Source: Nitrospirota bacterium | Lineage (GTDB): Bacteria > Nitrospirota > Thermodesulfovibrionia > Thermodesulfovibrionales > JdFR-86 | Reading direction: 5' to 3' | Assembly: GCA_963721805.1 (NCBI GenBank) | Contig: CAVRJY010000005.1 | Coordinates: forward strand, 19,318 to 83,317 | DNA: 64,000 nt | Shown: in pieces, positions 1 through 64,000 of the stretch | Position numbering within the stretch: position 1 is the stretch's first letter | Layout: each line of letters starts with the position of its first letter | The notes under the pieces: generated by a model | What the model was told of the DNA's origin: nothing | Databases searched by the model: none | What the model saw: the letters and a program-made list of their open reading frames with translations, nothing else | Translations under genes and position numbers: made by a program

Positions 1-110
1 CGATCACCGCGGCGGACGTAAAGCGCGTGGCCGAGAAGTACCTCGACCCGGATAAGTGCACGGTCGTAGTCGTCGCGCGGCAGTCTGAGGCCGGGATCAA
101 GACGAAGTAG
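1..110 (+). CDS. 3' end of a CDS entering the window (C-terminus ...KCTVVVVARQSEAGIKTK); possibly M16-type peptidase
   Basis: Open frame from nt 3 to TAG at 108-110. Only 35 codons are visible, so the family call is weak. Confidence 0.3.
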   Translation, partial: ITAADVKRVAEKYLDPDKCTVVVVARQSEAGIKTK

Positions 111-124
111 GGGGAGAGGGATTA

Positions 125-196
<72 letters not shown>

Positions 197-248
197 GCCT
201 TGCCCTCGATAAGACAGGAAAATATTATATCACAGCGGCGGCCAGCCG

Positions 249-2420
249 CTACTTTATCCTGAGACCGGCCCTGACTTCGGCAAGCGTGGTGAGCACGACC
301 GGCTTTCCGTCCTCGTCCGTAGCGGCAAGCACCATCCCATTAGACTCGTTGCCCATCAGCTTCACGGGCTTGAGGTTCGCGACTATTATTACGGTCTTGC
401 CTACAAGGTCCTCGGGCGCGTATGAGCCGCCTATGCCGGCCACTATCTGGCGCTGGTCCCCGCAGTCGACCTGAAGCCGTAATAGCTTCTTCGACTTCTC
501 TACGCGCTCGGCTTGGAGTATCTTCGCGGTGCGCAGCTCGACCTTCGCGAACTCGTCAATACCTATTAATTCCGATGCGACAGGTGTTGCTGCCGCATCG
601 GACACAAGCGCGGCTGCAGGTGCTATTGCAGCAGTCTCTGGTGTTTTTTCCGGTTCTGTCACTTTCTTCTCCTTATTATTTTGCTCATTGAGTCGCTTAT
701 GCACATCTGATAAATTGTAGACAATTTCTAGGTTAACTTTTATGTTGTCTACCTTTGTAAATTGAAGATGTGTTGAATCCTTCGCCTTAACAAGAATATC
801 TGTATTTTCATGATAATTTATATTTTGACACTTAGCTAATACCACATTAGCCGGTGCGGCTTCCTTAGGCTTCCCTATGCGCGGGAACAACTGCTCAAGC
901 GGGCTGAGTTCCGTGCCAGGCTTGAGAGCTCCCCATACAAAGTCCTTATCAGGGAATATGTTATCCCACTGTCCAAATGCTGATCGGAGCTTTCTCATCG
1001 TTGTAGGCATAAAAGGAATAAGATATAAACTAACTAATCTCAATGCTTCTGCAGAGTGATATAGCACAGTGCCAAGGCGACCATTCTGTGCCGGATCTTT
1101 AGCGAGTTGCCAGGGTGCGTTCATATCAATATATCTATTCGTATATGTAACAAGCTTCCATATCTCTTCGAGTGCCCTATGAAACTGCACCGCCTCAATT
1201 TGTGCAGCAACTTTAATGGGGAGTTCTAAATTAGTTTTTTCAGCAAATTCTCCTTCTTCACAACTTATATATTTTTCCAAATCATTGTGATAAGTTCCCA
1301 CTTCAGGCGCTGGCACCTTGCCCTCGCAGTAGTTCATGATAAGTTTATGCACGCGGCTCGCGAGGTTCCCGAGGTCGTTAGCCAGATCCACATTGATGCG
1401 CTTTATCAGCGCGTCCTCTGAGTAATCCCCGTCGAGCCCGAACGGCACCTCGCGCATCAGGAAGTACCTGAAGGCGTCCGCGCCATACTTCTCGGCCACG
1501 TCGCCGGGGCTCACGACGTTGCCCAGGCTCTTGGACATCTTGCGGCCATTGATAGTCCACCAGCCATGCGCGAAGATGTTCTCGGGCAGCTCCTCGCCCA
1601 TCGCCAGTAGCATCGTGGCCCAATAGACGCTGTGCGTCGTGAGGATGTCCTTGCCAATGAGCTGGTGCGTCGCTGGCCATATATTTTTGCCCGCCAGGTA
1701 TTGGGGCGCTGAATAGTAATTAAGGAGCGCGTCGAACCAGACGTAGGTGACGAACTCGGGGTCGAACGGGAGCGGGATGCCCCACGACATGCGCTTGACC
1801 GGCCTCGATATGCAGAGGTCCCCAAGAGGCTGGGAGCGCAGGAACCCGAGCACCTCATTGCGGCGGCTCTCTGGGAGGATGAACCGGGGGTGCTCCTCGA
1901 TATGCCGCGCGAGCCTCTCGGCGTACCGCGACATCAGGAAGAAGTAGTTCTCCTCCTCGATGCGCTCGACCTTGCGGCCGCAGTCCGGGCAGTTGCCGTC
2001 GATTAAATCCTTCTCGGTCCAGAACCGTTCGTCAGGGGTGCAGTACCATCCCGAGTATGAGCGCTTCTCGATCTCGCCGCGCTTCCAGAGGTCCGCGAGC
2101 ACGTCCTGTACGATCTTGATATGCCCGCTATCCGTCGTGCGCATGAAGGCGTCGGGCGATACGTTTAGCTTACCCCAGAGCTCCCTGAAGTTTTGGGACA
2201 TCTGATCGGCGAGTTCCTTGGGAGAGATATTGCGCTTCGCCGCGGCCTCGGCGATCTTCTGGCCGTGCTCGTCCGTGCCTGTGAGGAAGAACACGTCGCG
2301 GCCCCGCAGGCGGTTGTGCCTTGCGAGGACGTCGGCCGCGACCGTGGTATAGGCATGCCCTATATGGGGCTGGTCGTTGACGTAATATATCGGCGTCGTG
2401 ACGTAGAAAGCCTTGGCCAC
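249..2420 (-). CDS. metG: Methionyl-tRNA synthetase with C-terminal tRNA-binding (EMAP/Trbp111-like) domain
   Basis: 723-aa ORF with HIGH-type motif (PHIGHAYT), KMSKS motif, and C-terminal GIDEFAKVELRTAKIL...VANLKP domain. Confidence 0.95.
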   Translation of the reverse strand: MAKAFYVTTPIYYVNDQPHIGHAYTTVAADVLARHNRLRGRDVFFLTGTDEHGQKIAEAAAKRNISPKELADQMSQNFRELWGKLNVSPDAFMRTTDSGHIKIVQDVLADLWKRGEIEKRSYSGWYCTPDERFWTEKDLIDGNCPDCGRKVERIEEENYFFLMSRYAERLARHIEEHPRFILPESRRNEVLGFLRSQPLGDLCISRPVKRMSWGIPLPFDPEFVTYVWFDALLNYYSAPQYLAGKNIWPATHQLIGKDILTTHSVYWATMLLAMGEELPENIFAHGWWTINGRKMSKSLGNVVSPGDVAEKYGADAFRYFLMREVPFGLDGDYSEDALIKRINVDLANDLGNLASRVHKLIMNYCEGKVPAPEVGTYHNDLEKYISCEEGEFAEKTNLELPIKVAAQIEAVQFHRALEEIWKLVTYTNRYIDMNAPWQLAKDPAQNGRLGTVLYHSAEALRLVSLYLIPFMPTTMRKLRSAFGQWDNIFPDKDFVWGALKPGTELSPLEQLFPRIGKPKEAAPANVVLAKCQNINYHENTDILVKAKDSTHLQFTKVDNIKVNLEIVYNLSDVHKRLNEQNNKEKKVTEPEKTPETAAIAPAAALVSDAAATPVASELIGIDEFAKVELRTAKILQAERVEKSKKLLRLQVDCGDQRQIVAGIGGSYAPEDLVGKTVIIVANLKPVKLMGNESNGMVLAATDEDGKPVVLTTLAEVRAGLRIK

Positions 2421-2423
2421 TGC

Positions 2424-3983
2424 CTAACCCTGCGCCGGTGGAGCGCCTGTGCCGCCTCCGGGGCCCTTTGGAGGCTTGTTGCGCCTGCGGCGCGGCCGGC
2501 GGGGCCTGCCTGCCGCCTCCGGGGCCGGGGCCGTCTGGCCCTCTCCTGAAGACCGCGTGGCCGTCTCGGGTGCAGAAGCCTGCCCTGCCTCGGCATGCCG
2601 CCAAGGCGACGGGGCGGACTGGCCCTCTCTTTGGGGCGACTGCCCCTCTCTTTGAATCGGCTGGGCCTCGGGCTGACCGGCTCCTGCCTCGGCATGCCGC
2701 CAAGGGGACGGGGCCGACTGGCCCCCTCTTTCAGGTCTGGGCGGCCGCTGGACCTCTCTTGCAGGCCTCGGCGGGGCCGACTGGGCCTCTCTTGCAGGCC
2801 TTGGCGGGGCCGACTGGCCCTCGGGTCTGGTAGCGCCCTCGGCGCCGGGCTTCCTGCGGCCGCGCCTTCTCTTGCGGCGCTTCTCGCCGGTCTCGCCCTC
2901 CGCAGCTGCGGGCTGGGCCTGAGGTGCAGTGAACTCCGGCTCGTACTCGAAGTCAGCGTGGTATGTAAGCGTCGGCTCTCCGGCCTCTATCGGCGGCGGA
3001 GGGGGCCTGTGCGTCGCGCGCGACGGCCTCTTTGCGGGTGCGGTGACGGCGTCCACCGCTGCCTCCAGCGCCTCGGGCGACGGCTGCTGGGCTGCCGCTG
3101 ACTTCGGCCGCCTCTTGGCGCGCGCGGCGTCCTCGTCGTATTCGTAGTTCAGGCAGCAGAGCAGCCGTCCGCAGCCGCCCGAGAGCTTGGCCGTATTCAG
3201 GACGAGGTCCTGCTGCTTGGCCATCTTTATCGATATCGGCGCGAACGAGCGCAGGAACGTACGGCAGCAGTACTCTATGCCGCAGATGCCGATCCCGCCT
3301 GCCATCTTCGCGGCGTCCCGGACGCCTATCTGCCTAAGCTCGATGCGCGTGCGGAACTTCGATGCGAGGTCTTTTACGAGCTCGCGGAAGTCGATCCTCG
3401 TCTCGGAGATGAAGTAAAAAAGCAGCCTCTTTCTATCGAGCGTGACCTCGGCCAGAAGTAGCTTCATCGGCAGGCCGCGCGCGGCTATGCGTTCGTTGCA
3501 GTATGCGCGGGCCTCGAGGCAGAACGCCTTGTTCTCCTCGTCCTGCCTGATGTCCTCGGCCGTCGCGCGCCTGAGCACGTTTTTGACGCCGCGCTCGTGC
3601 AGGTCCGGCTCGAACTGGACCTTGGCCACCGAGCCTATCGAGATGCCGAGCTCGTTTTCGACGACGACCTGCTCGCCGATCTTGAGGCCCATGCCGCCAT
3701 CGCGGTAAGCGAAGGCCTTGTTCGAGCTTGGAAAGCGCACGCCGACCATCGGCTCGGGCAGGGGGGGCAGCTCGCGCACCTCCACGGCCTCAGCAGCGGG
3801 TGTCTCTATTGGCGCGGCCTCAGGCTCTGAAGCGGCCGCGGGTGTCTCTATGGGCGCGGCCTCAGGCTCGGCAGCGGCAGCGGGGCCATTAGCCTCGGGC
3901 GATTCCGCAGGCTCTATGTTAGGGTCCACGGGATTATTCTCCATGGCCGATGATTCCGAGTGTTCCGATGACGGTTCCAGCAT
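2424..3983 (-). CDS. PSP1 domain protein (YaaT/RicT-like) with repeat-rich N- and C-terminal tails
   Basis: Central block RLLFYFISETRIDFRELVKDLASKFRTRIELRQIGVRD...CGRLLCCLNYEY is typical PSP1. Alternative start at Met14 (3944). Confidence 0.8.
   Translation of the reverse strand: MLEPSSEHSESSAMENNPVDPNIEPAESPEANGPAAAAEPEAAPIETPAAASEPEAAPIETPAAEAVEVRELPPLPEPMVGVRFPSSNKAFAYRDGGMGLKIGEQVVVENELGISIGSVAKVQFEPDLHERGVKNVLRRATAEDIRQDEENKAFCLEARAYCNERIAARGLPMKLLLAEVTLDRKRLLFYFISETRIDFRELVKDLASKFRTRIELRQIGVRDAAKMAGGIGICGIEYCCRTFLRSFAPISIKMAKQQDLVLNTAKLSGGCGRLLCCLNYEYDEDAARAKRRPKSAAAQQPSPEALEAAVDAVTAPAKRPSRATHRPPPPPIEAGEPTLTYHADFEYEPEFTAPQAQPAAAEGETGEKRRKRRRGRRKPGAEGATRPEGQSAPPRPAREAQSAPPRPAREVQRPPRPERGGQSAPSPWRHAEAGAGQPEAQPIQREGQSPQREGQSAPSPWRHAEAGQASAPETATRSSGEGQTAPAPEAAGRPRRPRRRRNKPPKGPGGGTGAPPAQG
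2584..2822. repeat. In-frame tandem repeats inside the PSP1 gene tail (99-bp unit x2, then 30-bp unit x2)
   Basis: CCTGCCTCGGCATGCCGCCAAGG recurs at 2584 and 2683. GCAGGCCT(C/T)GGCGGGGCCGACTGG recurs at 2761 and 2791. They encode repeated APSPWRHAEAG and PPRPARE peptides. Confidence 0.8.
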
Positions 3984-4926
3984 AGTTCCAGACGATACTC
4001 CTGTTCAGATTGTAGACCAGGTCGCGGCGCAACTGCCGCAAGGTCTCGTAAACTCGTATTATACCTTTTACGCCGGCCTCAGGTCTGCCTGCCATCCTGT
4101 GCATGGCCTCCGGGATGTCCCGGTTGACCAGCAGGCCGCCATCCCCGGTGGCCCTCATCACCGCGAGGTCCCGAAGCAATACCGAGAGCTCGTCGATCCA
4201 TTCCCCGGCCTCCGCGGTCGAGGCCCACGAGGGCTTCCCGCCCGCGGCGCGCATCGCCGAGAGCGAGTCCATGAGGCTATCGCGCCGCGCGATCAAGTCC
4301 TCGCGCACCCCGAGCCCCGGCCTGCCCATCGCAAGCGGTACGGCCTCGTCCCCGCCCATCACGGCCGCGGAGTCCGCGTCCGAAAGCGGGCGGAAGTTCA
4401 GGCGCAGGCAGCGCGAGCGTATCGTCGAGGGCAGAACGTCCGGCCTGGCCGATACGAGTATGATCGTCGTGTCCTCAGGCGGCTCTTCCAGCGTCTTTAA
4501 AAACGCGTTGGCCGCGTTTTGGTTCATAGTGTCCGCGTCGTCGATGATCACGACGCGGGTGCGGGCCTCGAGCGCCCGGAACTGTAGGACTTCCTCGACC
4601 GAGCGGTAGGGCTCGCCGGCCTCGTTCTTGGCGGAGTCGTCGCGCCTGATCTGGGCTATCCTTATTTCGCCCCTATCGGGCTCGACTGTCATGAAGTCCG
4701 GGTGAGTCCCGGCCTTGATCATGCGGCAGCTGTCGCACCGGCCGCAGGCGTCGCCGTCTACCGGCTCGTTGCAGTTAAGCGCCATCGCAAACGCGGTCGC
4801 GGTGAGCCGCTTGCCGATGCCCTCCTCGCCCGCGAAGAGATAGGCCGAGGCCACGCGGCCTCGCCGCATCGCGCCACGGAGTATCCTCAAAGCCCGGTCC
4901 TGCCCTATTATATCGCTAAGCGCCAT
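3934..4926 (-). CDS. holB: DNA polymerase III delta-prime subunit
   Basis: AAA+ P-loop-like GEEGIGK, zinc module CGRCDSC, TIRSRC sensor motif. Start set to ATG at 4926 because the longer ORF (to 5070) runs into repeat R1. Confidence 0.85.
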   Translation of the reverse strand: MALSDIIGQDRALRILRGAMRRGRVASAYLFAGEEGIGKRLTATAFAMALNCNEPVDGDACGRCDSCRMIKAGTHPDFMTVEPDRGEIRIAQIRRDDSAKNEAGEPYRSVEEVLQFRALEARTRVVIIDDADTMNQNAANAFLKTLEEPPEDTTIILVSARPDVLPSTIRSRCLRLNFRPLSDADSAAVMGGDEAVPLAMGRPGLGVREDLIARRDSLMDSLSAMRAAGGKPSWASTAEAGEWIDELSVLLRDLAVMRATGDGGLLVNRDIPEAMHRMAGRPEAGVKGIIRVYETLRQLRRDLVYNLNRSIVWNYAGTVIGTLGIIGHGE

Positions 4927-4967
4927 AAGCTGTAAGTATACCCTATTGGGGCTATGAGGAGTGGTTG

Positions 4968-5177
4968 GAGCGTCTTGAAAGCGCTCGAAGCGTCTTGAAA
5001 GCGCTCCGAATCGCTTGATGCTGCGTTGGACTTCAAAAACTCGCCCTCTATGTACATCCAAGTACACCATCGGGCGGTTTTCTTGTCCTGCCTTGCCTGA
5101 AGACGATTTAGGCGCGCTTTCGGGGGGAGAGAATAACGGAGCCCCCCGCGCCCCACGAGGTCAACGGCATTGATTGG
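4968..5177 (-). repeat. SRE copy R1 (full length; head variant b, body type 1)
   Basis: Head GGTCAACGGCAT at 5159-5170, core CATCGGGCGG/GTACA motifs. Tail carries a 20-bp tandem duplication (4970-4989 and 4990-5009). Confidence 0.85.
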
Positions 5178-5202
5178 ATGGAAAAGTGGTATTATTCCTG
5201 AA

Positions 5203-5706
5203 ATGGACCTGCTTGAGGGAATATACACGCGCCGGAGCGTGAGGAAGTTCACGGCAGAGGACGTCTCGAAAGAGGCGGTCTCGGAGGTCGTCCGCGCCGG
5301 TACGTGGGCGCCGTCGGGCATGAACAACCAGCCCTGGCGGTTCGTCATAGTCCGCACGCCGGAGATGAGGCGCACACTTGCGGGATACACGAAATACGGC
5401 ATGGTCATCGAAGGCGCGCCGGTCGCCATAGCGGTATTCATCGAGACCAGCGAGATGTACAACGCGACCAAGGACCATCAGGCCATCGGCGCGTGCCTTC
5501 AAAACATGCTGCTCGCCGCGCATGCGCAGGGCCTCGGCGCGGTATGGCTGGGCGAGATACTAAACCGCGCGGCCGAGGTAAGAGTGGCGCTCGGAGTTGG
5601 AGAATCTCTGGAACTCATGGCGGTGCTCGCGATAGGCCATCCCGAAGCAGGAAAGCATCACTCTAAACGCAGGCCGGTAGAAGAAGTACTGCTCAAAGAA
5701 ATCTAG
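5203..5706 (+). CDS. Nitroreductase family protein
   Basis: RRSVRKF...PSGMNNQPWRFVIV...HAQGLGAVWLG motifs. Start moved to the Met after the R1 head. Confidence 0.8.
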   Translation: MDLLEGIYTRRSVRKFTAEDVSKEAVSEVVRAGTWAPSGMNNQPWRFVIVRTPEMRRTLAGYTKYGMVIEGAPVAIAVFIETSEMYNATKDHQAIGACLQNMLLAAHAQGLGAVWLGEILNRAAEVRVALGVGESLELMAVLAIGHPEAGKHHSKRRPVEEVLLKEI

Positions 5707-5710
5707 CCTG

Positions 5711-5884
5711 CCTTCCTTGCCAAAGTCGCGCTAAATACGCGTGATACGTTGTCACGGCTCGGAAATCCGTCCTCCAGAGTACATCTCAGTACACTTGCGG
5801 ACGTTTTCCTCGCCGTTCCTAGTCTGACGCGATTTATCGCGCTTTAAGTATCCGCTGCATAATCGTGCGAGCGGTCAACGGCAT
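5711..5884 (-). repeat. SRE copy R2 (head type 2, body type 2)
   Basis: Tail CCTTCCTTGCCAAAGTCGCG at 5711, head GCGGTCAACGGCAT ending at 5884. Abuts R3 head to head. Confidence 0.85.
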
Positions 5885-6079
5885 ATCTAATTAAGCAGTT
5901 GACCTTGGGGGTGCGGGGGTCCAGCGGCTGGGCCGCGTATAACCCCCGAAAGCGCAGCCAAATCGTCTTCAGACTAGGCAGCGGCGAGAAGATCGCCCGA
6001 TGGTGTACTTGGACGTACATAGAGGGCGAGTCTTTGAAGCCCAACGACGTATCAAGCGATTTGGGGCGCTTTCCCTTCC
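5885..6079 (+). repeat. SRE copy R3 (head variant a, body type 1)
   Basis: AT box ATCTAATTAA plus GCAGTTGACC at 5895-5904. Tail GATTTGGGGCGCTTTCCCTTCC ends 3 nt before the pfkB-like stop. Confidence 0.85.
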
Positions 6080-6082
6080 CGC

Positions 6083-6992
6083 TTAGAGCTCTTCGAAGTG
6101 ACTAAGCGCCTTAAACCCTCTATAGCGGTTCTCTATCTCGCGATAGTCGAGAGAGCGGAGCCTATCCAGGCTAAACGCCTCGACATTAAACGAGGCCATG
6201 ACAGAGCCCATCACTACCGCGCGCCGCATCGCGGCCTCGCCGAAGTCCATCGAGTTCGCGAGGTATCCGATGAACCCGCCCGCGAAGGTGTCGCCCGCGC
6301 CGGTCGGGTCGTAGACGTCCTCGAGCGGGTATGCCGGGGCCGCGAAGACCCCGTTGGCCGAGAACATCAGCACGCCGTACTCGCCGCGCTTTATCACGAC
6401 CGTCTGTGGCCCGAGCGTCATGATCACACGCGCGGCCTTCACGAGGTTGCGTCTCGCCGGTGAGCTGCCGGGCCTCGGCGTCGTTGATCAGCAGTATGTT
6501 GACGAGCTTGAGTGTCTTAAGCAGCGAGTCGCGCTGGCCCGAGATCCAGAAGTTCATCGTATCCATGGCGATGACCTTGGGGGCCTTGACCTGCCCCACG
6601 ACCTCGCGCTGGAGGTCGGGGTGTATATTGGCGAGGAAGACGACCTCGGCCTCGCGGTGCGCGGCGCTCAGTATGGGCTTGAAGGTCTCAAAGACGTTAA
6701 GCTGCGTATCGTGCGTGCGTGCCTCGTTTAGCTCGTATGTGTATGAGCCCTTCCAGCGGAAGGTCTTCCCGGCGACGCGTTCTAATCCCGAGAGGTCGAC
6801 CCCGCGCGATTTGAGGAACTTGACGTGCTTGTCCGGGAAGTCCTCGCCGACTACGGCGACGAGGCTTACGTCCGTGAAGTAGCTGGCCGAGGTCGAAAAG
6901 TACGTGGCAGAGCCCCCGAGCGCGTCTTCGACCTCGCCAAAGGGCGTCTTTACGGAATCCAGCGCCATCGAGCCCACCACCAGTAGTCCCAT
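6083..6992 (-). pseudogene. PfkB-family sugar/nucleoside kinase, frameshifted
   Basis: ORFs 6186..7010 and 6083..6442 are N- and C-terminal halves (DPTGAGDTFAGG motif in the C-half). One extra base sits near 6445-6452 (ACGCAACCTC vs expected ACGAACCTC). Confidence 0.7.
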
Positions 6993-7128
6993 CCTCACAG
7001 CCTCCCGCAAGCGTAATTTCTCGGCGTATTATACACGAGATGGAATCGGGGGAGGCAATTTTGGTGTTGACACACGCGCTGTTTGGCATTAATATCTGTG
7101 CATCCATCAACACACGGAGGAACCGATA

Positions 7129-7861
7129 TTGAAAAGGGCATTCATTACGGCCGCGCTAGCTGGGCATCCTGGCGTTCTCGGCAGTCGCGGCCTCGGCCGA
7201 GGGGCCGCTCAAGGACGACAAGGCCAAGGAAAGCTACACCATAGGCTACCAGTTCGGGACGAGCATTAAAGAGCAGAAGATGGATATCGACCTCGACATT
7301 ATGATCTCGGCGATCAAGGACGGCCTCAAAGGTACAAAGGCCCCGCTCACGGCCGAGGAGATGGGCGACGTGATCGAAAAGCTCAGGGCCAGGATGACCG
7401 CCAACGCCGCACAGCGCCAGAAGGAACTCGACGAGGCGAACCTCGCCGAGGGCAAGGCGTTTTTGGCCGCGAACGCCAAGAAAGAGGGCGTAAAGACCCT
7501 CCCCAGCGGGCTTCAGTACAGGGTGATCAAGGAGGGCGAAGGCCCCAAGCCGACCGCGACGGACTTGGTCACGGTCAATTACGCCGGCTCGTTCATCAAC
7601 GGCACGGAGTTTGACAGCACGTACAAGCGCAACAAGCCGGCCACGGTGAAGCTCGGCAGCATCATCCCCGGCTGGCGCGAGGCGCTCCCGATGATGAAGA
7701 CAGGCTCGGAGTGGGAGGTCTTCATGCCCGCGGACCTCGCCTACGGCAACAGGCAGGCCGGGCCGATCCCGCCGGGCAGCACGCTCGTATTCAAGATCGA
7801 ACTGCTGTCGATAGGGATCGAGAACGCGCCCTCGAAAGAGGTCCCGCCGCCGGCCGAGTAA
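7129..7861 (+). pseudogene. FKBP-type peptidyl-prolyl isomerase (FkpA/FklB-like), apparent 1-nt insertion in the signal-peptide region
   Basis: GGAGG-N8-TTG at 7129 gives MKRAFITAALAG. Shifting one base at about 7163 continues ILAFSAVAASAEGPLKDD into ORF 7280..7861 (FKBP domain LVTVNYAGSFINGTEFDS). Confidence 0.6.
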
Positions 7862-7883
7862 TGCCATAAATCAAGCGCGGCCT

Positions 7884-8228
7884 CTAGTTGTAGTCGTGCG
7901 TGCCGAGGACGACCCTGATCCCGGTCTTCTCGGCGATGAGTTTCGCCAAGTCCTCGGGGCTCGTATAGGGGCAGCCGGGTTTGGACTTCGCGAGGCAGGT
8001 GCTGAGGTGTATCACGTCGGGCTTGATCTGCGCGAGCTTCATCGACATGCCGAGGTTCGGGATCACGGTCCGTCCGGGGCACTCGCAGGTGAAGAAGCCT
8101 ACTACGGTGTAAGGCTCCTCGTAGCTCCCATCGCCGAGCGCCGCCGCCTTCAGGCACCTCCACTCGCCGGGGCAGCCGTATCCACTGTCCATGTATGCTC
8201 CGCAGCCGATTACAACGACGTTCTTCAT
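7884..8228 (-). CDS. CGGC domain protein
   Basis: 114-aa ORF with VIGCGAYMDSGYGCPGEWRC and CECPGR / STCLAKSKPGCPY cysteine motifs. Confidence 0.65.
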   Translation of the reverse strand: MKNVVVIGCGAYMDSGYGCPGEWRCLKAAALGDGSYEEPYTVVGFFTCECPGRTVIPNLGMSMKLAQIKPDVIHLSTCLAKSKPGCPYTSPEDLAKLIAEKTGIRVVLGTHDYN

Positions 8229-8384
8229 CTCGATTCAAACCTCCTTATATGTATGTCCCCGAAAGCCGGGTTGCACGAATGCGATATTTTATATGATCGG
8301 AGCGGGAGAGTCCAGGGCAAGCGGGATGGAATCAAGGAGGGGGCAAGGCACGCACTATCTCGGCATTCGTTTGCTTAAGACAAA

Positions 8385-8433
8385 GTTGAAAAGGAGGGGC
8401 GGGGCATCAAGGCCGACATGCGGCTGATGCCCC
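8385..8433 (-). terminator. Hairpin downstream of the small membrane-protein gene
   Basis: GGGGCATCA (8401-8409) pairs with TGATGCCCC (8425-8433). Partial U-run on the minus strand. Confidence 0.45.
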
Positions 8434-8445
8434 ACACCGAGTGAA

Positions 8446-8640
8446 CTATTGCTTTCCTATACGGATCTTTGAAAGGTCGCCTATGAGACCGAAGACGCTC
8501 AAGAGCCAGATGATAACCGCGATGACCACTACCGCATTCAATATGCTCTTGATGGTAGACTGCATCGGTATAAAGCGGTTAACCATCCATAAAACAACTC
8601 CAACGACTGCCAAGACTACAACTACCTGGACCAATGGCAT
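8446..8640 (-). CDS. Small two-TM hydrophobic protein
   Basis: 64-aa ORF, two hydrophobic segments, own hairpin downstream. Confidence 0.5.
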   Translation of the reverse strand: MPLVQVVVVLAVVGVVLWMVNRFIPMQSTIKSILNAVVVIAVIIWLLSVFGLIGDLSKIRIGKQ

Positions 8641-8804
8641 AGCTCTTCTCCTTTCTGATTACTGCATGCTGTCCAAAAAGTATCACAAGATGTCCGGCTG
8701 CACAAGACGTCCCCGGCCCTGCATTGGAACTTCTTTGACTTACGACGGCGGACGGCATAAGATTAGGATAATGTTATGGCGGACCCTTTTGCCGGGAGGC
8801 ACAT

Positions 8805-10196
8805 ATGAGATACATTAGGCGATTGTTGATGATTGTTTTATCGCTTGCGCTGTTTGTGGGCTGCGGGCTTGGGCAGATAAAACCGCCCGAGGCCCGTGTC
8901 ACGCCCGCGCAGGAGCCTCCGGCCGCGGACTCCTATCTCTTGATGCCAGTAACCGTCTCGCTCGACAAGGTCGTCGCGGAGCTCGACGGCGCGATCCCCC
9001 AAAGCGATGACCGTGACCGCGGGAACAAGGACTGGAAGGTAATCGGCCGCGTGGGCGGGGAGATCGGACTGCGCTATTACTGGGAGCGGGGCCCCGTCTC
9101 GCTGAGCGTGAGCGGGCGGCGCTTGAGGGCCGAGACCGCGCTCAGATACCGCGCAAGGGTCGGGCTGCGTGCGGGCAAGGGCTGGAAGGAGACGTTTTGC
9201 TGCGGCTGCGGCGACCTGAGCACCGCGCGGATAGGGCTTTCGACCCCAATTTCCATAAACCCTGACTGGAGCATCCACACTAAGATCGCGGCCACGCTTG
9301 GTGACACGGGACACCGCTGCAAGGTGAAGGTGCTTAATTTCGACGCGACTGAACTCGTGACCTCCAAGCTCCAAGACCTGATGAACTCCAAGGCCTCTGT
9401 GGTGGATCGGCTCATACGGGAAAAGGTGGACATCAAGCCCAAGGTGCAGGAGGCATGGCGGATACTGCAGCAGCCGATCCCGGCCGGCGATAACGCAAAC
9501 CTGCTCATAAATCCCACGGGCCTGATGGTCTCGCCGTTAAGCGGGGACGGGAATTCCGTGAGCTTCTCGGTTGGAGTGGTGGCGCAGCCAAGGCTGGTCG
9601 CCGGGGTGCTGCCACCCGTGAGCTCAATCCCTCTGCCGAACCCTGAACCCAACGGCTCCCGGCAACGAGTTTCATGTCGCGCTCGAGGGGGAGGTGACAT
9701 ATGATTATGCCACCCAAAAGCTCGCGGACGCGGTCGTCGGGCATGAGTTCCCGATAGGGGACAAAAAGATCACGATAGCGGGCGCGAGGGTGTACGGCTC
9801 GGGGCAGTCCGTGGTGGTCGAGGCCGCGATCAAGGGCTCGTACGAGGGCACGGTCTACCTGTATGGAAGGCCCGCTTACGACGCCGCCAGCGCGCACCGT
9901 CTATATTCAGGACCTCGACTATACGATAGAGACAGACGAGCTTCCTCGGGAGGGTCGCGGACTGGCTCAGGCACTCGACCCTCCGGCAGGACATCGCGGC
10001 AAAGGCCAGGTGGTACGTCGGCGACAAGCTCGACGATGCCGATGCAAAGATAAACCGCGCCATCAATCGCGAGATCAGCCCCGGCGTATCCTTAAGCGGC
10101 AGCGTCGAGTTGCAGCCCGACCGGGTGATCCTGACCGAGACATCCATTAAGGCCATCGTCGTCGCGAGCGGGACGGTGGCGCTTAGCGTAAGGTAG
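8805..10196 (+). pseudogene. DUF4403-like lipoprotein, three successive +1 frame changes
   Basis: Lipobox-like LFVGCG at the N-terminus. The sensible protein path goes frame of 8805, then frame of 9694 (near 9650), then frame of 9863 (near 9890), then back to the first frame (near 9945), ending at TAG 10194-10196. Confidence 0.6.
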
Positions 10197-10228
10197 GCAG
10201 AAGCGAAAATCATGTTTTGTTATAATAG

Positions 10229-10405
10229 ATGATGAACGAGATAATCTTCGTAGTCGAGCCGGACTTGGAAGGCGGGTATAACGCCCATGCGCTGGGGCAC
10301 AGCATACACACGCATGCCGATGACATGGACGGCCTCAAGCAAAACATCCGAGACGCCATCACCTGCCACTTCGAGGACACGAGTTGGAATCCGGTGCTAC
10401 GATAG
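10229..10405 (+). CDS. HicB-like / UPF0150-fold antitoxin fragment (58 aa)
   Basis: MMNEIIFVVEPDLEGGYNAHALGHSIHTHADDMDGLKQNIRDAITCHFE resembles HicB-type N-domains. It appears to end early and has no partner toxin beside it. Confidence 0.45.
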   Translation: MMNEIIFVVEPDLEGGYNAHALGHSIHTHADDMDGLKQNIRDAITCHFEDTSWNPVLR

Positions 10406-10481
10406 CGCTCTACCTCCGCATGCGTGGCATAGAGGCAAGAGACCACATCGACCCGCTAGGTTGTATTGCCATATAAAGATA

Positions 10482-10510
10482 TTGACTATTAATAGCTATC
10501 AGCCTAATAT
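10482..10510 (+). promoter_or_regulatory. Sigma70-like promoter for the 10580 gene
   Basis: TTGACT (10482-10487), 17-nt spacer, TAATAT (10505-10510). Confidence 0.55.
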
Positions 10511-10579
10511 AATGTCAAAGCAAGTCCTTTGGACTTCAACAGCATTCTTGATTTCTTACAACAAAGGGGCAAATATAAA

Positions 10580-11128
10580 ATGTCAACATCACGACGGAGT
10601 GTAGAAAAACATTTTTTAGAAGCTCCAAAGGAGATTCAAGGCTGCTTTGAACATTTGCCTAAACTGCTAAAAGAGTTCCCCTTAGATGTGAGCCTCGGGT
10701 ATTTATTTTCTAGAGTTGAGTACATTCATAATATGGCACTATATTGCGGAGCTACAAAATTGCGCAGGACAGACTCGGAGCTTACATGGAAAGCTATTGA
10801 ATCGCATCAATTAACACGCGATGGGTTTCGTGAGTTTTTTACAAATATTTACGAAAATAGCATTCCTGACAATATCATACAGAAGATCAAACTAGCGGAA
10901 AAAGTCCGCGATAAAGCCTTGCATGGCAAGACACCGCCAGACAAAGATATTAGACCGGCACTTGTTGCGATAATTGACTATGCTAATTCTTTTAATGATT
11001 TTGTATATGGCATTGCTGGGCTCAGGCCTTTTACGAATAACCTTACTGGCTATAAAGGTCGCGGGGAGTCCTTAGACAAGCGCACAACGCGGTTGATGTT
11101 GCAAGGATTAGGTTTTAAACTTTCATAA
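10580..11128 (+). CDS. AT-rich hypothetical protein with an Rx4H (RDKALH) motif
   Basis: ORF with AAGGGG RBS upstream of ATG 10580. Composition is far below the backbone GC. No family recognised. Confidence 0.5.
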   Translation: MSTSRRSVEKHFLEAPKEIQGCFEHLPKLLKEFPLDVSLGYLFSRVEYIHNMALYCGATKLRRTDSELTWKAIESHQLTRDGFREFFTNIYENSIPDNIIQKIKLAEKVRDKALHGKTPPDKDIRPALVAIIDYANSFNDFVYGIAGLRPFTNNLTGYKGRGESLDKRTTRLMLQGLGFKLS

Positions 11129-11134
11129 TTCCCT

Positions 11135-11377
11135 TTAGGCTGCTACGAGTTCTTCGTTTTGGATGGTAACCTTCGGATTAGGGTTTGACGGAGGCACGGG
11201 AAGCCCCTGTTCGTGGAGTAGGCTAACATGTTCGGCCATGCCCCATTTGGCCTTATAAAGGCAGTCCTCGACGGAATGCCCTATGCCGCTGAACCCTTCG
11301 AGGTCAGGCGAGTAGAAACCGAAATAATCGGGCTCCTTTGTGGCTTCGATAATCAACGAATACGGTATATCAATCAT
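11135..11377 (-). CDS. hicB: HicB family antitoxin
   Basis: 80-aa ORF, YSLIIEATKEPDYFGFYSPDLEGFSGIGHSVEDCLYKAKWGMAEHV. Lies directly downstream of the hicA remnant. Confidence 0.75.
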   Translation of the reverse strand: MIDIPYSLIIEATKEPDYFGFYSPDLEGFSGIGHSVEDCLYKAKWGMAEHVSLLHEQGLPVPPSNPNPKVTIQNEELVAA

Positions 11378-11386
11378 GGCGTCCTC

Positions 11387-11575
11387 CTATTTCCTCAACC
11401 CTGCGGCCTTGAGGATCGCGTTGCATGTCCCGGTGGGGATTTCCTTCGAGCCATGGAAATCGACTCTGATGAGCTTGTCCCAGCCCGGTCGGCTATAGTA
11501 TCGAATCGAGCCCTTTTCCTTTATCTGCCTGAATCCGGCTTCTTAAAGCATGCGGATCAGCTCGGAAAATTTCAT
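11387..11575 (-). pseudogene. hicA: HicA toxin with in-frame TAA at codon 11
   Basis: Minus-strand translation MKFSELIRML*EAGFRQIKEKGSIRYYSRPGWDKLIRVDFHGSKEIPTGTCNAILKAAGL. The stop is TTA at 11543-11545 on the plus strand. Confidence 0.7.
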
Positions 11576-11622
11576 GCCTTATTATAGCACTCCCGGCTTC
11601 AAGTAAATCCCGGACGCACTAT

Positions 11623-11842
11623 CTCTAATAAAAGCCGTTGACCACGGGGGTGCGGGGGGCGTCCGTTATCCTCTCCCCCCGAAAGCGCGCCCAAATCGGC
11701 TTCAGACAAGGGGACCGGTTGGCCCCTTTTCTTTAGGAAGAGGGGTCCGTGACCTCCGCCCGATGGTGTACTGTGACGTACTTAGAGGGCGAGTCTTTGA
11801 AGACCAACGACGTATCAAGCGATTTGGAGCGCTTTCACTTCC
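11623..11842 (+). repeat. SRE copy R4 (solo; head variant b; body with embedded terminator-like hairpin)
   Basis: CTCTAATAAAA plus GCCGTTGACC at 11634-11643. Hairpin GGGGACCGGTTGGCCCC plus T-run at 11710-11734. Tail ends 35 nt before dnaE. Confidence 0.85.
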
Positions 11843-11877
11843 GCATTGACTCCCCCCCGACATAACCGATAAAATTG

Positions 11878-14800
11878 ATGATGCAACACTCCGATTTCGT
11901 TCCTCTGCATGTCCATACCGAGTATAGCCTCCTAGACGGGGCCATAAAGCTCTCCGAGCTCGTCAAGACCGCATCGGAGTACCGGATGCCGGCGGTCGCG
12001 ATGACAGACCACGGCAACATCTTCGGCGCCGTAGAGTTCTATAAATCCGCGACCAAGGCCGGGGTCAACCCGATCATCGGCTGCGAGGTATACGTCACGC
12101 CCGGCAGCCGCCACGACCGCGGCGCGCAAGAGGGCTCGGCCCGCCACCACCTCGTCCTGCTCGCGCGCGACAATGTCGGCTATTCCAACCTCGTAAAGCT
12201 CGTATCGAAGGCCCACATAGAGGGCTTCTACCACAAGCCGAGAGTCGACCACGAGCTGCTGGAGCTGCACCACGAGGGGCTGATCGCGCTCTCGGCGTGC
12301 CTCAAGGGCGAGGTCCCCTCTGCGTTCATGCACGGAGACGACGCGAAGGCCCGCACGCTCGCGAAGTGGTATCTGGATTTGTTCGGCAAGGACAACTACT
12401 GGATAGAGCTTCAGGACAACGGCTTGAAGGAGCAAAACGAGGTCAACCCCAAGCTCGTGGCGCTCGCGAAGTCGCTGGGGATCGGGCTGGTCGCGACGAA
12501 CGACAGCCACTACATGAAGCGCGAGGACGCGCGCGCGCACGAGATACTGCTGTGCATCCAGACCGGCAAGACCATGGGCGACCCGACCCACATGCGGTTC
12601 GGCACGGACCAGGTATATTTCAAGTCCCCCGACGAGATGCACGCGGCGTACCACCACCTGCCCGAGGCCGTGACCAACACGCGCGCGATAGCGGAGCGCT
12701 GCCATGTCGAGTTCGAACTCGGCGTGCCGCGCCTGCCGAAGTTCGCGCCCCCGGAGCCGTACAGCCCGTCTGAGTACCTTGAGAAGATCGCGCGCGAGGG
12801 GCTCTCGAATATGTTCGCCCCGGCCGAGCCGCCCGCGAATTATATAGAACGCCTCGACTACGAGCTTGCGATGTTTAAAAAGATGAAGTTCGCCTCGTAC
12901 TTCCTCATCGTCTGGGACTTCATCCGCCACGCGAGGGAGGAGGGCATCCCCGTCGGGCCGGGGCGAGGCTCCGCGGCCGGAAGCCTGGTAGCGAACTCCA
13001 TCGGGATCACGGACATCGACCCGCTAAAGTACGGCCTGCTGTTTGAGAGGTTCCTGAACCCCGACCGCATAAGCATGCCGGACATAGACGTCGACTTCTG
13101 CAAGGACCGCCGGGGCGAGGTCATCAAGTACGTCGGCGAGAAATACGGGCAGGACCACGTCTGCCAGATCATCACGTTCGGGACGATGGCCGCGCGCGCC
13201 GCGATACGCGACGTGGCGCGGGCGATGGACTTCCCTTATGCCGACGCCGACCGCATAGCGAAGCTCATCCCCGAAGAGCTCAAGATGACCATCGAGAAGG
13301 CCATCGGGGCCGAGCCCCAGCTCCGCAAGGAATACGAGGGCAACGACGCGGTGCGCGACCTCATTGACGTGGCAAAACGGCTTGAGGGCCTCTCGCGCCA
13401 TGCCTCCACCCACGCGGCCGGGGTAGTGATCTCGCGAGAGCCCCTGATGGACATCGCCCCGCTGTACGTCAACCAGTCGGACAAGAGCATCGTCACGCAG
13501 TTTGACATGAAATCGGTCGAGGCGATGGGGCTCATCAAGTTCGACTTCCTCGGCCTGAAGACCCTGACGATCATCGACAACACGCTTAAGCTCCTTCATA
13601 CCGACGGGATCGAGTTAGACATGAAAAAGATCCCGCTGGACGACAAGAAGACCTACGACATGCTGAGCGCGGGCCACTCGACCGGCGTGTTTCAGCTTGA
13701 ATCAAGCGGGATGAAGGACATACTTTTGAAGATGGCCCCGGACCGCTTCGAGGACCTCATAGCGATAAACGCGCTCTACCGCCCAGGGCCTATAGGCAGC
13801 GGGATGGTCGACGACTTCATAAAGCGCAAAAAGGGCCTCACGGCGGTGCGCTACGACGTGCCGCAGACCAGGGAGGTCCTGGACGAGACGTACGGCATCA
13901 TCCTCTATCAGGAGCAGGTCATGCAGATCGCCAACAGGATCGGCGACTTCACGATGGGACAGGCCGACGAGCTTAGAAAGGCGATGGGCAAGAAGCTCGC
14001 GGACAAGATCGAGGAGAAGCGCGCTACGTTCGTAGAGGCCGCTGTCGGCCACGGGGTCAAGGAGGCCAAGGCAGTAAAACTCTATGGCCTGATGGCGAAA
14101 TTCGCGGAGTATGGCTTCAACAAGTCGCACGCGGCCGCGTACGCGCTCGTGATCTACCAGACCGCGTACCTCAAGGCCAACTACCCCGTGCACTTCATGG
14201 CCGCCTCGCTCTCGGCGGATTTGGACAACACGGAGAAGCTCGTAAAGTCGATAAAGGAATGCCGCAAGATGGGCATCAGCATCCTGCCGCCGGACATCAA
14301 CCTCTGCGGCGCGGAGTTCCGCGTGAGCGGGCAGAGCATCCGCTTCGGCCTGGGCGCGGTCAAAGGCGTCGGGGTCGCCGCGCTGGAGTCCATCATCGAG
14401 ACCCGGCGCGGAAGCGGGCATTTCAAGTCCACGGAGGACTTCCTCAGGCGCATAGATTCGCGCCGCGTGAACAAGAAGGTCATCGAGGCCCTGATAAAGG
14501 CCGGCGCGATGGATGGCTTCTGCGAAGCCGCGGCTGGCACGCTCGGCGTGGCCGCGTGCAGGCACAAGGCCTTAAAGACCGCGGCCGAGGCCGGTGGCGG
14601 CGCGATACCCTCGATGGACCTCTTCGGCGGAACCCCTGAGGAGCAGGCAGCCGAGGACACGTGGGACGAGGCCGAACTGCTCAGAAACGAGAAGGAGGCG
14701 CTGGGATTCTATATAACCGGCAGCCCGCTCGATAAGTACAGAAAAGTCCTGACCGCGATGGGCATACCGGACATCACGGAGCTCGAAGAGAGCGCCGACC

Positions 14801-15294
14801 GCTCTACGGTCGAGACCGCGGGGATCGTGACCGCGATCCGCCGCCTGCGCACTAAGAAGGACAAGGAGCGCATCATGGCCGCCCTCACGCTCGACGACGG
14901 CGAGGGCAGCATCGAGGTGATGGTGTGGCCGGACCTCTACGACGCCCAGCACGGCGGGATCAAGAAGGACGCGGCGTACCTCGTCAAGGGGACGTTCGAA
15001 AAGAGCGACCGGGGCTCGAAGATACTGGCCGATTCTTTGCGCGAGCTTGAAGGGATACTGCACAGCAAGGGCAACGGCCGCAAAGTGATCGTGAATGTCC
15101 AGAGCGGCAGCGCGGACATGCGCGCCCTGCGCGAGCTGCTGCCTTCGGCGCAAAACGGGATGCCTCTTTATATACGGGTGCGCATGGCCGACGCGGAGGT
15201 CTTGATACAGACCAGCCTTGAGGTCATGCCGGATGAGCCGCTGATCGCGCGCGTCGAGACCGCGCTGGGGGCCGGGGCGCTGGAGATTTTGTAA
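11878..15294 (+). CDS. dnaE: DNA polymerase III alpha subunit
   Basis: About 1138-aa ORF with PHP domain start FVPLHVHTEYSLLDG and a typical polymerase core. TTG 11875, ATG 11878 and ATG 11881 are all possible starts. Confidence 0.95.
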   Translation: MMQHSDFVPLHVHTEYSLLDGAIKLSELVKTASEYRMPAVAMTDHGNIFGAVEFYKSATKAGVNPIIGCEVYVTPGSRHDRGAQEGSARHHLVLLARDNVGYSNLVKLVSKAHIEGFYHKPRVDHELLELHHEGLIALSACLKGEVPSAFMHGDDAKARTLAKWYLDLFGKDNYWIELQDNGLKEQNEVNPKLVALAKSLGIGLVATNDSHYMKREDARAHEILLCIQTGKTMGDPTHMRFGTDQVYFKSPDEMHAAYHHLPEAVTNTRAIAERCHVEFELGVPRLPKFAPPEPYSPSEYLEKIAREGLSNMFAPAEPPANYIERLDYELAMFKKMKFASYFLIVWDFIRHAREEGIPVGPGRGSAAGSLVANSIGITDIDPLKYGLLFERFLNPDRISMPDIDVDFCKDRRGEVIKYVGEKYGQDHVCQIITFGTMAARAAIRDVARAMDFPYADADRIAKLIPEELKMTIEKAIGAEPQLRKEYEGNDAVRDLIDVAKRLEGLSRHASTHAAGVVISREPLMDIAPLYVNQSDKSIVTQFDMKSVEAMGLIKFDFLGLKTLTIIDNTLKLLHTDGIELDMKKIPLDDKKTYDMLSAGHSTGVFQLESSGMKDILLKMAPDRFEDLIAINALYRPGPIGSGMVDDFIKRKKGLTAVRYDVPQTREVLDETYGIILYQEQVMQIANRIGDFTMGQADELRKAMGKKLADKIEEKRATFVEAAVGHGVKEAKAVKLYGLMAKFAEYGFNKSHAAAYALVIYQTAYLKANYPVHFMAASLSADLDNTEKLVKSIKECRKMGISILPPDINLCGAEFRVSGQSIRFGLGAVKGVGVAALESIIETRRGSGHFKSTEDFLRRIDSRRVNKKVIEALIKAGAMDGFCEAAAGTLGVAACRHKALKTAAEAGGGAIPSMDLFGGTPEEQAAEDTWDEAELLRNEKEALGFYITGSPLDKYRKVLTAMGIPDITELEESADRSTVETAGIVTAIRRLRTKKDKERIMAALTLDDGEGSIEVMVWPDLYDAQHGGIKKDAAYLVKGTFEKSDRGSKILADSLRELEGILHSKGNGRKVIVNVQSGSADMRALRELLPSAQNGMPLYIRVRMADAEVLIQTSLEVMPDEPLIARVETALGAGALEIL

Positions 15295-15392
15295 GCTCGG
15301 TGAAAACGCGCTTTCCAAGATGGGCGAAAGCCGCTGGCCGCTGCCGCGGTCCGATTGACAGTTGAAGCATTAGGGCCTAAGCTTATGGTGTC

Positions 15393-15539
15393 ATGGACAA
15401 CGAAAATAACGAGCCCGCCCAGGTCATCTGCGGCAACTGCCTTGAGGAGGTCCCGCATGAGCTTTTCTGTGAAAACTGCGGGGTTATACTGAAGCCTTAC
15501 AGCAAACAATCATCTTCAAATCCCAGGGTATCTAGCTGA
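15393..15539 (+). CDS. Possible small zinc-ribbon protein (48 aa)
   Basis: CGNC...CENC pair of CxxC motifs, followed by a terminator hairpin. Short and unsupported otherwise. Confidence 0.35.
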   Translation: MDNENNEPAQVICGNCLEEVPHELFCENCGVILKPYSKQSSSNPRVSS

Positions 15540-15565
15540 CCCGTTAACCGCGATTGGAACCTACA

Positions 15566-15595
15566 GGGGGACCCTCAGGCCCCCCTTCCTTTTTA
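15566..15595 (+). terminator. Rho-independent terminator after dnaE / small ORF
   Basis: GGGGGACCCTCAGGCCCCCC followed by TTCCTTTTT. Confidence 0.7.
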
Positions 15596-15618
15596 GGAAT
15601 CTTACACCGCTCCCGCTA

Positions 15619-15813
15619 CCTTCTTGAAAGCGATCCAAAGTTCCGGGATACTGCGTCACGTCTCGGAAATCCGTCCTCGATGTACGTCTCAGTACACCGT
15701 CGGACGTTTTCCTCGCCGTTTCCTTGTCTGCCGAAATTTGGCCCGCTTTATGGGGTTAAACGCGGCCCAGCCGCTGGACCCCATACCCCGTGGTCAACGG
15801 CGTTAAATTAGGG
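15619..15813 (-). repeat. SRE copy R5 (head variant a, body type 2, unique covarying P2)
   Basis: Tail CCTTCTTGAAAGCG at 15619. Head GGTCAACGGCG at 15792-15802 plus AT box. Confidence 0.85.
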
Positions 15814-15983
15814 ACACCCATACTGCTACCGGCTACTTTGACATAGTATGTCTCAGTGTGATAAATAATAAGTGGAGGTGCAGATATGACATAGGATAAA
15901 ATGGCTATATTTTTTGAAATGGTTTCACCAAGTATAAGACGCCCTTTGGGCCGAAAATGATTGCGTTGTAAAAGGAAAAGAAA

Positions 15984-16166
15984 ATGGAAATTCAGCCGTC
16001 AAAGAAGAGCCAAGCGCTCCCACGTTGTCAGACCAAGATAAGCGGGTCAGGGTATAACTGCACTACCAATGATCCTGGGGTTCAGCAATACATAGGCAAG
16101 GGCATCTTAATTCTATTGATCTGTGTTGGAGTTGCCGTTATATTAAAGGCGATGCCCCGCAACTGA
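15984..16166 (+). CDS. Possible small C-terminally membrane-anchored protein (60 aa)
   Basis: AT-rich ORF with hydrophobic tail GILILLICVGVAVIL. A strong hairpin follows. Confidence 0.3.
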   Translation: MEIQPSKKSQALPRCQTKISGSGYNCTTNDPGVQQYIGKGILILLICVGVAVILKAMPRN

Positions 16167-16194
16167 TCGTTCTGTGCATAAGTAAATAGAGGCT

Positions 16195-16243
16195 ATAGAC
16201 ACCACGGCCCCTCGTTCGAGGGGCCGTGGTGTCTATATGTTTA
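16195..16243 (+). terminator. Very long perfect hairpin (19-bp stem)
   Basis: ATAGACACCACGGCCCCTC ... GAGGGGCCGTGGTGTCTAT. Weak T-run. Confidence 0.55.
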
Positions 16244-16310
16244 ACATGGGATCGATGATCTTGCAATCGTGAATAAAATTAATCGCTAATCAAGAACCTT
16301 CATTGGCGCG

Positions 16311-16511
16311 GGGGCAGCGGGAGCAAACCAGCCACTATTATAATGCCGTTGACCGCTCGCACGATTATGCAGGGGAAGGTTAAAGTGCGAGAAATCGTGT
16401 CAGACAAGGAACGGCGAGGAAAACCGTCCGCAGTCGTACTGGGATGTACTTCGAGGACGGATTTCCGAAGCCGTGACGACGTATCACGCGCATTTCGCGC
16501 GCTTTGAGAAC
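16311..16511 (+). repeat. SRE copy R6 (head type 2, body type 2; core from 16336)
   Basis: GGGGCAGCGGG extension, TATAAT at 16339-16344, GCCGTTGACC at 16345-16354. Tail ends at the stop codon of the response regulator. Confidence 0.85.
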
Positions 16512-16910
16512 CTAGACTATCAGCCGCAGCTTTTTTATCTCTTGAAGCAATAAACCCTTGTCTATGGGCTTGACTATGTAGGAGAGCGCCTCACCTTTAT
16601 AGAACGCGACCGATACGTTCTTCGGGTCGTCGAGCGACGTGATCATGATGACCTTCATCGCCTCGTGCGCCCCGATGCCGCGCTCGCGCTCCATCGCGCG
16701 GACGTGTTCGAGGGCCTCCTGCCCGCTGAGGTGCGGCATGATGATGTCCATCAGTATCAGGTCGTAGGGCGCGCCCTCGTCAAGCGCGATGCGGCAGGCC
16801 TGCACCGCCTCCAGCCCGTTTACGGCGACCTCGATGCTGCCGTACTCGCTCAGGATCGAGGTCAGGATCTGCCTGTTGACGAAGTCGTCCTCAGCGATCA
16901 GTATCTTCAT
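16512..16910 (-). CDS. Single-domain response regulator (CheY-like receiver)
   Basis: MKILIAEDD...DLILMDIIMP...KP receiver signature. Start set at the second Met. Confidence 0.85.
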   Translation of the reverse strand: MKILIAEDDFVNRQILTSILSEYGSIEVAVNGLEAVQACRIALDEGAPYDLILMDIIMPHLSGQEALEHVRAMERERGIGAHEAMKVIMITSLDDPKNVSVAFYKGEALSYIVKPIDKGLLLQEIKKLRLIV

Positions 16911-17040
16911 CGCGGTATCTTTCACGTTGATATTTTACAATATTTCTGGCTATTGCGCTTGATATTTCTGGTAATATATAGCAATAAGGGCTCGGAGCGG
17001 CATTTGTTATCAGGGCCGGGCGCGGAGGGGACAAGGACTC

Positions 17041-17868
17041 ATGGCCGAGGCCAGGGAAGTCAGCGAGTACATCAGGGGCATCAGGGAGGGCTCGACCCTC
17101 CCGGAGATGCTCGGCAAGATCATCGCGCTCGTGCAGGACGAGAACTCCTCGAGCGCGGACCTGTGCCGCCTGATCTCGTTCGACCAGGGCCTGGCCGAGA
17201 GCATCCTGCGCGTCGCCAACTCCTCGATGTTCGGCCACTCGGGCCGTATACGCGACATAGACCAGGCCGTGATGTTCCTGGGCTACCGCCAGATAAAGGC
17301 CATCGCGCTTGGGATGAGCGTGATGAAGGTCTTCCCGCCCGGCGGCTCGTTCAGCCTGCGGGCGCTCTGGGCGCACGGCTACGAGGTGGCGTGCATCGCA
17401 AACGCGCTGGCCGAGGCCGTGCCTTCGGCCACTGCGAGGGAGTGTTTTCTGGCCGGGCTGCTGCACGACATAGGCCGCGTGATATTCTGCCGCCTGGACG
17501 CGGAGCGGTTCCTGAAGATCGGCACCGGCGACGACATGCTGCAGCGCGAGCGCGAGCTCTACGGCTGCACGCACGAGGACGCCGGGCGGTGGTTTTTGGA
17601 GGACACGAAGCTCCCCGATGACATCATCATGCCGGTGGCCTTCCACCACCAGCCGGACAAGGCCACGTCGTACGCCGACTCTGTCGCGATAGTGTCGTTC
17701 GCCGAGGCGCTCTCGCGCGTGCTCAACCCCGAGCGGGAGAACGACGGCATATGGCTTGCGGCCCATGACGAGATCAACCGTAGATTCGCGCTCTCTCAGG
17801 ACCAGATCATGCAGATCGGCACGAGGCTTGCGCTGATGAAACGGGATATAGGAGTGTTTTTCAGATAA
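17041..17868 (+). CDS. HDOD domain signalling protein
   Basis: 275-aa ORF with GLLHDIGRVIF and a typical HDOD layout. Confidence 0.8.
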   Translation: MAEAREVSEYIRGIREGSTLPEMLGKIIALVQDENSSSADLCRLISFDQGLAESILRVANSSMFGHSGRIRDIDQAVMFLGYRQIKAIALGMSVMKVFPPGGSFSLRALWAHGYEVACIANALAEAVPSATARECFLAGLLHDIGRVIFCRLDAERFLKIGTGDDMLQRERELYGCTHEDAGRWFLEDTKLPDDIIMPVAFHHQPDKATSYADSVAIVSFAEALSRVLNPERENDGIWLAAHDEINRRFALSQDQIMQIGTRLALMKRDIGVFFR

Positions 17869-17889
17869 CGGCGTCAATTTGGGAGGTGG

Positions 17890-18747
17890 ATGTTGTCCGA
17901 TAACAGGGAGAAGATTTTAAAGACGCTGGACTTGCCGTCGGTGCCGATGGTCGCGCTAAAGATACTCCGGCTGATGGACAACCCCAACGCCGGGGTCGAT
18001 GACCTTCAAAACGCGATCATGGCCGACCAGGGCCTGGCGGCGCGCGTCATCCGCATGGCGAACTCGTCGTTCTACTCGATGAGCCGCGAGATCGACACAG
18101 TGAGCTCGGCGATCTTCGTGATGGGCTTCGGGACGATCAAGAACCTCGCGCTTGCGGTCGCGACGCGCGACATCTACAAGAAGTTCGGCCTGCTGGAGCA
18201 GAAGCTCTGGGAGCACAGCATCGGGGTCTCGGTCGCGGCGGGCATCATTGCGCGGCAGGTGAAGTTCTTCAAGCCCGAGGAGGCGGTCATGGCCGGGCTC
18301 CTGCACGACATCGGCAAGGTCGTCCTGAACAACAACCTCCCGGAGCAGTTTCTGGTGCTCACGCAGCGCGTGTACGAGGAAAACGTCATGTACTCGGAGA
18401 TCGAAAACGACATATTCGGGTTCGGCCACGCCGAGGTCGGCGGCCTCTTCGCCGAGAAGTGGAGGTTCCCCGAGGCGCTCGTGAGCGTCATCCAGCACCA
18501 CCACGACTGCGAGCAGTTCGCCTCGACGCTCCCGGCCGACGCCTCGGAGGCCAAGCTCTGCCGCATCATCGCGCTGGCGGACGCCATCTGCCTCCGCCTC
18601 GGCATAGGCTACAGCGGCCCGATGACCGACCTCAAGATCGACGAGGACGCGATGCTCGCGAAGCTCGACATACCCAAGGCGAAGTACCCGGAGCTGAAGG
18701 AAGACATAAAGCAGCAGTACATGAAGGAGAAGCTCTCGTTCCACTGA
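17890..18747 (+). CDS. HDOD domain signalling protein (paralog)
   Basis: 285-aa ORF with LPSVPMVALKILRL and GLLHDIGKVVL. Confidence 0.8.
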   Translation: MLSDNREKILKTLDLPSVPMVALKILRLMDNPNAGVDDLQNAIMADQGLAARVIRMANSSFYSMSREIDTVSSAIFVMGFGTIKNLALAVATRDIYKKFGLLEQKLWEHSIGVSVAAGIIARQVKFFKPEEAVMAGLLHDIGKVVLNNNLPEQFLVLTQRVYEENVMYSEIENDIFGFGHAEVGGLFAEKWRFPEALVSVIQHHHDCEQFASTLPADASEAKLCRIIALADAICLRLGIGYSGPMTDLKIDEDAMLAKLDIPKAKYPELKEDIKQQYMKEKLSFH

Positions 18748-18765
18748 GAAAGAGCTGAGGGGGCC

Positions 18766-19011
18766 GTGGAGATACCCGAGATAAAAGGCGCGTTAGAGGG
18801 CGCACCCTACGCCAGGCCAAAGGTGCGCAAGCCGGGCGAAAAGGACGTCGAGCCCACCGAGCGCATCGCGTTTACCGAGATAATCTCCGAAGACCAGCGC
18901 GAGGGGCACCACCCGCCCACCGAGGACCTCCATCCCGAGGCGAGGGGCGGCCACAAGAAAGAGGAGAAGGCCCCGCCGCCTCCGCCGGGCCACGTGGACA
19001 TAAAAGTTTAG
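18766..19011 (+). CDS. Hypothetical charged/proline-rich small protein
   Basis: 81-aa GTG-initiated ORF. No recognisable domain. Confidence 0.3.
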   Translation: MEIPEIKGALEGAPYARPKVRKPGEKDVEPTERIAFTEIISEDQREGHHPPTEDLHPEARGGHKKEEKAPPPPPGHVDIKV

Positions 19012-19044
19012 GGCCTGTCTCCAGCAGGCCCTGGGGGGGACGAG

Positions 19045-19887
19045 ATGAAAACAGCCGTTGTCCTGGCCGCCTCGATCTTCGCATTCGTCCTGGCCGCGGC
19101 CCTGCCGGCATTCGCCACCTGCACGCCGGGCACGGACTGGACCGTCTCCTGGACCGACCAGTATGGCGAGACGACTTATACACTCACCGCGCCGTGCAAG
19201 GTCTACATCGGCGTCCCGTTTAATATCAACGCTACGGCCTCAGACAGCTACTATCCAAACAGTTCGGTCGCGTACCCGTGGGCGATCTACGACGCGTACG
19301 ACCCGGGCACCGGGCTGGTCAACGATACCGTCGCGGGCGGCTCGTGGCTTACTCTCTCTGGCGGACACTGGCAGACGGTCGTCTCGCGCACATACAGCGG
19401 CACGCCATACGACCATACGATCGGTTTTTACGCCAACGACCTCGGCCACGGCACCGGGGCCCATAACTTCTCGCAGCAGATTGTCGGCAACGTGACCGTG
19501 GACCCGTTTCTGGTCGATGCGGGGCCGGACCTCGTCATAACCGCCAGCCAGCAGGGATCGACCGTGATCCACGGCACTACGGCGGGGACCGGGCTGAGCT
19601 ACCGCTGGCTGGAGGGGGCCACGGTTTTGCAGGGCTACCTGCCGGTGGACGGCTCGGGAGGCGCCCCGCTGGACCTCTCGACGCTCTCGCCGCTCTCCGA
19701 TGGCGCACACACACTCACGCTTCAGATCACCGACGGCAACGCCACGAACGCCGACGCCATGGTGCTCACGATAGGCGCCCCCGCGGCCGCATACGTGGGC
19801 TATGACCCCAAGTGGTTCGGCATAACCTTCCTTATACTTATGGCCGCCGGAGCGTATCTCTTGCGCGGGCGGACCGCGAGGAGTTAA
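19045..19887 (+). CDS. Secreted protein with N-terminal signal peptide and C-terminal TM plus basic sorting tail
   Basis: MKTAVVLAASIFAFVLAAALPAFA signal peptide. C-terminus is YDPKWFGITFLILMAAGAYLLRGRTARS. Lies directly upstream of the exosortase-like gene. Confidence 0.7.
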   Translation: MKTAVVLAASIFAFVLAAALPAFATCTPGTDWTVSWTDQYGETTYTLTAPCKVYIGVPFNINATASDSYYPNSSVAYPWAIYDAYDPGTGLVNDTVAGGSWLTLSGGHWQTVVSRTYSGTPYDHTIGFYANDLGHGTGAHNFSQQIVGNVTVDPFLVDAGPDLVITASQQGSTVIHGTTAGTGLSYRWLEGATVLQGYLPVDGSGGAPLDLSTLSPLSDGAHTLTLQITDGNATNADAMVLTIGAPAAAYVGYDPKWFGITFLILMAAGAYLLRGRTARS

Positions 19888-19910
19888 GCCCTCTGGTGAA
19901 CAGTTACACA

Positions 19911-20444
19911 ATGAGGGAAGGGGGCAGTCGCCCCCCATTCGGCCGCCCCCTGTGGCCCCTTGGCCTTGTTTTCGGCCTGACCGCGATAATCCTCAACGTG
20001 CTCGTGGCATACCTGATGGGCAACGGACATCTCGCATTCATACCCGACCTCACCGCTCGCGCGATAACCGCGCTGGTGCAGGCCTCGGGGCTGCACGCGG
20101 TGAGGGAGGGGCTCGTCATACACCTGACGAACAGCACCTGGGAGGTCGCGATCGAGTGCACCGCGGTCTTCATCATGCTCATATACGCCTCGTTCGTGCT
20201 CGTCTATCCGGCCTCCGTGAGGGCCAAGCTGGCCGCGCTGTTGGCCGGGATACCGTTTATCTTCTGCGCCAACATCCTGAGGCTGTACGCCATGGCCTGG
20301 ATCGATTACCTGATGCCCGGCTACAGCGCGGCCTTCCACAGCTACGTCTGGCAGGTGGCGTTCATACTTATGGTGGTCATGATGTGGCTTGGCTGGATCG
20401 CGCACCTCGGGGACGATGAGAGCAAGGCTCCTCTTTCTCGCTAA
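19911..20444 (+). CDS. Small exosortase/archaeosortase-family protein
   Basis: Polytopic 177 aa with candidate catalytic Cys (VAIECTAVF), NxxR (CANILRLY) and His (AAFHSYVW) motifs. Confidence 0.65.
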   Translation: MREGGSRPPFGRPLWPLGLVFGLTAIILNVLVAYLMGNGHLAFIPDLTARAITALVQASGLHAVREGLVIHLTNSTWEVAIECTAVFIMLIYASFVLVYPASVRAKLAALLAGIPFIFCANILRLYAMAWIDYLMPGYSAAFHSYVWQVAFILMVVMMWLGWIAHLGDDESKAPLSR

Positions 20445-20898
20445 GTTTCTGGGCTGCTCGCTGCTGCTTGACGCGGCCTGGCCTGCGGTGTCCTCGGCTT
20501 ATGTCGCCGCGCTCGGCGGCGCGCTCGATTGGCTGACCGGCGTGCCGGGCTTCTTCTCGCCCGGAGATGCCCCCGGCATAGCCGAGCTCAGCAGGCTCCT
20601 GATCCCCCTGTTTTCGCTCGTGCTCGTGACGCCCGGCGTGCGGCCCGCCAGGAGGGCGGCCCTGCTCGCGGCCGGGGCGGTCGCCTTCGGGGCCGACGAC
20701 CTCGCGGGCTACTGGTCGTTTGCGCAGCTCGTGCGCACGCACAGGCTGGCTCTGGGCAGCCCGCTGTTTCTCGCGGCCTCCGCCGTGCCGCTCACCGTAA
20801 AGTGGCTGCTGCCCTTCCTGCTGGGCGCGCTGCCGAATTACGCCCGCCTGAAGGCCGTATTCGCTCCGCCCCCGGCCCCCGCAACAGTCCCGGAATAG
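20416..20898 (+). CDS. Membrane protein, possibly exosortase-associated
   Basis: Overlaps the exosortase gene end. Multiple hydrophobic segments. Association inferred from position only. Confidence 0.4.
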   Translation: MRARLLFLAKFLGCSLLLDAAWPAVSSAYVAALGGALDWLTGVPGFFSPGDAPGIAELSRLLIPLFSLVLVTPGVRPARRAALLAAGAVAFGADDLAGYWSFAQLVRTHRLALGSPLFLAASAVPLTVKWLLPFLLGALPNYARLKAVFAPPPAPATVPE

Positions 20899-20995
20899 GC
20901 CCGCCTGTGGGGCCTTGATCTGGCCCGCTGTGCGGGTTGTTGCGTCCCGCCGCATTGTGCCGTATAATCGAATTTAGATATATGTATCGGGCCGC

Positions 20996-21024
20996 TTGAC
21001 TAATTGTTTAGAAGTTTCTAAACT
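20996..21024 (+). promoter_or_regulatory. Sigma70-like promoter with embedded palindromic operator upstream of tusA
   Basis: TTGACT (20996-21001), 17-nt spacer, TAAACT (21019-21024). Perfect inverted repeat GTTTAGAA-GT-TTCTAAAC at 21006-21023. Confidence 0.5.
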
Positions 21025-21085
21025 ATAGATAAGGTCGCGCGCCTCTGCGTGCGACACCAAAGACCCAAGGAGGATAGAGAAAGCG

Positions 21086-21307
21086 ATGTCAACCGAACTG
21101 AATTTCAAGGGCATGGCCTGCCCGATGCCGATCATGAAGACCGCGATAGCGTTCAAGAAGGCCGCCTCTGGCGACGAGTTCAAGATCGTATGCGACGACC
21201 CCGGGTTCGAGCCTGACATCAAGGCGTGGGCCTCAGAGACCGGCAACCCCCTGGTGGGCATCGAGAAGTCCGGCAAGGACACCATCGCCACCATCAAGAA
21301 GAAATAA
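21086..21307 (+). CDS. tusA: TusA/SirA-family sulfurtransferase
   Basis: 73 aa with the CPMP active-site motif (GMACPMPIMK). Confidence 0.8.
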   Translation: MSTELNFKGMACPMPIMKTAIAFKKAASGDEFKIVCDDPGFEPDIKAWASETGNPLVGIEKSGKDTIATIKKK

Positions 21308-21320
21308 GGAGGCTGGCGAA

Positions 21321-21851
21321 ATGTCGGTCGAAGAGAAGGTAAAAGAGCTGGAGGCCCGGCTCGAGAAGCTCGAGGCCAAGGGCGAGAACCTCACGATGGT
21401 CCTGATGAGCGGGGACTTCGACAAGGTGATGGGCGCGTTCATCATCGCAAACGGCGCGCTCGCGATGGGCAAGAACGTGACCGTGTTCGCGACCTTCTGG
21501 GGCCTCGACGCGATCAAGAAAAGCTCGTTTGACACCTCCGGCCGCGGGTTCCTGGAGCGTATGGTCCTGATGATGCGCCCCAAGGGGCCGATGAAGCTCC
21601 CGACCTCGAAGATGAACTTCGCTGGCATCGGGCCGATGCTTTTCAGGTACATGATGGGCAAGAAGAACGTCGAGGGCCTGGATTCCCTGATCTCTATGTC
21701 CGTGGAGTTCGGGATAAAGATCATCGCCTGCCAGATGTCGATGGACGTCATGGGCATAAAGAAGTCGGATCTTCTGGACAGCGTGGAGGTGGGCGGCGTG
21801 GCCGCGTTCCTCCAAAGCTCGTATCAATCCAACACCACACTGTTTATATAA
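21321..21851 (+). CDS. DsrE/DsrF/DsrH-like family protein
   Basis: 176 aa with VLMSGDFDKVMGAFIIANGA...IACQMSMDVMG, typical of the DsrE2-like group. Adjacent to tusA. Confidence 0.65.
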   Translation: MSVEEKVKELEARLEKLEAKGENLTMVLMSGDFDKVMGAFIIANGALAMGKNVTVFATFWGLDAIKKSSFDTSGRGFLERMVLMMRPKGPMKLPTSKMNFAGIGPMLFRYMMGKKNVEGLDSLISMSVEFGIKIIACQMSMDVMGIKKSDLLDSVEVGGVAAFLQSSYQSNTTLFI

Positions 21852-21866
21852 GGAGCATTAAAACGC

Positions 21867-22235
21867 ATGGCAGAGAAGAAAGTCGTATACGTTGTCTCTA
21901 ACGACCCGTACTCAAACACCGAGAACGTCTCGGCCGTCTTCGCCCAGGCCCTCACCGCGGTGAGCTTCGGCCACGAGTGCAGCATCTACCTGATGGACGA
22001 GGCCGTTAACATCGCTAGGAAGGGCGGCATCAAGGACGTGAAGTTCCCGCAGTTCGAGCCCCTTGCCATGATGGTCGAGAACTTCATGGACATGGAGGGC
22101 AAGATCTTCGTCTGCCACCCCTCGAGCGACGCCAGGGGCATACACGAGGCCGACTGCCTCGAGGGCGTGAAGTTCGTAAACGCCTCGGCGCTCGTCGCGG
22201 CCGGGATAGAGTCCGACGCGCTCTTCACGTTTTAA
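21867..22235 (+). CDS. DsrE-family sulfur relay protein
   Basis: 122 aa with a DsrE-like fold signature (VYVVS...IFVCHPSSDARG). Clustered with tusA. Confidence 0.6.
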   Translation: MAEKKVVYVVSNDPYSNTENVSAVFAQALTAVSFGHECSIYLMDEAVNIARKGGIKDVKFPQFEPLAMMVENFMDMEGKIFVCHPSSDARGIHEADCLEGVKFVNASALVAAGIESDALFTF

Positions 22236-22254
22236 ATAACGCTTTTTCCCCTCG

Positions 22255-22298
22255 GGCCGGGCCTCCACTCCCCCCTAAGAGCGAGGCCCGGCCTTTTT
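22255..22298 (+). terminator. Rho-independent terminator after the tusA-dsrE cluster
   Basis: GGGCCGGGCCTC ... GAGGCCCGGCC followed by TTTTT. Confidence 0.7.
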
Positions 22299-22360
22299 CA
22301 TTGAACCCTCATGGGTTCCCCGGATGCATAACGGGCCGCGTTCCTGATAAGCTAAATATA

Positions 22361-23164
22361 ATGGGTATCGCATCCAAAATCGACTCGCTCGCGTCCGCTG
22401 TGGCGGGGCTGCCAAGCGCGGTCATCGCGTTTTCGGGTGGCGCTGACAGCTCGCTCGTGCTTAAGGCCGCCTCGATGGCCGGGATGCGCCTGCTCGCGGT
22501 CACCGGCCGGAGCGAGACCACGCCGGTCTCTGACATCGAGAGCGCGATCAGGACCGCCCGCGCCCTGGGCGCGCCCCACCGCATTATCGAGACCTCCGAG
22601 CTCGGGATCGAGGAGTTCGCCTCCAACCCCGTAGACCGCTGCTACCACTGCAAGCGCCACCTGTTTGGCCTGCTGAGCACGCTGGCGCATGACGAGGGCT
22701 ACGCATGCGTGCTGGAGGGCTCAAACGCGGACGACGCAGGAGACCACCGCCCCGGCATGAGGGCCGCGCGCGAGCTCGGCGTCAGAAGCCCGCTGCTCGC
22801 GGCCGGGCTCACGAAGGCGGACGTCCGCGAGATCTCGCGCTCGCTCGGCCTCGATTCCTGGGACCGCCCGTCCTCGCCCTGCCTCTCCTCCCGCATCCCC
22901 TATGGCATGCGGATAACCCCCGAGGCGCTCGGGATGATAGCTCGCGCCGAGGACGCGCTCCATGCCCTCGGCATTCGGGAGCTAAGGGTGCGCCACCACG
23001 GCGATAGCGCGCGCATCGAGGTCAGGCCCGAGGACATGGCGGCCGTCATAGAGCGGAGCGCTCAGATAACTTCGGAGCTGCGGACTATTGGATACCGCTA
23101 CGTCAGCCTCGACATCGAGGGCCTCCGAAGCGGTAGCCTCAATCCCCGCAGGGGGCTGGCATGA
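22361..23164 (+). CDS. PP-loop ATP pyrophosphatase, LarE-like sulfur transferase family
   Basis: SGGADS PP-loop, CYHCKRHLF, PCLSSRIPYG, RVRHHGDSARIEV motifs. Start set at Met21 of the ORF. Confidence 0.75.
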   Translation: MGIASKIDSLASAVAGLPSAVIAFSGGADSSLVLKAASMAGMRLLAVTGRSETTPVSDIESAIRTARALGAPHRIIETSELGIEEFASNPVDRCYHCKRHLFGLLSTLAHDEGYACVLEGSNADDAGDHRPGMRAARELGVRSPLLAAGLTKADVREISRSLGLDSWDRPSSPCLSSRIPYGMRITPEALGMIARAEDALHALGIRELRVRHHGDSARIEVRPEDMAAVIERSAQITSELRTIGYRYVSLDIEGLRSGSLNPRRGLA

Positions 23165-24312
23165 TCGAGCCGCTGCTGCAGGACGTCGAGAAGTGCGTCA
23201 AGTGCGGGGGCTGCAAGGCGATCTGTCCGACCTTTGAAAGCGGGCTGAGCGAGGCGCTCTCGGCGCGCGGCCGGATGATGATTCTCAGAGACCTTTACAA
23301 GGGCAACCTCAAGCCGGACCCCGCCTTGCGCGACCGCATCTGGAGCTGCCTGCTGTGCGGGCTTTGCGAGTCGGCATGCCCGGCCGGGGTTCAGGTGACC
23401 TCGGCGATCTACCGCGGCCGCAAGCGCATGGTCGGCCGCGACTTCAAGCGCCTGCCCCAGAGGCTGATCGCCCGCCACGTACTGAACTCGCACGCGAGGA
23501 TGGGCATGGCGCTGGGCGCGATGCGCCACCTCATGCCTTACCTCAGGCGCAAGGGGATCATCCCGTTTGACCTCGAGGTCGCGGACGCCCCGCTTCGAAG
23601 CGGGCCGCAGGTGATCAAGCCCAAAAAGAAAAAAGGCCGCGTCGCGATATTCACCGGCTGCGCGACTAACTTTCTGATGCCGCACCTCGGCGACTCCCTG
23701 ATCCGCATACTGTATGGTTTGGGCTACGAGGTCGTGCTCCCGGCCGGGGAGGTCTGCTGCGGCGCGCCGCACCGCTCGCTCGGGATGGAGCGCTCGTTCC
23801 AGAAGCTCGCCAAGCGCAACGTCGCGGTCTTCTCTCGGCTGAAGGCCGACGCGGTCGTGAGCCTCTGCCCGACCTGCACGCTCATGATAAAAAAGCACTA
23901 CTCCGAGGCGTTCGAGCAGGGCATCCCAAACGCGATGGACGCGCTTGCCTTCCTCTCGGACAAGATCAAGCTCCCGGACGAGACGCCGGAGGGCGGCTCG
24001 GTGATGTACCATCCGCCGTGCCACCTCGCATACGGCCTCGGCGTCAAGCGCGAGCCCGTAAATCTCCTGACCTCGCTTAACTATACCGTGGCTGAGCCCT
24101 CGGAGCCCGGCTGCTGCGGGTTCGGGCTGAGCATGACGCACGCGAAGCTCTCGGAGGGCATCCTCAACATGCGCGAGGAGCAGTACCGGAAGGCGGATAC
24201 CCTAGTCACGGCATGCCCCGGATGCATGCTGCAACTCGAACGCATACGCGGCAATGTACGCCACGTGATCGAGCTGATCGATGAATCGTTAGGCGGGGCG
24301 AGGCTCTTTTAG
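23161..24312 (+). CDS. (Fe-S) oxidoreductase with two CCG domains (GlcF/HdrD-like)
   Basis: Two ferredoxin-type CxxCxxCxxxCP clusters at the N-terminus and CCG motifs (CCGAP, CCGFG). Confidence 0.8.
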   Translation: MIEPLLQDVEKCVKCGGCKAICPTFESGLSEALSARGRMMILRDLYKGNLKPDPALRDRIWSCLLCGLCESACPAGVQVTSAIYRGRKRMVGRDFKRLPQRLIARHVLNSHARMGMALGAMRHLMPYLRRKGIIPFDLEVADAPLRSGPQVIKPKKKKGRVAIFTGCATNFLMPHLGDSLIRILYGLGYEVVLPAGEVCCGAPHRSLGMERSFQKLAKRNVAVFSRLKADAVVSLCPTCTLMIKKHYSEAFEQGIPNAMDALAFLSDKIKLPDETPEGGSVMYHPPCHLAYGLGVKREPVNLLTSLNYTVAEPSEPGCCGFGLSMTHAKLSEGILNMREEQYRKADTLVTACPGCMLQLERIRGNVRHVIELIDESLGGARLF

Positions 24313-24325
24313 GCTGCTATTCTCA

Positions 24326-24457
24326 CCTTCTTCAAAGCGCTCCAAATCGCGTGATACGTCGTCAGTTCTCGAAAACTCGCCCTCGGAGTACATCACAGTA
24401 CACCTCCGGGCGGTCTTCTTGCCCTGCCTTGTCTGAAGACGATTTGGCGCGCTTTCC
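24326..24457 (-). repeat. SRE copy R7 (5'-truncated: lacks head and P1 5' strand)
   Basis: Tail CCTTCTTCAAAGCGCTCCAAATCGCG at 24326. Body type 1 with AAGAC/GTTTT (G-U) helix. Ends at GCGCGCTTTCC. Confidence 0.8.
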
Positions 24458-24489
24458 TAAGAGTACCGGCTGGCTGTATAATAATCTCC

Positions 24490-27400
24490 ATGGGTATGCT
24501 GCATTTGTATAGGACACCTGCGCTCACTCAGGGCCAGGCTGCGTCACTCATCGAGTCTCTCGCCAATGCGGGCCACGAGGTCAGCGCCATAACCGCCGAA
24601 TACTGCTTCAATTGCTGGTGCACCGGCACCCTGGATGCCGCCGAGCAGGAGCGGCTTACATGGCTGCTGAGCGAGACCTTCGAGCCGGAGAATTTCTCGG
24701 CCAACTCGTTCCTCTCGGGCGATGTTATCGAGGTAGGCCCGAGGCTGAATTTCCAGACCACGTGGAGCGCCAATGCGGTCTCGATCGCCCGCGCGACCGG
24801 GGTCACGCATGTCACGCGCATCGAGCGCTCGCGGAGGTATCTGCTCGAGGGCGCGGATGCGGCAGGCCGCGCCGCGTTTACCGCGATGGTGCACGACCGC
24901 ATGACCGAGACCCCGTATCCCGCCCCGCTTCAGAGCTTCGAAAGCGGGATCGTGCCGGAGCCGGTCACGGTAGTGCCGGTGATCGAGCAGGGCCCGGAGG
25001 CGCTTCGCGAACTCAACCGCCGGATGGGCCTCGGGCTCGATGACTGGGACATAGAGTATTACCACAACCTCTTCGTGAACGTGATGAAGCGCAACCCGAC
25101 CACGGTCGAGTGCTTCGACCTGGGGCAGTCCAACAGCGAGCACTCTAGGCACTGGTTCTTCAAGGGCGATCTCGTTATAGATGGCGAGCGGATGCCGGAA
25201 AACCTGATGCAGATAGTCGGCGGCCCGATCCGCACGCAGGGAACTACGAACAGCGTGATCGCGTTTAGCGACAACTCAAGCGCGATACGCGGGTTTAAGA
25301 TAAACACCCTCCTGCCCGAAACTCCGGGTACGCCCGGCGCGATGGTCGAGGCTCAGAGGGAGTACCACCCCACGTTCACGGCCGAGACGCACAACTTCCC
25401 GACCGGGGTCGCGCCGTTTCCGGGCGCGGAGACCGGCACGGGGGGCCGCATCCGCGACGTACAGGCGGTCGGGCGCGGCGGGCTCGTCGTGGCGGGCACG
25501 GCCGGGTATTGCGTCGGCAACCTCCACCTGCCCGGATACGTGCAGCCCTGGGAGGACGCGACATTTTCATATCCGGGCAACCTCGCAAGCCCGCTTAAGA
25601 TCGAGATCTCGGCCTCTAACGGGGCTTCGGACTACGGCAACAAGTTCGGCGAGCCGCTGATACAGGGCTTTACCCGCGCGTTCGGCATGCGCCTTCCCAA
25701 TGGCGAGCGCCGCGAGTGGATCAAGCCGATCATGTTCACCGGCGGAGTCGGACAGATGGACTCGGCCCACGTCGCGAAGGGCCAGCCGGAGCGGGGGATG
25801 CTCGTAGTCAAGGTCGGAGGCCCGGCGTTTCGGATCGGGATGGGCGGCGGCGCGGCATCGAGCATGCTCCAGGGCGAGAACTTAGAGGAACTAGACTTCA
25901 ATGCGGTGCAGCGCGGCGACGCCGAGATGGAGCAGAAGCTCAACCGCGCGATACGCGCGTGCATAGAGCTTGGCGATAAAAACCCGATAGTCAGCATCCA
26001 CGATCAGGGCGCGGGCGGCAACTGTAACGTGCTGAAGGAACTCGTCGCCCCGGCCGGAGGGCGGATAGACATACGCAAGATCGAACTCGGGGACGCAACG
26101 CTCTCGGTGCTGGAGATATGGGGCGCGGAGTATCAGGAGCAGGACGCGCTGCTGCTGCGGCCCCAGGACGGCCCGCTGTTTGAGGCGATATGCCGGCGCG
26201 AGAAGGTCCCGGTCGCGTTCGTGGGCGAGATCACCGGAGACGGCCGCGTCGTCGTCTGGGACAGCAAGGATAACTCTACTCCGGTGAGCCTCGATCTCAG
26301 GCACGTGCTTGCGGAGATGCCGTCGAAGACATTTACGATAACGAGGCAGAAGCCGTTATTGAAAGCCCCGGAGCTTCCGGCCTCGCTCACTCTAAAGGAC
26401 GCGCTCGGCCGCGTGCTCAGGCTCGTAAGCGTCGGCTCTAAGCGGTTCCTCACGAACAAGGTGGACCGAAGCGTAACTGGATTAATAGCCCGGCAGCAGT
26501 GCGCCGGGCCTCTGGGGCTCACGGTCGCGGACGTGGCGGTCATTGCCCAGAGCCATTTCGGCACCACCGGGGCCGCGATCTCGATAGGCGAGCAGCCGAT
26601 TAAAGGCCTAATCAATCCCTCAGCCATGGCCCGCATGAGCGTGGCCGAAGCGCTGACGAATATCGTTTGGGCTCCGATTACCAGGATCGAGGATATAAAG
26701 GCCTCGGGCAACTGGATGTGGGCCGCGAAGCTACCCGGCGAGGGCGCGCTGATATACGACGCGGCGGTCGCGCTCAGAGACGTGATGATCGAGTTGGGCA
26801 TCGCGATAGACGGCGGCAAAGACAGTTTATCCATGGCCGCGCGCGATAACGCGACCGGCGAGATGGTCAAGTCGCCCGGAACTCTCGTCATTTCGGCATA
26901 CGCCCCCGCGACCGACATCACGAAGGTTGTGACGCCGGACATAAAACATCCGGGCGGAAGCGTGCTGCTGCATGTCGATCTGGCAAAGGGCCAACGCCGC
27001 ATCGGCGGCTCGGCGCTCCTGCAGTGCTTTAACCAGTTTGGCGATGAAAGCCCTGACATAGAAGATGCTGGCATCCTCCGCCGCGCGTTCGGGGCAGTGC
27101 AGGCGATGATTAAAGAAGGCGTCGTGCTCGCGGGCCACGACATCAGCGACGGCGGGCTGATAGTGGCCGCGCTGGAGATGGCGTTTTCAGGAAACTGCGG
27201 GCTTGCGCTTAATATGGCCCTCATGGACGACGATCCCATACAGGCGCTGTTCAGCGAGGAGGCCGGGCTGCTGATCGAGGCCGATGCGCAGGACGCCGAG
27301 CAGATTATCAACGCGCTCGGAGACGAGGGCGTTCAGTGCAACCTCATAGGCCGCACCGTGGCCGACGACAACGTGACGGTCATAGTGGAAGGCCGCACGC

Positions 27401-28377
27401 TTTTGTGCGAGCCGATGACCGCCCTGCGCGCGGACTGGGAGGAGACGGGCTACCGCTTAGAGCGGCTCCAGTGCGACCCCTCATGCGCTGACGAGGAATC
27501 GCGCAACATAATGCAGAGGCAGGGCCCGCGGTTCTCGGTGGGCTTCAAGCCCGCATTGACCGAGCCTCCGGCAGTGCGGCCCAAGGTCGCGATCATCCGC
27601 GAGGAGGGCAGCAACTCCGACCGCGAGATGTCATCGGCGTTCTACATGGCCGGGTTCGAGCCCTGGGACATCACGATCACGGACCTGATGGACGGGCGCG
27701 CCACGCTCGACGCCATGCGCGGGGTCGCGTTCGTAGGCGGCTTCAGCTACGCCGACGTGCTCGACTCGGCGAAGGGCTGGGCCGGGACTATACGTTTTAA
27801 CGCGCGCACGCGTGAGGAGTTCGACCGCTTCTACGCGAGGCCGGACACCTTCAGCCTCGGCGTCTGCAACGGCTGCCAGCTTATGGCGCTGCTTGGGTGG
27901 GTTCCATGGCGCGGGATAGCGGACGCGGCTCAGCCCCGGTTTATTCACAACCGCTCGGGCCGGTTCGAGAGCCGCTTCAGCACGGTAAAGATATTTAACA
28001 GCCCCGCGATGATGCTTCGGGGGATGGAGGGCTCGGTGCTCGGCATATGGGTCGCGCACGGCGAGGGGATGCTGCATTTTCCGGACCGCGAGATATACAA
28101 TAAAGCTATGGCTATGGACCTTGCGCCGGTGCGGTTCGTGGACGACGCAGGGGAGCCGACCGAGGCGTATCCCTTCAACCCTAACGGCTCGCCGCTTGGG
28201 ATCACCGCACTGTGCTCCCCGGACGGCCGGCACCTCGCTCTGATGCCGCATCCGGAGAGATCGTTCCTCGCGTGGCAGTGGGCCTGGATGCCGGAGCAAT
28301 GGAGGCGAGAGATGAAGGTATCGCCGTGGCTGAAGTTATTCCAGAATGCGAGGCAGTGGTGCTTGAGCCAATCATGA
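24490..28377 (+). CDS. purL: Phosphoribosylformylglycinamidine synthase, single-chain large form
   Basis: 1295-aa ORF with a C-terminal glutamine amidotransferase domain (GVCNGCQ, HPE). Confidence 0.95.
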   Translation: MGMLHLYRTPALTQGQAASLIESLANAGHEVSAITAEYCFNCWCTGTLDAAEQERLTWLLSETFEPENFSANSFLSGDVIEVGPRLNFQTTWSANAVSIARATGVTHVTRIERSRRYLLEGADAAGRAAFTAMVHDRMTETPYPAPLQSFESGIVPEPVTVVPVIEQGPEALRELNRRMGLGLDDWDIEYYHNLFVNVMKRNPTTVECFDLGQSNSEHSRHWFFKGDLVIDGERMPENLMQIVGGPIRTQGTTNSVIAFSDNSSAIRGFKINTLLPETPGTPGAMVEAQREYHPTFTAETHNFPTGVAPFPGAETGTGGRIRDVQAVGRGGLVVAGTAGYCVGNLHLPGYVQPWEDATFSYPGNLASPLKIEISASNGASDYGNKFGEPLIQGFTRAFGMRLPNGERREWIKPIMFTGGVGQMDSAHVAKGQPERGMLVVKVGGPAFRIGMGGGAASSMLQGENLEELDFNAVQRGDAEMEQKLNRAIRACIELGDKNPIVSIHDQGAGGNCNVLKELVAPAGGRIDIRKIELGDATLSVLEIWGAEYQEQDALLLRPQDGPLFEAICRREKVPVAFVGEITGDGRVVVWDSKDNSTPVSLDLRHVLAEMPSKTFTITRQKPLLKAPELPASLTLKDALGRVLRLVSVGSKRFLTNKVDRSVTGLIARQQCAGPLGLTVADVAVIAQSHFGTTGAAISIGEQPIKGLINPSAMARMSVAEALTNIVWAPITRIEDIKASGNWMWAAKLPGEGALIYDAAVALRDVMIELGIAIDGGKDSLSMAARDNATGEMVKSPGTLVISAYAPATDITKVVTPDIKHPGGSVLLHVDLAKGQRRIGGSALLQCFNQFGDESPDIEDAGILRRAFGAVQAMIKEGVVLAGHDISDGGLIVAALEMAFSGNCGLALNMALMDDDPIQALFSEEAGLLIEADAQDAEQIINALGDEGVQCNLIGRTVADDNVTVIVEGRTLLCEPMTALRADWEETGYRLERLQCDPSCADEESRNIMQRQGPRFSVGFKPALTEPPAVRPKVAIIREEGSNSDREMSSAFYMAGFEPWDITITDLMDGRATLDAMRGVAFVGGFSYADVLDSAKGWAGTIRFNARTREEFDRFYARPDTFSLGVCNGCQLMALLGWVPWRGIADAAQPRFIHNRSGRFESRFSTVKIFNSPAMMLRGMEGSVLGIWVAHGEGMLHFPDREIYNKAMAMDLAPVRFVDDAGEPTEAYPFNPNGSPLGITALCSPDGRHLALMPHPERSFLAWQWAWMPEQWRREMKVSPWLKLFQNARQWCLSQS

Positions 28378-28700
28378 GATCGCTTCTGGCATTCATACTC
28401 TTGCTCATCCTACTGACTGCCGGTACCGCGCTTGCGGTGGCGCCCGAGAAGTCGGTCGACTACGACGGCGGGATTCTCGGGATGGTCACGTTTTCGGGCA
28501 GGACGCACGCGGATGCGGGCCTTAGGTGCGACGACTGCCACACGCGCATATTCCCGAGGCTCAGCGGGGCCGGACATATGACCAGCCGCGACCATATCAA
28601 GGAACTGCTCTGCGGAGTCTGCCACAACGGCAAGAGGGCGTTTAGCGTTAATGAAGAGTCGGCCTGCGACAAGTGCCATCAGCGCAATCCGGGGCCGTAA
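28374..28700 (+). CDS. Small triheme c-type cytochrome (c7-like)
   Basis: Signal peptide MRSLLAFILLLILLTAGTALA. Three CxxCH motifs (CDDCH, CGVCH, CDKCH). ATGA overlap with the purL stop. Confidence 0.75.
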   Translation: MRSLLAFILLLILLTAGTALAVAPEKSVDYDGGILGMVTFSGRTHADAGLRCDDCHTRIFPRLSGAGHMTSRDHIKELLCGVCHNGKRAFSVNEESACDKCHQRNPGP

Positions 28701-28726
28701 TTCACCACATCATTCCTGTCCGATAG

Positions 28727-28935
28727 ATCTTCTAAAGTCGCGCTAAATACGCGTGATACGTCGTCACCGTTCGAAAAACGATCCTCGAAGTATGTCCATA
28801 TACGACTGCGGGGGTCACAGACCCCTCCTGTAAAGAAAAAGGTGCCCATGGCACCCCTAGTCTGACGCGATTTATCGCGCTTTAAAGTGGTCATTGCATA
28901 ATCGTGCGAGCGGTCAACGGCATTGATTAGAGCAT
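28727..28935 (-). repeat. SRE copy R8 (head type 2; body with embedded hairpins; GTAT/ATAC P4 variant)
   Basis: Tail CTTCTAAAGTCGCGCTAAATACGCG. Hairpins at 28808-28857. Head GGTCAACGGCAT ending 28923 plus TGATTAGAGCAT. Confidence 0.85.
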
Positions 28936-28949
28936 TTCGATTGCTGATT

Positions 28950-28958
28950 TGATATAAT
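28950..28958 (+). promoter_or_regulatory. Extended -10 promoter (TGaTATAAT), probably giving leaderless hicB mRNA
   Basis: TG at 28950-28951 and TATAAT at 28953-28958. The hicB-like ATG is at 28965, and no SD sequence lies between. Confidence 0.45.
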
Positions 28959-28964
28959 CGGGAT

Positions 28965-29192
28965 ATGAGGAAGATCAAGATAACCGCCGAGCTGTTGCCT
29001 GCCGAGGAAGGCGGCTTCGTGGTGTATTGCCCCGAACTCGACATAACCACCGAGGGCGAGACCGCCGAGGAGGCAATCGCGATGCTCAAGGATGCCGCGC
29101 TTGGGTATGTCGAGGTCACGGGCATCGAGAACATCCCCCATTTTTCCGCTAATACCGTCCGGGAAGAGCTTGAACTCGTGGTGAATGGCTAA
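28965..29192 (+). CDS. hicB: HicB-like antitoxin
   Basis: 75 aa, GGFVVYCPELDITTEGETAEEAIAMLKDAA. Overlaps the hicA start. Confidence 0.7.
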   Translation: MRKIKITAELLPAEEGGFVVYCPELDITTEGETAEEAIAMLKDAALGYVEVTGIENIPHFSANTVREELELVVNG

Positions 29193-29433
29193 AGCGCCTT
29201 CCGTCAGCGGCAAGGAGCTGTCCGCTGTGCTTGAGAGGGAGGGCTTCAAGCTCGTAAGGCAGACCGGAAGCCACAGGATATATCAGAAGCAGACCGAAGA
29301 AGGCACAATTACAATCCCCGTCCCGGTGCATTCGAACAAGCCGCTTAAGAAAGGCACCCTCCACGCGATCATCAAGAAAGCCGGAATCACGATGGAGAGA
29401 CTTTCGTTCCTGCTCGCGATCCTGTTCGGCTAG
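29185..29433 (+). CDS. hicA: HicA family toxin
   Basis: 82 aa, GKELSAVLEREGFKLVRQTGSHRIY...PVHSNKPLKKGTLHAIIKKAGI. Confidence 0.75.
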   Translation: MAKAPSVSGKELSAVLEREGFKLVRQTGSHRIYQKQTEEGTITIPVPVHSNKPLKKGTLHAIIKKAGITMERLSFLLAILFG

Positions 29434-29519
29434 GGGGCAGCGCCCCTTGGCTGCCGAAATTTATCGCGCTTTGATGTAGCTTATGCCTAACCGTGCGAGC
29501 GGTCAACGGCATGTTGAGG
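29434..29519 (-). repeat. SRE copy R9 (3'-truncated: head, P1 and first part of P2 only, ending at a GGGGC..GCCCC hairpin)
   Basis: Head GGTCAACGGCAT at 29501-29512. CCGAAATTTATCGCGCTTTG resembles R5. Hairpin at 29434-29446. Confidence 0.7.
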
Positions 29520-29524
29520 CTACC

Positions 29525-30349
29525 TCATTCAGCGGTTGACCAAGCAGCGTAATACGTGTCGTTCAAGTAATTTGCAAGCTTGTTGGTCCCATCAACAAAC
29601 TGCTTCCATACCTGTCGAGTTTCAACAAGCAGAAAATCCAACTCAAAATCAGGAGGTTGTTGTCCAGGGATTGCCAATAATTTGCCTTTTTCTTGCTGTA
29701 TTGGTGCTATCTGAGTCTCCTTAGGCCAATCCACATATGGTGTCTCATTGTGGACAAATTCATGTCGATATGTTTTCATCAGCTTTCTTGTTTCTTCTGA
29801 ATCGAAACATTCATAAAGCAGACTGCACAATTCAGGGTTCTTCTTATTGGCTTTCTTGCAATATATTGAGAAAGACATTTTCTGTTTATTTGTTTCTGTA
29901 TTGATAAAACATAATTTAGCATGCGAGTTCAGTAACCATGCGAGCTTTTCACGATAAGAATGTAGCCTGAATATCGCATTATCCAAGTAATATTTCGAAT
30001 AAAACCAAGCTTCGCCACAGAACGATTTCGAATCCACAAAATCAAGGAATTCAGCACACTGACTTTTTGTCTTTTGCTCATTAAGGTATCTTGACCAAGC
30101 TAAGGCCCAACTGAGACTAACAGCTATAGAGCTTCCACAGTTGTAGACTTGTCTCCACCATTTTGGAATATTATTTACATCACAGTAAAACTCAATAGAA
30201 TCGAGAGCGGGACGCTTCAGAATATTACCTAGAGAAATCCTGCCTTTTGGCAGTGGCAAACTGTCCCAGTCAGTATTTTCAATTTTTAAGGATGTTGCGT
30301 ATTCGGCAACTATACGGAGTCTATCAAGGTAGGCTTCTTTTTCATCCAT
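29525..30349 (-). CDS. AT-rich hypothetical protein with C-terminal Rx4H motif (YRHEFVHN); possible HEPN-type
   Basis: 274-aa ORF with composition far below the backbone. HEPN assignment rests only on the motif. Confidence 0.5.
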   Translation of the reverse strand: MDEKEAYLDRLRIVAEYATSLKIENTDWDSLPLPKGRISLGNILKRPALDSIEFYCDVNNIPKWWRQVYNCGSSIAVSLSWALAWSRYLNEQKTKSQCAEFLDFVDSKSFCGEAWFYSKYYLDNAIFRLHSYREKLAWLLNSHAKLCFINTETNKQKMSFSIYCKKANKKNPELCSLLYECFDSEETRKLMKTYRHEFVHNETPYVDWPKETQIAPIQQEKGKLLAIPGQQPPDFELDFLLVETRQVWKQFVDGTNKLANYLNDTYYAAWSTAE

Positions 30350-30379
30350 CTTTCTTCCCTCTCGGCCACCAGCAAAACC

Positions 30380-30601
30380 TTACGTCAGCAGGCTCGCCAC
30401 AGAGATGTCCTCGTCGATCTCTTCCCAGTGTATGCCGATTCCCCGGCCTATGAGGCGCCATCCGGCGCGCTGGGCCTCGGACGCGTCACGGAGCCTAGGG
30501 AACCACTCGAACGGGACACTTATCTGCCGGCCGTCTAGGAGGCGCACATGCAACATATCGTTATCGAACCATACGGCGTTTGCTATATGAGCAGTAGACA
30601 T
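30380..30601 (-). CDS. DUF2442 domain protein
   Basis: 73 aa, LHVRLLDGRQISVPFEWFPRLRDASEAQRAGWRLIGRGIGIHWEEIDEDIS. Confidence 0.7.
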   Translation of the reverse strand: MSTAHIANAVWFDNDMLHVRLLDGRQISVPFEWFPRLRDASEAQRAGWRLIGRGIGIHWEEIDEDISVASLLT

Positions 30602-30666
30602 GAGTTGATTATACCACTTCGATTATTGCCGGCCGATTGTCCCCACTCACCGCTGAGCTGTGCCCC

Positions 30667-31028
30667 CTTCATTAACAATAGTTAATCGAAAGTTAATAGA
30701 AAACGCACAGGGCTCAATTTTTCCTATAACCTTCTGTTTATATATAAACCAAAGTTTGGCATTCTTTAGTGTATAGTGGTGACATGAGCATGATAGAATC
30801 ATATTTGATGGGCTGGACAGGCGAGGATGCAGGGTTCCGCACTTGTTCGGATAAATCGCTAAATACCGCTCTTTTTATCCGAACATCCGAACAAGACGGA
30901 CTCAGTGAAGCTATATATTCCGCAGGGTTAGCCTCGTTTTTGTCTCCAACATCCGAACAAAAAAGGCAAAAACGCGCGCGCACGCGCGCGGAATGCGTAA
31001 CTATACCTAAGCGCGAACGTCCGAACAC
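30667..31028 (+). repeat. Module X1: 360-bp AT-rich module fused to the head of R10
   Basis: Roughly 75-80 percent identical (by eye), with no indels, to 47670-48032. Contains ATTAAC/GTTAAT sites, GTTTATATATAAAC, five ATCCGAACA-like sites and a (CG)n palindrome at 30973-30990. Confidence 0.8.
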
Positions 31029-31205
31029 GCCTTTGACCTCGTGGGGCGCGGGGGGCCTCCGTAATGTTCTCCCCCCGAAAGCGCGCCCAAATCGGCTTCA
31101 GACAAGGCAGGGCGAGAAGACCGCCCGATGGTGTACTGTGACGTACATAGAGGGCGAGTCCTCGCAGCCCAACGCAGTATCAAGCGATTTGGCGCGCTTT
31201 GCACC
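31029..31205 (+). repeat. SRE copy R10 (head variant b, body type 1)
   Basis: GCCTTTGACC at 31029-31038. Tail GATTTGGCGCGCTTTGCACC ends 37 nt before ald. Confidence 0.85.
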
Positions 31206-31242
31206 TATTGCCAATAACGATTATTTTGAGTACCATATACCC

Positions 31243-32337
31243 ATGGTAATCGGCGTGCCGAAAGAGATCAAGCCCCAGGAGCACAGAGTGGCCCTCACGC
31301 CCGAGGGCGCGCGCGAACTGGTGCGCGAGGGCCACACAGTGCTGTGCGAGGCCTCGCTCGGCGAGGGCAGCGGATTTCGGGACATGGACTATATCGCGGC
31401 GGGCGCGTCGATCGTGCCCAAGGAGGCGGTGTTCGCGGACGCCGCGCTCGTCATCAAGGTCAAGGAGCCGATACCCGAGGAGTTCCCGTTCCTGCGGCCC
31501 GGGCTTGCGCTCTTCACCTTCCTGCACCTCGCGGCCAACACCGCTCTGACGGACACGCTGATGCGGGGCCGCATCACAGCCCTTGCGTACGAGACGCTCA
31601 CGCGCGGCGGCCGTTTCCCGCTCCTGATGCCGATGAGCGAGATAGCCGGGCGGATGGCCCCGATCATGGGGGCGCACTACATCCAGCGCACCTATGGCGG
31701 AAGCGGCCTGCTGCCCTCTGGAGTGCCGGGCGTGGCCCCGGCGGGCATGCTCGTATTGGGCTCGGGCGTCGTAGGCTCAAACGCCGCGCGCGTCGCGGTT
31801 GGCCTCGGCATGGACGTGACCGTGCTCGGGCAGGACATCGCCCAGCTTCGCGAGATAGACCGCGAGCACTGTTTCAGGGTCAAGACGCGCGTGTTCTCGG
31901 ACGAGGCGCTGGAGGAATGCCTCGCGCTGGCGGACGTCGTGGTAGGCGCGGTGCTCGTAAACGGGGAGCGCGCCCCGGTGCTCGTACGGCGCTCGATGCT
32001 CACTCTCATGAGGCGCGGCGCGGTCGTCGTGGACGTCTCGATAGACCAGGGCGGCTGCTTCGAGTCCTCGCACCCGACCACTCACGCCGACCCCGTGTTC
32101 GTGGACTCGGGCGTGGTGCACTACTGTGTGGCGAACATGCCGGGCGCGTATCCTCACACCTCGACGCTCGCTCTGACGCATGCAACGCTGCCGTACATCA
32201 GGGCGCTCGCTTCAAAGGGCATAGAGGTCGCGATGAAGAAGGACGCGGAGCTCAGAAGCGCGCTTAACGCCTATGACGGGATGATTGCCCACAGGGGGCT
32301 TGCGGAGTCGACCGGGCTGCCGTTTACGGAGTTTTAG
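31243..32337 (+). CDS. ald: Alanine dehydrogenase
   Basis: MVIGVPKEIKPQEHRVALTPEG start and an NAD-binding GSGVVG motif. The 522-aa track ORF is read-through of X1/R10. Confidence 0.9.
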   Translation: MVIGVPKEIKPQEHRVALTPEGARELVREGHTVLCEASLGEGSGFRDMDYIAAGASIVPKEAVFADAALVIKVKEPIPEEFPFLRPGLALFTFLHLAANTALTDTLMRGRITALAYETLTRGGRFPLLMPMSEIAGRMAPIMGAHYIQRTYGGSGLLPSGVPGVAPAGMLVLGSGVVGSNAARVAVGLGMDVTVLGQDIAQLREIDREHCFRVKTRVFSDEALEECLALADVVVGAVLVNGERAPVLVRRSMLTLMRRGAVVVDVSIDQGGCFESSHPTTHADPVFVDSGVVHYCVANMPGAYPHTSTLALTHATLPYIRALASKGIEVAMKKDAELRSALNAYDGMIAHRGLAESTGLPFTEF

Positions 32338-32710
32338 CCGGGTGCTTGCGCTGTAGTTCGGCCAGGGCCTGCAGCCTGCGCACATGCGGGTTTACGGCCA
32401 GCACCAGGAGGTTCAGCCCGGAGGATAGCGCGAAGAACAGGCCGGTCAGAAAGAGAGCGAGAGCGGAGCCTGCCATCACCGCGAAGACGATCCACTTCGA
32501 GGCCCATACGAGCGCCCCGCCCTGGATCTTGAACTTGTAGAGGTAGTAGAGGTCGGGCTTGCCTGTCCACAGCACGTAGGCGAGCGAGGTCGAGAGTATC
32601 GCCGAGACGAGCATCGCCGCGGCGTCGCGGGCGAATATCCATACGTAGATCCCGCCGAGGCTGTGCCCGGCGGCCGCCTGCTTGAGCCTGCGCTTTATGC
32701 GGTCTTTCAT
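32324..32710 (-). CDS. Membrane protein, hypothetical
   Basis: 128-aa ORF just downstream of nadE with three or four hydrophobic segments. Confidence 0.45.
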   Translation of the reverse strand: MKDRIKRRLKQAAAGHSLGGIYVWIFARDAAAMLVSAILSTSLAYVLWTGKPDLYYLYKFKIQGGALVWASKWIVFAVMAGSALALFLTGLFFALSSGLNLLVLAVNPHVRRLQALAELQRKHPAKTP

Positions 32711-32714
32711 CTGG

Positions 32715-34445
32715 TTACGAGCCCTCTCCCCGGTATCCGTTCGTGATCGGCATGCGCCGGTCTTTGCCGAACGCGCGCTGCGTGATCTTGATCCCCGGCG
32801 GCGACTGCCTTCGCTTGTACTCCGAGCGGTCGACCATCCGCACCACGCGCCTTATTATATCCTGAGGCGCGCCGGTCTGGCCAGCTATCTCGTCCATGCC
32901 GCGCTCCTGCTCGACGTAGGCGCGCAGGATCGGGTCCAGCACGTCATAGGGCGGGAGGCTGTCGGTGTCGAGCTGGCCGGGGCGGAGCTCCGCGGTCGGC
33001 TCGCGCGTGAGGACGCGCTGGGGTATCACGTCCGACTGGGCGTTGCGCCAGCGCGCGAGGCGGTATACCATCGTCTTGGGGACGTCCTTGATCACCGCGA
33101 ACCCGCCTGCCATGTCGCCGTAGAGCGTGGCGTACCCCACGCTCATCTCGGATTTGTTGCCGGTCGTGAGCACGAGCGAGCCGGTCTTGTTCGAGACGGC
33201 CATCAGGAGGTTGCCCCTGATGCGGGCTTGGAGGTTCTCCTCGGCCGTGTCGGGCTTCATGCCCCTGAAGGCGTCCGCGAGCGCCGCGTCGTATGAGCGG
33301 AAGACCGGGTCTATCGGGATCGTCAGGAGTTTAAGCTTGAGCGACCGGCAGAGCGCGACGCTGTCGTCGCGGCTCATCTTCGAGGTATAGCGCGAGGGCA
33401 TGAAGATGCATGTGATGTTCTCCGGCCCGAGCGCGTCGGCGGCTATCGCAGCGACGAGGGCGGAGTCCACCCCGCCGCTTAACCCTATGAGCGCGCCCTT
33501 GAAGCGGTTTTTGCGGACGTAGTCGCGCAGCCCGAGCACGAGCGCGGCATAGACCTCCTCGTCGTCCGGCATCGGCTCCGGCATAGGCGCGGGCTTTGAG
33601 GCGGGCTTGCGCTTTCTGGGCTTGAAGTCTACGTCCACGGGCTCAGCGCTCGGGGCGGCCTCGGCCTGCTTGCGGCGGCGGGGGTCCATGAGGCGGCGCA
33701 TGAAGACTCCGTCGAGATCGAGGTCAGCGACGAGCAGGCCTTCCCTGAACTGTGGCCCGCGGCTGATGACCTCGCCCTGCTCGTTTAAGATCATGCTCGC
33801 GCCGTCGAAGACGAGCTCGTCCTGGCCGCCAACCATGTTTAGGTATGCGACCACGACCGAGCTGTCGGTCGCGCGCGTGCGGAGCATCGCCTCGCGCTCG
33901 GCAAGCTTGCCGATTGAGTACGGCGATGCGTTTATGTTGATGATGAGCTCCGCGCCCGCGACGGCCTGCATGCGGTGCGGCCCCTCGGGATACCAGATGT
34001 CCTCGCAGATCGTTATGCCGACCAGGACCTCGCCGATGCGGAAGACCGTCGGCGCGCATCCGGGCTTGAAGTACCTGAACTCGTCGAAGACCCCGTAGTT
34101 GGGCAGGTGGGCCTTGCGGTATGTGCCGGCTAGGTGGCCGCCCGTGAGCACAGCGGCCGAGTTATAGATGTCCACGTCGCGCTCGACGAACCCGACGACC
34201 GTGACGATCCCCTTGGGCACGGCCTTGCGCACCGCATCGAGCGCGAGGAGGTTGTCCTCGATGAAGCCCTGCTTCAGGAGCAGGTCCTCGGGCGGATAGC
34301 CGGTAATCGCGAGTTCGGGGAACGCGACCACGTCCGCGCCGAGGCCATGGGCCTCCTTTATCAAGGCAACTATCTGCCGAGCATTCCCCGCGAGGTCGCC
34401 TACCGTGGGGTTCGTCTGCGCGAGCGCGAGCCTTAGCGTCTTCAT
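32715..34445 (-). CDS. nadE: Glutamine-dependent NAD+ synthetase
   Basis: N-terminal nitrilase-type domain (FPELAITGYPPEDL, ICEDIW) plus a C-terminal NAD synthetase PP-loop (SGGVDS). Start set at MKTLRLALAQ. Confidence 0.9.
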   Translation of the reverse strand: MKTLRLALAQTNPTVGDLAGNARQIVALIKEAHGLGADVVAFPELAITGYPPEDLLLKQGFIEDNLLALDAVRKAVPKGIVTVVGFVERDVDIYNSAAVLTGGHLAGTYRKAHLPNYGVFDEFRYFKPGCAPTVFRIGEVLVGITICEDIWYPEGPHRMQAVAGAELIININASPYSIGKLAEREAMLRTRATDSSVVVAYLNMVGGQDELVFDGASMILNEQGEVISRGPQFREGLLVADLDLDGVFMRRLMDPRRRKQAEAAPSAEPVDVDFKPRKRKPASKPAPMPEPMPDDEEVYAALVLGLRDYVRKNRFKGALIGLSGGVDSALVAAIAADALGPENITCIFMPSRYTSKMSRDDSVALCRSLKLKLLTIPIDPVFRSYDAALADAFRGMKPDTAEENLQARIRGNLLMAVSNKTGSLVLTTGNKSEMSVGYATLYGDMAGGFAVIKDVPKTMVYRLARWRNAQSDVIPQRVLTREPTAELRPGQLDTDSLPPYDVLDPILRAYVEQERGMDEIAGQTGAPQDIIRRVVRMVDRSEYKRRQSPPGIKITQRAFGKDRRMPITNGYRGEGS

Positions 34446-34506
34446 TGGGTTATAATATCCGACGCCCGGCGCTTTGTAAAGCCGCAGGCGGCAAGGAGGG
34501 CGCGGC

Positions 34507-35391
34507 GTGGAGCTGCTCGACGTGGTGTTTTCGGTCTCGGGCGTCAAGACCAACATACTCCTGCCGCCGCTGGTCGCGATGGCGATATCGTTTTTCACCT
34601 CGATGGGCGGCGTGTCGGGCGCGTTTCTGCTCCTGCCGTTTCAGATGAGCGTGCTTGGGTACACGAGCCCCTCGGTGAGTTCCACTAACTTCGTCTATAA
34701 CATCGTCGCGATCCCAAGCGGGGTCTACCGTTTTATACGCGAGGGCAGGATGTTCTGGCCGCTTACGATGGTGATAATCCTCGGCACCCTGCCCGGCGTA
34801 TTCATCGGATATTACGTCCGCGTGCTGTGGCTCCCGGACCCCAGGCGGTTCATGGCGTTCGCGGGCTGGGTGCTCTTATACATCGGCGGCAGGCTCGCAT
34901 ACGGCCTTATCAGGGAGCGCGCGACTATGCCTGTCGCGATACCGCCCAGGGGCTCGGTCGTTACCCCGGTCTCGGTAAGGCTGCGGCGCGTGGAGTTCGA
35001 TTTCCTCGGGGAGCGCCACGGCTTCAGCACGATAGGGATGTTCATGCTCGCGCTGGTGGTCGGAGTGATCGGCGGGACGTACGGCATCGGCGGGGGCGCG
35101 ATCATCGCGCCGTTTTGCGTCGCGATATTCGGGCTCCCGGTATACGCGGTGGCAGGGGCGGCGCTCATGGGCACGCTTATCACCTCGGTCGCGGGGGTCG
35201 CATTCTATAGCATCATACCCTCGGCCCAGAACACCCAGCCTGACTGGGCATTAGGCGCTTTATTCGGCGCGGGCGGGTTCGTGGGGGTATATCTCGGCGC
35301 AAGATGCCAGAGGTTTGTGCCCCAGCGCTACATCAAGATCATGCTCACCCTTGTCCTCCTCGGTCTCGCGGCGAAGTATTTGCTAAGGTAG
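34507..35391 (+). CDS. TauE/SafE-family (TSUP) anion exporter
   Basis: 294-aa polytopic ORF with duplicated 4-TM halves (GGVSGAFLLLP, GIGGGAIIAP). Confidence 0.75.
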   Translation: MELLDVVFSVSGVKTNILLPPLVAMAISFFTSMGGVSGAFLLLPFQMSVLGYTSPSVSSTNFVYNIVAIPSGVYRFIREGRMFWPLTMVIILGTLPGVFIGYYVRVLWLPDPRRFMAFAGWVLLYIGGRLAYGLIRERATMPVAIPPRGSVVTPVSVRLRRVEFDFLGERHGFSTIGMFMLALVVGVIGGTYGIGGGAIIAPFCVAIFGLPVYAVAGAALMGTLITSVAGVAFYSIIPSAQNTQPDWALGALFGAGGFVGVYLGARCQRFVPQRYIKIMLTLVLLGLAAKYLLR

Positions 35392-35398
35392 GGTACTG

Positions 35399-35597
35399 AC
35401 GCTTTTTGGAAAGTCGCACTAAATCGCGTGATACTGCGTCGCGAGTCAAAAATCGCCCTCGGAGTACATCCCAGTACACCATCGGGCGGTCTTCTCGCCG
35501 CTCCTAGTCTGACGCGATTTATCGCGCTTTGGTGTAGCCTCGCATAATCGCGCGAGCGGTCAACGGCATTTATTAGAGCATCCCAGCCGCTGCCCCT
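35399..35597 (-). repeat. SRE copy R11 (mosaic: head type 2, body type 1, tail type 2)
   Basis: Head GGTCAACGGCAT at 35558-35569, TTATTAGAGCAT, and extension CCCAGCCGCTGCCCC at 35582-35596. Confidence 0.85.
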
Positions 35598-35725
35598 CGG
35601 ACTGGCGATGAAATATTTCATGAGATAAAATCCGCTCGCGATGTTTTGAAAAATATTGTATTATTCATCATCCTTGCGAGTTGAGCAAATTTTGTATCTA
35701 AAGGGGTTTATTGGAGGTTAATCCG

Positions 35726-36310
35726 ATGGAACTAAAATTAAAAGATATGTATAGCTATCTGCTCTCACATACTTTCCCGGGGTTATTTTTTGGGATAGAG
35801 ATAATGTTTATATTCAAATGGTTTATGAACGTCGATTTGATATCACCAATCATTATTGAATTTACAAAGCCTGACAATGCAGGCATCGTCATTGCAGTGG
35901 TTGTTCTCTCATATGCTTTTTCCACACTATTGGGTTTCGTACTCGACGGTATCCATCATTTTGTATATGAAGATTTCATGCGAAAATTCGATGGATATAA
36001 AGATGACGATATTTTTGCTGCTATAAATACAATTGAGCGGATGCAAATATACCAACATTTCGTTGAAGATGATTACTGGTACCCCTATGAAGCATATGCA
36101 AATATTAGCATTGCAATGTTGCCTGGCCTTTTTTTATTGACATACAAGCTAATTAATTTAGGGATTACGTGGTGGATCATCTGCTTATTTACTATCGTAT
36201 ATATTTTAATCCTCTATATTATGTTTTATGAAGCAAAATGCACATATGAATGCTGCTGCGATAGAGAAGAACAAATAATTAAAAATTTTAGCAATGATAA
36301 GAAAGAATAA
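35726..36310 (+). CDS. AT-rich polytopic membrane protein, hypothetical
   Basis: GGAGG RBS then ATG at 35726. Four or so hydrophobic segments and a CCC motif near the C-terminus. Confidence 0.5.
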   Translation: MELKLKDMYSYLLSHTFPGLFFGIEIMFIFKWFMNVDLISPIIIEFTKPDNAGIVIAVVVLSYAFSTLLGFVLDGIHHFVYEDFMRKFDGYKDDDIFAAINTIERMQIYQHFVEDDYWYPYEAYANISIAMLPGLFLLTYKLINLGITWWIICLFTIVYILILYIMFYEAKCTYECCCDREEQIIKNFSNDKKE

Positions 36311-36334
36311 TGGCATTTTTACAGAGAACGATGA

Positions 36335-36850
36335 ATGGTTAAAATAGAAGTGGTCAAACAATTTGATGAGCAAACATTGAAAGATATCTTATTTATCCTA
36401 AGAGATTCTTTCCCATTACAATGGCGGTATGATGATGATTATACCTATTACAAATCAATGTTAAACAATAAAATGAACATACATCTTTTTCTAATAGTTG
36501 ATGGTAGGAGAGTTGGTTATTTACATGCAATCCCTCATGTTGATGCGGCAGATGAATTGAAAGAAGATGATCCAGAAATGCGACCCGACTCTTCAATGTA
36601 TTATATTGAAGTCGTAGGAATACGTTCCGAATACCGAGGCAGAAAAGGTTTTACGCTCATGCTTGAAGCATTAAAGCATGAATGCAGATTAAGAGGCATA
36701 AGCAAAATATCGTTGCATGCAAGGGTTCACACTAATTTTAGCGAGATTATTCAACATAAACTAAATGTCGATACTATAAGAAGGGTTGAGAAATGGAAAC
36801 ATTACAATTTTGAAGAACCTACTGATTATATTGAGGCATCTTTCTATTAA
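36335..36850 (+). CDS. GNAT-family N-acetyltransferase (cargo paralog 1)
   Basis: 171 aa, YIEVVGIRSEYRGRKGFTLMLEAL acetyl-CoA-binding-type motif. About 35 percent identical by eye to 51807..52331. Confidence 0.65.
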   Translation: MVKIEVVKQFDEQTLKDILFILRDSFPLQWRYDDDYTYYKSMLNNKMNIHLFLIVDGRRVGYLHAIPHVDAADELKEDDPEMRPDSSMYYIEVVGIRSEYRGRKGFTLMLEALKHECRLRGISKISLHARVHTNFSEIIQHKLNVDTIRRVEKWKHYNFEEPTDYIEASFY

Positions 36851-36904
36851 TTACACCAACCGATGAGTTCTTCGACACTTGAGTCCACCGGCACCCATGA
36901 TAAT

Positions 36905-37096
36905 CTCTAATTAATGCCGTTGACCTTGGGGTGCGGGGTCCAGCGGCTGGATCGCATAACCCCGAAAGCGCGCCCAAATCGTCTTCAGACAAGGAAACGG
37001 CGAGGAAAACGTCCGATGGTGTACTGAGACGTACATCGAGGACGGATTTCCGAGACGTGACGCAGTATCAAGCGATTTGGAGCGCTTTGAAGAAGG
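36905..37096 (+). repeat. SRE copy R12 (mosaic: head variant a, body type 2, tail type 1)
   Basis: CTCTAATTAAT plus GCCGTTGACC at 36916-36925. Tail ...GCGCTTTGAAGAAGG ends 7 nt before the PilZ stop. Confidence 0.85.
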
Positions 37097-37103
37097 CACC
37101 AGA

Positions 37104-37391
37104 CTAGTTGAACTGCACTCCCACGCGGTAGAGGTTGGAGGTTAGGCGCGAGGTCCACATCACCTGCGCCGTACACGGACAGTGCATGATCTCGGCGCTC
37201 GTGATCTCGATCTCGGTGCCCGCCTGCAGCGGGACGGAAGTGAACAGGCCCGCGCCGTTACGGCTCAGGTTGGTCGTAACGGCCGAGCAGGTGTCATACT
37301 CCGTGCGGCCGTAAACGCTCTTAAGGTAAGCGTAGTCGATCGTAACGCTGTAGAAATCGCGCCTGTCAGTCCTCTTGTCAGATGCCGCCAT
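37104..37391 (-). CDS. PilZ domain protein
   Basis: 95 aa with RRDFY (RxxxR-like) and NLSRNGAG (D/NxSxxG) c-di-GMP-binding motifs. Confidence 0.65.
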   Translation of the reverse strand: MAASDKRTDRRDFYSVTIDYAYLKSVYGRTEYDTCSAVTTNLSRNGAGLFTSVPLQAGTEIEITSAEIMHCPCTAQVMWTSRLTSNLYRVGVQFN

Positions 37392-37534
37392 GCATCTCTC
37401 CCTCGCGCCTGCCCGTGAAACCCCCTAGGCCAGGCACCATTAAAATACACCTTTCATGCCGTATAGGCAAATTAAATATATTTATGAGAGCGATCCGCCG
37501 CGCCTATGGGCCGGGTGGCTTATAATAATGAACG

Positions 37535-38737
37535 ATGTTGGATGCCTTGAAGCTCATGGCCGTATTCGCGGCGGTGGTCGCGCTGCTGCGCTACAAGGTC
37601 CCCGTAGGGCTCTCGATGCTCGGCGGCGCGCTCCTGATGGCGCTGCTCTACGCGATGCCGCCGGGCGCGATCATGGACGCAGCGCGGGTCGCATTCATAG
37701 GCAGGACGACGTTTGAGTTCCTGGGGGCGCTGATGCTGATCCGCGTGCTGGAGCAGGTGATGAGGGAGCGCGAGCTGCTGGCGCGGATGATGTCGGCCTC
37801 GCGCGCGTATCTCATAAGCCGGAGGGCCGGGATCGTCGCGATGCCCATCCTGATCGGGCTTCTGCCCTCTGTAGGCGGGGCGTATTTCTCGGCCCCGATG
37901 GTCGAGGAGTCGACGGCCGGCACGGGGATGACGGCCGAGGAGAAGGGGTTTATCAACTTCTGGTTCCGCCACATATGGGAGCCGACGCTGCCGCTCTATC
38001 CGGGCCTGCTGCTCGCGACCGCGGTCTCGGGGCTGCCGCTGCGCACGCTCGTCGCGGCCAACACCGGCGTGACCCTCGTGATCCTCATAACCGGCTTCGT
38101 CTTCAGCATGCGCGACCTGCGGGGGCTCCGCGCCGAGGCCGCAACGCGCAACCCGCGCGAGCTCTGGAGCTTCCTGCCCCTGGTCGCGATACTCGTTATG
38201 GTGATGGCGTTTAACGTGACGCTCTATATCGCGATGGCCGTGGCCATAGCGGGGCTTTACGCCGTATGCCGCATGAGCTGGCGCGAGATAGGCCGCTCGC
38301 TGCGCGCCGGGCTGTCGTGGGAGCTGGTGGCGCTGATCTGGGGCGTGATGTTCTTTAAGGCCGTGATGGAGGGCTCCGGGGCGGTGGGGGGCATGAGCGC
38401 GTCGTTCGCGGGGGCCGGGATACCGCTATGGGCCGCGCTCGCGGTGCTGCCGTTTCTGACAGGGCTGTTGACCGGCTTCACCATCGGATTCGTCGGCGCG
38501 ACCTTCCCGCTCCTGCTGAGCCTGCCCGGCGGGGGCTCGGTTGCGGCCGTGAGCTTCGCCTTCGCGTGCGGGTACATAGGGGTGCTGCTCTCGCCCGTGC
38601 ATATATGCTTCGTGCTCACGCGCGACTATTTCAAGGCGGACCTCGGCGGCAGCTACAGGATGATGCTCCTGCCTCTGGTGCTCGTCGCGGCATACTCAGC
38701 CGCGCAGTACGCGGCGCTCTCGCTCTGGATGCGATAG
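37535..38737 (+). CDS. Polytopic membrane protein, DUF401-like / transporter-like
   Basis: 400-aa ORF with more than 10 hydrophobic segments. Family call from overall look only. Confidence 0.5.
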   Translation: MLDALKLMAVFAAVVALLRYKVPVGLSMLGGALLMALLYAMPPGAIMDAARVAFIGRTTFEFLGALMLIRVLEQVMRERELLARMMSASRAYLISRRAGIVAMPILIGLLPSVGGAYFSAPMVEESTAGTGMTAEEKGFINFWFRHIWEPTLPLYPGLLLATAVSGLPLRTLVAANTGVTLVILITGFVFSMRDLRGLRAEAATRNPRELWSFLPLVAILVMVMAFNVTLYIAMAVAIAGLYAVCRMSWREIGRSLRAGLSWELVALIWGVMFFKAVMEGSGAVGGMSASFAGAGIPLWAALAVLPFLTGLLTGFTIGFVGATFPLLLSLPGGGSVAAVSFAFACGYIGVLLSPVHICFVLTRDYFKADLGGSYRMMLLPLVLVAAYSAAQYAALSLWMR

Positions 38738-38815
38738 CGCACGCATCTTGACACATCGACTGCGGTTACTATACTTTAGAAGTTTGGGGGAGAATGATTA
38801 CGGAGGATTGCACTG

Positions 38816-40444
38816 ATGTTTATTAAGCTCAATATAGGCCAGAGGCTCGGGGCCGGCTTCACGCTGCTGGTCGCGCTGATGGTCCTGCTCGTGATAATAG
38901 GCCTGGTCGGGATGAAGAAGATCCGCACCGAACTCGACATCGTCGTCGGCGAGAACAACGTAAGGGCGGTCACGGCCAACGAGATGGTCGAGCAGGTCCG
39001 AAACGTCGCGATCACTATCCGCAACATCCTGCTGACCACGGACCAGGCATTCGTCGGGGCCGAGGTCGATAGCGTCAAGGAGCGCCGCGCGATCTACAAC
39101 AAGGACTTCGAGAAGCTCGTGCTCATGATCCCGAAGGAAGACTCCCAGGCATGGGCCCTGATACAGAAGGTCAAGGAGGCGCAGGCCATTGCCGGCCCGC
39201 TGACCAACAAGGTAATAGACCTCGGGCTCGACGGCAGGGACAAAGAGGCCGCCGAGATCATGATCAAGGAGACCGGCCCGGCGGTCGGCGACCTCATCGA
39301 CGCGCTCCAGACGCTGGCCGACTTCCAGCAGTACGAGACCGAACTCGCGTACCAGTCCGCGCAGGTCACGTACAAGAAGGCCCAGATCATACTGCTTGCC
39401 ATCGCGGCCGTCGCGATACTGATCGCGATCATCGCGGCTACGGTGCTCCGGCGCGGGATCATAAGACCCCTCAACGCGGGCGTCGACGCCGCGGGCATGA
39501 TAGCGCGCGGGGACCTCACCCTGAAGATCGACGGCGGCGGCACCGACGAGATCGGCCTCCTGATGCGCTCGATGAAGGACATGGCCGACAAGCTCCGCGG
39601 GATCATCGGCCAGATCAAGGCCGTGTCGGTCTCGCTCAACGACGCCAGCACGCACCTGAGCGGGAAGTCCGAGCAGATATCCGAGACGACCTCCAGCCAG
39701 TCCTCGCGCTCCACGCAGATAGCGACCTCGGCCGAGGAGCTCACCCAGACCGTCATAGACGTCGCCAGAAACGCTTCCAGCATCGCCGACAGCGCCAAGA
39801 GCACGGTAGAGAAGGCCCAGGAGGGCGACCGCATCGTCGAGGCCTCGGTCAAGGAGATCCGCGAGATCGCGACCGCCGTAAGCGGCACCTCGAAGGTGCT
39901 GGAGTCCCTGCACGAGCGCTCGAAGCAGATCGGCGAGATCGTCAAGGTCATCAACGACATCGCGGACCAGACGAACCTGCTGGCCTTAAACGCGGCCATC
40001 GAGGCAGCGCGCGCGGGGGAGCAGGGCCGCGGCTTCGCGGTCGTCGCGGACGAGGTAAGGAAGCTCGCCGAGCGCACCGCGCGCGCGACCTCGGAGATCG
40101 GCGGGATGATAACCTCGATCCAGCGCGAGGTCGACGAGTCGGTCGGCTCGATGAAGGGCGCTATCACGAAGGTCGACACCGGCGTGCAGCTCTCGACCCG
40201 CGCCGGACAGCAGCTCAAGGAGATAGTCTCCAGCATCAGCGACCTGCAGGGCCTCGTCCAGCAGATAGCGTCTGCCACCGAGGAGATGTCCGCCGTGGCC
40301 GAGGGCATAGGCTCGGACATATCGAGCATCGCTGAGTCGTCAAACGACCTGTCCTCGGGCACGATAGAGATCGCGCGCTCATCGTCCGAACTGGCGCAGA
40401 TAGCTTCGACGCTCAAGCACACGATGGACGGGTTTAAGATCTAG
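38816..40444 (+). CDS. Methyl-accepting chemotaxis protein
   Basis: N-terminal TM plus sensor, HAMP, and the highly conserved signalling hairpin (IADQTNLLALNAAIEAARAGEQGRGFAVVADEVRKLAERT). Confidence 0.9.
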   Translation: MFIKLNIGQRLGAGFTLLVALMVLLVIIGLVGMKKIRTELDIVVGENNVRAVTANEMVEQVRNVAITIRNILLTTDQAFVGAEVDSVKERRAIYNKDFEKLVLMIPKEDSQAWALIQKVKEAQAIAGPLTNKVIDLGLDGRDKEAAEIMIKETGPAVGDLIDALQTLADFQQYETELAYQSAQVTYKKAQIILLAIAAVAILIAIIAATVLRRGIIRPLNAGVDAAGMIARGDLTLKIDGGGTDEIGLLMRSMKDMADKLRGIIGQIKAVSVSLNDASTHLSGKSEQISETTSSQSSRSTQIATSAEELTQTVIDVARNASSIADSAKSTVEKAQEGDRIVEASVKEIREIATAVSGTSKVLESLHERSKQIGEIVKVINDIADQTNLLALNAAIEAARAGEQGRGFAVVADEVRKLAERTARATSEIGGMITSIQREVDESVGSMKGAITKVDTGVQLSTRAGQQLKEIVSSISDLQGLVQQIASATEEMSAVAEGIGSDISSIAESSNDLSSGTIEIARSSSELAQIASTLKHTMDGFKI

Positions 40445-40499
40445 GGGGCGACTGCCCCCTCTTCCTGTTCGAGCCGCCAGAGGCGACTCTCACTAATAA

Positions 40500-40522
40500 G
40501 GGGCCTGCCGGCCCCTTTTCGC
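40500..40522 (+). terminator. Rho-independent terminator after the MCP gene
   Basis: GGGGCCTGCCGGCCCC followed by TTTT. A second weaker hairpin lies at 40444-40459. Confidence 0.65.
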
Positions 40523-40638
40523 TTTCTAACCCGATATATTCGAAATTCATTGATTCTTCACACGCCAGCGTTAAACTATAAAGTTAGAAACATCCTCTGC
40601 CCGCGCGGAGGGGAAAATCCATTAGGGAGGCGTATCGA

Positions 40639-40872
40639 ATGAGAAAAGTACTGTTAGTCTTGATGGGAGCCGTATTTGCCTTGAGCCTCATGACTTCCGC
40701 GTATGCCATGACAAACTCCGCAACCGCCGGCAAAGGCGCTGGCACCGCGATTGCCGGGACTCAGACCGGGACGCATGCCGGCAAGACCGGAACTCACAGG
40801 CATGCCGGCTACAAGGGCTCGCATAAGCATGCGGCCAACAAGACCGGCGTGGCAAACACGACAGCCAAGTAA
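40639..40872 (+). CDS. Small secreted Gly/Thr/His/Lys-rich protein
   Basis: AGGGAGG RBS, signal peptide MRKVLLVLMGAVFALSLMTSAYA, low-complexity mature part. Confidence 0.5.
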   Translation: MRKVLLVLMGAVFALSLMTSAYAMTNSATAGKGAGTAIAGTQTGTHAGKTGTHRHAGYKGSHKHAANKTGVANTTAK

Positions 40873-40902
40873 TAACTCTGAATATTACGAGCGAAGAGGG
40901 AA

Positions 40903-41034
40903 AGGGGGCCGGATGGCCCCTTCTCTTTTATGGGAGGGGTCCGTGACCCCCGCAGGTGTACTGGGATGTACTCCGAGGGAGCGGCTGCGAGCCGTGACGA
41001 CGTATCACGCGATTTCGGCTCGCTTTCTAGAAGG
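40903..41034 (+). repeat. SRE copy R13 (5'-truncated; begins at the terminator-like hairpin)
   Basis: GGGGGCCGGATGGCCCC plus T-run (40904-40930), GGGGTCCGTGACCCC (40936-40950), then body and tail. The tail overlaps the ccsA-like stop codon. Confidence 0.75.
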
Positions 41035-41764
41035 AGTGTGAGCTTTTCATTAATAGGCTAACTCCGAGGTAGGTGAATAGTACAACCCCGAATCCCGCTG
41101 TGCCGACGATCGAAACCTTCCGCCCCTGCCAGCCGCGTACGAGCCGCGCGTGCAGGTAGAAGCCGTAGTAAATCCAGAGCACCGTGGTCCAGACCTCCTT
41201 CGGGGTCCATAGCCAGTACGTCCCCCACGCGAAATACGCCCATATCCCCCCGGCGATCATCGAGAGGCTGAACAGCCCGTAGCCTGTAAATATAGTGCGG
41301 TACTGCATCCGCTCTATCGCATCGTCGCGCTCGATCAGGTATATCGCACCGAGCACCGTGGCCACGGCGAAGACCGCGTATGAGAAGAACGAGAGCGCCA
41401 CGTGGAGCTCGAACCAGTAGGTGCGCAGAATCGGGGGGAGGAACCCGGCATGAGGGGGCGTGGCGAGGGCGACCGCGGTGCACAGCGCGCAGATGAGCGC
41501 GAGCACTCGGAAGTAGGCCGGGCGCTGCGGGCCTGAGTGGTGCACCGCGAGGCCGAAGGCCGCGACCGAGGCCGCGAGGAAATTAAGCGTATCGTGAACG
41601 CCGATCAGGGGCAGGCGGCCCATCACGAGCCCGCGCGAGGCGATATAGGCAGCCTGCGCGATGAGCCCGGCATACAGCAGCGGCCTCCAGGCCAGCGCGC
41701 CTATGTATAGACCGAGGGCGATAGCTGGCAGCGCGGCCAGGGAGAGGCCCTGTGGGTCGTTCAA
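41027..41764 (-). CDS. ccsA: Cytochrome c biogenesis protein CcsA/ResC family
   Basis: Polytopic 245 aa with the Trp-rich heme-handling motif WGTYWLWTPKEVW. Confidence 0.8.
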   Translation of the reverse strand: MNDPQGLSLAALPAIALGLYIGALAWRPLLYAGLIAQAAYIASRGLVMGRLPLIGVHDTLNFLAASVAAFGLAVHHSGPQRPAYFRVLALICALCTAVALATPPHAGFLPPILRTYWFELHVALSFFSYAVFAVATVLGAIYLIERDDAIERMQYRTIFTGYGLFSLSMIAGGIWAYFAWGTYWLWTPKEVWTTVLWIYYGFYLHARLVRGWQGRKVSIVGTAGFGVVLFTYLGVSLLMKSSHSF

Positions 41765-43119
41765 CCGAAGATCTTTCCGGGGTTGAGGATGCCCTGCGGG
41801 TCGAAGACCGCCTTTATCCCACGCATCAGCGAAAGCTCGCGGGCCTTGATCTCCATGCCGATATAAGGGGCCTTCGTGAGCCCGACGCCGTGCTCGCCCG
41901 AGATCGTGCCTCCAAGTTCGATCACCTTCAGGAATATTTCGCGCACGAGGCCCTCGGCCCGGTGGCGCTCGTCCGGGTCGTCGCGCTCAAACAGGATATT
42001 GACGTGGATGTTGCCGTCCCCGGCATGGCCGAAGTTTACGATCTTTATCTTGCTGCGCTCGCTGAGACCGCGCATGTGCCCGAGCATCTCGGCCATGCGG
42101 CTGCGGGGCACTACGATGTCCTCGCTGATCTTCGCGAGACCTAAATTAAACAGTGCGGGCGAGACCGAGCGGCGGCACTCCCAGAGCCGCTCGCGCGCCG
42201 TGGCGTCCGGGGCGACCTCGGCCTCCCCGCCCAGGCGGCGGACCTCGGCCACGACTCGCGCCGCCTCCTGCTCTATGGCGCGCGGGTGGCCGTCAAGCTC
42301 GATCAGCAGCAGGGCCTCGACGTCCTTCGGCAGGCCGGTCGGCTTGAAGGCCTCTACGGCGCGTATCGCCTCGCGGTCCATGAATTCGAGCGTGCGCGGG
42401 ATTATGCGCGCCGCGGTGATAGCGGCCACGGCCTCCCCGGCCGCCTCGATGTCCGCGAAGTACGCAAGCAGCGTCGTGATCTCGAGCGGCTCGGGCAGCA
42501 CGCGCAGCCGGATCTTCGAGAGCACCACGAGCGTGCCCTCCGATCCGGTGATCAGGCGCGTGAGGTCGTAGCCGACCACACCTTTGTGCGTGCGCACGCC
42601 GGTGTTTATTACCTCGCCGGAGGGCAGCACGCATTCGAGGCCCATCACGTAGTCGCGCGTGACGCCGTATTTTAGCGCCCTCGGGCCGCCCGCGTTTTCG
42701 GCCACGTTGCCGCCCAAGGTGCAGAAGTTCATGCTCGCGGGGTCGGGGGGATAGAACAGCCCGACTCCGGAGAGCGCGCGCTGGAGCCGCCCGTTTATCA
42801 CTCCCGGCTCGACCACGCAGGTGAGGTTCTGCTCGTCGACGTCGAGGATGTGGTTCATGCGCTCGGTGCTCAGCACTATCGCGCCGGTGGAGGGCACCGA
42901 GCCCGCGGTCATCCCGGAGCCCGCGCCGCGCGGCACTATCGGGAGGTTACGCTCAGAGGCGTACCGCACCATCGCCGAGATGTCCTCGGTGCTGCGGGGC
43001 CATGCGACCATCGCGGGCTTCCCCTCGAGGCCGGAGGCGTCGAAGCCGTAGCATACCAGGTCTTCAGGGGAGGTCGAGACCGGCATGTCCGGGAGATTCG
43101 TAAACCCCGTCTTAGACAT
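41761..43119 (-). CDS. FAD-linked oxidase (GlcD-like)
   Basis: 452 aa with an FAD-binding PCMH-type N-domain (PRGAGSGMTAGSVP) and GTISGEHGVGL near the C-terminus. Confidence 0.85.
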   Translation of the reverse strand: MSKTGFTNLPDMPVSTSPEDLVCYGFDASGLEGKPAMVAWPRSTEDISAMVRYASERNLPIVPRGAGSGMTAGSVPSTGAIVLSTERMNHILDVDEQNLTCVVEPGVINGRLQRALSGVGLFYPPDPASMNFCTLGGNVAENAGGPRALKYGVTRDYVMGLECVLPSGEVINTGVRTHKGVVGYDLTRLITGSEGTLVVLSKIRLRVLPEPLEITTLLAYFADIEAAGEAVAAITAARIIPRTLEFMDREAIRAVEAFKPTGLPKDVEALLLIELDGHPRAIEQEAARVVAEVRRLGGEAEVAPDATARERLWECRRSVSPALFNLGLAKISEDIVVPRSRMAEMLGHMRGLSERSKIKIVNFGHAGDGNIHVNILFERDDPDERHRAEGLVREIFLKVIELGGTISGEHGVGLTKAPYIGMEIKARELSLMRGIKAVFDPQGILNPGKIFG

Positions 43120-43123
43120 AGCG

Positions 43124-43996
43124 TTATGCCCTCGCTTTCGTTATCTTGCAGCCCTCGCTTGTTAATTTGCAGCATGCACACCTTGCGGCCGAGCACTCGC
43201 CGGAGATCCCCATGTGGCAGAGCGCAAAGTCATATTTTAACGGATCGGCGGGGTCGAGCGCGCGAAGAGAGGCCGTGATCTCAAGCGCGGTCTTCCAATC
43301 ATTAGAGGCGCGCGACGTAAGAGACAGGCACCGCCCTATGCGGCCGATGTGCGTATCGAGCGGGATGACGAGCTTCGACGGGCTCACGGAGCGCCATAGC
43401 CCCATGTCTATGTCCGCGCGCCTGACCATCCACCTGAGATACAGGCACATGCGCTTCGAGGCCCCGCCCGTGGCCGGGGACGGCAGCATCTGCCTGAGAC
43501 CGGGTGGCAGGCCCAAGGGCCTTCCCTTACCGCCATAGACCGCTGAGGTATCTACGCCCAGTGCCTCGTCGACGAACCCGGCGATCATAGCGCCGGTGTC
43601 CTCGTCATCAGGGCGCATGTGGCGCGTGAACGCGGCTTCTAGCGTGCCGCGGCGGCGGAGCATCTCGCCGGTGATGTATATGAGCGCGGCGATATCATCG
43701 GCGCTCTGGAAGCGGTACTTCGCGCCGCCGAGTTTCTTCGCGTCGCGCCGGGGGTTGAATGAGGCGATGAACTCGTGCGGGTGCTCTCCCATAGCTCTGA
43801 AGAGTCTTTCGAGCACCGCGCTAAATAGCGCGACGCGTCCGTATGCGAGGCAGGCCGAGATGAACCCGACCGCCTCGCGGTCCGGGGCGGCCTTATAGCT
43901 TAAGGGGAAGCGGATCGGGTCGTGCTTCACGCGCTCGGCGAAGGGATAGCTTATATAGAGCCGCTCTAGCATGGCCTTGAGGCTGGCGCGGTTCAT
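43124..43996 (-). CDS. TIGR02757/DUF2400-family protein
   Basis: About 290 aa, KHDPIRFPLSY...ISACLAYGRV. Start set at the Met with ATGA overlap to the upstream small ORF. Confidence 0.65.
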   Translation of the reverse strand: MNRASLKAMLERLYISYPFAERVKHDPIRFPLSYKAAPDREAVGFISACLAYGRVALFSAVLERLFRAMGEHPHEFIASFNPRRDAKKLGGAKYRFQSADDIAALIYITGEMLRRRGTLEAAFTRHMRPDDEDTGAMIAGFVDEALGVDTSAVYGGKGRPLGLPPGLRQMLPSPATGGASKRMCLYLRWMVRRADIDMGLWRSVSPSKLVIPLDTHIGRIGRCLSLTSRASNDWKTALEITASLRALDPADPLKYDFALCHMGISGECSAARCACCKLTSEGCKITKARA

Positions 43997-44181
43997 CGCG
44001 CTTTCTCCGGTTTGGGCTTGAACCCGAAGCAGCCCTCGGCCCCGTAGCACCCCGCGCGCCTGAGCTTGCAGGTGACGTTGACGCAGATCGTCCGCTCGGC
44101 GGCCGACTCGGCGGCCTTCCGGTGCGTGGTGACATACGGGTCTATCGGTGCGGGGCTTGAGTACCTGTCTTTCTTCTTCAT
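43993..44181 (-). CDS. Small Cys-rich basic protein (62 aa)
   Basis: MKKKDRY...CVNVTCKLRRAGCYGAEGCFGF. ATGA coupling to the downstream gene and overlap with the rsmG stop. Confidence 0.4.
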   Translation of the reverse strand: MKKKDRYSSPAPIDPYVTTHRKAAESAAERTICVNVTCKLRRAGCYGAEGCFGFKPKPEKAR

Positions 44182-44789
44182 CTCGGCACCTTTATTATAT
44201 GCCTCACCGCGCCGCCTGAGTGCGGGAGTTCGACGTCTATGACCTCGCACTCGACCCCGGCGATCTCCTCTTCGTAACGCGGCCCTTTATTCAGCACGAA
44301 AGCGCCGCCGGGGGCGACTATGTCCCCTGCCCCTTCAATAAATTCCCTCACACTAAATAGCGCGCGCGTCACCGCGATGTCCGCGCTGATGCCCGAGGCC
44401 TCCGAGACCTTGGCGTTGATAACCGTGATGCCCGTAAGATTGAGCCGCCGGATGATATGCCGAAGGAACGCGCACTTCTTCTTCGCGGGCTCGATCAGGT
44501 ATACCGTGATATCCGGGCGCATTATCTTGATAGGCACGCCCGGAAACCCCGCGCCGGTGCCGATGTCCGCGAGGCTGTGCACCTCCGGGCCGATAGCGCG
44601 CAGGTATAGGCAGCTGTCCAGCATGTGCTTTACAGCGATCTCATTGGCGTCGCGCAGCGCGGTGAGGTTGTGCGTGCGGCCCCAGCGGCTGAGCTCGTCC
44701 ATGTGAAGCACCATAGCCGAGACCTGCGCGGCGGTGGCCTCGATGCCGAGGCTGGCGAGGCCGTCTGAGATTATCTCATCAGGCCGCAC
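44178..44789 (-). CDS. rsmG: 16S rRNA (guanine527-N7)-methyltransferase
   Basis: 203 aa with SAM motif DIGTGAGFPGVPIKI. Immediately downstream of mnmG. Confidence 0.85.
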   Translation of the reverse strand: MRPDEIISDGLASLGIEATAAQVSAMVLHMDELSRWGRTHNLTALRDANEIAVKHMLDSCLYLRAIGPEVHSLADIGTGAGFPGVPIKIMRPDITVYLIEPAKKKCAFLRHIIRRLNLTGITVINAKVSEASGISADIAVTRALFSVREFIEGAGDIVAPGGAFVLNKGPRYEEEIAGVECEVIDVELPHSGGAVRHIIKVPR

Positions 44790-46642
44790 TCCGGCGGTCC
44801 CTCTCTAACATTATGATCAGGAGTGAGAGAGCGACCGGCGTGACGCCGGGTATGCGGCTTGCCTGCCCGAGGCTCCGGGGCCTGACCTCCTCGAGCTTGT
44901 GGCGCACCTCGGTCGAGAGGCCGGTGATCGCGGCATAGTCGAACCCGGCCGGGATCGCCATCGACTCGGCGCGCCGCAGCTTCTCTGCCGCCTCGCGCTG
45001 GCGCAGGATGTAGCCCGAGTACTTCACCTCGGTCTGGATCAGCATCGCATCGTCGGCACTGAACTCGGCGGCGGGCGGCGATATGCGCGAGATCGAGGGA
45101 TAGTCCATCTCCGGCCGCTTAAGCAGCGTATCGAGCATCACACTCTCGGCAATCGGCGAGGTCCCGCGCTCGCTAAGTATTGGATTTGCGTCACGCGGCT
45201 TGCAGCGCGTCGTGCGGATGCGCTCGATCTCGGAAAGCACCAAGCGGCGCTTTTCGCTAAACGCACGGTGGGCATCATCAGAAATCAGCCCGGCCTCGTG
45301 GCCCTTGTCCGTCAGGCGCATCTGGGCGTTGTCGTGGCGCAGCAGCAGGCGGTATTCCGCGCGCGAGGTGAACATGCGGTACGGCTCGTTCGTGCCCTTT
45401 GTCACGAGATCGTCTATCAGGATGCCGATGTACGCCTCGTCGCGGCCAAGGATCAGCGGAGCGCGGCCCTGAAGCGAGAGCGCGGCGTTTATCCCGGCCA
45501 TTATCCCCTGTGATGCGGCCTCCTCGTACCCGGAGGTCCCGTTTATCTGCCCGGCGAGGTAGAGACCGCGTACCGCCTTGGTCTCTAATGAGTGCGTGAT
45601 CTGCGTGGGGTATACGAAGTCGTACTCTATCGCGTATGCCGGGCGCATGATCTCGGCGGCCTCAAGCCCCGCGATAGAATGAACCAGCGCGACCTGCACG
45701 TCATATGGCAGGCTCGTCGAGATCCCGTTTGCGTAGTATTCCTCGGTCTTCAGCCCTTCGGGCTCCAAAAATACCTGATGCCGCTCGCGCGCGGCAAAGC
45801 GCATCACCTTGTCCTCTATCGAGGGGCAGTATCTGGGGCCTATGCCTGTTATCTGTCCACTATACAATGGTGAGCGGTCCAGAGATCCACGGATGATCTC
45901 GTGCGTGGTCGCGTTCGTATATGTCATGTAGCACGGGAGCTGTTGGTTCGTGATCTCGCGGGTCGAGTGCGAAAACGGGGGCGGCGGGACGTCGCCATAG
46001 TGAGCGGTCGTCTTTGAGAAGTCTATCGAGCGGGCGTCTATACGGGGCGGTGTGCCGGTCTTGAGGCGGCCCAATCTCAGGCCCATCGCAGGCGAGAGAT
46101 TCGGATATGCCTAACGCGGGGAACTCACCGGCGCGTCCTGCGCTGATCTGGCTCAGGCCTATGTGCATCAGTCCGTTCAGAAACGTACCGGTCGTGACGA
46201 TCACCGAGCGCCCAGCGATGAACACGCCGATGTTATCGATAACGCCTGTGACTCGTCCGCCCTCATGCGTTATGTCCACGATATTGGCCTGCCGGATCGT
46301 GAGGCCCGCCTGCGCCTCGATCGACTGGCGCATATTGGTGCGGTACAGGGCGCGGTCGGCCTGCGCGCGGAGCGACCAGACGGCGGGGCCCTTAGAGAGG
46401 TTGAGCATCTTGAAGTGGATGCCCGAGCGGTCGGTGACGCGCGCCATCTCGCCGCCCAGCGCGTCGATCTCGCGGACTAGGTGGCCCTTCGCGAGCCCGC
46501 CGATGGCCGGGTTGCAGGACATCTGGCCTATCGTATCGAGGTTCATCGTGCAGAGGCACGTACGCATACCCATCCTAGCCGCAGCCAGAGCGGCCTCGCA
46601 ACCGGCGTGGCCGGCACCGATAACTATTACGTCGAATGACAT
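44779..46642 (-). pseudogene. mnmG: tRNA uridine 5-carboxymethylaminomethyl modification enzyme MnmG, split by one frame change
   Basis: ORF 45860..46642 (GAGHAGCEAA FAD motif) and ORF 44779..46086 (GRLKTGTPPRID onward) together give full-length MnmG. The shift lies near 46085-46100. Confidence 0.85.
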
Positions 46643-46674
46643 CCCTTATAATAACATCCGCGCTATTTCAGTCG

Positions 46675-46863
46675 CCTTCTTCAAAGTCGCGCGAAATACG
46701 CGTGATACTGCGTCAGGGCTTCAGAAATCCGTCCTCAACGTACGTCACAGTACGCCTCGGACGTTTTCATTGCCCTTCCTTGTCTGACACAATTTCTCGC
46801 GCTTTAGCAATGAGCTGCCTGCGCGTGCGAGCGGTCAACGGCTTTGATAAGAGGGGGCACTCG
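46675..46863 (-). repeat. SRE copy R14 (head type 2, body type 2)
   Basis: Tail CCTTCTTCAAAGTCGCG at 46675 (32 nt from the mnmG start). Head GGTCAACGGC at 46843-46852 plus TTTGATAAGAG. Confidence 0.85.
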
Positions 46864-46903
46864 GCCCGGCCGCTGCTCCGGAGCTCCCGAGGAAGGCTAT
46901 TAA

Positions 46904-47479
46904 TTAAGCAGAAGATGTTTTATTGAAAGCTCTCCCTGAGTGAATCCATGAAGCAATTACAGCTATCAATAAAACCAAATCAAATAAAATAAGGCATTTT
47001 TCCCAGCGTGTAATATTTTGAAGAGAGTCATAATTAGATATCAAAAAAATCAATAAAGGACCAAGCGGCATAAGAACCAGTAAAAAATTACGCCCCAAGG
47101 CTACAAGCCATAGCTGTCCGCTAGTACTTTGGTGAAAGGTTTCCCATTCAAATGCATCATTGTAAGTTAATAATCTAATTCTTGGATATAAAATGCTTGA
47201 AAAATACCTTCCGATTCTGTAAACCATAAGCTGATTATCGTAATACAGCAAAACAAGAGGTGCCGTTATAATTGGAGCAACGAGCATAATTGATGCAAAT
47301 GATTCTTCTCCATGGAGTTTAACATAAGCCGCAAGTGCACCAGCTAAAATCACTATCAGAACATTAAGTATTGTTGAGTTAATTGTAAGTCTAGTCTTTT
47401 GTTCATCGCGCAAGGCTCGGTATTCTGTGAGATAAACTTCAATATCTTTCTTGTCCTGTATTTCTTCTGACATTAACAA
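46904..47479 (-). CDS. AT-rich polytopic membrane protein, hypothetical
   Basis: 191-aa ORF with four hydrophobic segments. No family recognised. Confidence 0.5.
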   Translation of the reverse strand: MLMSEEIQDKKDIEVYLTEYRALRDEQKTRLTINSTILNVLIVILAGALAAYVKLHGEESFASIMLVAPIITAPLVLLYYDNQLMVYRIGRYFSSILYPRIRLLTYNDAFEWETFHQSTSGQLWLVALGRNFLLVLMPLGPLLIFLISNYDSLQNITRWEKCLILFDLVLLIAVIASWIHSGRAFNKTSSA

Positions 47480-47669
47480 ACACCTTTACCTATCAACCTT
47501 GTCCCAGCTTTCGTTGAAGCCCTAAGGGCTCGCCTTGCCATTATCATAAACTGCCTACATTTATCTGTCAATAATATTTTGCAGCAAGACAACCGTGAGG
47601 CTTAATCATATCGCCATATTCGCATACGTTCGGAACTGGTTTATGGGAAAGAGTTCCCATGGCATCTCT

Positions 47670-48032
47670 CTTCATTAACCATAGTTAATCGAAAGTTAAT
47701 AGAAAACGAATGGCCCCTAATTTTTCCTATTATCTTCGGTTTATATATGAACCAAAGTTTGGCATTCTTTAGTGTATAGTGGAGGCTATGAGTATGATAG
47801 AGTCCTATTTGATGGTCGCGGCAAGTGTTATGGATGTCCGCGCCGCGTGTTCGGATAATGGGCCAAAAACATCGCTTTTTATCCGAACATTCGAACAGGG
47901 GAACTTTTCAAAAGCTAGTAAATCCGGTGGGTTAGCTCCGATTTTGCCCCCAACATCCGAACAAAATCGGCAAAAACGCGCGCGTGCGCGCGCGGTATGC
48001 ATATATATGCCTAAGCGGGGATATCCGAACAT
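47670..48032 (+). repeat. Module X2: second copy of the 360-bp AT-rich module, fused to the head of R15
   Basis: Collinear with X1. GGAGG then ATG at 47794. Inverted repeat GTTCGGATAA (47849-47858) / TTATCCGAAC (47879-47888). (CG)n palindrome at 47977-47994. Confidence 0.8.
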
Positions 48033-48201
48033 GCCGTTGACCGCTCGCACGCGCAGGCGGGAGAAACTTAAAGCGCGAGAAATCAGCGTCAGACTAGGAG
48101 CGGCGAGGGAAACGTCCGAGGGTGTACTGAGACGTACATCGAGGACGGATTTCCGAAGCCGCGACAACGTATCACGCGATTTGGCGCGCTTTGGAGAAAA
48201 C
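48033..48201 (+). repeat. SRE copy R15 (head type 2, body type 2)
   Basis: GCCGTTGACC at 48033-48042. Tail GATTTGGCGCGCTTTGGAGAAAAC. Confidence 0.85.
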
Positions 48202-48219
48202 TACAAACGCAGCTTTCTC

Positions 48220-48687
48220 TTACTCGGCCTCTACGATCTTGTAGTTTACGTTGTGTTCCAGATCCTTGCGCAGCGAATGATACACCGAGCAATACTTGTC
48301 CTTGGAGAGCGCAATCGCCCTGTCCATCTTCTTCGGGTCAATATGCTTGCCCGTGATCGTTATCATCAGGTCGATGCGCTTGAAGTACTGCGGAGGCGTC
48401 GGGTTGCGCCATCCCATCGTCTCGATCTTGAAGTCCTGGATATCTACGCGCATCTTCTGAAGGAAGCTCACCATGTCTATGGCCATGCACGCGGTTACGG
48501 AGGCCAGCAGGCTCTCCGTCGGCATGCAGCCCCACTCGACCTTCGCGTCGTAGTCGATGACGTAGCCGGTCGATGTGCGCGCGGCGAATATGAGGTCCTT
48601 GTCGTAGGTGAGGGTGAGCTTCATCTCGGGGTTAATCTTGCCCTTGTAGCCCTCGAGCTGCTCTTCAAGCTGCGGTTCTTCTGCCAT
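48220..48687 (-). CDS. OsmC/Ohr-family protein
   Basis: 155 aa with LLASVTACMAIDMVSFL and KYCSVY motifs. Confidence 0.8.
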   Translation of the reverse strand: MAEEPQLEEQLEGYKGKINPEMKLTLTYDKDLIFAARTSTGYVIDYDAKVEWGCMPTESLLASVTACMAIDMVSFLQKMRVDIQDFKIETMGWRNPTPPQYFKRIDLMITITGKHIDPKKMDRAIALSKDKYCSVYHSLRKDLEHNVNYKIVEAE

Positions 48688-48723
48688 GGTTCGGGTCTCC
48701 TTGTATTGGGGCGGGCGCGGCTG

Positions 48724-50127
48724 CTAGAGGATGAGTTCGAGCTGCTGCAGGTGCTCGCCCGGGAAATTGATGGGGTATGCGTTGTCGAAGCACGCGGCGC
48801 AAAAGTTCTCGGGCTGCGGCACGATCTCGCGGAGCCCTTCGAGGCTGATGTACGCAAGCGAATCGGCGGTAGTGTAGCGCCTGATCTCCTCGACCGAGTG
48901 GGACGAGGCGATCAGCTCCTGCCGCGTCGGGGTGTCGATGCCGTAGAAGCACGGCCCGACGGTCGGCGGGGAGGAGATGCGCAGGTGGACCTCCTTGGCG
49001 TGGCCCTGCTCGCGGATCATCTTGACGATCTTCTTGCTCGTCGTGCCGCGCACGATCGAGTCGTCGACTACGACGACGCGCTTGCCCTCAAGCAGGCTGC
49101 GCACCGGATTGAGCTTGATCTTGACGCCGAAGTGGCGGATGTTCTGCTTGGGCTCGATGAAGGTGCGGCCGATGTAGTGGTTCCTGACGAGGCCGAAGTC
49201 GAAGGGGATGCCGCTTTGCTCGGCGTATCCGAGCGCGGCGGGCACGCCGCTGTCAGGCACCGGGATGACTATGTCGGCCTCGACGCCGGACTCTATCGCG
49301 AGCCGCCTGCCGAACTGCTTGCGGATCTCGTTGACGTTCGTGCCGCCGTAGATGTAGCTGTCCGGGCGGGCGAAGTAGATGAACTCGAATATGCACGATG
49401 CGCGGCGGATGCTCGGCACCGCGCGGATCGACTGGATGCCCTTGTCGTTGATTATGATCATCTCGCCGGGGGCGACGTCGCGCAGGTATGTCGCGCCGAC
49501 GAGGTCGAACGCGCAGGTCTCGGAGGCCACGACGTATGCGCCGTTTGAGATCTGACCGAGGCACAGGGGGCGCACTCCGTGCGGGTCGCGCACCGCGATG
49601 AGCTCGTTTTCGCGAAGTATCAGGAGGCTGTATGCCCCGGCGACCTCGTGCATCGTCTCTATGACGCGGTGGCTGAAGTCGTCGCTGCGGGAGCGCGCTA
49701 TCAGGTGGATGAAGACCTCGCTGTCGGAGGTGGTCTGGAAGATCGCGCCCTCCTCCTCGAGCTTCTGGCGGAGTTCGGCCGCGTTTACGAGGTTTCCGTT
49801 GTGGGCCAGGGCGAGCGTGCCTAGGGCGAACTTCGCCGAGATCGGCTGGACGTTCTTGAGCCCGCCGCCGCCCGCGGTGGAGTAGCGGTTATGGCCAATG
49901 GCGATATGTCCGGGGAGTTTCTTGAGGCGCTTCTCGCTGAAGATGTCGGCCACGAGCCCGATGGCCTTCTCGGTGTTCATGACCTTGCCGTCGGAGGAGG
50001 TTATGCCCGCGCCCTCCTGCCCCCTGTGCTGAAGGGCGTACAGGCCGAGGTATACGAGGTTGGAGGCCTCGGGATGGCCGAATATGCCGCATACGCCGCA
50101 CTCCTCGTGCATCTTGTCCAGGATCAT
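48724..50127 (-). CDS. purF: Amidophosphoribosyltransferase
   Basis: 467 aa with N-terminal [11 protein letters not shown] (Ntn Cys) and PRTase motif [13 protein letters not shown]. Confidence 0.95.
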
Positions 50128-50295
50128 GGCACCCCGCTCGTTAGTGTCCAGTGTTTAGAGCCCCAATGCGTTGCGAAAGCAGGTGCGACTTAATATAATA
50201 ACACACCGGCGAGGGCCGGCGCACCCGCGCCGGAGGGGCACGCACCTCAAAATTTGGCAACACCCCGGAACATTTTTGTGATATTCTATTCATAT

Positions 50296-50688
50296 ATGTG
50301 TTCATCGGTGCCGAGGGCCAAGATAATGATCGTGGAGGACGAGCGGCTGCTGGCCCTCAACCTCAGGCTGTCGCTGGAGGGTATGGGCTACACCGTCACC
50401 GGCATCGCGGATTCGGGCGAGTCTGCCGTGAGCGAGGCCGGGGCCTCGAGGCCGGACATCATCCTGATGGACATAAAGCTCAAGCCCGGCTCGATGGACG
50501 GCATAGAGGCCGCCACGCGCATCAGGGACCTCTACCACATCGGGTATATTTACGTCACCGGCAACTCCGACGAGAGCACCTACCAGCGGGCGATGAAGAG
50601 CATGCCGCTGGGGTACTTCAACAAGCCGCTCAACGAGGATACCTTAGACCAGGCCATACAGGAAGCCATCACCCGCGACTCCAACTAG
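50296..50688 (+). CDS. Single-domain response regulator receiver
   Basis: IMIVEDERLL...DIILMDIKL...KP. Start uncertain (50254, 50296 or 50326). Confidence 0.8.
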   Translation: MCSSVPRAKIMIVEDERLLALNLRLSLEGMGYTVTGIADSGESAVSEAGASRPDIILMDIKLKPGSMDGIEAATRIRDLYHIGYIYVTGNSDESTYQRAMKSMPLGYFNKPLNEDTLDQAIQEAITRDSN

Positions 50689-50695
50689 TCCGCAG

Positions 50696-50891
50696 TCTTT
50701 TTCAAAGCGCTCCAAATCGCTTGATACGTCGTCATCAGTCGAAAATAGTCCTCGGAGTATGTCCATATACACCTGCGTCCTATTTTCGCCTTCTTCCTAG
50801 TCTGAAGACGATTTGGCCGCGCTTTCGGGGGTTGGTCGCGGCCCAGCCGCTGGACCCCCGCACCCCCAAGGTCAACGGCTTAGATTAGATA
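50696..50891 (-). repeat. SRE copy R16 (head variant a; private P3 AAAATAG/CTATTTT; GTAT/ATAC P4)
   Basis: Tail GTCTTTTTCAAAGCGCTCC at 50696. Head GGTCAACGGC at 50870-50879 plus TTAGATTAGATA. Confidence 0.85.
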
Positions 50892-51215
50892 TTATCTGAC
50901 AATCGAACGGACGACTTTTAGGATGAGGCGCTGTTTATCTTCACCAGCTTCCTTGACTAGGCTGCTGATTTCCTTTGCCAGTTCCTGTGAAGATTTTTTA
51001 TGATGTGAGAACTCGAAGAAATCCTTCATATCCATTTTCAAAGACTTGGCTATTGCCGCCAGTGTATCCATCGAGGGGAACCCCCTCCCTACTTCAATCC
51101 GGCTAAGGTGCTTCGGGTCTATATCTATCATCTCGGCAAGCTTTTCCTGAGACAAGCCCCTCAGCTTTCGCAGTTCTTTTATCCTTGCCCCAAGTAATCC
51201 TTTTGGTGTCTCCAT
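50892..51215 (-). CDS. XRE-family helix-turn-helix transcriptional regulator
   Basis: 107 aa, LGARIKELRKLRGLSQEKLAEMIDIDPKHLSRIEVG. Confidence 0.8.
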   Translation of the reverse strand: METPKGLLGARIKELRKLRGLSQEKLAEMIDIDPKHLSRIEVGRGFPSMDTLAAIAKSLKMDMKDFFEFSHHKKSSQELAKEISSLVKEAGEDKQRLILKVVRSIVR

Positions 51216-51409
51216 AATCTTCCTCCATCAATAATCGCTTTTCAGGAGGGTTTTTATAACTATCTTAAATGGCGATAAGTAATTGCCTTATCTACATTTG
51301 ATATAGTAAACTCTACATTGCAGATAGATATTAGAGGCAAGTCCGGCTTAATATGCTGAATCATGATGCCGTAAGGGGCACGATATGACGGAAGACAACG
51401 AACTCTAAA

Positions 51410-51805
51410 ATGACACACCTGCACAACAGCCAGCCTGTCGGCATCCACTTCCTTGTCGAGTTTTTCGGCTGCTCGGAGGAGCAGTTGGATTCGCTCCGCT
51501 TCTGGAAGAAGCTGCTTGCGGATGCGGTCAAGGGCAGTGATATAAAGATGCTGAATAAGCACTTCTATCATTTCAAGCCCCATGGCATAACCGGATATCT
51601 CCTGCTTTCCACGTCCCATATATCGGTGCATACATGGCCCGAGTATGCCTATGTCGCCTGCGATGTCTTTAGCTGCGGCGGGAAAGCCGAGACTAAAAGC
51701 ATTGTAAAGCACATTACGGACAATCTTAATCATGACACGGTGAAGATAAAGAAAATGAAACGGGGATTTAGGATTTTTTCTGACAAAGGAGGTCATCTTA
51801 GCTAA
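51410..51805 (+). CDS. S-adenosylmethionine decarboxylase-like (SpeD-family pyruvoyl enzyme), atypical processing site
   Basis: HFLVEFFGC...GITGYLLLSTSHISVHTWPEYAYVACDVFSCG aligns to the prokaryotic SpeD core. The usual Glu-Ser cleavage pair reads Thr-Ser. Confidence 0.65.
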   Translation: MTHLHNSQPVGIHFLVEFFGCSEEQLDSLRFWKKLLADAVKGSDIKMLNKHFYHFKPHGITGYLLLSTSHISVHTWPEYAYVACDVFSCGGKAETKSIVKHITDNLNHDTVKIKKMKRGFRIFSDKGGHLS

Positions 51806-51806
51806 T

Positions 51807-52331
51807 ATGGTTGGGAAAATCGGTTTTCAAACTGAGATAATTCAAGGATATAGAGAAGAATATTTCAAATCAATTTTAAAGCTCGAACCATTATTCCCGA
51901 TTTCCATCCAAGACTCAAAAGATAAAACAATTGAACATTTGAAAACACCTTCAAACATTAATATTTTTCTCAGGAAAGATGAAAGCATAATCGGCTGGAT
52001 CTTGGGGACGCCACAAAATACTATCTATGAAGAACTAAAAACCGATGATATTGAGATCAAGCCCGATGACGAAATGTATTATATTGATAAAGTTGTTGTA
52101 GTACCTGAACACCGCGAAGGTCTAACCTTTCTCAGGTTGGGAGACGCGCTAATCAATGAGGCAAAAAAACGAGGTTGTCATAAAATATCTGCACATATCG
52201 TATCTGACAACGGACTCCATAAAATAATTATAAGGAAATTTGGCAAATTTATCATAACAAGGAGAAAAGTGTCTTTAGCAATACATGATTTTATTCCATT
52301 TGAGTATATTGAAATATGCTTACCTAAATGA
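51807..52331 (+). CDS. GNAT-like acetyltransferase (cargo paralog 2)
   Basis: 174 aa. Shares blocks N-I-x-x-FL, ELKxDD, PDxxMYYI, RG-x-x-KIS-x-H with 36335..36850. Confidence 0.55.
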   Translation: MVGKIGFQTEIIQGYREEYFKSILKLEPLFPISIQDSKDKTIEHLKTPSNINIFLRKDESIIGWILGTPQNTIYEELKTDDIEIKPDDEMYYIDKVVVVPEHREGLTFLRLGDALINEAKKRGCHKISAHIVSDNGLHKIIIRKFGKFIITRRKVSLAIHDFIPFEYIEICLPK

Positions 52332-52338
52332 CTTACCG

Positions 52339-52881
52339 ATGAAAGGCGAGGGCACCAAGGAGAACAGCACAGAAAAGCTGTTGTCTTATGGCGGCAGGAT
52401 TGCTGAGCTATCCATCGGAATTACCGCAAGTCAATTTTTAGTGTTCGTTTTCGATTATCTTCTTTATCCGTTTATCGTTTATCAATTCGGGCTTCTCATG
52501 GGCGGGATTGTAATGACTATTTTTTCATTGATTGCTTGTTTACTTGTAATGAAAGTTTATGATTGGTCTAAACGGGATTGGTTAGGCATTGAGTCAATAA
52601 AACGGTTAAAGGAATACACAGGAGGTAGAAAAACAGGAAAGATACTGTCATGGATATTAAGACAGAGTAATCCAGTGGTCATGCTATTTCTCTCAATCAA
52701 GTTTGACCCATTTATCGCAACTATATACATGAGACATGGAAGCCACCAATATAACGGCATGAGCAAGAGGGATTGGAAGATATTCTTTACAAGTCTTGTA
52801 CTCAGTAATATCTATTGGACACTCGCAGCCTTCACAGGGGTTACGGTCATAGAGTACGCATGGAGGCACTTATTCAAATAA
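52339..52881 (+). CDS. AT-rich polytopic membrane protein, hypothetical
   Basis: About 180 aa with four or five hydrophobic segments. The stop TAA at 52879-52881 directly abuts the R17 head. Confidence 0.5.
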   Translation: MKGEGTKENSTEKLLSYGGRIAELSIGITASQFLVFVFDYLLYPFIVYQFGLLMGGIVMTIFSLIACLLVMKVYDWSKRDWLGIESIKRLKEYTGGRKTGKILSWILRQSNPVVMLFLSIKFDPFIATIYMRHGSHQYNGMSKRDWKIFFTSLVLSNIYWTLAAFTGVTVIEYAWRHLFK

Positions 52882-53058
52882 GCCGTTGACATTGGGGGCG
52901 CGGGGGGCGTCCGTTGCAGTGCCCCCCGAAAGCGCGCCCAAATCGTCTTCAGACAAGGCAGGGCGAGAAGACCGCCCGATGGTGTACTTGGGCGTACATA
53001 GAGGGCGAGTCTTCGATGCCCAACGACGTATCAAGCAATTTGGCGCGCTTTAAAGAAA
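52876..53058 (+). repeat. SRE copy R17 (head variant b, body type 1)
   Basis: GCCGTTGACA at 52882-52891. Tail GCGCGCTTTAAAGAAAGC ends 5 nt before the rodA stop. Confidence 0.85.
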
Positions 53059-53063
53059 GCGAG

Positions 53064-54182
53064 CTAGTAGAAAAGTTCGAACCGTCTGGTTCGAACGTTG
53101 ATTAACAAGGCGGCGGCTATGTAGTTGCCGGCCAGCGCCGTCCCCCCATAGCTCATGAACGGCAGCGGTATGCCCACGACCGGCATCAGCCCCAGCGTCA
53201 TCGAGACGTTGATCACGGTATAGAGGAAGAACATGAAGGTGATGCCCGTTGCGAGCATGCGGCCGAAGTCGTCCTTGGCCTTCCCTGCAGTATCGAGGCC
53301 CCGGTGCAGGAGCGTGAAGTACAGCCCCAGCAGCGCCAGCGAGCCTACCAGCCCCCACTCCTCGGCGAAGATCGAGAAGATGAAGTCCGTGTGCTTCTCT
53401 GGCAGGAACCTAAACGGCCCCTGCGTGCCCTTGAGGTAGCCCTTGCCGAACAGCCCGCCCGAGCCCACCGCGACCTTCGACTGGTTGATGTGGTAGCTCA
53501 GGCCGTCGGGGTCGCTGTCGGGGTCCACGAAGGACAGTATGCGGTTTTTCTGGTAGTCCTTAAGGTGGTCCCAGGCCACGGTGCCCGCGACCGGCAGCAC
53601 GACCAGCGAGACCAGCACGCTCACGATCAGGAGCTTCTTGCCGACGCCCTTGGCGAGCACCATCAGCACGAACATCCCAAGCAGTATCACCGCGGTGCCG
53701 AGGTCCGGCTGCTTGATGATCATCAGCACCGGTACGAGCGTGAAGGACAGAAACGCGGTTATCACCTGCCGGGCCGTAAGCGCCCCCTCTATGCCCGAGA
53801 GGTAGCGCGAGAGCATCATCAGGTATGCGAGCTTGAAGACCTCGCTCGGCTGGAACTGCACCCCGCCGACGGATATCCACCGCTTGGCCCCCATGCCGGT
53901 ATGACCGAGCACGAAGACCAGCGCGAGCAGCACGATGCCCAGGGCGTAGAGGTATGGCGCGGCGCGGTGAAACCAGGTGTAGTCCACGCTCAGGATCAGC
54001 GACATCATCCCCAGCCCGATCAGCAGCCAGTAGGTCTGTCGCACGTAGAACGTGGGCCAGCTGGTATCGAAGAGCGGCCGCGTGGCGCTGAAGATCGTCA
54101 TGATCCCGAGCGCGGTGATCGAGAGCACGATGCCGAGCGTCGGCCAGTCCATGTTCGCCAGCAGCCGTCTGTCAATGCGCAC
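53064..54182 (-). CDS. rodA: Rod-shape peptidoglycan glycosyltransferase RodA (SEDS family)
   Basis: 372-aa polytopic ORF (PEKHTDFIFS, MSYGGT motifs). GTG start at 54182. Downstream of mrdA. Confidence 0.9.
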   Translation of the reverse strand: MRIDRRLLANMDWPTLGIVLSITALGIMTIFSATRPLFDTSWPTFYVRQTYWLLIGLGMMSLILSVDYTWFHRAAPYLYALGIVLLALVFVLGHTGMGAKRWISVGGVQFQPSEVFKLAYLMMLSRYLSGIEGALTARQVITAFLSFTLVPVLMIIKQPDLGTAVILLGMFVLMVLAKGVGKKLLIVSVLVSLVVLPVAGTVAWDHLKDYQKNRILSFVDPDSDPDGLSYHINQSKVAVGSGGLFGKGYLKGTQGPFRFLPEKHTDFIFSIFAEEWGLVGSLALLGLYFTLLHRGLDTAGKAKDDFGRMLATGITFMFFLYTVINVSMTLGLMPVVGIPLPFMSYGGTALAGNYIAAALLINVRTRRFELFY

Positions 54183-54196
54183 TGTTGGCTCCGGGA

Positions 54197-54405
54197 ACGT
54201 TTAATAAGCCGTTGACCTTGGGGTATGGGGTCCAGCGGCGGAGCCGCGACCAACCCCATAAGGTGCGATAAATCGTCTTCAGGCAAGGAAGGGCGAGGAA
54301 AACGTCCGCAAGTGTACTGTGATGTACTCTGGAGGACGGATTTCCGAAGCCCTGACGCAGTATCAAGTGATTTAGCGCGCCTTCAAAAGGTGTGCAAACA
54401 GCTCT
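54197..54405 (+). repeat. SRE copy R18 (solo; head variant a, body type 2) inserted between mrdA and rodA
   Basis: GCCGTTGACC at 54208-54217 and tail GCGCGCCTTCAAAAGG at 54375-54390. Flanked by AATGCGCACTGTTGGC at 54174-54189 and 54406-54421. Confidence 0.85.
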
Positions 54406-56182
54406 AATGCGCACTGTTGGCCTCCAGGTTGGCGAGGTATGTTTCTATTGCCTTCTTCGCTATGGGCGCGGCGGCCGAGCCGCCGTGGCCTCCGTGCTCG
54501 ACGAGCACCGCGCATGCGATCTCCGGGTGCGAGGCCGGGGCATAGGCCACGAACCAGGCGTGGTCCTTAAGCGCGTCCGGCGTTGCGCTCGCGAGGCGTT
54601 TCTTGTTCGCGTTTGAGTATACCTGCGCGGTGCCGGTCTTGCCCGCGATCACGAAATCGTCGGAGTGCGCGGCGTGGGCCGTGCCGCGCGGGTCGTTGAC
54701 CACGCCTATGAGCGCGCGCTTTACGAGCTCTATGTTCTCGGGGCTGAGGTCATAGGAGTCCGCCGCGGCGCGCTTTGCCTCATACGGGGCTATGCGCTTG
54801 AGCGTCGGCTCGTAGAGCCTGCCGTCGGCCGCGACGGTCGCGATCATCCGCGCGAGCTGAAACGGCGTGACCGCGACGTAGCCCTGCCCGATTGCGGCGT
54901 TGTACGTCTCGCCGAGGTACCAGCTCTCGCCCTTTGTCTTGAGCTTCCACTCCTCGTCCGGTATGAGCCCCGGCCGCTCCATCGCGAGCCCCAGCGTGCT
55001 CGTCGCACCGAGGCCGAGGCGGCGGGCCATCTTCGCTATCGAATCGATCCCGGTCAGCGCGCCGACGGTATAGAAGTACACGTCGCACGACTGTATCAGC
55101 CCGGCCTCGAACGCGAGCGCGCCGTGGCCGCGCTTCTGCCAGCAGCCGAACCGCCACTTGCCGTACTGCAGGCCGCCGTTGCAGACGACGACGCGGCCCG
55201 GCGTGACCTTGCCGGACTCCAGCGCTGCCAGCCCTGTGACTATCTTGAAGGTCGAACCCGGCGGGTACTGGCTTTGGAGCGCGCGGTTGAGCATCGGCTT
55301 TTCCGGGTCGTTTATCAGGCGGCCCCAGTCGCCGCTCTTTATCCCGAAGCTGAAGAGGTTCGGGTCGTAAGAGGGCTTGCTCACCATCCCCAGGATCTCG
55401 CCGGTTGAGGGGCGGATTGCGACGAACGCGCCCTTGCGGTCCCCGAAGGACTCCTCGACGGCCTTCATCATCTCGATGTCTATGCTCAGGTGCAGGCCCT
55501 CGCCCTTCCGGGGCGGGGTCTGAGCGATCACGCGTATCTGCTTGCCGAGGGCGTTGACCTCTATCGCGCGCTCCCCGGGCACGCCGCGCAGGGTCTTGTC
55601 ATAGAGCTTCTCGACCCCGAACTGCCCGATGAAGGCCTGCATCGGGACGTCGGCGAATTCGGGCAGCTCGGCCTGCTCCGGGGTGATGCGGCCGAGGTAT
55701 CCCAGCAGGTGCGCCCCGACCTCGCCGTAGAGGTACTTCCGCGACTTGTCGACCATCACGTTCAGGGCCGGGAAGTCCGAGAGCCGGGCCTCGACCTTCG
55801 AGACCTCCTCGAGGTTCAGGCCCTCGCGGACGATGATCGGGTCAAGCGTATTTCTTGCGCGGTCGGCGCGTTTCTGGAGCCACTGGGGGTCGAGGCCGAG
55901 GAAATCCGCGGCGCGGCCGAGGTCCGTTATGTCGATGAGCTCTGGGTTTAAGGTGATCGAGAACGCGGCCGAGCTCTGGACGAGCGCCTTGCCCCAGCGG
56001 TCGTAGATGATGCCGCGCGGGGCCGGGACCTTCTCGAGCCTCAGGCGGTTTTCAAACGCCATGCGGCTGTATTCGGCGCCCCTGAGTATCTGCAGGTGCC
56101 AGAGCCGTATCGCCAGGATCGAGAAGAATATCCCGATGAAGAAGATGATCGCGAATGAGTTTATGTTGCGTTCAGCTCTCAT
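54404..56182 (-). CDS. mrdA: Penicillin-binding protein 2 (elongasome transpeptidase)
   Basis: 592 aa with SxxK (STFK), SxN and KTG (AGKTGTAQ) motifs. Located in the mre operon. Confidence 0.9.
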   Translation of the reverse strand: MRAERNINSFAIIFFIGIFFSILAIRLWHLQILRGAEYSRMAFENRLRLEKVPAPRGIIYDRWGKALVQSSAAFSITLNPELIDITDLGRAADFLGLDPQWLQKRADRARNTLDPIIVREGLNLEEVSKVEARLSDFPALNVMVDKSRKYLYGEVGAHLLGYLGRITPEQAELPEFADVPMQAFIGQFGVEKLYDKTLRGVPGERAIEVNALGKQIRVIAQTPPRKGEGLHLSIDIEMMKAVEESFGDRKGAFVAIRPSTGEILGMVSKPSYDPNLFSFGIKSGDWGRLINDPEKPMLNRALQSQYPPGSTFKIVTGLAALESGKVTPGRVVVCNGGLQYGKWRFGCWQKRGHGALAFEAGLIQSCDVYFYTVGALTGIDSIAKMARRLGLGATSTLGLAMERPGLIPDEEWKLKTKGESWYLGETYNAAIGQGYVAVTPFQLARMIATVAADGRLYEPTLKRIAPYEAKRAAADSYDLSPENIELVKRALIGVVNDPRGTAHAAHSDDFVIAGKTGTAQVYSNANKKRLASATPDALKDHAWFVAYAPASHPEIACAVLVEHGGHGGSAAAPIAKKAIETYLANLEANSAH

Positions 56183-56627
56183 CTGTGGGCTTTATGAAGT
56201 ATCCGGCCACGCCGTTTATGGCGGCCTGCGCCGAGATCGAGACTATTGCGTACGTTGCGTCAGGCGCCTTGTTCGTGAAGGCCCAGAGAGCGCCGTACGA
56301 GATGAAGCCGTCAAGCATCGTCACGGCCGATGCCGCGAAGAACCCGAATACCGGGGCCCAGGTGAACAGCCCCCTGTTGACGAACGAGGCGACATACCCC
56401 GCCGCCGCCTTCCCCGCGATGCTGGGGCCGATAAAGTCCATGGAAAGCCCGTCGACAGCAAGGCCCATCCCGGCGCCGTAAAGCATGCCGGGGTAGTGGC
56501 CGAAGCGCATCCCGACCGTATAGGCCGCGAGCGCGGTCAGGTTCAGCCCGATGCCGAGCGGCCTGTAGCGGGTCTCTATAAACAGCGCGGCGAAGGTCAT
56601 GAGGATGAGGCCGGGGGCGCGTTTCAT
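56172..56627 (-). CDS. mreD: Rod shape-determining protein MreD
   Basis: 151-aa hydrophobic ORF between mreC and mrdA. Call is mainly positional. Confidence 0.7.
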   Translation of the reverse strand: MKRAPGLILMTFAALFIETRYRPLGIGLNLTALAAYTVGMRFGHYPGMLYGAGMGLAVDGLSMDFIGPSIAGKAAAGYVASFVNRGLFTWAPVFGFFAASAVTMLDGFISYGALWAFTNKAPDATYAIVSISAQAAINGVAGYFIKPTDES

Positions 56628-57409
56628 CGTCTGACTACTATGACCTCATCGACCGAGCGGGGGTTGACGTAGGGCTTAAGCTCGACGTACTGGAAGAATT
56701 CGTCCTGCCCTGATGCGGCCACCCCCGAGACCTCCCCAACGGGGATCCCGAACGGAAACAGGGCGTCGAGCCCTGAGGTCACGACTACCTCGCCGTTTGA
56801 GGTCGCGGTGTCGATATCCGCGTACTTAAGCACGCAGCGGCCGCGGCCGTTTCCGGAGAGCACCGCCTCGATGCGCGTGCTCTGGAGCCGCACCGCAGCG
56901 CCGAAGCGCGGGTCATCGAGCAGCAGCACCACGGATGAGTCGCGTCCGGTCTCCTGGATCTTCCCCAGGAGCCCGCGCGGGGTGATGACGGCCATGCCCT
57001 TCGCCACGCCCTCGGCGGCGCCCTTGTCTATTACGAAGGTGTTGGCCCAGCGGTCGGTGCCGCGCGCCGTAACGCGGGCGGACGCGACGTAGTTAAACGT
57101 GTTGTCCTTGAGTTCGAGCAGGTCGCGGAGGCGCACGTTTTCGGCCTTTATCTCGTTGCCGCGCAGGAGTTCGGCCCGCAGTCGGTCGGCCTCCGAGCGC
57201 GCGGCCTCAAGCTCGCTCTCGCGGCCGAATATGCGCTTGAAGACTCCGCCCACGTAGTCGCCCGCGCCGGTGACCGCCTCGTTGATGGCGGCAACAGGGG
57301 ACGAGAGGGCGCTGATCGGTCCGAGCGAGCCCTGCCTGGCCTGGTAGAGCACGGCCGCGGCCGCCGCTACCAGCAGCAGGGCGAAGAGGCGGGCGTGCTT
57401 CGTGCGCAT
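56624..57409 (-). CDS. mreC: Rod shape-determining protein MreC
   Basis: 261 aa with an N-terminal TM, a coiled-coil and beta-barrel motifs (VVTSGLDALFPFGIPVG). Confidence 0.85.
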   Translation of the reverse strand: MRTKHARLFALLLVAAAAAVLYQARQGSLGPISALSSPVAAINEAVTGAGDYVGGVFKRIFGRESELEAARSEADRLRAELLRGNEIKAENVRLRDLLELKDNTFNYVASARVTARGTDRWANTFVIDKGAAEGVAKGMAVITPRGLLGKIQETGRDSSVVLLLDDPRFGAAVRLQSTRIEAVLSGNGRGRCVLKYADIDTATSNGEVVVTSGLDALFPFGIPVGEVSGVAASGQDEFFQYVELKPYVNPRSVDEVIVVRR

Positions 57410-57415
57410 CGCGCC

Positions 57416-58926
<1,511 letters not shown>

Positions 58927-59019
58927 GCCCGTCTCACCCCCCGCAAGCGCGCGCGGGCAGGGGCCATATTATTGTTATACTTAGCGGATGTCCGATACAC
59001 GAGGCATAGAGGGGCTCAT

Positions 59020-59757
59020 ATGAGCCGCCGGAGGGGCCGCAAGGGACGGCTCGGGCTGCGCATCGCGCTCTGGCTCGTCGTGCTCATCGCGCTTGGGGCG
59101 GGCGCGCTCATGGTTTACCCGCCTGTCGGGAGGCTCGCCAGGGAGAACCCCGGCAAGACCGCCTTCATGCGCGAGGCCGAGGCAGAGGCCGCCGCCAAGG
59201 GCCGCAAGCTCACGATCTCGCAGCAGTGGGTCACGCTCGGCCGCATATCGCCGTACCTCGTGCGCGCGGTGCTGATAGGCGAGGACGACAAGTTCTACAT
59301 GCACGAGGGCTTCGACTTCGAGGCGATGCAGAAGGCCCTTGAGAAGGACGTGCAAGCCGGCAGGCTCAAGGCCGGCGGCAGCACGATCAGCCAGCAGCTG
59401 GCCAAGAACCTATACCTCTCGCGCTCGAAAAACCCTCTCAGGAAATTGCTGGAGGCGGTCATCACGTGGAGGATGGAGCGTTCTTTGACGAAGCGCCGCA
59501 TACTGGAGATATACCTAAACGTGATCCAGTGGGGCGACGGGATCTACGGGGCCGAGGCGGCCAGCCGCCACTACTACGGCAAGCACGCCTCGGAGCTCAC
59601 GGCGATTGAGGCCGCGCGGCTCGCGGCGGTCATACCCAACCCCATCCGGTTCAACCCGATTGGGCAGTCCAGGTACGTCGAGAACCGCAGCCGCATCATA
59701 TACGGCGTGATGCAGCAGCGCGGCATAGTCGACGAGGAGTACGAGGGCGGCGAATAG
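59020..59757 (+). CDS. mtgA: Monofunctional biosynthetic peptidoglycan transglycosylase
   Basis: GT51 motifs EDDKFYMHEGFD, GGSTISQQLAKN, RILEIYLN. Start set at MSRRRGRKG. Confidence 0.85.
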   Translation: MSRRRGRKGRLGLRIALWLVVLIALGAGALMVYPPVGRLARENPGKTAFMREAEAEAAAKGRKLTISQQWVTLGRISPYLVRAVLIGEDDKFYMHEGFDFEAMQKALEKDVQAGRLKAGGSTISQQLAKNLYLSRSKNPLRKLLEAVITWRMERSLTKRRILEIYLNVIQWGDGIYGAEAASRHYYGKHASELTAIEAARLAAVIPNPIRFNPIGQSRYVENRSRIIYGVMQQRGIVDEEYEGGE

Positions 59758-59782
59758 CAAATATTTGTTATAATAAACAGTT

Positions 59783-60893
59783 ATGACTAAAGAGGAAATA
59801 AAGCTGCAGGCAGGCCTTCTTAGGGAGCGCACCGATTCCCTAAGAGGGTATCTTTGATCTCCCCACCCTCACGCACAAGCTCGAAGAGATAGACAAGGCA
59901 CTCGGGGCCGAGGACACATGGGCCTCGCACGAGCGCGCCACCGAGCTCAACCGCCAGAAGACCCGCATCCAGTCCACGCTCGCGCCGTTTGAGGCCGCCG
60001 ACCGGAAGATGACATACATCGAGAGCTCAATCGGGATGCTCGACGAGGAGGGCGGCGAGATGTTCGCCCCCGAGCTCGCGGCAGCGCTTAACGAGCTCAT
60101 CCCTGAACTTGACGGCCTCGAGCTTCGGTGCCTGATGTCCGGCGAGCGCGACATCTCAAACGCGATAGTCACGATACATCCCGGCGCGGGCGGCACCGAG
60201 AGCCAGGACTGGGCCCAGATGCTGATGCGCATGTACCTCAGGTGGGCCGAGACGCACGGCCTCGCAACCGAAATCCTCGACCTCCAGCCGGGCGACGAGG
60301 CCGGGATCAAGAGCGTCACGTTCGAGGTCACCGGGCCGTACGCATACGGCAACCTCAAGACCGAGGCCGGGGTGCACAGGCTCGTGCGCATCTCGCCGTT
60401 TGACGCGGCGAAGCGCCGCCACACCTCGTTTTCCGCGGTGCTCGTATACCCCGAGGTCGAGGGCGACGTCGAGGTCGAGCTCAGGGACGAGGACATCAAG
60501 ATGGACACGTTCCGCGCCTCGGGCGCAGGCGGGCAGCACGTCAACAAGACCTCCTCCGCGGTGCGGCTGACGCACATCCCCTCGGGCGTGATCGTGAGCT
60601 GCCAGAACGAGCGCTCCCAGCACAGAAACCGCGAAAGCTGCATGAAGATACTGAAGGCCAAGCTCTACGACCTCGGGCTCAAGGAGCGGGAAAACGAGAT
60701 GGAGGGCATCGTCGGGGAGAAGAAGAATATCGCCTGGGGCAGCCAGATACGCTCGTACGTCCTGCAGCCCTATCGCATGGCGAAGGACCATCGCACGGGA
60801 GTCGAGATCGGCAACGTGGACGCGGTACTCGACGGGGCACTCGACCTGTTCATAAAAGCTGCACTGAAAAATAAACTGGGGCGGACGTCTTAA
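59783..60893 (+). CDS. prfB: Peptide chain release factor 2, requires programmed +1 frameshift
   Basis: ORF0 ATG 59783 runs to an in-frame TGA at 59855. The +1 frame continues DLPTLTHKLEE... into ORF 60009..60893 (SPF and GGQ motifs). Confidence 0.9.
59843..59858 (+). promoter_or_regulatory. prfB +1 frameshift site (AGAGGG TAT CTT TGA T)
   Basis: SD-like AGAGGG 3 nt upstream of slippery CTT followed by TGA (59852-59857), as in the classical RF2 autoregulatory site. Confidence 0.85.
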
Positions 60894-61084
60894 TAAAGTC
60901 GCGCCAAATCGCTTGATACTGCGTCACGGCTTCAAAGACACGCCCTCTATGTACATCCCAGTACACCATCGGGCGGTCTTCTCGCCCTTCCTTGTCTGAA
61001 GACGATTTCTCGCGCATTAAGTTTATTCTTGCGTAATCGTGCGAGCGGTCAACGGCATGATTTGAGCGGCCCATCCGCTGCCCC
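60888..61084 (-). repeat. SRE copy R19 (mosaic: head type 2, body type 1)
   Basis: The tail overlaps the prfB stop (TCTTAATAAAGTCGCGCC). Head GGTCAACGGCAT at 61047-61058. Extension GGCCCATCCGCTGCCCC. Confidence 0.85.
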
Positions 61085-61133
61085 AAAGTATGATTAGATT
61101 GGATATGTGCCATCACTTGACACTACAAAGTTG

Positions 61134-61912
61134 CTAAATTTTTTGGCCTGTATTAAGCCGGCGCTCTAGAGCCTCAAGGAACTTTATTGAAGATGCGACA
61201 TGTGTATAGATTAGTAGACTCTCTTCGTAATTGAGGAAGCTATTGTCATGGGCAAGGCTTTGGTCATTACGTACTTTATTAAAGGCCTCAAGTGTTGAAA
61301 TGCTTGATTTTAGGATGCGCTCGGTCATTTCTGACTCCAAATGCCCATGCACCTTTAATGTTTTAACGTACTCGCCAACCAAACTATGCAATGGCTTATC
61401 TTTGTCTGTGGATATTCCGTGATTTTGGCAAAGTACTCGAAGATACTTAATAGTAAAGGTGTGCAGTCTGTCCAAACCGACCTCTGGCTCGTGTTTTTCA
61501 ATGGATTCCCGGACAGCCCTTGCCAACACAGCAAACTCTCGTTCAGGACTATTAGGGGTTAATGTCACAACTTCTGGGATTCCTGCTGCCTCAGAAAGCC
61601 TTGCTAAGGCCCTGCGACAATCATCATACGCTTTTAACATTTCCGCGTTAGCGAACTCTACGGAAACGCACTGCATTAGGTCTGTGAGCAGTTTGGCAAC
61701 TACATCGTTTGACTCCCGTGTCCAAAATGCTCTAAGCCGGTTTGCTTTTTGAAACCACTTCCGAAGTTGTACTTCTCGTCTAAGATGCTTAACCCAGTAC
61801 TATCAAAGACAAACTCATCGAATAAGCGAGTTGTAAAATCCAAAACGTAGCCACTTCCCATGCCGAAGAGTGCCTCAAAGTTCCGTTTTTCAATTTTCGT
61901 TAGGTCAGACAT
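61134..61912 (-). pseudogene. Abortive-infection-type protein (Abi_C/HEPN-like C-terminus), frameshifted
   Basis: ORF 61700..61912 (GYVLDFTTRLFDEF...DEKY) and ORF 61134..61676 (VRNDQSLAH motif) join as ...GSGSKANRLRAFW... if homopolymer runs near 61745-61760 are corrected. Confidence 0.6.
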
Positions 61913-61966
61913 AGATTCCTGCGCACAAAAATAATTAATAAGTCTGCATCTACCTTAACCTTTTTA

Positions 61967-62021
61967 TATAGCGCGAGATTTCCGAGGCCGTGACGCAGTA
62001 TCCAGGAAATCTCGCGCTATA
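61967..62021. repeat. SRE fragment R20: foldback built from SRE pieces
   Basis: Perfect 17-bp inverted repeat TATAGCGCGAGATTTCC / GGAAATCTCGCGCTATA. Stem and loop carry GATTTCCGAGGCCGTGACGCAGTATC from the SRE 3' region. Confidence 0.6.
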
Positions 62022-62028
62022 ATGATTT

Positions 62029-62235
62029 TTACTGCCCTACGGCTGTGAGGTCGAGTTTAAAGAGCGTATTGATCGGGAATTTCTTGCTTGCTTCGAGGAT
62101 TTCGATACCCACGAGGTCGTTTTGGGCCGTAGTGTGCAGGGCTACTCCTTCCGCGATCTCGATCGCGCCGTCAGGCTTCTTGGGTGAAAGCTGTATATAT
62201 GCCGCATCGGCCTCTTTATCGTACTTAATTTTCAT
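62029..62235 (-). CDS. DUF2283 domain protein (putative antitoxin-like partner)
   Basis: 68 aa, MKIKYDKEADAAYIQL...LVGIEILEAS. Overlaps the upstream DUF4258 gene. Confidence 0.65.
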   Translation of the reverse strand: MKIKYDKEADAAYIQLSPKKPDGAIEIAEGVALHTTAQNDLVGIEILEASKKFPINTLFKLDLTAVGQ

Positions 62236-62476
62236 TTGCGCCTCCCCAAGCCTTACGCTTAAGCGGATATGCTGTTATTACAAATGTCTCGCCGCCTGAA
62301 AGCTCAAAAACCACCTTCAGCGGGTATCCAGAAAAGCGCTTTCCAAAGCGCTTGATCGCGACTTGTTTGCCCGTTTGAGACTCAAGGAGTTCAGGCGTGC
62401 CTATTGCCTCCGAAACATCATCAGCGGTGATCCCGTATAGTTTCATGTTGCTCCGGGCATGGCGCGACAGTCTCAT
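62225..62476 (-). CDS. DUF4258 domain protein (putative toxin-like partner)
   Basis: 83 aa, RLSRHARSNMKLYGITADDVSEAI...FVITAYP. Confidence 0.6.
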   Translation of the reverse strand: MRLSRHARSNMKLYGITADDVSEAIGTPELLESQTGKQVAIKRFGKRFSGYPLKVVFELSGGETFVITAYPLKRKAWGGANEN

Positions 62477-62513
62477 AAATTATTGTACCAGAATGTGAAA
62501 GTGATAAATAGTA

Positions 62514-62709
62514 TATATAACTAAGACGTTGACCTTGGGGGCGCGGGGGTCCAGCGGCTGGGCCGCGTCTAACCCCCGAAAGCGCGCCCAAATCGGCTTC
62601 AGACAAGGCAGGGCGAGAAGACCGCCCGATGGTGTACTGGGATGTACATAGAGGGCGAGTCTTTGAAGCCCAACGCAGTATCAAGCAATTTGGAGCGCTT
62701 TGAAGAAGG
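62514..62709 (+). repeat. SRE copy R21 (head variant a, body type 1; near-consensus reference copy)
   Basis: GACGTTGACC at 62525-62534. Helices listed in the findings. Tail ...GAGCGCTTTGAAGAAGG ends at 62709. Confidence 0.9.
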
Positions 62710-62827
62710 CGAACGCGTGAAGGGGGCAATCGGCCCCCTTCACAATCTATTCATATGTCTCCTGATAGGATATAATTGAAAAATTATGGGATATAACATT
62801 ATTGACTTAATAGGAGGACTCAGGAGA

Positions 62828-64000
62828 ATGAGCAGAAAAAAGGCATTGAGCATCGCGGCCGTCTTCACGGTCGTGGGCTTGATCGTGGGGCTTGTGCTTT
62901 CATCGGACTTCGGGTTTCAGAGCAAGGCCTTCACCGACAGCAACAAAGAGACCGTGAATATGGCCGCGCCGCCGCGTATGTCGCAGGCTGCAACGGACAC
63001 GCTTATGAAGTACAGCGACGCGATGGTCGAGCTCGTCGAGGCGGTCAAGCCCTCGGTCGTGAGCGTCATGACCTCGCATAAGGTCGTCACCGGCGTGGGT
63101 ATGGAAGGCAACCCGTTTTTGGAGGACCCGTTTTTCCGCCGGTTCTTCGGCGATGATTTCGTGCACCCGGGCGGGGGCCCGCATGAGCGCAAGGAATCCG
63201 CGCTCGGCTCGGGCGTGATCGTCGAGAAGGACGGCTATATCATCACCAACTACCACGTGGTCAAGGACGCCGAGGAGATCAAGGTCACGCTGGGCGACAA
63301 GCGCGAGTTCAAGGGCAAGGTCATCGGCACCGACCCCAAGACGGACGTGGCGGTCGTGAAGATCGAAGCGCGTGACCTGCCCGCTATCAGGTGGGGCGAC
63401 TCCGACAAGCTCCGCGTGGGCGAGACGGTGCTCGCGGTCGGGAGCCCCTACGGGCTTTCGCAGACCGTCACGAGCGGCATCGTGAGCGCCAAGGGCCGCG
63501 CCAACGTGAGGATAGCGGACTATGAGGACTTCATCCAGACCGACGCCGCGATCAACCCCGGCAACTCCGGCGGCCCGCTCGTCAACGCCAGGGGCGAACT
63601 CGTCGGGATCAACACCGCGATATTCAGCACCAGCGGCGGGTATCAGGGCATAGGGTTCTCGATCCCGAGCAACATGGTGCGCGTGGTGATGGACAGCCTC
63701 ATCAAGGAGGGCAAGGTCACGCGCGGGTGGCTCGGCGTGACGATCCAGCCGCTGTCGAAGGACATGGCCGCGCAGTTCGGGCTAAAGGACCAGAAGGGCT
63801 CGATCGTTAGCGACGTGACCGAGGGCGGCCCGGCCGAGAAGGCGGGGCTCAAGCCCGGCGACATCATCACCGCGTTTGACGGAAAGCCGGTCGACGACCC
63901 CTCGGTGCTGCGCAACATAGTGGCCTCGACCCATCCGGGCGCGAAGCTCAAGATGGAAATCATCCGCAACGGCAAGCCCAAGACGCTCACGGTCGAGATC
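62828..64000 (+). CDS. HtrA/DegP-family periplasmic serine protease (3' end outside the window)
   Basis: AGGAGG-type RBS. Catalytic triad context (TNYHVV, DVAVVKI, GNSGGPL) and start of a PDZ domain. Open to the window end. Confidence 0.9.
   Translation, partial: MSRKKALSIAAVFTVVGLIVGLVLSSDFGFQSKAFTDSNKETVNMAAPPRMSQAATDTLMKYSDAMVELVEAVKPSVVSVMTSHKVVTGVGMEGNPFLEDPFFRRFFGDDFVHPGGGPHERKESALGSGVIVEKDGYIITNYHVVKDAEEIKVTLGDKREFKGKVIGTDPKTDVAVVKIEARDLPAIRWGDSDKLRVGETVLAVGSPYGLSQTVTSGIVSAKGRANVRIADYEDFIQTDAAINPGNSGGPLVNARGELVGINTAIFSTSGGYQGIGFSIPSNMVRVVMDSLIKEGKVTRGWLGVTIQPLSKDMAAQFGLKDQKGSIVSDVTEGGPAEKAGLKPGDIITAFDGKPVDDPSVLRNIVASTHPGAKLKMEIIRNGKPKTLTVEI

Follow-up and report, generated by a model that had tools for sequence, protein, structure and literature searches.

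A structured intergenic repeat family concentrated between convergent genes in a Nitrospirota bacterium

What is the complex repeat that recurs between the genes of this Nitrospirota chromosome segment, and why is it retained there? Within the 64,000 nucleotides analyzed (the window), the original prediction had counted 21 copies or fragments on both strands, totaling about 3.7 kb. An nhmmer profile seeded with six copies (cut-off E<1e-8) returns 19 copies of a 175-230-bp repeat, 10 on the + strand and 9 on the - strand, and these, together with one fragment at 29440-29512 and a partial duplication of a tail, make up the 21 (Table 1). The repeat intervals sum to 3,787 nt and cover 5.9% of the window, at approximately one per 2.9 kb. 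A 30-nt piece of the consensus finds eight matches in the window at up to three mismatches, versus none expected, and a covariance model of the core, run on the window, recovers the same 19 copies with scores of 38-141 bits. A separate 375-nt repeat is also present in two copies, preceding copies 9 and 14.

Table 1. Copies of the repeat in the window, their subtypes, and their surroundings
Feature	Positions	Strand	V1	Core	Remarks
Copy 1	4968..5180	-	C	alpha, 4996-5121	head 5159-5168; separates divergent holB and nitroreductase gene
Copy 1, extra segment	4968-4991				partial duplicate of tail
Copy 2	5710..5894	-	A	beta, 5721-5846	head 5873-5882; head-to-head with copy 3, one AT box between them; nitroreductase stop codon TAG inside tail
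Copy 3	5883..6083	+	B	alpha, 5948-6074	head 5895-5904; tail adjoins stop codon of convergent pfkB-like gene
Copy 4	11622..11846	+	C	11681-11837	extra internal module (GC hairpin, then TTTTCTTT); just 5' of dnaE promoter
Copy 5	15619..15813	-	B'	15625-15750	gamma-type closing stem; downstream of dnaE; faces copy 6 head-to-head, ~530 nt apart
Copy 6	16333..16514	+	A	beta, 16381-16507	AT box is TATAAT; tail followed directly by stop codon of convergent response-regulator gene
Copy 7	24326..24456	-		24332-24456	core only
Copy 8	28729..28933	-	A	28733-28884	internal hairpin and T-run module; direct repeat with fragment around hicBA cassette
Fragment	29434..29522	-	A		head 29501-29510, V1, and 5' arm of closing stem only
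Copy 9	31017..31210	+	C	alpha, 31077-31202	upstream of alanine dehydrogenase gene
Copy 10	35392..35594	-	A	mosaic, 35409-35531	flanked by diverged duplicates of tauE 3' coding end, 35357-35391 and 35596-35628
Copy 11	36904..37103	+	B	mosaic, 36964-37090	between convergent genes
Copy 12	40900..41032	+			5'-truncated; keeps internal hairpin and T-run module and 3' half; stop codon of convergent ccsA-like gene at end of stem
Copy 13	46674..46854	-	A	beta, 46682-46806	upstream of mnmG
Copy 14	48021..48205	+	A	beta, 48069-48194	ortholog in sister genome
Copy 15	50689..50891	-	B	unusual, 50702-50826	
Copy 16	52870..53063	+	C	alpha, 52928-53053	tail adjoins rodA stop codon
Copy 17	54197-54405 (54174..54429 with duplications)	+		54259-54385	between pbp2 and rodA; 22-23-nt direct duplication, 54174-54196 and 54406-54429
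Copy 18	60891..61068	-	A	60894-61019	ortholog in sister genome; prfB stop codon adjoins closing stem
Copy 19	62513..62716	+	B	alpha, 62578-62703	upstream of htrA

The family is real and lineage-specific. An assembly artefact, which the original prediction had named as grounds for dismissing it, is excluded because pairwise identity among the cores is only 62-94% (median 76%, with no identical or near-identical copies) and because the family is also found in independent assemblies (ENA ERZ25039558, contigs L012/L013; ENA ERZ25039477, L011; Logan ERR12035932, L001). The short-read contig L001, from another sample, ends inside a copy, as an assembly or chimera artefact might produce, but the copies are mutually diverged and flanked by intact housekeeping genes. 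The same positions are occupied in an independently assembled sister genome, and this comparison refutes the artefact reading, leaving it a negligible probability.

All five parts of the proposed consensus are present, although two of them can be refined: the variable module comes in three types, and one rod-like hairpin of 126 nt has part 4 as its 5' arm and part 5 as its 3' arm. The element reads, in order, as an AT-rich box, the head GCCGTTGACC, a variable linker or hairpin (V1), and the 126-nt core. The head, which includes TTGAC, is the most conserved segment, being exact in 14 of 19 copies and carrying one mismatch in four more, and copies arranged head-to-head share a single palindromic AT box. 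The 5' boundary is fixed at 12-13 nt before the head, and the 3' end falls anywhere between +1 and +28 nt past the stem, in a tail rich in purines (GAAGAAGG). Neither terminal inverted repeats at the extremities nor short fixed target duplications were found. The basic element is not a canonical intrinsic terminator, given that the U run following the stem is only 3 nt long; three copies have acquired an internal hairpin with a T-run, in the sense orientation.

The core fold is backed by covariation, and one strand is favored. Folded individually, all copies yield the same rod, within which CAGACWAGG and GACGNNGUAUCA form conserved unpaired loops. In an alignment of 24 copies, pairing holds in 95.1% of pair cells, and both sides have changed in 16 of 36 pairs; none of 500 shuffles matched this pairing and covariation, and slid controls were 30-46% paired (the covariation test was also performed on a 16-copy version). 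Where stem changes are private to one copy, pairing is kept in 16 of 30 cases, versus approximately 30% expected. The pair cells include 34 G-U versus 10 A-C combinations, and in 22 of 24 copies the head-to-tail strand has the lower folding energy (mean -55.3 versus -48.9 kcal/mol, p=3e-5).

Judged by Rfam and by blastn against plasmid and phage collections, the family is previously undescribed. As the original prediction had supposed, no Rfam family matches, either across the whole window at the gathering threshold or with single copies at E<=10, and the plasmid and phage collections contain no match to the element. The absence of an ORF was likewise borne out: no conserved reading frame exists across copies, owing to frame-shifting indels between subtypes and to stops in all six frames of some copies. 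Pfam scans of approximately 50 ORFs of the window agree with the prediction in detecting no domain of a transposase, integrase, reverse transcriptase, TnpB/IscB, or Cas protein, and no mobilizing enzyme was found in the approximately 100 kb read across the two genomes. A CRISPR repeat, already discounted in the prediction, is ruled out by the irregular spacing and the use of both strands.

The copies are biased in location toward convergent gene junctions. On an ORF and Pfam gene map made for this analysis, they occupy 8 of 10 convergent junctions versus 10 of the 49 remaining ones (p=6e-4), with the stop codons of neighboring genes lying 0-22 nt from the stem; canonical terminators in the genome are not enriched (18 versus 16.5 expected). 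Many copies located 3' of a gene run antisense to its mRNA, and copy 17 is antisense within the pbp2-rodA operon. This placement fits poorly with selection on the sense-strand fold, unless the copies have their own promoters or both strands are used.

Comparison with the sister genome, which shares 90.3% coding identity with the window and 73.7% identity at 4-fold sites, shows that orthologous positions have kept their copies and that these are under constraint. They are present at all seven comparable sites; no presence/absence polymorphism was found there between the two species, and recent mobility is thus not in evidence. Similarity of orthologous segments far exceeds that of neutral sites: the core of copy 16 matches its ortholog at 119 of 126 positions (94%, P=1.5e-9), and head plus V1 match at 36 of 37 positions in copy 14 and at 51 of 55 (93%) in copy 15. 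Intergenic flanks are only approximately 50-65% identical. This sequence constraint exceeds what pairing demands. Orthologous copies are mosaic, with segments either at least 93% identical or exchanged for another subtype, such that subtype differences span contiguous tracts; in copy 15 the entire core belongs to a different subtype, and the swapped tract is exactly the core. Copy 7 has lost its head and V1 by a deletion between inverted copies, the sister genome having a full-length copy, higBA, and two further copies at this position.

Farther afield, in outgroups whose RodA is 80-84% identical, no copies occur in 23 kb, an absence with a chance probability of about 3e-4 at the density of the window. 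There, pbp2 and rodA overlap without the insert, and copy 17 fills this empty site. Of approximately 31 copies, 4 are flanked by duplications of 13-34 nt: copy 17 (22-23 nt), copy 10 (at least 24-34 nt), the ortholog of copy 7 in L013 (13 nt), and possibly copy 5 (17 nt). Duplications of these lengths match no standard bacterial transposition mechanism.

The reading that best accommodates these observations, with a probability of about 0.5, is that of a hairpin element that spread in an old burst, is now sedentary, remains under selection for its fold, undergoes gene conversion, and probably acts as a boundary RNA. Spread by transposition, the type of enzyme responsible, and a function at the RNA level are the parts that we infer. 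The ancestral element would have been mobile and hairpin-forming but non-autonomous, relying for its copying on an enzyme whose gene lies elsewhere in the genome, and a single burst, in an ancestor shared by at least two uncultured Nitrospirota-like species, may have settled it mostly at gene 3' ends, above all between convergent genes. Afterwards it would have been essentially sedentary, with purifying selection acting on sequence and fold and with segments exchanged by gene conversion. At present, the elements probably function as structured RNA where transcription units end. Acting as a barrier, the hairpin could terminate or insulate transcripts and shield their 3' ends, a role that has been proposed for REP/BIME and ERIC elements.

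Several other explanations can be weighed against this one. The copies could conceivably be a large paralogous set of free-standing sRNA genes, with the AT box and head as promoter or 5' end and the rod as the mature RNA, conserved because each RNA, or their pool, acts in trans. The strand-specific, covarying fold is consistent with this, as are the constraint at orthologous sites that includes the unpaired loops, the TTGAC of the highly conserved head with its preceding AT-rich box (TATAAT in copy 6), and subtypes common to both species, as expected of paralogous RNA genes. However, none of the three V1 types has a sigma-70 -10 element at 16-19 nt past TTGACC, a promoter scan found nothing within the copies, and the basic element has no terminator. 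One copy per 3 kb would imply hundreds of genes, which is unprecedented; moreover, the rod is kept in head-less (L011, L013) and 5'-truncated copies, and the gene-end placement and the filled versus empty pbp2/rodA site resemble insertions, all of which makes sRNA genes unlikely. Dispersal via an RNA intermediate or copy-choice, either as a SINE-like, target-primed retroposon using a reverse transcriptase in trans or by template switching during replication, also seems unlikely. Either route would generate long target duplications of variable length, as observed, and the constant 5' boundary, variable 3' end, lack of terminal inverted repeats, purine-rich tail, fold selection on one strand, and 5' truncation of copies 7, 12, and two head-less copies point in the same direction. 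Yet duplications accompany few of the copies, and the two clearest were needed to keep gene ends intact and may therefore be a selected subset; neither a reverse transcriptase nor an A-tail was found in the sequence read, the truncation of copy 7 is accounted for by deletion, and we know of no bacterial precedent for such spread.

A role at the DNA level, in which a chromosomal protein (a nucleoid-associated protein, gyrase, or an IHF-like factor) would recognize the head as its motif and the palindrome as a structural feature, appears improbable. BIMEs have been reported as binding sites for such proteins, and the near-invariant head, the recurrence of copies roughly every 3 kb on both strands, the palindromic AT box common to head-to-head pairs, and the constraint beyond pairing needs would suit this role. 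The excess of G-U over A-C and the energy gain of the sense strand nonetheless argue for a single-stranded fold over one in duplex or cruciform DNA, head-less copies are still retained, and the element does not, to our knowledge and compared by eye, fit the IHF consensus. The reading of the family as selfish junk, namely inactive mobile-element relics that undergo neutral decay and have no present function, is disfavored and very improbable: the lack of near-identical copies and the existence of truncated and rearranged ones are in its favor, but orthologous segments are 93-97% identical versus 74% at neutral sites, the pairing is retained across 24 copies, and all comparable sites are occupied in both species.

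Among known systems, eukaryotic SINEs offer a likeness in mechanism only, being non-autonomous elements with a structured RNA-like core, no terminal inverted repeats, long variable target duplications, and 5'-truncated copies; unlike in SINEs, no reverse transcriptase, internal promoter, or A-tail was found here, and we know of no SINE-like element in bacteria. Palindromic elements derived from IS200/IS605 and other HUH derivatives share the lack of terminal inverted repeats and of a short fixed target duplication, as well as strand-specific hairpins. However, they insert 3' of a fixed 4-5-nt target with an orientation bias relative to the replication strand, whereas here the orientations stand at 10 to 9, long duplications flank some copies, and the sequence read contains no Y1/HUH gene.

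Closer parallels lie among extragenic repeats. ERIC/IRU of Enterobacteria and Correia/NEMIS of Neisseria are 100-160-bp imperfect palindromes that occupy transcribed intergenic regions in both orientations, form rod-like RNA hairpins, vary in size through internal insertions, and have reported effects on the stability or processing of neighboring mRNA. The present family is likewise an intergenic, imperfectly palindromic rod hairpin in both orientations with size variants arising by internal insertion, but it lacks the terminal inverted repeats at the true ends and the TA target duplications of those elements, has no sequence similarity to them, and exceeds their typical density. The BIMEs of E. 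coli, in which REP modules of approximately 35 bp are joined by short linkers, are similar in their mosaic build of alternative modules, head-to-head arrangements, placement at gene 3' ends and between convergent genes, and gene conversion among copies, which for BIMEs was proposed by Higgins et al. (1988), as cited in PMC12306157; the unit here differs in being a single element with a 126-nt structured core.

REPINs and REPs are lineage-specific, vertically inherited, and long-persisting, keeping the hairpin while the sequence drifts (PMC3337134; bioRxiv 10.1101/2021.07.10.451892). Like the RAYT-associated REPINs and REPs of Pseudomonas and Enterobacteria, the present family is kept at orthologous sites and absent in outgroups. 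A REPIN, however, pairs two short REP palindromes in a symmetric doublet with a total length of approximately 90 bp, whereas the arms here are not palindromes, the longer hairpin contains conserved internal loops that are asymmetric, a variable module and an asymmetric 5' head form part of the element, and no RAYT is present in the sequence read from the two genomes. The original prediction had described the repeat as far longer and more complex than REP/BIME-type palindromes. It is indeed longer and more modular, but its biology, with hairpins located extragenically where genes end, persistence by vertical descent, and gene conversion, places it beside REP, REPIN, and ERIC rather than in a wholly new category. 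Overall, the family resembles a REP/ERIC-type repeat, once mobile and now retained by its host.

The repeat family singled out in the original prediction is a real one. A 30-nt piece of its consensus matches eight times at ≤3 mismatches against zero expected, and a profile of six copies detects 19 in the window at E<1e-8, 10 on the plus and 9 on the minus strand. The same 19 window copies are recovered by a covariance model of the core, with scores of 38-141 bits, and the 21 intervals counted originally resolve into these 19, one fragment and one partial tail duplication. Window copies are 175-230 bp long, are separated by 0.2-19 kb, have cores that are 62-94% identical in pairwise comparison (median 76%) and together make up 3,787 nt, or 5.9% of the window. 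An assembly artefact, the concern raised at the outset, is ruled out because the family was found again in independent assemblies. In the same MAG, the N-terminus of P0121, an over-extended LysM/SLT ORF on a 352,515-bp contig, crosses one full copy and a tandem partial 3′ half, and the family is thus present on other contigs of this MAG. A protein search with a concatenated pseudo-protein of repeat translations returned only three over-extended ORFs and was the route to locus L011 (ENA ERZ25039477).

Wider searches returned few matches. A 21-nt pattern, present in 7 of the 19 window copies, produced one chance match only among 185,579 GTDB species-representative genomes, and three non-family matches with zero true copies among JGI metagenome contigs. 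Two patterns run against viral contigs gave two matches and none, respectively, and neither viral locus holds a copy as judged by the covariance model. Plasmid and phage collections contained no blastn match to the repeat, and no description of this family was found in the literature. Copies break short-read contigs from another sample, leaving metagenome assemblies of the clade fragmented.

The host DNA is bacterial chromosome with housekeeping genes (metG, holB, dnaE, purL, purF, nadE, mnmG, mreBCD-pbp2-rodA, prfB and htrA), and the nearest named RodA homologues, ~60-63% identical, come from Thermodesulfovibrionales/Nitrospirota MAGs. The claim that the window lacks mobility and Cas genes was borne out by a scan of ~50 window ORFs, in which no transposase, integrase, reverse transcriptase, TnpB, IscB or Cas domain was found; nor is there a RAYT (Y1/HUH) gene among these ORFs or in L011 and the sister-genome loci L012 and L013. 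Several imperfect repeats within a PSP1-domain ORF probably encode a repetitive Pro/Gly-rich protein segment, and a pfkB-family kinase gene and a DUF4403 gene each seem to be split into two overlapping ORFs, possibly as frameshifts, pseudogenes or sequencing errors. Two genes that adjoin element copies encode HEPN and Abi_C domains, which are typical of defence or abortive-infection systems.

Read from head to tail, a copy begins with an AT-rich box of ~12 nt (consensus (C)TCTAAT.AA) and a near-invariant head, GCCGTTGACC, followed by a variable module (V1), a 126-nt core and a purine-rich tail, GAAGAAGG..., of variable length. V1 is of type A (GCTCGCACGATTATGC...) in seven copies and the fragment, of type B, a two-level GC hairpin containing CCAGCGGCTGG, in six copies, and of type C (GGGGGGC...CCCCCC) in four. 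The division into five parts made originally is amended in one respect: parts four and five, listed as separate, are the two arms of a single hairpin, the 126-nt core. Its closing stem of ~20 bp pairs AAAGCGCG..AAAUCG.. with ..CGAUUU..CGCGCUUU, and above this lies an internal loop with the invariant segments CAGACWAGG and GACGNNGUAUCA. Beyond the loop, the core continues through a short stem, a tandem G-A/G-A internal loop and a stem of ~11 bp to an apical GUAC/GUAC hairpin. In copies 4, 8 and 12 there is an additional internal module, in sense orientation, consisting of a GC hairpin and then TTTTCTTT.

Other sequence elements accompany the copies (see the table). Two copies outside the window are without the AT box and GCCGTTGA and share a common start at CC(T/A)(T/C)GGGGG; the head may be a separable module. 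The GC motif GGGG(NN)CAGCGGCTGGG(NN)GC resides inside type-B modules and also, at four type-A copies, immediately 5′ of the AT box, a distribution that suggests a separate REP-like unit or module reshuffling. A second repeat of ~375 nt, which may be a regulatory or promoter region, takes the place of the usual AT box directly 5′ of two copies; its two window representatives are 80-89% identical, each contains ATCCGAACA five times, and it is kept at the orthologous site of the sister genome. Copies 5 and 6 are arranged head to head, and their 530-nt spacer contains a palindrome whose stem is 20 bp long.

Coordinates of features in the window and in related loci (window positions unless a locus is named)
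Feature	Position	Strand	Remark
Imperfect ~30-36-nt repeats	2526-2807		Within PSP1-domain ORF
Partial tail duplication	4968-4991
GC motif	5916-5936		Example inside a type-B module
pfkB-family kinase gene	6083-7010
DUF4403 gene	8805-10053
44-nt palindrome	16194-16237
GC motif	~16305-16330		Upstream of AT box, copy 6
Deletion site at copy 7	24457-24472		Counterpart of L013 5180-7005
Copy 8	28851-28923		5′ part only (head, V1 and 5′ stem arm)
hicB-hicA	28965-29433
Fragment	29440-29512
HEPN (Cthe_2314-like) gene	29525-30349
~375-nt repeat	30667-31040		5′ of copy 9
tauE 3′ end	35357-35391
GC motif	35578-35598		Upstream of AT box, type-A copy
tauE 3′ end	35596-35628
GC motif	~46855-46880		Upstream of AT box, copy 13
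~375-nt repeat	47668-48045		5′ of copy 14
GC motif	61066-61086		Upstream of AT box, type-A copy
Abi_C-domain gene	61134-61676
Copy starting at the common start	L011 262-430	-
~375-nt repeat, orthologous site	L012 14683-15200
CCG/Fer4 gene to purL	L013 5180-7005
Copy starting at the common start	L013 6825-6990	+

Each copy, when folded individually, adopts the same rod. In a plain MAFFT alignment of 16 window copies, pairing is kept in 94.4% of pair cells, and both sides have changed in 15 of the 36 pairs; these values are reached in none of 500 shuffles, and sliding the partner reduces pairing to 25-47%. The corresponding figures for 24 copies from three sources are 95.1% and 16 pairs, with the same control results, in an alignment that was fitted to the model and therefore leans towards structure. 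Some of the compensatory changes occur in one copy only, as in copies 5 and 15, and private stem changes keep pairing in 16 of 30 cases against ~30% expected (p=0.006). The fold is that of the head-to-tail strand: G-U cells number 34 versus 10 A-C cells, and the sense strand is the more stable as RNA in 22 of 24 copies (p=3e-5). Neither arm of the core contains a local palindrome, and the arms pair solely with each other; the head shows no conserved complementarity to the tail or to the internal loops, and a pairing with either was rejected.

Comparison with related genomes places the family in time. Three outgroup loci (L006-L008; RodA 80-84% identical at the amino-acid level) contain zero copies in 23 kb, and in them pbp2 and rodA overlap by 11 nt, at the junction where the window has copy 17. 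Identity of the sister genome (ENA ERZ25039558 contig_107859) to the window is 90.3% over coding DNA and falls to 73.7% over 1,572 four-fold degenerate sites. Copies 14, 15, 16, 17, 18 and 7 each have a counterpart there, and where the window has copy 8 the sister has the 3′ third of one, so that all seven comparable sites are occupied, with no presence/absence difference and no sign of recent movement between the two genomes over ~25 kb. Since sites are shared with the sister and none is found in the outgroups, the family spread before the split of the two species and after that of the outgroups.

Orthologous copies are patchworks of segments. The core of copy 16 matches its ortholog at 119 of 126 positions (P=1.5e-9 against the four-fold rate), and the head and V1 match at 36 of 37 positions in copy 14 and 51 of 55 in copy 15. 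The whole core of copy 15 is exchanged exactly, from AAAGCG to CGCUUU, for one of a different subtype in its ortholog, while V1 and the closing stem differ in the ortholog of copy 17 and the apical part in that of copy 14. Non-element intergenic flanks are only ~50-65% identical, and the subtypes are common to the two genomes. We read this pattern as what purifying selection on each subtype's sequence and fold would leave, together with an occasional exchange by gene conversion among copies. A neutral divergence of ~26% would not leave pairing at 95%, which excludes neutral decay.

Copies are concentrated between the 3′ ends of genes. By a gene map inferred from our own ORFs and Pfam domains, they occupy 8 of 10 convergent, 3 of 11 divergent and 7 of ~38 tandem junctions (convergent versus all others, p=6e-4), and two of the convergent junctions hold two copies each, head to head. 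Where the 3′ end of a gene faces the tail, 0-22 nt separate the stop codon of that gene from the closing stem, and TAG stops are commoner beside copies (10/15 versus 12/40, p=0.03). The C-terminus of RodA is unaltered, the element beginning directly after the stop codon. Canonical terminators with a hairpin and U-tract show no enrichment in the first 20 kb (18 versus 16.5 expected). Location, strand-specific fold, scarcity of canonical terminators and the terminator-like modules of three copies together make a putative structured RNA at transcription-unit boundaries the likeliest role, although the many copies that are placed antisense argue against a simple version of it. An intrinsic terminator is a GC-rich hairpin followed by a U-rich tract, whereas the basic element has only CUUU after its stem, and a scan for intrinsic terminators found none in the copies tested; only the optional module of copies 4, 8 and 12, with its hairpin and TTTTCTTT, is alike.

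The ends of the element offer no terminal inverted repeats, as the 5′ end (AT box and head) is not complementary to the 3′ end (tail), and inverted repeats are confined to the closing stem inside the core. A short target duplication of fixed length is likewise absent: flank alignments are significant in only 2 of 19 window copies (22-34 nt), the rest being background. Long flanking direct duplications of 13-34 nt do occur at four copies. At copy 17, a duplication of 22-23 nt recreates the end of pbp2 on one side and the ribosome-binding site and start of rodA on the other, and at copy 10 the duplication, of at least 24-34 nt, consists of two diverged tauE C-terminal coding ends, LGLAAKYLLR and LGLAMKYFMR, each ending in a stop. 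In L013, the ortholog of copy 7 is full-length and has a 13-nt duplication, and copy 5 is a weak case of 17 nt. The two tauE 3′ ends are identical at 24 of 34 nt, 7 of the 10 differences falling at third codon positions, and the displaced one beside copy 10 has its reading frame and stop codon intact. In three duplication cases, 12-13 nt separate the 5′ boundary from the head, with no conserved sequence upstream, and the 3′ boundary ranges from +1 to +28 nt beyond the stem. At the clearest duplications, selection would keep both copies, and others may therefore have decayed.

Copies are also associated with rearrangements. The truncation of copy 7 is a deletion relative to the sister genome, which has higB-higA, a 185-aa ORF and two further copies between the CCG/Fer4 gene and purL where the window has only the truncated copy; the end-points of the deletion fall in closing-stem arms that are nearly palindromic and belong to two copies in inverted orientation. 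Copy 8 and the fragment form direct repeats (head, V1 and 5′ stem arm) around hicB-hicA.

In our reading, the family is an old mobile element, non-autonomous and hairpin-forming, which has become sedentary and is now kept in the genome by selection. The long and variable duplications fit no standard bacterial transposition mechanism. An origin by retroposition or template switching seems quite unlikely: variable duplications (13-34 nt, four copies) and some 5′ truncations recall SINE-like retroposons, but there is no A-tail and no reverse transcriptase was seen. We hold it to be similarly improbable that these elements form a new class, in which hundreds of ~180-nt structured RNAs (or single-strand DNA hairpins) would have spread through an RNA/copy-choice intermediate that makes long variable target duplications, as a bacterial counterpart of SINEs, and would then have been kept by the host, each under selection, as genome-wide boundary RNA marks. 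Regarding function, the copies could conceivably be a huge family of small-RNA genes, which we consider unlikely, or act at the DNA level by binding protein, which we consider very unlikely.

Several more specific candidates were tried and rejected. An archaeal promoter or small RNA, with the AT box as TATA box, is at odds with the bacterial DnaE, PBP2 and RodA of the host, and a sigma-70 promoter with TTGACC as its -35 has no -10 at 16-19 nt in any V1 type, scans being negative. Compared by eye with the IHF consensus, the head is one position off, and an IHF site was rejected. One sense frame is open in alpha-type copies, as a small protein gene would require, but indels between subtypes shift the frame and some copies have stops in all frames. 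Target duplication of TA or CTAG, as in the IS630/mariner type, would suit the CTA common at both junctions, yet terminal inverted repeats are lacking, CTAG lies anywhere from 0 to 28 nt from the stem, and at copy 17 the AT box falls inside the insert as delimited by the duplication.

Persistent repeat families are rare in bacteria, and why they are kept is debated, with selfish replicators, host tools or both having been proposed. The present family is a useful test case, being dense (~6% of the DNA) and endowed with a long fold supported by covariation. Site by site between two species, its copies are more conserved than synonymous sites and yet swap subtypes. It thus offers a system outside Proteobacteria for testing element maintenance, RNA-level action and the copying enzyme.

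The repeat was compared with known families. The original prediction had called for an Rfam scan, and the whole window at gathering threshold yields only tRNA-Gly; for single copies and pairs of copies, an Rfam 15 search at E<=10 yields nothing beyond miRNA and ACAT matches at chance level. CRISPR arrays consist of short identical repeats in one orientation with spacers of regular length, and the initial judgement that this is no CRISPR repeat agrees with the occurrence on both strands, the spacing of 0.2-19 kb and the identity of 62-94%. Integron attC sites and gene cassettes have one orientation, promoterless cassettes and an integrase, whereas the repeat has both orientations, housekeeping neighbours and no integrase. 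Classical DDE-derived MITEs possess terminal inverted repeats and a short fixed duplication, both of which are absent here. Palindrome-associated elements of the IS200/IS605 type use a fixed 4-5-nt target 5′ of the left end, make no duplication and have an orientation tied to the replication strand; in the present family, sequence upstream of the 5′ boundary is not conserved, and 10 copies are on the plus and 9 on the minus strand. A REPIN system has a single-copy RAYT gene flanked by the repeats, and its near-perfect hairpin is made of two short inverted REP palindromes, whereas the hairpin here has loops that are conserved but asymmetric, the 5′ head and V1 being likewise asymmetric. REP/REPIN, BIME and ERIC sequences are nonetheless its closest analogues in biology (PMC3337134; bioRxiv 10.1101/2021.07.10.451892), although it belongs to none of them because REP doublets, terminal inverted repeats and short duplications are lacking. 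What it shares with the REPIN/REP-RAYT system is vertical, lineage-restricted persistence, the repeat being present at 7 of 7 sister sites and at none in the outgroups.

Follow-up and report, generated by a model that had tools for sequence, protein, structure and literature searches.

Accessory DNA in the window, the whole 64,000-nt stretch of Nitrospirota DNA analyzed, is distributed as many small modules among essential genes, and the large structured repeat at the edges of each module, the SRE, always meets it with the same end. This layout is different from known stores of acquired bacterial genes such as integrons, tRNA-gene islands, transposons and the dif modules of some plasmids. The reading favored here, with a probability of roughly 40%, is that the SRE head serves as an oriented junction site for accessory modules, an organization resembling Acinetobacter dif modules in which the site is a large structured element.

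An iterated nhmmer profile was used to tally the SREs in the 64-kb window, and a covariance model (CM) run without filters gave the identical tally of 19 core-bearing copies, one head-only copy (R9) and one weak fragment (R20). The copies are ~180 nt long (range 170-210 nt) and occupy 5.3% of the window. The head sequence GCCGTTGAC occurs 15 times compared with 0.66 expected by chance. The features are listed with coordinates and strand; SRE entries rest on nhmmer and CM unless noted.

4993..5175, minus: SRE R1, long-hairpin head variant, tail toward holB (nhmmer; CM 78.7 bits)
5176..5717, plus: R1 head-R2 tail module, nitroreductase, GC ~0.60 (Pfam PF00881)
5718..5888, minus: SRE R2, short-hairpin head variant, left arm of empty head-to-head doublet
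5889..6073, plus: SRE R3, long variant, right arm of empty doublet; junction GGTCAACGGCATATCTAATTAAGCAGTTGACC
10197..11625, unstranded: R4 head-side low-GC cargo, no left arm; HicB-like ORF, 182-aa ORF, minus-strand HicB/HicA-like pair (sequence reading, GC)
11626..11837, plus: SRE R4, long variant, 30-nt extra hairpin within the core, tail toward dnaE (nhmmer, alignment, CM)
15621..15806, minus: SRE R5, long variant
15807..16340, unstranded: 0.5-kb low-GC islet, R5 head to R6 head (GC)
16341..16509, plus: SRE R6, short variant
24328..24466, minus: SRE R7, core and tail without head module; CCG/Fe-S gene on one side, purL on the other
28731..28928, minus: SRE R8, short variant with inserted extra hairpin (nhmmer, alignment, CM)
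28929..29442, plus: R8 head-R9 module, hicB-like gene and hicA (Pfam)
29443..29513, minus: SRE R9, head module without core (nhmmer; not among CM matches)
29514..31025, unstranded: cargo, Cthe_2314 HEPN, DUF2442, non-coding X1 element (Pfam; 79% nt identity to L038 cassette)
31026..31201, plus: SRE R10, long variant
35406..35601, minus: SRE R11, short variant including upstream GGGGCAGCGGCTGGG extension
35602..36904, plus: cargo, 199-aa membrane protein and GNAT, GC 0.30-0.42
36905..37094, plus: SRE R12, long variant, tail adjoining the PilZ-like gene's stop codon
40946..41032, plus: SRE R13, 3' half only, preceded by a small GC hairpin element
46677..46849, minus: SRE R14, short variant
46850..48029, unstranded: cargo, 191-aa membrane protein and non-coding X2 element
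48030..48197, plus: SRE R15, short variant
50698..50887, minus: SRE R16, long variant
50888..52875, unstranded: cargo, minus-strand XRE and 178-aa ORF, plus-strand GNAT and 198-aa ORF
52876..53057, plus: SRE R17, long variant
54205..54388, plus: SRE R18, cargo-free solo in the mrdA-rodA gap of the mreBCD-mrdA-rodA operon
60890..61062, minus: SRE R19, short variant, tail overlaps the prfB end
61063..62518, minus: cargo, Abi_C protein, 70-aa ORF, weak R20 fragment (61977-62017), DUF2283, DUF4258
62519..62707, plus: SRE R21, long variant

The copies form seven minus-then-plus pairs with the GCCGTTGAC heads turned inward (R1 or R2 with R3, R5/R6, R8 or R9 with R10, R11/R12, R14/R15, R16/R17 and R19/R21). 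A preliminary description of this DNA had placed seven such pairs at the same locations, and the nhmmer and CM tally agrees. That layout was incomplete in that R2/R3 is itself an empty doublet and R1-R2 and R8-R9 are direct arrays. The mirror-image inner junctions reported at 35560-35579 and 36905-36924 are exact. Six of the seven interiors had been called AT-rich, and their GC content is 0.30-0.47 compared with ~0.63 in the backbone. The described cargo annotation was also upheld (nitroreductase, HicA with a partner, a Cthe_2314-type HEPN, DUF2442, two GNATs, XRE, Abi_C and DUF2283/DUF4258), but the gene called SpeD-like has no Pfam match. In 20 of 20 copies the head-side 300 nt have a lower GC content than the tail-side 300 nt (sign test ~1e-6), and orientation alternates in 13 of 16 steps between full-length copies (binomial p = 0.011). 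The architecture is genuine, unusual and non-random, which upholds the core of the earlier interpretation. An SRE head adjoins seven of the window's eight low-GC islets, and 0 of 20 copies lie between cargo genes inside an islet.

The window is part of a metagenome-assembled contig of 97 kb, and SREs are break points of Logan contigs from the same organism (L031), as they would be if low-GC fragments of other genomes had been joined into the contig via shared repeats. Such an assembly artefact is scarcely credible. An independent Logan assembly reproduces the DUF2442-HEPN-R9-hicA-hicB-R8 head segment, two inverted pairs of an Acidobacteriota MAG (L005 and L024) were found again in separately assembled contigs (L043 and L092, respectively), and the SRE copies differ by 10-33%, which is too divergent for assembly-graph collapse.

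The SRE is a composite of a head module and a 95-125 nt rod-like hairpin. The head module consists of TCTAAT-N-AATGCCGTTGACC and either of two hairpins (the long or the short variant), and a TnTAAT-like motif stands at a fixed spacing from GCCGTTGAC in nearly all copies. The head end is sharp and highly conserved, and the tail end is fuzzy. The closing stem of the hairpin is AAAGCGCGCC-AAATCG / CGATTT-GGCGCGCTTT, and the apical GTAC-N6-GTAC hairpin and GAGG are invariant across 66 sequences. In the 66 distinct sequences, 91.6% of core cells are paired compared with 70% after shuffling and 27-41% when partners were slid, and double-sided changes number 322 versus 110. Core G-U pairs outnumber A-C about three to one (74 versus 24). 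The strong covariation and the G-U bias indicate that one strand of the SRE folds; the sense strand of the hairpin most likely folds as RNA and possibly as single-stranded DNA. In Rfam 15, only tRNAs in the window matched at the gathering threshold, R12 had no match at E<=10, and the SRE-like loci of other phyla had none at E<=1.

A folding strand would suit a functional RNA or cis-acting transcript element (an insulator, terminator, stabilizer or small RNA) selected at foreign-gene borders. Such an element would be transcribed in the direction away from the islet and would shield housekeeping genes from islet transcription, or the reverse. The extra hairpins of R4 and R8, tolerated at one fixed loop position as in structured RNAs, and the tails lying 0-30 nt from the stop codons of ten neighboring genes point the same way. 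A related element in Syntrophorhabdaceae is cargo-free and lies sense-upstream of genes in a 5'-UTR-like position in 6/6 cases, which also fits an RNA element and suggests another or an additional role there. This explanation is nevertheless quite improbable for the window. The SREs have no consistent promoter or intrinsic terminator, the genes on their tail side have mixed orientations, and selection alone leaves the arrival of a 180-nt element on both sides of an islet unexplained.

The SRE hairpin is also present in MAGs of Acidobacteriota, Syntrophorhabdaceae, Gammaproteobacteria and Bacillota and at 54 metagenome loci. Core structure and its conservation extend across phyla, and the head-side polarity of cargo holds here and in other lineages. 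Low-GC head-side cargo outside the window's lineage occurs in inverted pairs and, more frequently, beside single copies, including one-armed solos with low-GC one-gene cargo (L045, L013, L054, L067 and L085). A second assembly (L038) keeps the cargo-head junction at 79% nt identity, and L093 retains head and cargo with the core and tail replaced. No recombinase, transposase or nuclease was found linked to SREs in the window and ~100 related loci; L048 is the sole case of a tyrosine recombinase adjoining SRE-like copies, and in relatives this recombinase lies beside an integron-like array without the SRE core.

The copies are 67-90% identical, a divergence that gives no sign of recent activity. 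Arms within a pair are 0.67-0.83 identical compared with a mean of 0.78 for all copies, which upholds the earlier statement that the arms of a pair are different variants. Each head type is found with each core type, giving four combinations. The relationship among copies is mosaic: the arms of a pair are not closest relatives and head and core types are mixed, so segments have been exchanged between copies. Empty, one-armed and direct-array configurations exist. R2/R3 is a head-to-head doublet without cargo, R4 has low-GC cargo (two HicAB-like pairs and one further ORF) on its head side and no left arm, R1-nitroreductase-R2 and R8-hicBA-R9 are direct tail-to-head arrays, and R1-R2, R8-R9 and R17-rodA-R18 form tail-to-head "fused" modules.

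The preliminary description had proposed cargo between 180-bp terminal inverted repeats. Read as a transposon, SRE(-)-cargo-SRE(+) would move whole as a non-autonomous unit like a mobile insertion cassette, an established category, with its transposase elsewhere, R2/R3 as the MITE form and the solos as decayed units. Inverted arms do enclose cargo, the cargo-less doublet is present, and the same pair-plus-cargo units recur in the Acidobacteriota MAG and in independent metagenome assemblies. The transposon reading is not supported and is unlikely. The eight pairs have no target-site duplication (the longest direct matches are 4-6 nt, within shuffle expectation), the outer ends are ill-defined and the least conserved part of the SRE, and the arms are no more similar within pairs than between them. 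One-armed units are frequent in other lineages, direct arrays are present, and in L093 core and tail are replaced with head and cargo in place. Pfam annotation of the cargo detected no transposase or recombinase inside any SRE pair. The other earlier suggestion, that cargo entered the middle of a dimer with facing heads, would suit the empty R2/R3 doublet but is too narrow because cargo is tied to a single SRE head in R4 and the one-armed solos of other lineages, direct arrays occur and one solo is cargo-free.

A self-propagating repeat of the REP/ERIC/MITE style would owe nothing to cargo mobility. It would insert beside an A+T-rich TCTAAT-like target common only in foreign low-GC DNA, copies would accumulate at islet borders, and pairs would be a by-product. 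The very high copy density, the cargo-free copies R18 and R7 in housekeeping gaps, the truncated copies R7 and R13, the cargo-free Syntrophorhabdaceae family and the constant distance of the TnTAAT-like motif from GCCGTTGAC are consistent with such a repeat. It is a rather doubtful explanation, as the exact, head-inward position at islet edges, the absence of copies between cargo genes and the conserved cargo-SRE junction in L038 are left unexplained. Ten copies lie on the plus and ten on the minus strand of a leading-strand stretch whose G skew is uniform and whose cumulative GC skew is monotonic, and this lack of strand bias argues against IS200/IS605- or REP-like single-strand transposition. 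An IS200/IS605-type PATE was rejected because orientation has no bias with replication and an inverted arrangement is present.

If SRE heads are module junctions, low-GC accessory DNA would join the genome at heads and nowhere else, and most accessory modules of the genome would have a head at each boundary. SRE orientation would then alternate, and the chromosome would fall into accessory modules with heads at their inner edges and housekeeping segments with tails at theirs. The head may be the recombination junction for a putative enzyme that acts in trans and is encoded beyond the window. Modules would be moved or swapped when SREs undergo exchange, either by site-specific recombination or by homologous recombination with SREs as portable homology, and the units would not be cut-and-paste transposons. 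The empty doublet R2/R3, cargo-free R18, one-armed R4 and the fused modules together cover every arrangement that a system of site-bounded modules should produce. A single integrative crossover leaves flanking sites direct, not inverted, so the junction reading does not explain the origin of the inverted pairs. Further points against it are that no recombinase, transposase or nuclease is linked to SREs in the window and ~100 related loci, that the head lacks dyad symmetry, that the copies are old, that the Syntrophorhabdaceae element is cargo-free, and that no whole module was seen to be polymorphic for presence or absence. A broader possibility is entertained tentatively: the SRE core may be a new, widespread structured RNA or folded single-stranded DNA, the cis component of an undescribed gene-cassette system in which a putative trans-acting recombinase or RNA-dependent enzyme captures, exchanges or retains cassettes at the element's 5' end. 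Such a system would act in several phyla as a chromosomal, dispersed equivalent of integrons and dif modules.

The hairpin occurs in at least five bacterial lineages and many metagenomes, with the same low-GC polarity in a second phylum. Its recurrence and the lack of a match to a described family mean that the SRE may mark an undescribed organization of acquired genes. If the head is a recombination junction, the SRE would represent a new class of structured nucleic acid and belong to a new cassette-handling system; otherwise it would still be useful in little-studied phyla as a marker of foreign-DNA borders. With the covariance model, complete genomes and transcriptomes can be used to test this directly.

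MITEs and IS-derived mobile insertion cassettes share with SREs the inverted repeats around passenger genes without a transposase and a cargo-less doublet form. SREs differ from them in lacking target duplications, in their poorly conserved outer ends, in having 180-nt, structured, heterotypic arms and in the commonness of one-armed units. Terminal repeats of this class match those of an IS whose transposase works in trans, and the window contains no IS elements. REP/BIME elements, REPIN doublets (PMC3116915, PMC3337134) and ERIC-type imperfect palindromes resemble SREs in being structured, intergenic and high in copy number, with mosaic variants, both singlets and inverted doublets (as R2/R3), and populations that are old and diverged. 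The SRE has a non-palindromic head and four to eight times the length of REP units of 20-40 nt. REPINs have no cargo link and go with a RAYT gene between REPs, whereas SREs are cargo-linked and have no known RAYT. The GTAG motif of REP units is absent from the aligned SRE copies, and REPIN identity was rejected on this motif and the unit length of 170-210 nt.

Integron cassettes carry similar cargo, namely toxin-antitoxin pairs, GNAT acetyltransferases and small membrane or secreted proteins without a recombinase. One structured, covarying, strand-specific imperfect palindrome per cassette is shared with attC, and the one-gene cassettes beside one structured element in other lineages are integron-like. 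In attC, an R'' box (RYYYAAC) and an R' box (GTTRRRY) make up the base of the palindrome. These boxes are absent from the SRE stem base; the only GTT of the SRE (in GCCGTTGACC) falls beyond the palindrome, with no AAC in that copy to pair with it. The apex is the most conserved part of the SRE and is variable in attC. SREs are dispersed and alternating, and the window ORFs include no tyrosine recombinase, whereas integron cassettes form a direct array beside intI and attI, and SRE cargo genes lie in either orientation, unlike those of integron cassettes. Identity with integron cassettes or attC was rejected because boxes and a direct array are lacking and the apex is invariant.

The analogue for the favored reading is the dif module. 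Acinetobacter plasmids carry accessory modules between inversely oriented pdif XerC/XerD sites (PMC13141974, PMC6449649); these asymmetric sites alternate, the cargo is rich in toxin-antitoxin genes, and fused and empty modules occur (PMC13141974). A dif site is 28 bp long (XerC arm, 6-bp spacer, XerD arm), whereas the SRE is a 180-nt structured element. By inspection, the SRE head has no dif-like sequence or dyad symmetry and no second binding arm of the kind in a classical tyrosine-recombinase core site. SREs are chromosomal and dif modules plasmid-borne, SRE cargo is always on the head side whereas accessory dif modules are of both C and D types, and movement has not been observed for SRE modules. 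In both systems the modules are small and toxin-antitoxin-rich, have empty and fused (direct-site) forms, and contain no recombinase, the enzyme acting in trans (putatively for SREs). In both, alternating asymmetric sites create segments between inverted sites, an alternation found here in the 13 of 16 steps, and the division of Acinetobacter plasmids into C and D modules by inversely oriented pdif sites parallels that proposed for the chromosome by SREs.

The head motif GCCGTTGAC of the SRE, a structured repeat of ~180 nt, occurs 15 times in the window compared with 0.66 expected by chance. An iterated nhmmer profile returned 21 matches, and an unfiltered covariance model search of the window found 19 cores (the rod-like hairpin between head module and tail) and no additional ones. 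The census consists of 19 core-hairpin copies, the head-only copy R9 and the weak fragment R20, which together account for 5.3% of the window. In 20 of 20 copies, GC content is lower across the 300 nt adjoining the head than across the 300 nt adjoining the tail, and orientation switches in 13 of the 16 steps among 17 full-length copies (binomial p = 0.011). Head-side GC and alternation are a pattern beyond chance.

The preliminary description had placed seven minus-then-plus SRE pairs around accessory islets. The census of the window found all seven at the same places, and the mirror-image junctions quoted for them match the sequence exactly. Pfam supports the cargo assignments, namely the nitroreductase, HicA and its partner, a Cthe_2314-type HEPN protein, DUF2442, two GNATs, an XRE regulator, Abi_C and DUF2283/DUF4258. 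The other cargo ORFs encode membrane or unknown proteins, and no recombinase or transposase was found among the cargo ORFs of the window. The backbone carries housekeeping genes: metG, holB, dnaE, purL, nadE, purF, mnmG, rsmG, mreBC, mrdA, rodA, prfB and a cytochrome c7 gene. The C-terminal half (window 501-1500) of the minus-strand metG ORF (249-2420) has a GC content of ~0.46 compared with 0.63 for the genome and lies away from any SRE; recombination may have replaced part of this gene. The mnmG (GidA) gene at 44779-46642 is divided into two overlapping ORFs (44779-46086 and 45860-46642), which may reflect a frameshift or an assembly error, and DUF4403 is likewise split (8805-9704 and 9694-10053). 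A PSP1-domain gene contains a 49-nt unit, 94% identical, repeated at 99-nt spacing (2584-2731).

Several layouts depart from the simple inverted pair. R2 and R3 are a head-to-head abutting doublet without cargo (junction sequence GGTCAACGGCATATCTAATTAAGCAGTTGACC). R1-[nitroreductase]-R2 and R8-[hicBA]-R9 are tail-to-head direct arrays, and R17-rodA-R18 is a direct array enclosing a housekeeping gene, in which R18 occupies the mrdA/rodA gap and has no adjoining low-GC DNA. On its head side, R4 is flanked by 1.4 kb of low-GC cargo that encodes two HicAB-like pairs plus an unknown ORF, and sequence inspection and the covariance model search found no trace of a left arm for R4. Heads are absent from R7 and R13, and the core is absent from R9. 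The doublet, the direct arrays, the cargo-free R18 and the one-armed R4 indicate that the constant feature is the head-side position of any low-GC DNA, not the pair.

Alignment of the window copies shows a strongly conserved head with a sharp boundary, (A/T)N-CTCTAAT-N-AATGCCGTTGACC. The head motif is followed by one of two alternative hairpin modules, either a short one, GCTCGCACGATTATGC, or a long one that includes the palindrome CCAGCGGCTGG. In short-head copies, the cargo side of CTCTAAT bears a related GGGGCAGCGGCTGGG motif. After the head module comes a long, largely unbranched hairpin with the closing stem AAAGCGCGCC-AAATCG / CGATTT-GGCGCGCTTT and an apical stem-loop with a conserved GTAC-N6-GTAC. 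The tail past GCGCTTT is a purine-rich stretch followed by unrelated sequence. Ten tails (R2, R7, R8, R11, R12, R13, R16, R17, R18 and R19) stop 0-30 nt from the stop codon of the convergent neighbour, and in R12 and R16 this stop codon lies inside a common GACTAGTTG motif at the tail end. The R1 tail contains a ~19-nt tandem duplication (GAGCGCTTTCAAGACGCTTC, twice; window 4955-5000). Three copies have an extra GC-rich, terminator-like hairpin of ~30 nt (AAGGGGnCCGGnTGGCCCCTTTTCTTT...GGGGTCCGTGACC) at one common loop position, with the rest of the SRE fold intact.

Extra GC hairpin elements in SRE copies (window coordinates)
11708-11759, extra GC hairpin element in R4
28838-28880, extra GC hairpin element in R8
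40902-40953, extra GC hairpin element in R13

The non-coding elements X1 (30667-31025) and X2 (47670-48029) are a module of ~370 nt that is 80-89% identical between them and is joined directly to the R10 and R15 heads, replacing the TCTAAT pre-head normally seen there. About five ATCCGAACA-like repeats and a CGCGCGCGTGCGCGCGCG-TTTTT hairpin lie within the module, which may represent either an iteron-like array for protein binding or one end of a further mobile element.

Each head type is found with each core type, giving all four combinations, which identifies the SRE copies as mosaics. Pairwise identity among copies ranges from 0.63 to 0.90. The two arms of a pair are 0.67-0.83 identical and not closer than the average of 0.78, and no arm has its own partner as its best match.

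The same layout occurs in other lineages. At locus L005 of an Acidobacteriota MAG, one minus and one plus copy, heads inward, enclose a low-GC gene of 1.4 kb, and the whole unit lies between two housekeeping genes; at locus L024 of that MAG, a similar inward pair surrounds a 0.6-kb gene. The arms of both pairs are of different subtypes, as in the window. Both units recur in metagenome contigs from independent assemblies (L043 and L092), which argues against an assembly artefact. Many metagenome copies are partnerless singles with a one-gene low-GC cargo; single-copy cargo is mainly small lipoprotein- or membrane-like ORFs, and at locus L045 the cargo terminates directly at the start of a host gene. 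Every high-scoring metagenome copy in hosts of ~0.56 GC has a head side of 0.36-0.47 GC and a tail side of 0.50-0.58, and the head side is lower in GC in 33 of 45 metagenome matches overall. A repeat that spreads on its own and targets A+T-rich DNA might also give rise to this polarity, a reading we consider unlikely. Other subfamilies lack cargo. No step in GC is seen at elements in hosts of 0.65-0.70 GC. A related element in Syntrophorhabdaceae precedes a gene in sense orientation at six of six loci (L003, L004, L014, L017, L020 and L022), with the ribosome-binding site and start codon 50-80 nt downstream and no low-GC cargo. The genes 3' of this element include pckG and LarA-like, acetoacetate-decarboxylase-like and sensor kinase genes, among others, and it looks like a mobile 5' leader.

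Two near-identical metagenome strains, L092 and L093, have 99% identical flanks and share both cargo and head module. In one SRE-like arm, L093 has an unrelated 150 nt (9972-10121) where L092 has a 314-nt core and tail (2048-2361), indicating that head and core are separable. These comparisons bear on one of the two readings in the preliminary description, cargo flanked by terminal inverted repeats. Its observation is confirmed and extended and its interpretation partly supported: the architecture exists, but a transposon mechanism is not upheld. Cut-and-paste movement of whole units through terminal inverted repeats is unlikely because the window pairs have no target-site duplications, the outer ends are the least conserved part, and the arms within pairs are heterotypic and unrelated. 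One-armed units are common, direct arrays are present, and head and cargo can persist when the core is exchanged for other sequence, all of which also count against it. The lack of strand bias on a stretch of uniform GC skew counts against single-strand transposition of the IS200/IS605 or REP type.

Related elements were sought with a degenerate pattern for the apical hairpin, which matched an Acidobacteriota MAG (four loci), a second Acidobacteriota MAG, a Syntrophorhabdaceae MAG (eight loci), a Gammaproteobacteria MAG and a Bacillota MAG. The cross-phylum alignment has the same helices with compensatory changes, and the covariance model derived from it identified 59 sites in 54 metagenome loci, nearly all of which came from a second pattern scan. 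Standard pairs fill 91.6% of cells in 66 distinct sequences, compared with 70.2% in shuffled alignments and 27-41% with slid partners. Both sides change in 16 of 21 pairs in the same set, and double-sided changes number 322 compared with 110 in shuffles. The excess of G-U pairs (74) over A-C mismatches (24) and a predicted fold that is more stable for the sense than the antisense strand indicate that one particular strand folds. The simplest reading is that this strand is RNA, and the alternative is folded single-stranded DNA. Unpaired AGG, CCG, GAGG and GAC positions and the apical loop U-N-N-G-A-Y are near-invariant. These features are compatible with a selected regulatory or insulating RNA, which we regard as distinctly improbable as the explanation of the SRE; a promoter/terminator scan of the SREs found no site recurring at a fixed SRE position. 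The apical loop resembles the CsrA-binding consensus RUACARGGAUGU, and CsrA binding was rejected because GGA is absent from the loop in about half of the copies. A K-turn was rejected because the bulged strand has no G-A step, and a tRNA-like origin because ARAGORN gives one tRNA-Gly only, away from the SREs. Rfam 15 gave no match for the SRE at gathering or permissive thresholds, and neither the motif strings nor the architecture turned up anything relevant in the literature searched.

The nearest relatives of the backbone DUF401 protein have 72% amino acid identity, followed by Nitrospirota/Thermodesulfovibrionales proteins at 50-58%. One 14-kb contig from a relative retains the PilZ-DUF401 gene order found next to R12 and contains no SRE at all; it is not a clean empty site because its other flank is non-syntenic. 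A short ENA contig (L038) has a DUF2442-HEPN cassette with 79% nucleotide identity to the one in the window, and past the HEPN stop codon it ends in CTCAATCAATGCC, the start of an SRE head in the position and orientation of R9. Cargo and head thus stayed joined across substantial divergence. In the source sample, a Logan contig shows the same order, DUF2442-HEPN-R9-hicA-hicB-R8 head. Homologues of the HEPN cargo lie in an island without SREs in a Thermodesulfovibrionales MAG and between unrelated ~190-nt direct repeats in locus L036. The L036 repeat (92% identical; 1492-1567 and 4154-4238) divides cassette-like groups, one with HEPN and one with a PemK toxin-antitoxin pair. A blastn search for a plasmid origin with an SRE and X1 against PLSDB gave no match, and a viral origin was rejected because the two viral-contig pattern matches are coding sequence, hence chance. 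The exact SRE family had no match in JGI metagenomes and appears lineage-restricted.

The sole tyrosine recombinase found beside SRE-like copies is at locus L048. Its close homologues occupy the same gpsA locus and adjoin an integron-like array of small ORFs divided by 300-nt palindromic repeats with AAC...GTT ends. These arrays have no SRE core, so the recombinase was rejected as the SRE enzyme and the link is probably coincidental. An integron-like platform in a low-GC genome (L096:1-4900; also L095 and L097) has a 292-aa XerD/IntI-like recombinase divergent from its array of small ORFs, which alternate with nested palindromes of 100-300 nt ending in AAC...GTT, and is unrelated to the SRE core.

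The best remaining description is a site-bounded module system in which the site is oriented and accessory DNA is always on one side. Alternating orientation means that accessory modules and backbone segments are both bounded by inverted sites, and empty, fused and one-armed variants of this layout are present. We tentatively propose, with a probability of roughly 0.4, that the SRE head is a junction where accessory DNA joins or is exchanged. The agent would be either a trans-acting enzyme encoded outside the window or homologous exchange with SREs as portable homology. A single integrative crossover leaves direct repeats. Such repeats do occur among SREs, but they do not account for the inverted pairs. 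Inverted pairs might arise when DNA inserts at the midpoint of a head-to-head doublet of the R2/R3 kind, or from cassettes lying back to back, a layout that the divergent operons between R16 and R17 suggest. The polarity is strong and recurs in two phyla, and the covariance model built here makes the question testable.

Classical integron recombination is excluded by comparison with the SRE, which has no R boxes at its stem base, an invariant apex, alternating orientation and no intI in the window. On the defining criteria compared here, the SRE does not fit integron sites, dif sites, MITEs/MICs, REPINs or PATEs, and it is absent from Rfam. The logic of oriented, alternating site-bounded modules has been described for dif modules (PMC13141974; PMC6449649). 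SREs share this module logic, but their site is structured, 180 nt long and chromosomal, and the head contains no Xer/dif site. The SRE system is best filed as site-bounded accessory modules built on an apparently undescribed cross-phylum structured element.

Follow-up and report, generated by a model that had tools for sequence, protein, structure and literature searches.

A head-to-head pair of structured repeats between two convergent genes of a Nitrospirota genome is probably an unoccupied docking point for foreign islets

The 64-kb stretch of DNA analysed here (the window) is bacterial by content, with dnaE, purL, mreBCD-mrdA-rodA and metG among its genes, and its proteins are nearest to those of Thermodesulfovibrionales/Nitrospirota MAGs. 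Close to its start, a nitroreductase gene and a pfkB-family sugar kinase gene converge, and the 376-bp spacer between their stop codons is wholly made of two inverted copies of a repeat family, here called SRE, whose head ends touch (5711-6079). The tail of the first copy, R2, begins 1-16 nt past the nitroreductase stop codon (5704-5706), and the tail of the second, R3, reaches the stop codon of the kinase gene. A further copy, R1, has its head 22 nt from the nitroreductase start. The features of the locus are:

4991/4998-5181, minus strand: R1, a type-B SRE copy, inverted relative to R3; its position is kept in the relative L123
5203-5706, plus strand: nitroreductase gene (Pfam PF00881, 6e-29; translation; homologues), its stop codon adjoining the R2 tail
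5707-5882, minus strand: R2, head type A and body subtype 2 (blastn, nhmmer, copy alignment), with tail extension (5707-5722), body hairpin (5723-5846) and A-type head hairpin (5847-5872)
5873-5882, read on the minus strand: the 10-mer of R2, GCCGTTGACC
5883-5894, no strand: dimer centre, the 12-nt spacer ATATCTAATTAA, which is the AT box of R3
5895-6082, plus strand: R3, head type B and body subtype 1 (blastn, nhmmer, copy alignment), with 10-mer GCAGTTGACC (5895-5904), G-rich B-type head hairpin (5905-5947), body hairpin (5948-6072) and a tail extension that runs up to the pfkB stop codon (6083-6085)
6083-6992, minus strand: pfkB-family sugar kinase gene, its stop codon adjoining the R3 tail; an apparent frameshift lies near 6440-6480, and an intact 302-aa homologue, 93% identical, is known

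An earlier, sequence-only reading of this locus had described a cargo-less head-to-head dimer with a single AT box at its centre, and both points are borne out. The centre at 5873-5904 reads ...gcgagcGGTCAACGGCatatctaattaaGCAGTTGACCttggggg..., that is GGTCAACGGC-ATATCTAATTAA-GCAGTTGACC, exactly as described, and a combination of blastn and nhmmer places R2 at 5711/5723-5890 on the minus strand (body E=1.3e-31, head-A E=3.4e-18) and R3 at 5882/5885-6072/6079 on the plus strand (body E=8.3e-35, head-B E=8.1e-22). Both are genuine members of the family and belong to different subfamilies. The gap between the 10-mers GGTCAACGGC and GCAGTTGACC is 12 nt long and consists of one AT box, that of R3; since ATATCTAATTAA fits the AT-box consensus ATnTCTAATnAA only in the R3 direction, R2 lacks such a box and ends at its 10-mer. 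Read another way, the same centre is a 13-6-13 inverted repeat, GGTCAACGGCATA/TCTAAT/TAAGCAGTTGACC, 11 of whose 13 positions are complementary. The description of the whole as a 370-bp imperfect giant palindrome goes too far: likeness in inverted orientation is confined to the ~125-nt bodies (71% identical), and the inner ~100 nt share only the 10-mer because R2 has a type-A and R3 a type-B head. As for folding, each of the two bodies is a hairpin by itself, with 96% of the consensus pairs canonical, and the 381-nt stretch over the dimer has a z-score of -7.3 relative to shuffles.

The SRE family is present at 20 loci in the 64 kb (18 near-complete copies, one head fragment and one partial body) and makes up 5.3% of the window. 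The unit is ~165-215 bp long, non-coding, hairpin-forming and asymmetric, with a head and a tail. Its parts follow each other in the order AT box, a nearly invariant 10-mer (GCCGTTGACC), head module and ~125-nt body; the body is common to all copies and ends ...GTATCAMGCGATTTGGNGCGCTTT, and the head is one of two unrelated modules, either A (GCTCGCACGATTATGCAG...) or B (a G-rich hairpin). All 14 exact occurrences of the 10-mer (GCMGTTGACC) in the window lie in repeat heads, and with one mismatch allowed there are 33 occurrences vs. 7.6 expected. An inverted head-like 10-mer upstream of the heads is weakly enriched, chiefly via a type-A upstream module, GGGGCAGCGGCTGGG, that is found in four type-A copies and is missing from R2 and three other type-A copies. 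Head types and body subtypes combine in all four possible ways, so that SRE copies are mosaics. Nine loci are on the minus and 11 on the plus strand, even though GC skew has one sign across the window. A sigma-70 promoter in the head, with the AT box as UP element or -10 and TTGACC as -35, was considered and rejected for want of a consistent second hexamer.

The body is a long imperfect hairpin centred on GTAC-N6-GTAC. In an alignment of 18 copies the hairpin has 28 consensus pairs; 96% of their cells are canonical and both sides have changed in 10 of the pairs, values that none of 500 shuffles matched; partners slid out of register pair at 28-50%. The 125-nt hairpin is maintained through compensatory changes, although the independent covariation events are few because covariation largely splits two body subtypes (CGCCC/GGGCG vs. 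CGTCC/GGACG). The strand that runs from head to tail has 34 G-U pairs against 7 A-C mismatches, and RNA folding favours it (16 of 18 bodies; mean advantage 6.2 kcal/mol); this would make it the working strand if the structure acts single-stranded, with the proviso that, the copies being related, both the covariation and the strand statistics rest on few independent events. Three copies add a canonical terminator in the same direction.

How a single copy is inserted can be read from one locus:

54190-54405, plus strand: c54205, a lone SRE forming a 216-bp insert in the mrdA/rodA junction; the reference insertion case

On either side of this copy, at 54174-54189 and 54406-54421, stands the same 16-bp sequence, AATGCGCACTGTTGGC, a perfect direct duplication of the end of mrdA and the start of rodA. 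In the relatives L120 and L134 the two genes overlap by 11-14 bp with no repeat between them. One SRE copy on its own is an insertion unit, and since the duplication frames c54205 the ends of the unit are fixed, the 5' end lying 18 nt before the 10-mer and the 3' end 22 nt past ...GCGCCTT. The ends of the insert (TCCGGGAACG... and ...CAAACAGCTCT) are not complementary, the inverted repeat being internal, in the body. Around the other 18 copies and around every pair, a search for exact and approximate target duplications gave nothing above background. Only at c54205 are both duplicate copies in coding DNA, where purifying selection would keep them. A Pfam scan of most ORFs above ~100 aa in the 64-kb window detected no gene for a transposase, integrase, recombinase, reverse transcriptase or HUH protein.

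Elsewhere in the window, SRE heads border foreign DNA. Six islets of 0.5-2.1 kb, with a GC content of 0.35-0.47 vs. 0.60-0.65 for core genes, all lie between a minus and a plus copy whose heads point inward, confirming the proposal that R2/R3 has the geometry of the cargo-bearing pairs; a seventh low-GC stretch adjoins the solo head of c11624. The islets encode HicAB, HEPN, DUF2442, GNAT, Abi_C, DUF2283/DUF4258, an XRE regulator and membrane proteins. Two of the occupied pairs are:

28735-31200, no strand: c28734(-)/islet 2/c31016(+), containing hicBA, a truncated minus SRE copy (29441-29515), HEPN, DUF2442 and module C
50704-53051, no strand: c50696(-)/islet 5/c52876(+), GC 0.41, containing XRE, a membrane protein, and SpeD-like and GNAT-like products (both judged from the translated sequence)

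This arrangement is polar. Each of the 12 copies around the six islets has foreign DNA beside its head and a core gene beside its tail, without exception; heads adjoin islets in all 13 islet-flanking copies; and of 18 copies, 17 have a lower GC content on the head side than on the tail side. Within the window, foreign low-GC DNA is joined only at the head end (AT box plus GCCGTTGACC). The same 13 copies support the earlier suggestion that the dimer centre pinpoints where cargo joins: in each of them, conservation breaks off ~12-20 nt before GCCGTTGACC. The AT box is overlapped by two stop codons of cargo genes, and in islet 5 both AT boxes are overlapped in this way. A 370-bp module (module C) lies beside the head in two islets; its homology spans the 10-mer and halts at the 3' edge of the 10-mer, where head B follows at one locus and head A at the other, which makes the 10-mer a junction of modules. 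Within a pair the AT boxes are in inverted, not direct, orientation, and conservation does not extend to the cargo side of the junction; neither a target duplication made by the cargo nor a simple conservative att x att reaction fits this, and a second recombinase arm, looked for on the cargo side, is not conserved either.

An alternative explanation for these patterns is gene geometry. SREs might insert or persist tail-first after stop codons, so that any convergent gene pair would end up with head-to-head copies, and foreign DNA might gather independently in the middle of such spacers, where it does no harm; the dimer would then be unrelated to cargo. Tails are mostly within ~45 nt of a core gene, 15 of 19 adjoin a gene 3' end (mostly 0-35 nt away), SREs are found at every convergent junction in the window, and the solo copies between core genes (c54205, c24334) obey the 3'-end rule as well. 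However, four tails face the 5' ends of core genes (holB, dnaE, ald and gidA). Three of the copies concerned (c11624, c31016 and c46682) still have their heads towards a low-GC islet, showing that a "tail after stop codon" rule is insufficient; in the fourth, R1, the tail faces holB and the nitroreductase gene is on the head side. Geometry would also have to account for a core/cargo rule that holds in all 12 islet-flanking copies and for six of six islets being located exactly at the head-head junction and not elsewhere in ~370 bp of repeat, which makes untargeted insertion very unlikely unless intact copies are selected. We regard gene geometry as an unlikely explanation.

Measured between paired 10-mers, the spacers are 12, 543, 1190, 1348, 1468, 2002 and 2107 nt, and the R2/R3 dimer is the zero-cargo end of this series. 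It is the one dimer in the 64-kb window (n=1), with a possible relic of another, GGTCAACGGC-N21-GCGGTTGACC, at 29501-29541 (rough chance estimate ~0.03). A search of a genome collection with the dimer pattern GGTCAACKGCN{0,30}GCMGTTGACC returned at least 119 chance matches in GC-rich genomes, and none of those listed carries SRE. The empty junction could also be a deleted state, in which a former islet between R2 and R3 was lost along with the AT box of R2. That box is present in five of the seven other type-A copies, four type-A copies have the upstream module that R2 lacks, and the presence of another subfamily at the R2 position in a relative (see below) points to turnover at the site. On the other hand, recombination between inverted sites gives inversion and not deletion, R2/R3 has neither a scar nor a remnant of cargo, and the upstream module is missing from three other type-A copies as well. 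A lost islet thus seems improbable to us.

Comparison with related genomes bears on several of these points. Contigs of relatives with 71-85% protein identity (L120, L124-L128, L133 and L134; ~72 kb) contain no SRE copies, and the more distant relatives lack synteny as well as SRE. A closer relative, L123, in which the nitroreductase is 83% identical, has two. The first is located head-first upstream of the nitroreductase gene, as R1 is; the second starts at the nitroreductase stop codon in the orientation of R2, but is of type B, being 87-89% identical to c31016, c52876 and R3 and only 72% to R2. The same site therefore holds different subfamilies in two genomes. The L123 contig stops inside the SRE, and the family is known from the 64-kb window and this one 760-bp contig.

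The L123 copy also argues against the possibility, raised in the sequence-only reading, of a MITE-like form. In this case the dimer would itself be mobile, a MITE-like or composite unit with two SREs as long terminal inverted repeats and no passenger. MITE-bounded non-autonomous elements can move the DNA between them (PMC4133298), and the geometry of R2/R3 is the same as that of the cargo-bearing pairs. With a type-B copy in the place of R2 in L123, and with halves as unlike as those of R2/R3 (71%, head types A and B), the dimer is not a moving unit. The closest relatives of the two halves are c16343 for R2 (88%) and c62515 for R3 (90%), and since they come from different subfamilies they form neither a duplicated palindrome nor a mobile dimer. 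In addition, the R2-R3 pairing has no second copy in the window and no other pair has the same partners, flanking duplications are absent from the dimer and from every pair, and what has been shown to insert is one SRE on its own, without inverted repeats at its ends. We consider a mobile dimer very improbable.

The dimer might also be an assembly artefact, either a misjoin or a long-read hairpin chimera, given that the R2/R3 junction was seen on one contig and that frameshifts in the core genes pfkB, DUF4403 and gidA suggest an indel-prone assembly. At 71% identity the arms are far too unlike for an inverted-duplication artefact, both neighbouring genes end correctly at the tails, and L123 independently has a minus copy directly past the nitroreductase stop codon, leaving an artefact with hardly any credibility.

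A different way to parse the locus, overlooked in the sequence-only reading, is to take R1(-)/R3(+) as the real islet pair; the nitroreductase gene would then be cargo that was acquired long ago and has ameliorated, R2 would be an internal copy at the cargo 3' end, and R3 would not be cargo-less. R1 and R3 enclose the nitroreductase gene and R2; both are of type B and 87-89% complementary over 126 nt, making them a better inverted pair than R2/R3. Moreover, the nitroreductase gene has different neighbourhoods in L120 and L124, in L123 too it is flanked by R1 and by a minus copy past its stop codon, and islet 2 has the same succession of minus copy, cargo, minus copy (29441-29515, after hicA) and plus copy. 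The composition of the nitroreductase gene is host-like, however (GC3 0.71; GC of the stretch 0.60), and the contact between R2 and R3 would still be an empty head-to-head junction under this parse, which strikes us as quite unlikely.

Taken together, these data lead us to a tentative preference for a reading in which R2 and R3 are separately acquired copies, the SRE head is a preferred joining point for incoming DNA, and the dimer is the ground state of the islet-bearing structure. R2 and R3 would have been acquired one by one. The tail of each adjoins the stop codon of its neighbour among the two convergent genes, and this placement brings the heads together. That heads may serve as entry or joining points is suggested by their exceptionless association with cargo and by the location of six islets exactly at head-head junctions, the joining step itself being inferred. 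Since R2 and R3 touch at the head end, where foreign-gene islands attach elsewhere, the spot is probably an unoccupied docking point: the junction would be a joining point that holds nothing, i.e. a ground state rather than a mobile dimer. The structured body would probably act as RNA or as a single strand, the strand in question being the one that runs from head to tail, and might for example insulate core genes from transcription leaving the islets.

A bolder version of this reading, which we think doubtful, is that SRE heads are dispersed chromosomal gene-capture sites. Inverted heads would form a 13-6-13 core, with arms ending in GCCGTTGACC and TCTAAT as the spacer, at which a putative trans-acting recombinase would insert or exchange transposase-less cassettes (toxin-antitoxin, Abi, HEPN, GNAT), the long bodies would face outward as insulators shielding the adjacent core genes, and R2/R3 would be an empty site. 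Such a system would be a functional analogue of integrons and dif modules; it would differ from them in resting on a mobile repeat and in being distributed among dozens of intergenic sites of a Nitrospirota chromosome.

About 5% of the window, which comes from the genome of an uncultivated Thermodesulfovibrionales-like bacterium, is SRE, and short-read assemblies of relatives break at it, so recognising the family aids assembly and annotation. SRE also delimits, with nucleotide precision, small islands of foreign defence and toxin-antitoxin genes that are wedged between essential ones (dnaE, purL, rodA, gidA). A docking function of the head, if real, would give bacterial chromosomes a new route for taking up and insulating foreign cassettes, with the empty dimer as a natural substrate for finding the enzyme. 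Failing that, SRE is still a clear new case of a structured mobile repeat whose target duplication is unusually long.

SRE is a family not described before. Rfam 15 has no match at gathering score in the window (noise alone at E up to 10 in three copy-bearing regions), a 20-base pattern from the SRE body gave two chance matches and no family member in JGI metagenomes, body and head-A patterns have no real match in viral contigs, and BLAST of the dimer and two islets against phages and plasmids gave no match. Among known systems, the REP/BIME and REPIN sequences of Proteobacteria resemble it in being abundant, extragenic, hairpin-forming and mostly located at gene 3' ends. A REPIN consists of two inverted REPs that make one hairpin, and the associated RAYT is a Y1 HUH transposase; there is no RAYT gene among the window proteins scanned with Pfam. 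BIMEs share with SRE the inverted doublets of unlike unit types with a short linker and the compensatory evolution of the hairpin, and their palindromes are preferred targets of incoming mobile DNA, to which the SRE heads can be likened. REP elements occur as doublets and are hot spots for insertion sequences (PMC3116915, PMC1525189), and REP palindromes carry a conserved GTAG or CGTC tag at one end (PMC3733652). In the copy alignment the ends of the SRE hairpin show no obvious tag of this kind, CGTC being internal and confined to type-B copies. SRE differs in being 165-215 bp long with a head and a tail, only the 125-nt body being hairpin-like, whereas a REP is a 20-40 bp palindrome; in the 16-bp target duplication at one insertion; and in the DNA attached to it, which consists of transposase-less accessory islets and not of insertion sequences.

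MITEs and Tn3-derived TIMEs (PMC4133298) are, like SRE, small, non-coding and multi-copy, with lineage-specific bursts and inverted copies that bracket passenger genes. MITE target duplications have a fixed length; for SRE, a perfect duplication of 16 bp accompanies one insertion, c54205. A presence/absence pattern of the kind used to recognise MITEs is seen here too, with 20 SRE loci in 64 kb vs. none in ~72 kb of relatives, as well as the mrdA/rodA insertion. By contrast, the proven SRE unit has no terminal inverted repeats, and SRE pairs differ from MITE composites in having mixed subfamilies, no detectable duplications and passengers always on the head side.

The islets can also be compared with the dif modules of Acinetobacter plasmids (PMC13141974, PMC6449649), which are also small accessory modules, often toxin-antitoxin, lack a recombinase of their own and are bounded by inversely oriented sites with an arm-6 bp spacer-arm layout, as in the 13-6-13 dimer centre. 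A dif site is 28 bp long, with a XerC arm, 6 bp and a XerD arm, ATTTCGTATAA-N6-TTATGTTAAAT (PMC13141974). The dimer centre, GGTCAACGGCATA-TCTAAT-TAAGCAGTTGACC, has no similarity to these arms. Head A read backwards gives (C)GCATAA-N6, but the 11 nt that follow, GAGCGGTCAAC, agree with the XerD arm at 4 positions. The sites that bound dif modules are complete as well as inversely oriented; the inverse orientation holds for six of six islets, and occupied junctions conserve only the arm on the SRE side. Unlike those of dif modules, SRE sites lie inside a structured repeat of 170-215 bp and are chromosomal, between core genes.

Integron attC sites share with SRE a structured imperfect palindrome of which one strand folds better, and integron cassettes share with the islets TA, GNAT and small unknown genes of foreign composition. 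In attC, R'' (RYYYAAC) and R' (GTTRRRY) close an imperfect palindrome of 55-140 bp. The SRE hairpin closes with AAAGCGC.../...GCGCTTT and has no R''/R' core sites; GTTGACC fits GTTRRRY at 6 of 7 positions, but it is not part of the hairpin, and no inverse partner accompanies it within the copy. Integron cassettes share one orientation in an array beside intI/attI; SRE copies are inverted around their cargo and dispersed, not arrayed, and no integrase was detected in the window. Resemblance to Xer/dif, attC or IHF sites was dismissed after comparing them by eye with the alignment.

PATEs of the IS200/IS605 type make no target duplication, transpose strand-specifically as single strands and show an orientation bias relative to replication; the 16-bp duplication at c54205 and the lack of bias among SRE loci led us to reject this class. 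The Correia elements and NIMEs of Neisseria (100-150 bp) are like SRE in their hairpin potential and location at gene ends, but Correia elements are unrelated in sequence and have terminal inverted repeats and a TA duplication. Neisseria minimal mobile elements, intergenic mosaics with alternative accessory cassettes between conserved genes, can be likened to the SRE islets; their cassettes are exchanged through homologous recombination in the flanking genes. In function the systems closest to SRE are BIME/REPIN doublets, MITE-bounded composites, dif modules and integron cassettes, and SRE departs from each of them in at least one defining feature. It is therefore a new form within the general class of structured interspersed repeats, and its polarised association with foreign islets is its unusual trait.

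A single copy of the SRE, the dispersed hairpin-forming repeat of 170-215 bp, interrupts an essential operon at the point where two genes overlap, and the copies around the nitroreductase gene can be compared with those of L123, the contig of the closest readable relative. The features concerned are:

54174-54421: single SRE with flanking duplication, inserted into the overlapping mrdA/rodA junction
1-104 and 601-760 of L123: SRE copies around the nitroreductase gene
5186-5205 and 11849-11877: promoter-like hexamers of the nitroreductase gene and dnaE, respectively

A perfect 16-bp direct duplication lies on both sides of the mrdA/rodA copy and restores both the end of mrdA and the start of rodA. 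Allowing one indel extends it to 19-20 bp, so that it takes in the rodA Shine-Dalgarno sequence GGAG. In two relatives the junction is empty and the genes overlap. Around the nitroreductase gene, both SRE positions are the same in L123 as in the window, and the downstream copy in L123 belongs to a different subfamily from its counterpart here. The L123 contig breaks at both ends, inside G-rich head hairpins. A TATTAT hexamer, kept in L123, lies 7 nt upstream of the nitroreductase ATG, which has no visible Shine-Dalgarno sequence ahead of it; dnaE has a promoter-like TTGACT-18-TAAAAT close to its start codon. With promoter-like hexamers so near the start codons, both mRNAs look leaderless.

Individual SRE copies also carry additional parts:

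17-26 nt before the 10-mer: extra upstream module GGGGCAGCGGCTGGG in type-A copies c16343, c35408, c46682 and c60895
about 11708-11740, 28838-28858 and about 40900-40930: added terminator hairpins in three copies

In these four type-A copies, GGGGCAGCGGCTGGG aligns to the 5' half of the type-B head and shares its orientation; a second AT box precedes the module in c60895 and c16343. This suggests that type A may derive from a head nested inside a B head. The added terminators are canonical hairpins (GGGGNCC...GGCCCC plus T-run) inserted into the 5' arm of the body. As all three are oriented head to tail, they would be expected to halt transcription coming out of the head side. The tail of R1, the copy at 4991-5181 (-), contains a 20-bp tandem duplication (4960-4999). 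Elsewhere, a PSP1-domain gene contains a 49-bp repeat (94% identical, 99-bp spacing; 2584-2731), and the methionyl-tRNA synthetase gene carries an Asn/Lys-rich insert (about 700-900) within the first 2 kb of the window, which are lower in GC.

Three core genes are split:

6083-6992: pfkB
7896-9704: DUF4403
44779-46642: gidA/mnmG

Each is broken across reading frames and intact in relatives, reflecting either indel errors of long-read assembly or pseudogenes.

The islets, low-GC foreign-gene stretches between inward-facing SRE heads, contain the remaining features:

29501-29541: candidate second head-to-head junction in islet 2, GGTCAACGGC-N21-GCGGTTGACC
15812-16337: smallest islet, 526 bp, GC 0.45
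30667-31028 and 47670-48030: module C, 370 bp, non-coding, in two different islets

The islet 2 stretch is possibly a relic junction; its chance expectation is ~0.03 (a rough estimate), and its second 10-mer falls in the final codons of a HEPN gene. The sole content of the smallest islet is a 60-aa ORF and, after it, a hairpin at 16196-16237 whose 18-bp stem is perfectly paired. The module C copies are 83-89% identical and replace the AT box beside the heads of SRE copies c31016 and c48026. The module includes four TCCGAACA motifs, with all nine matches in the window falling within its two sites. It also has a conserved hairpin and a GC palindrome with a T-run after it, and possibly represents the terminus of a different element.
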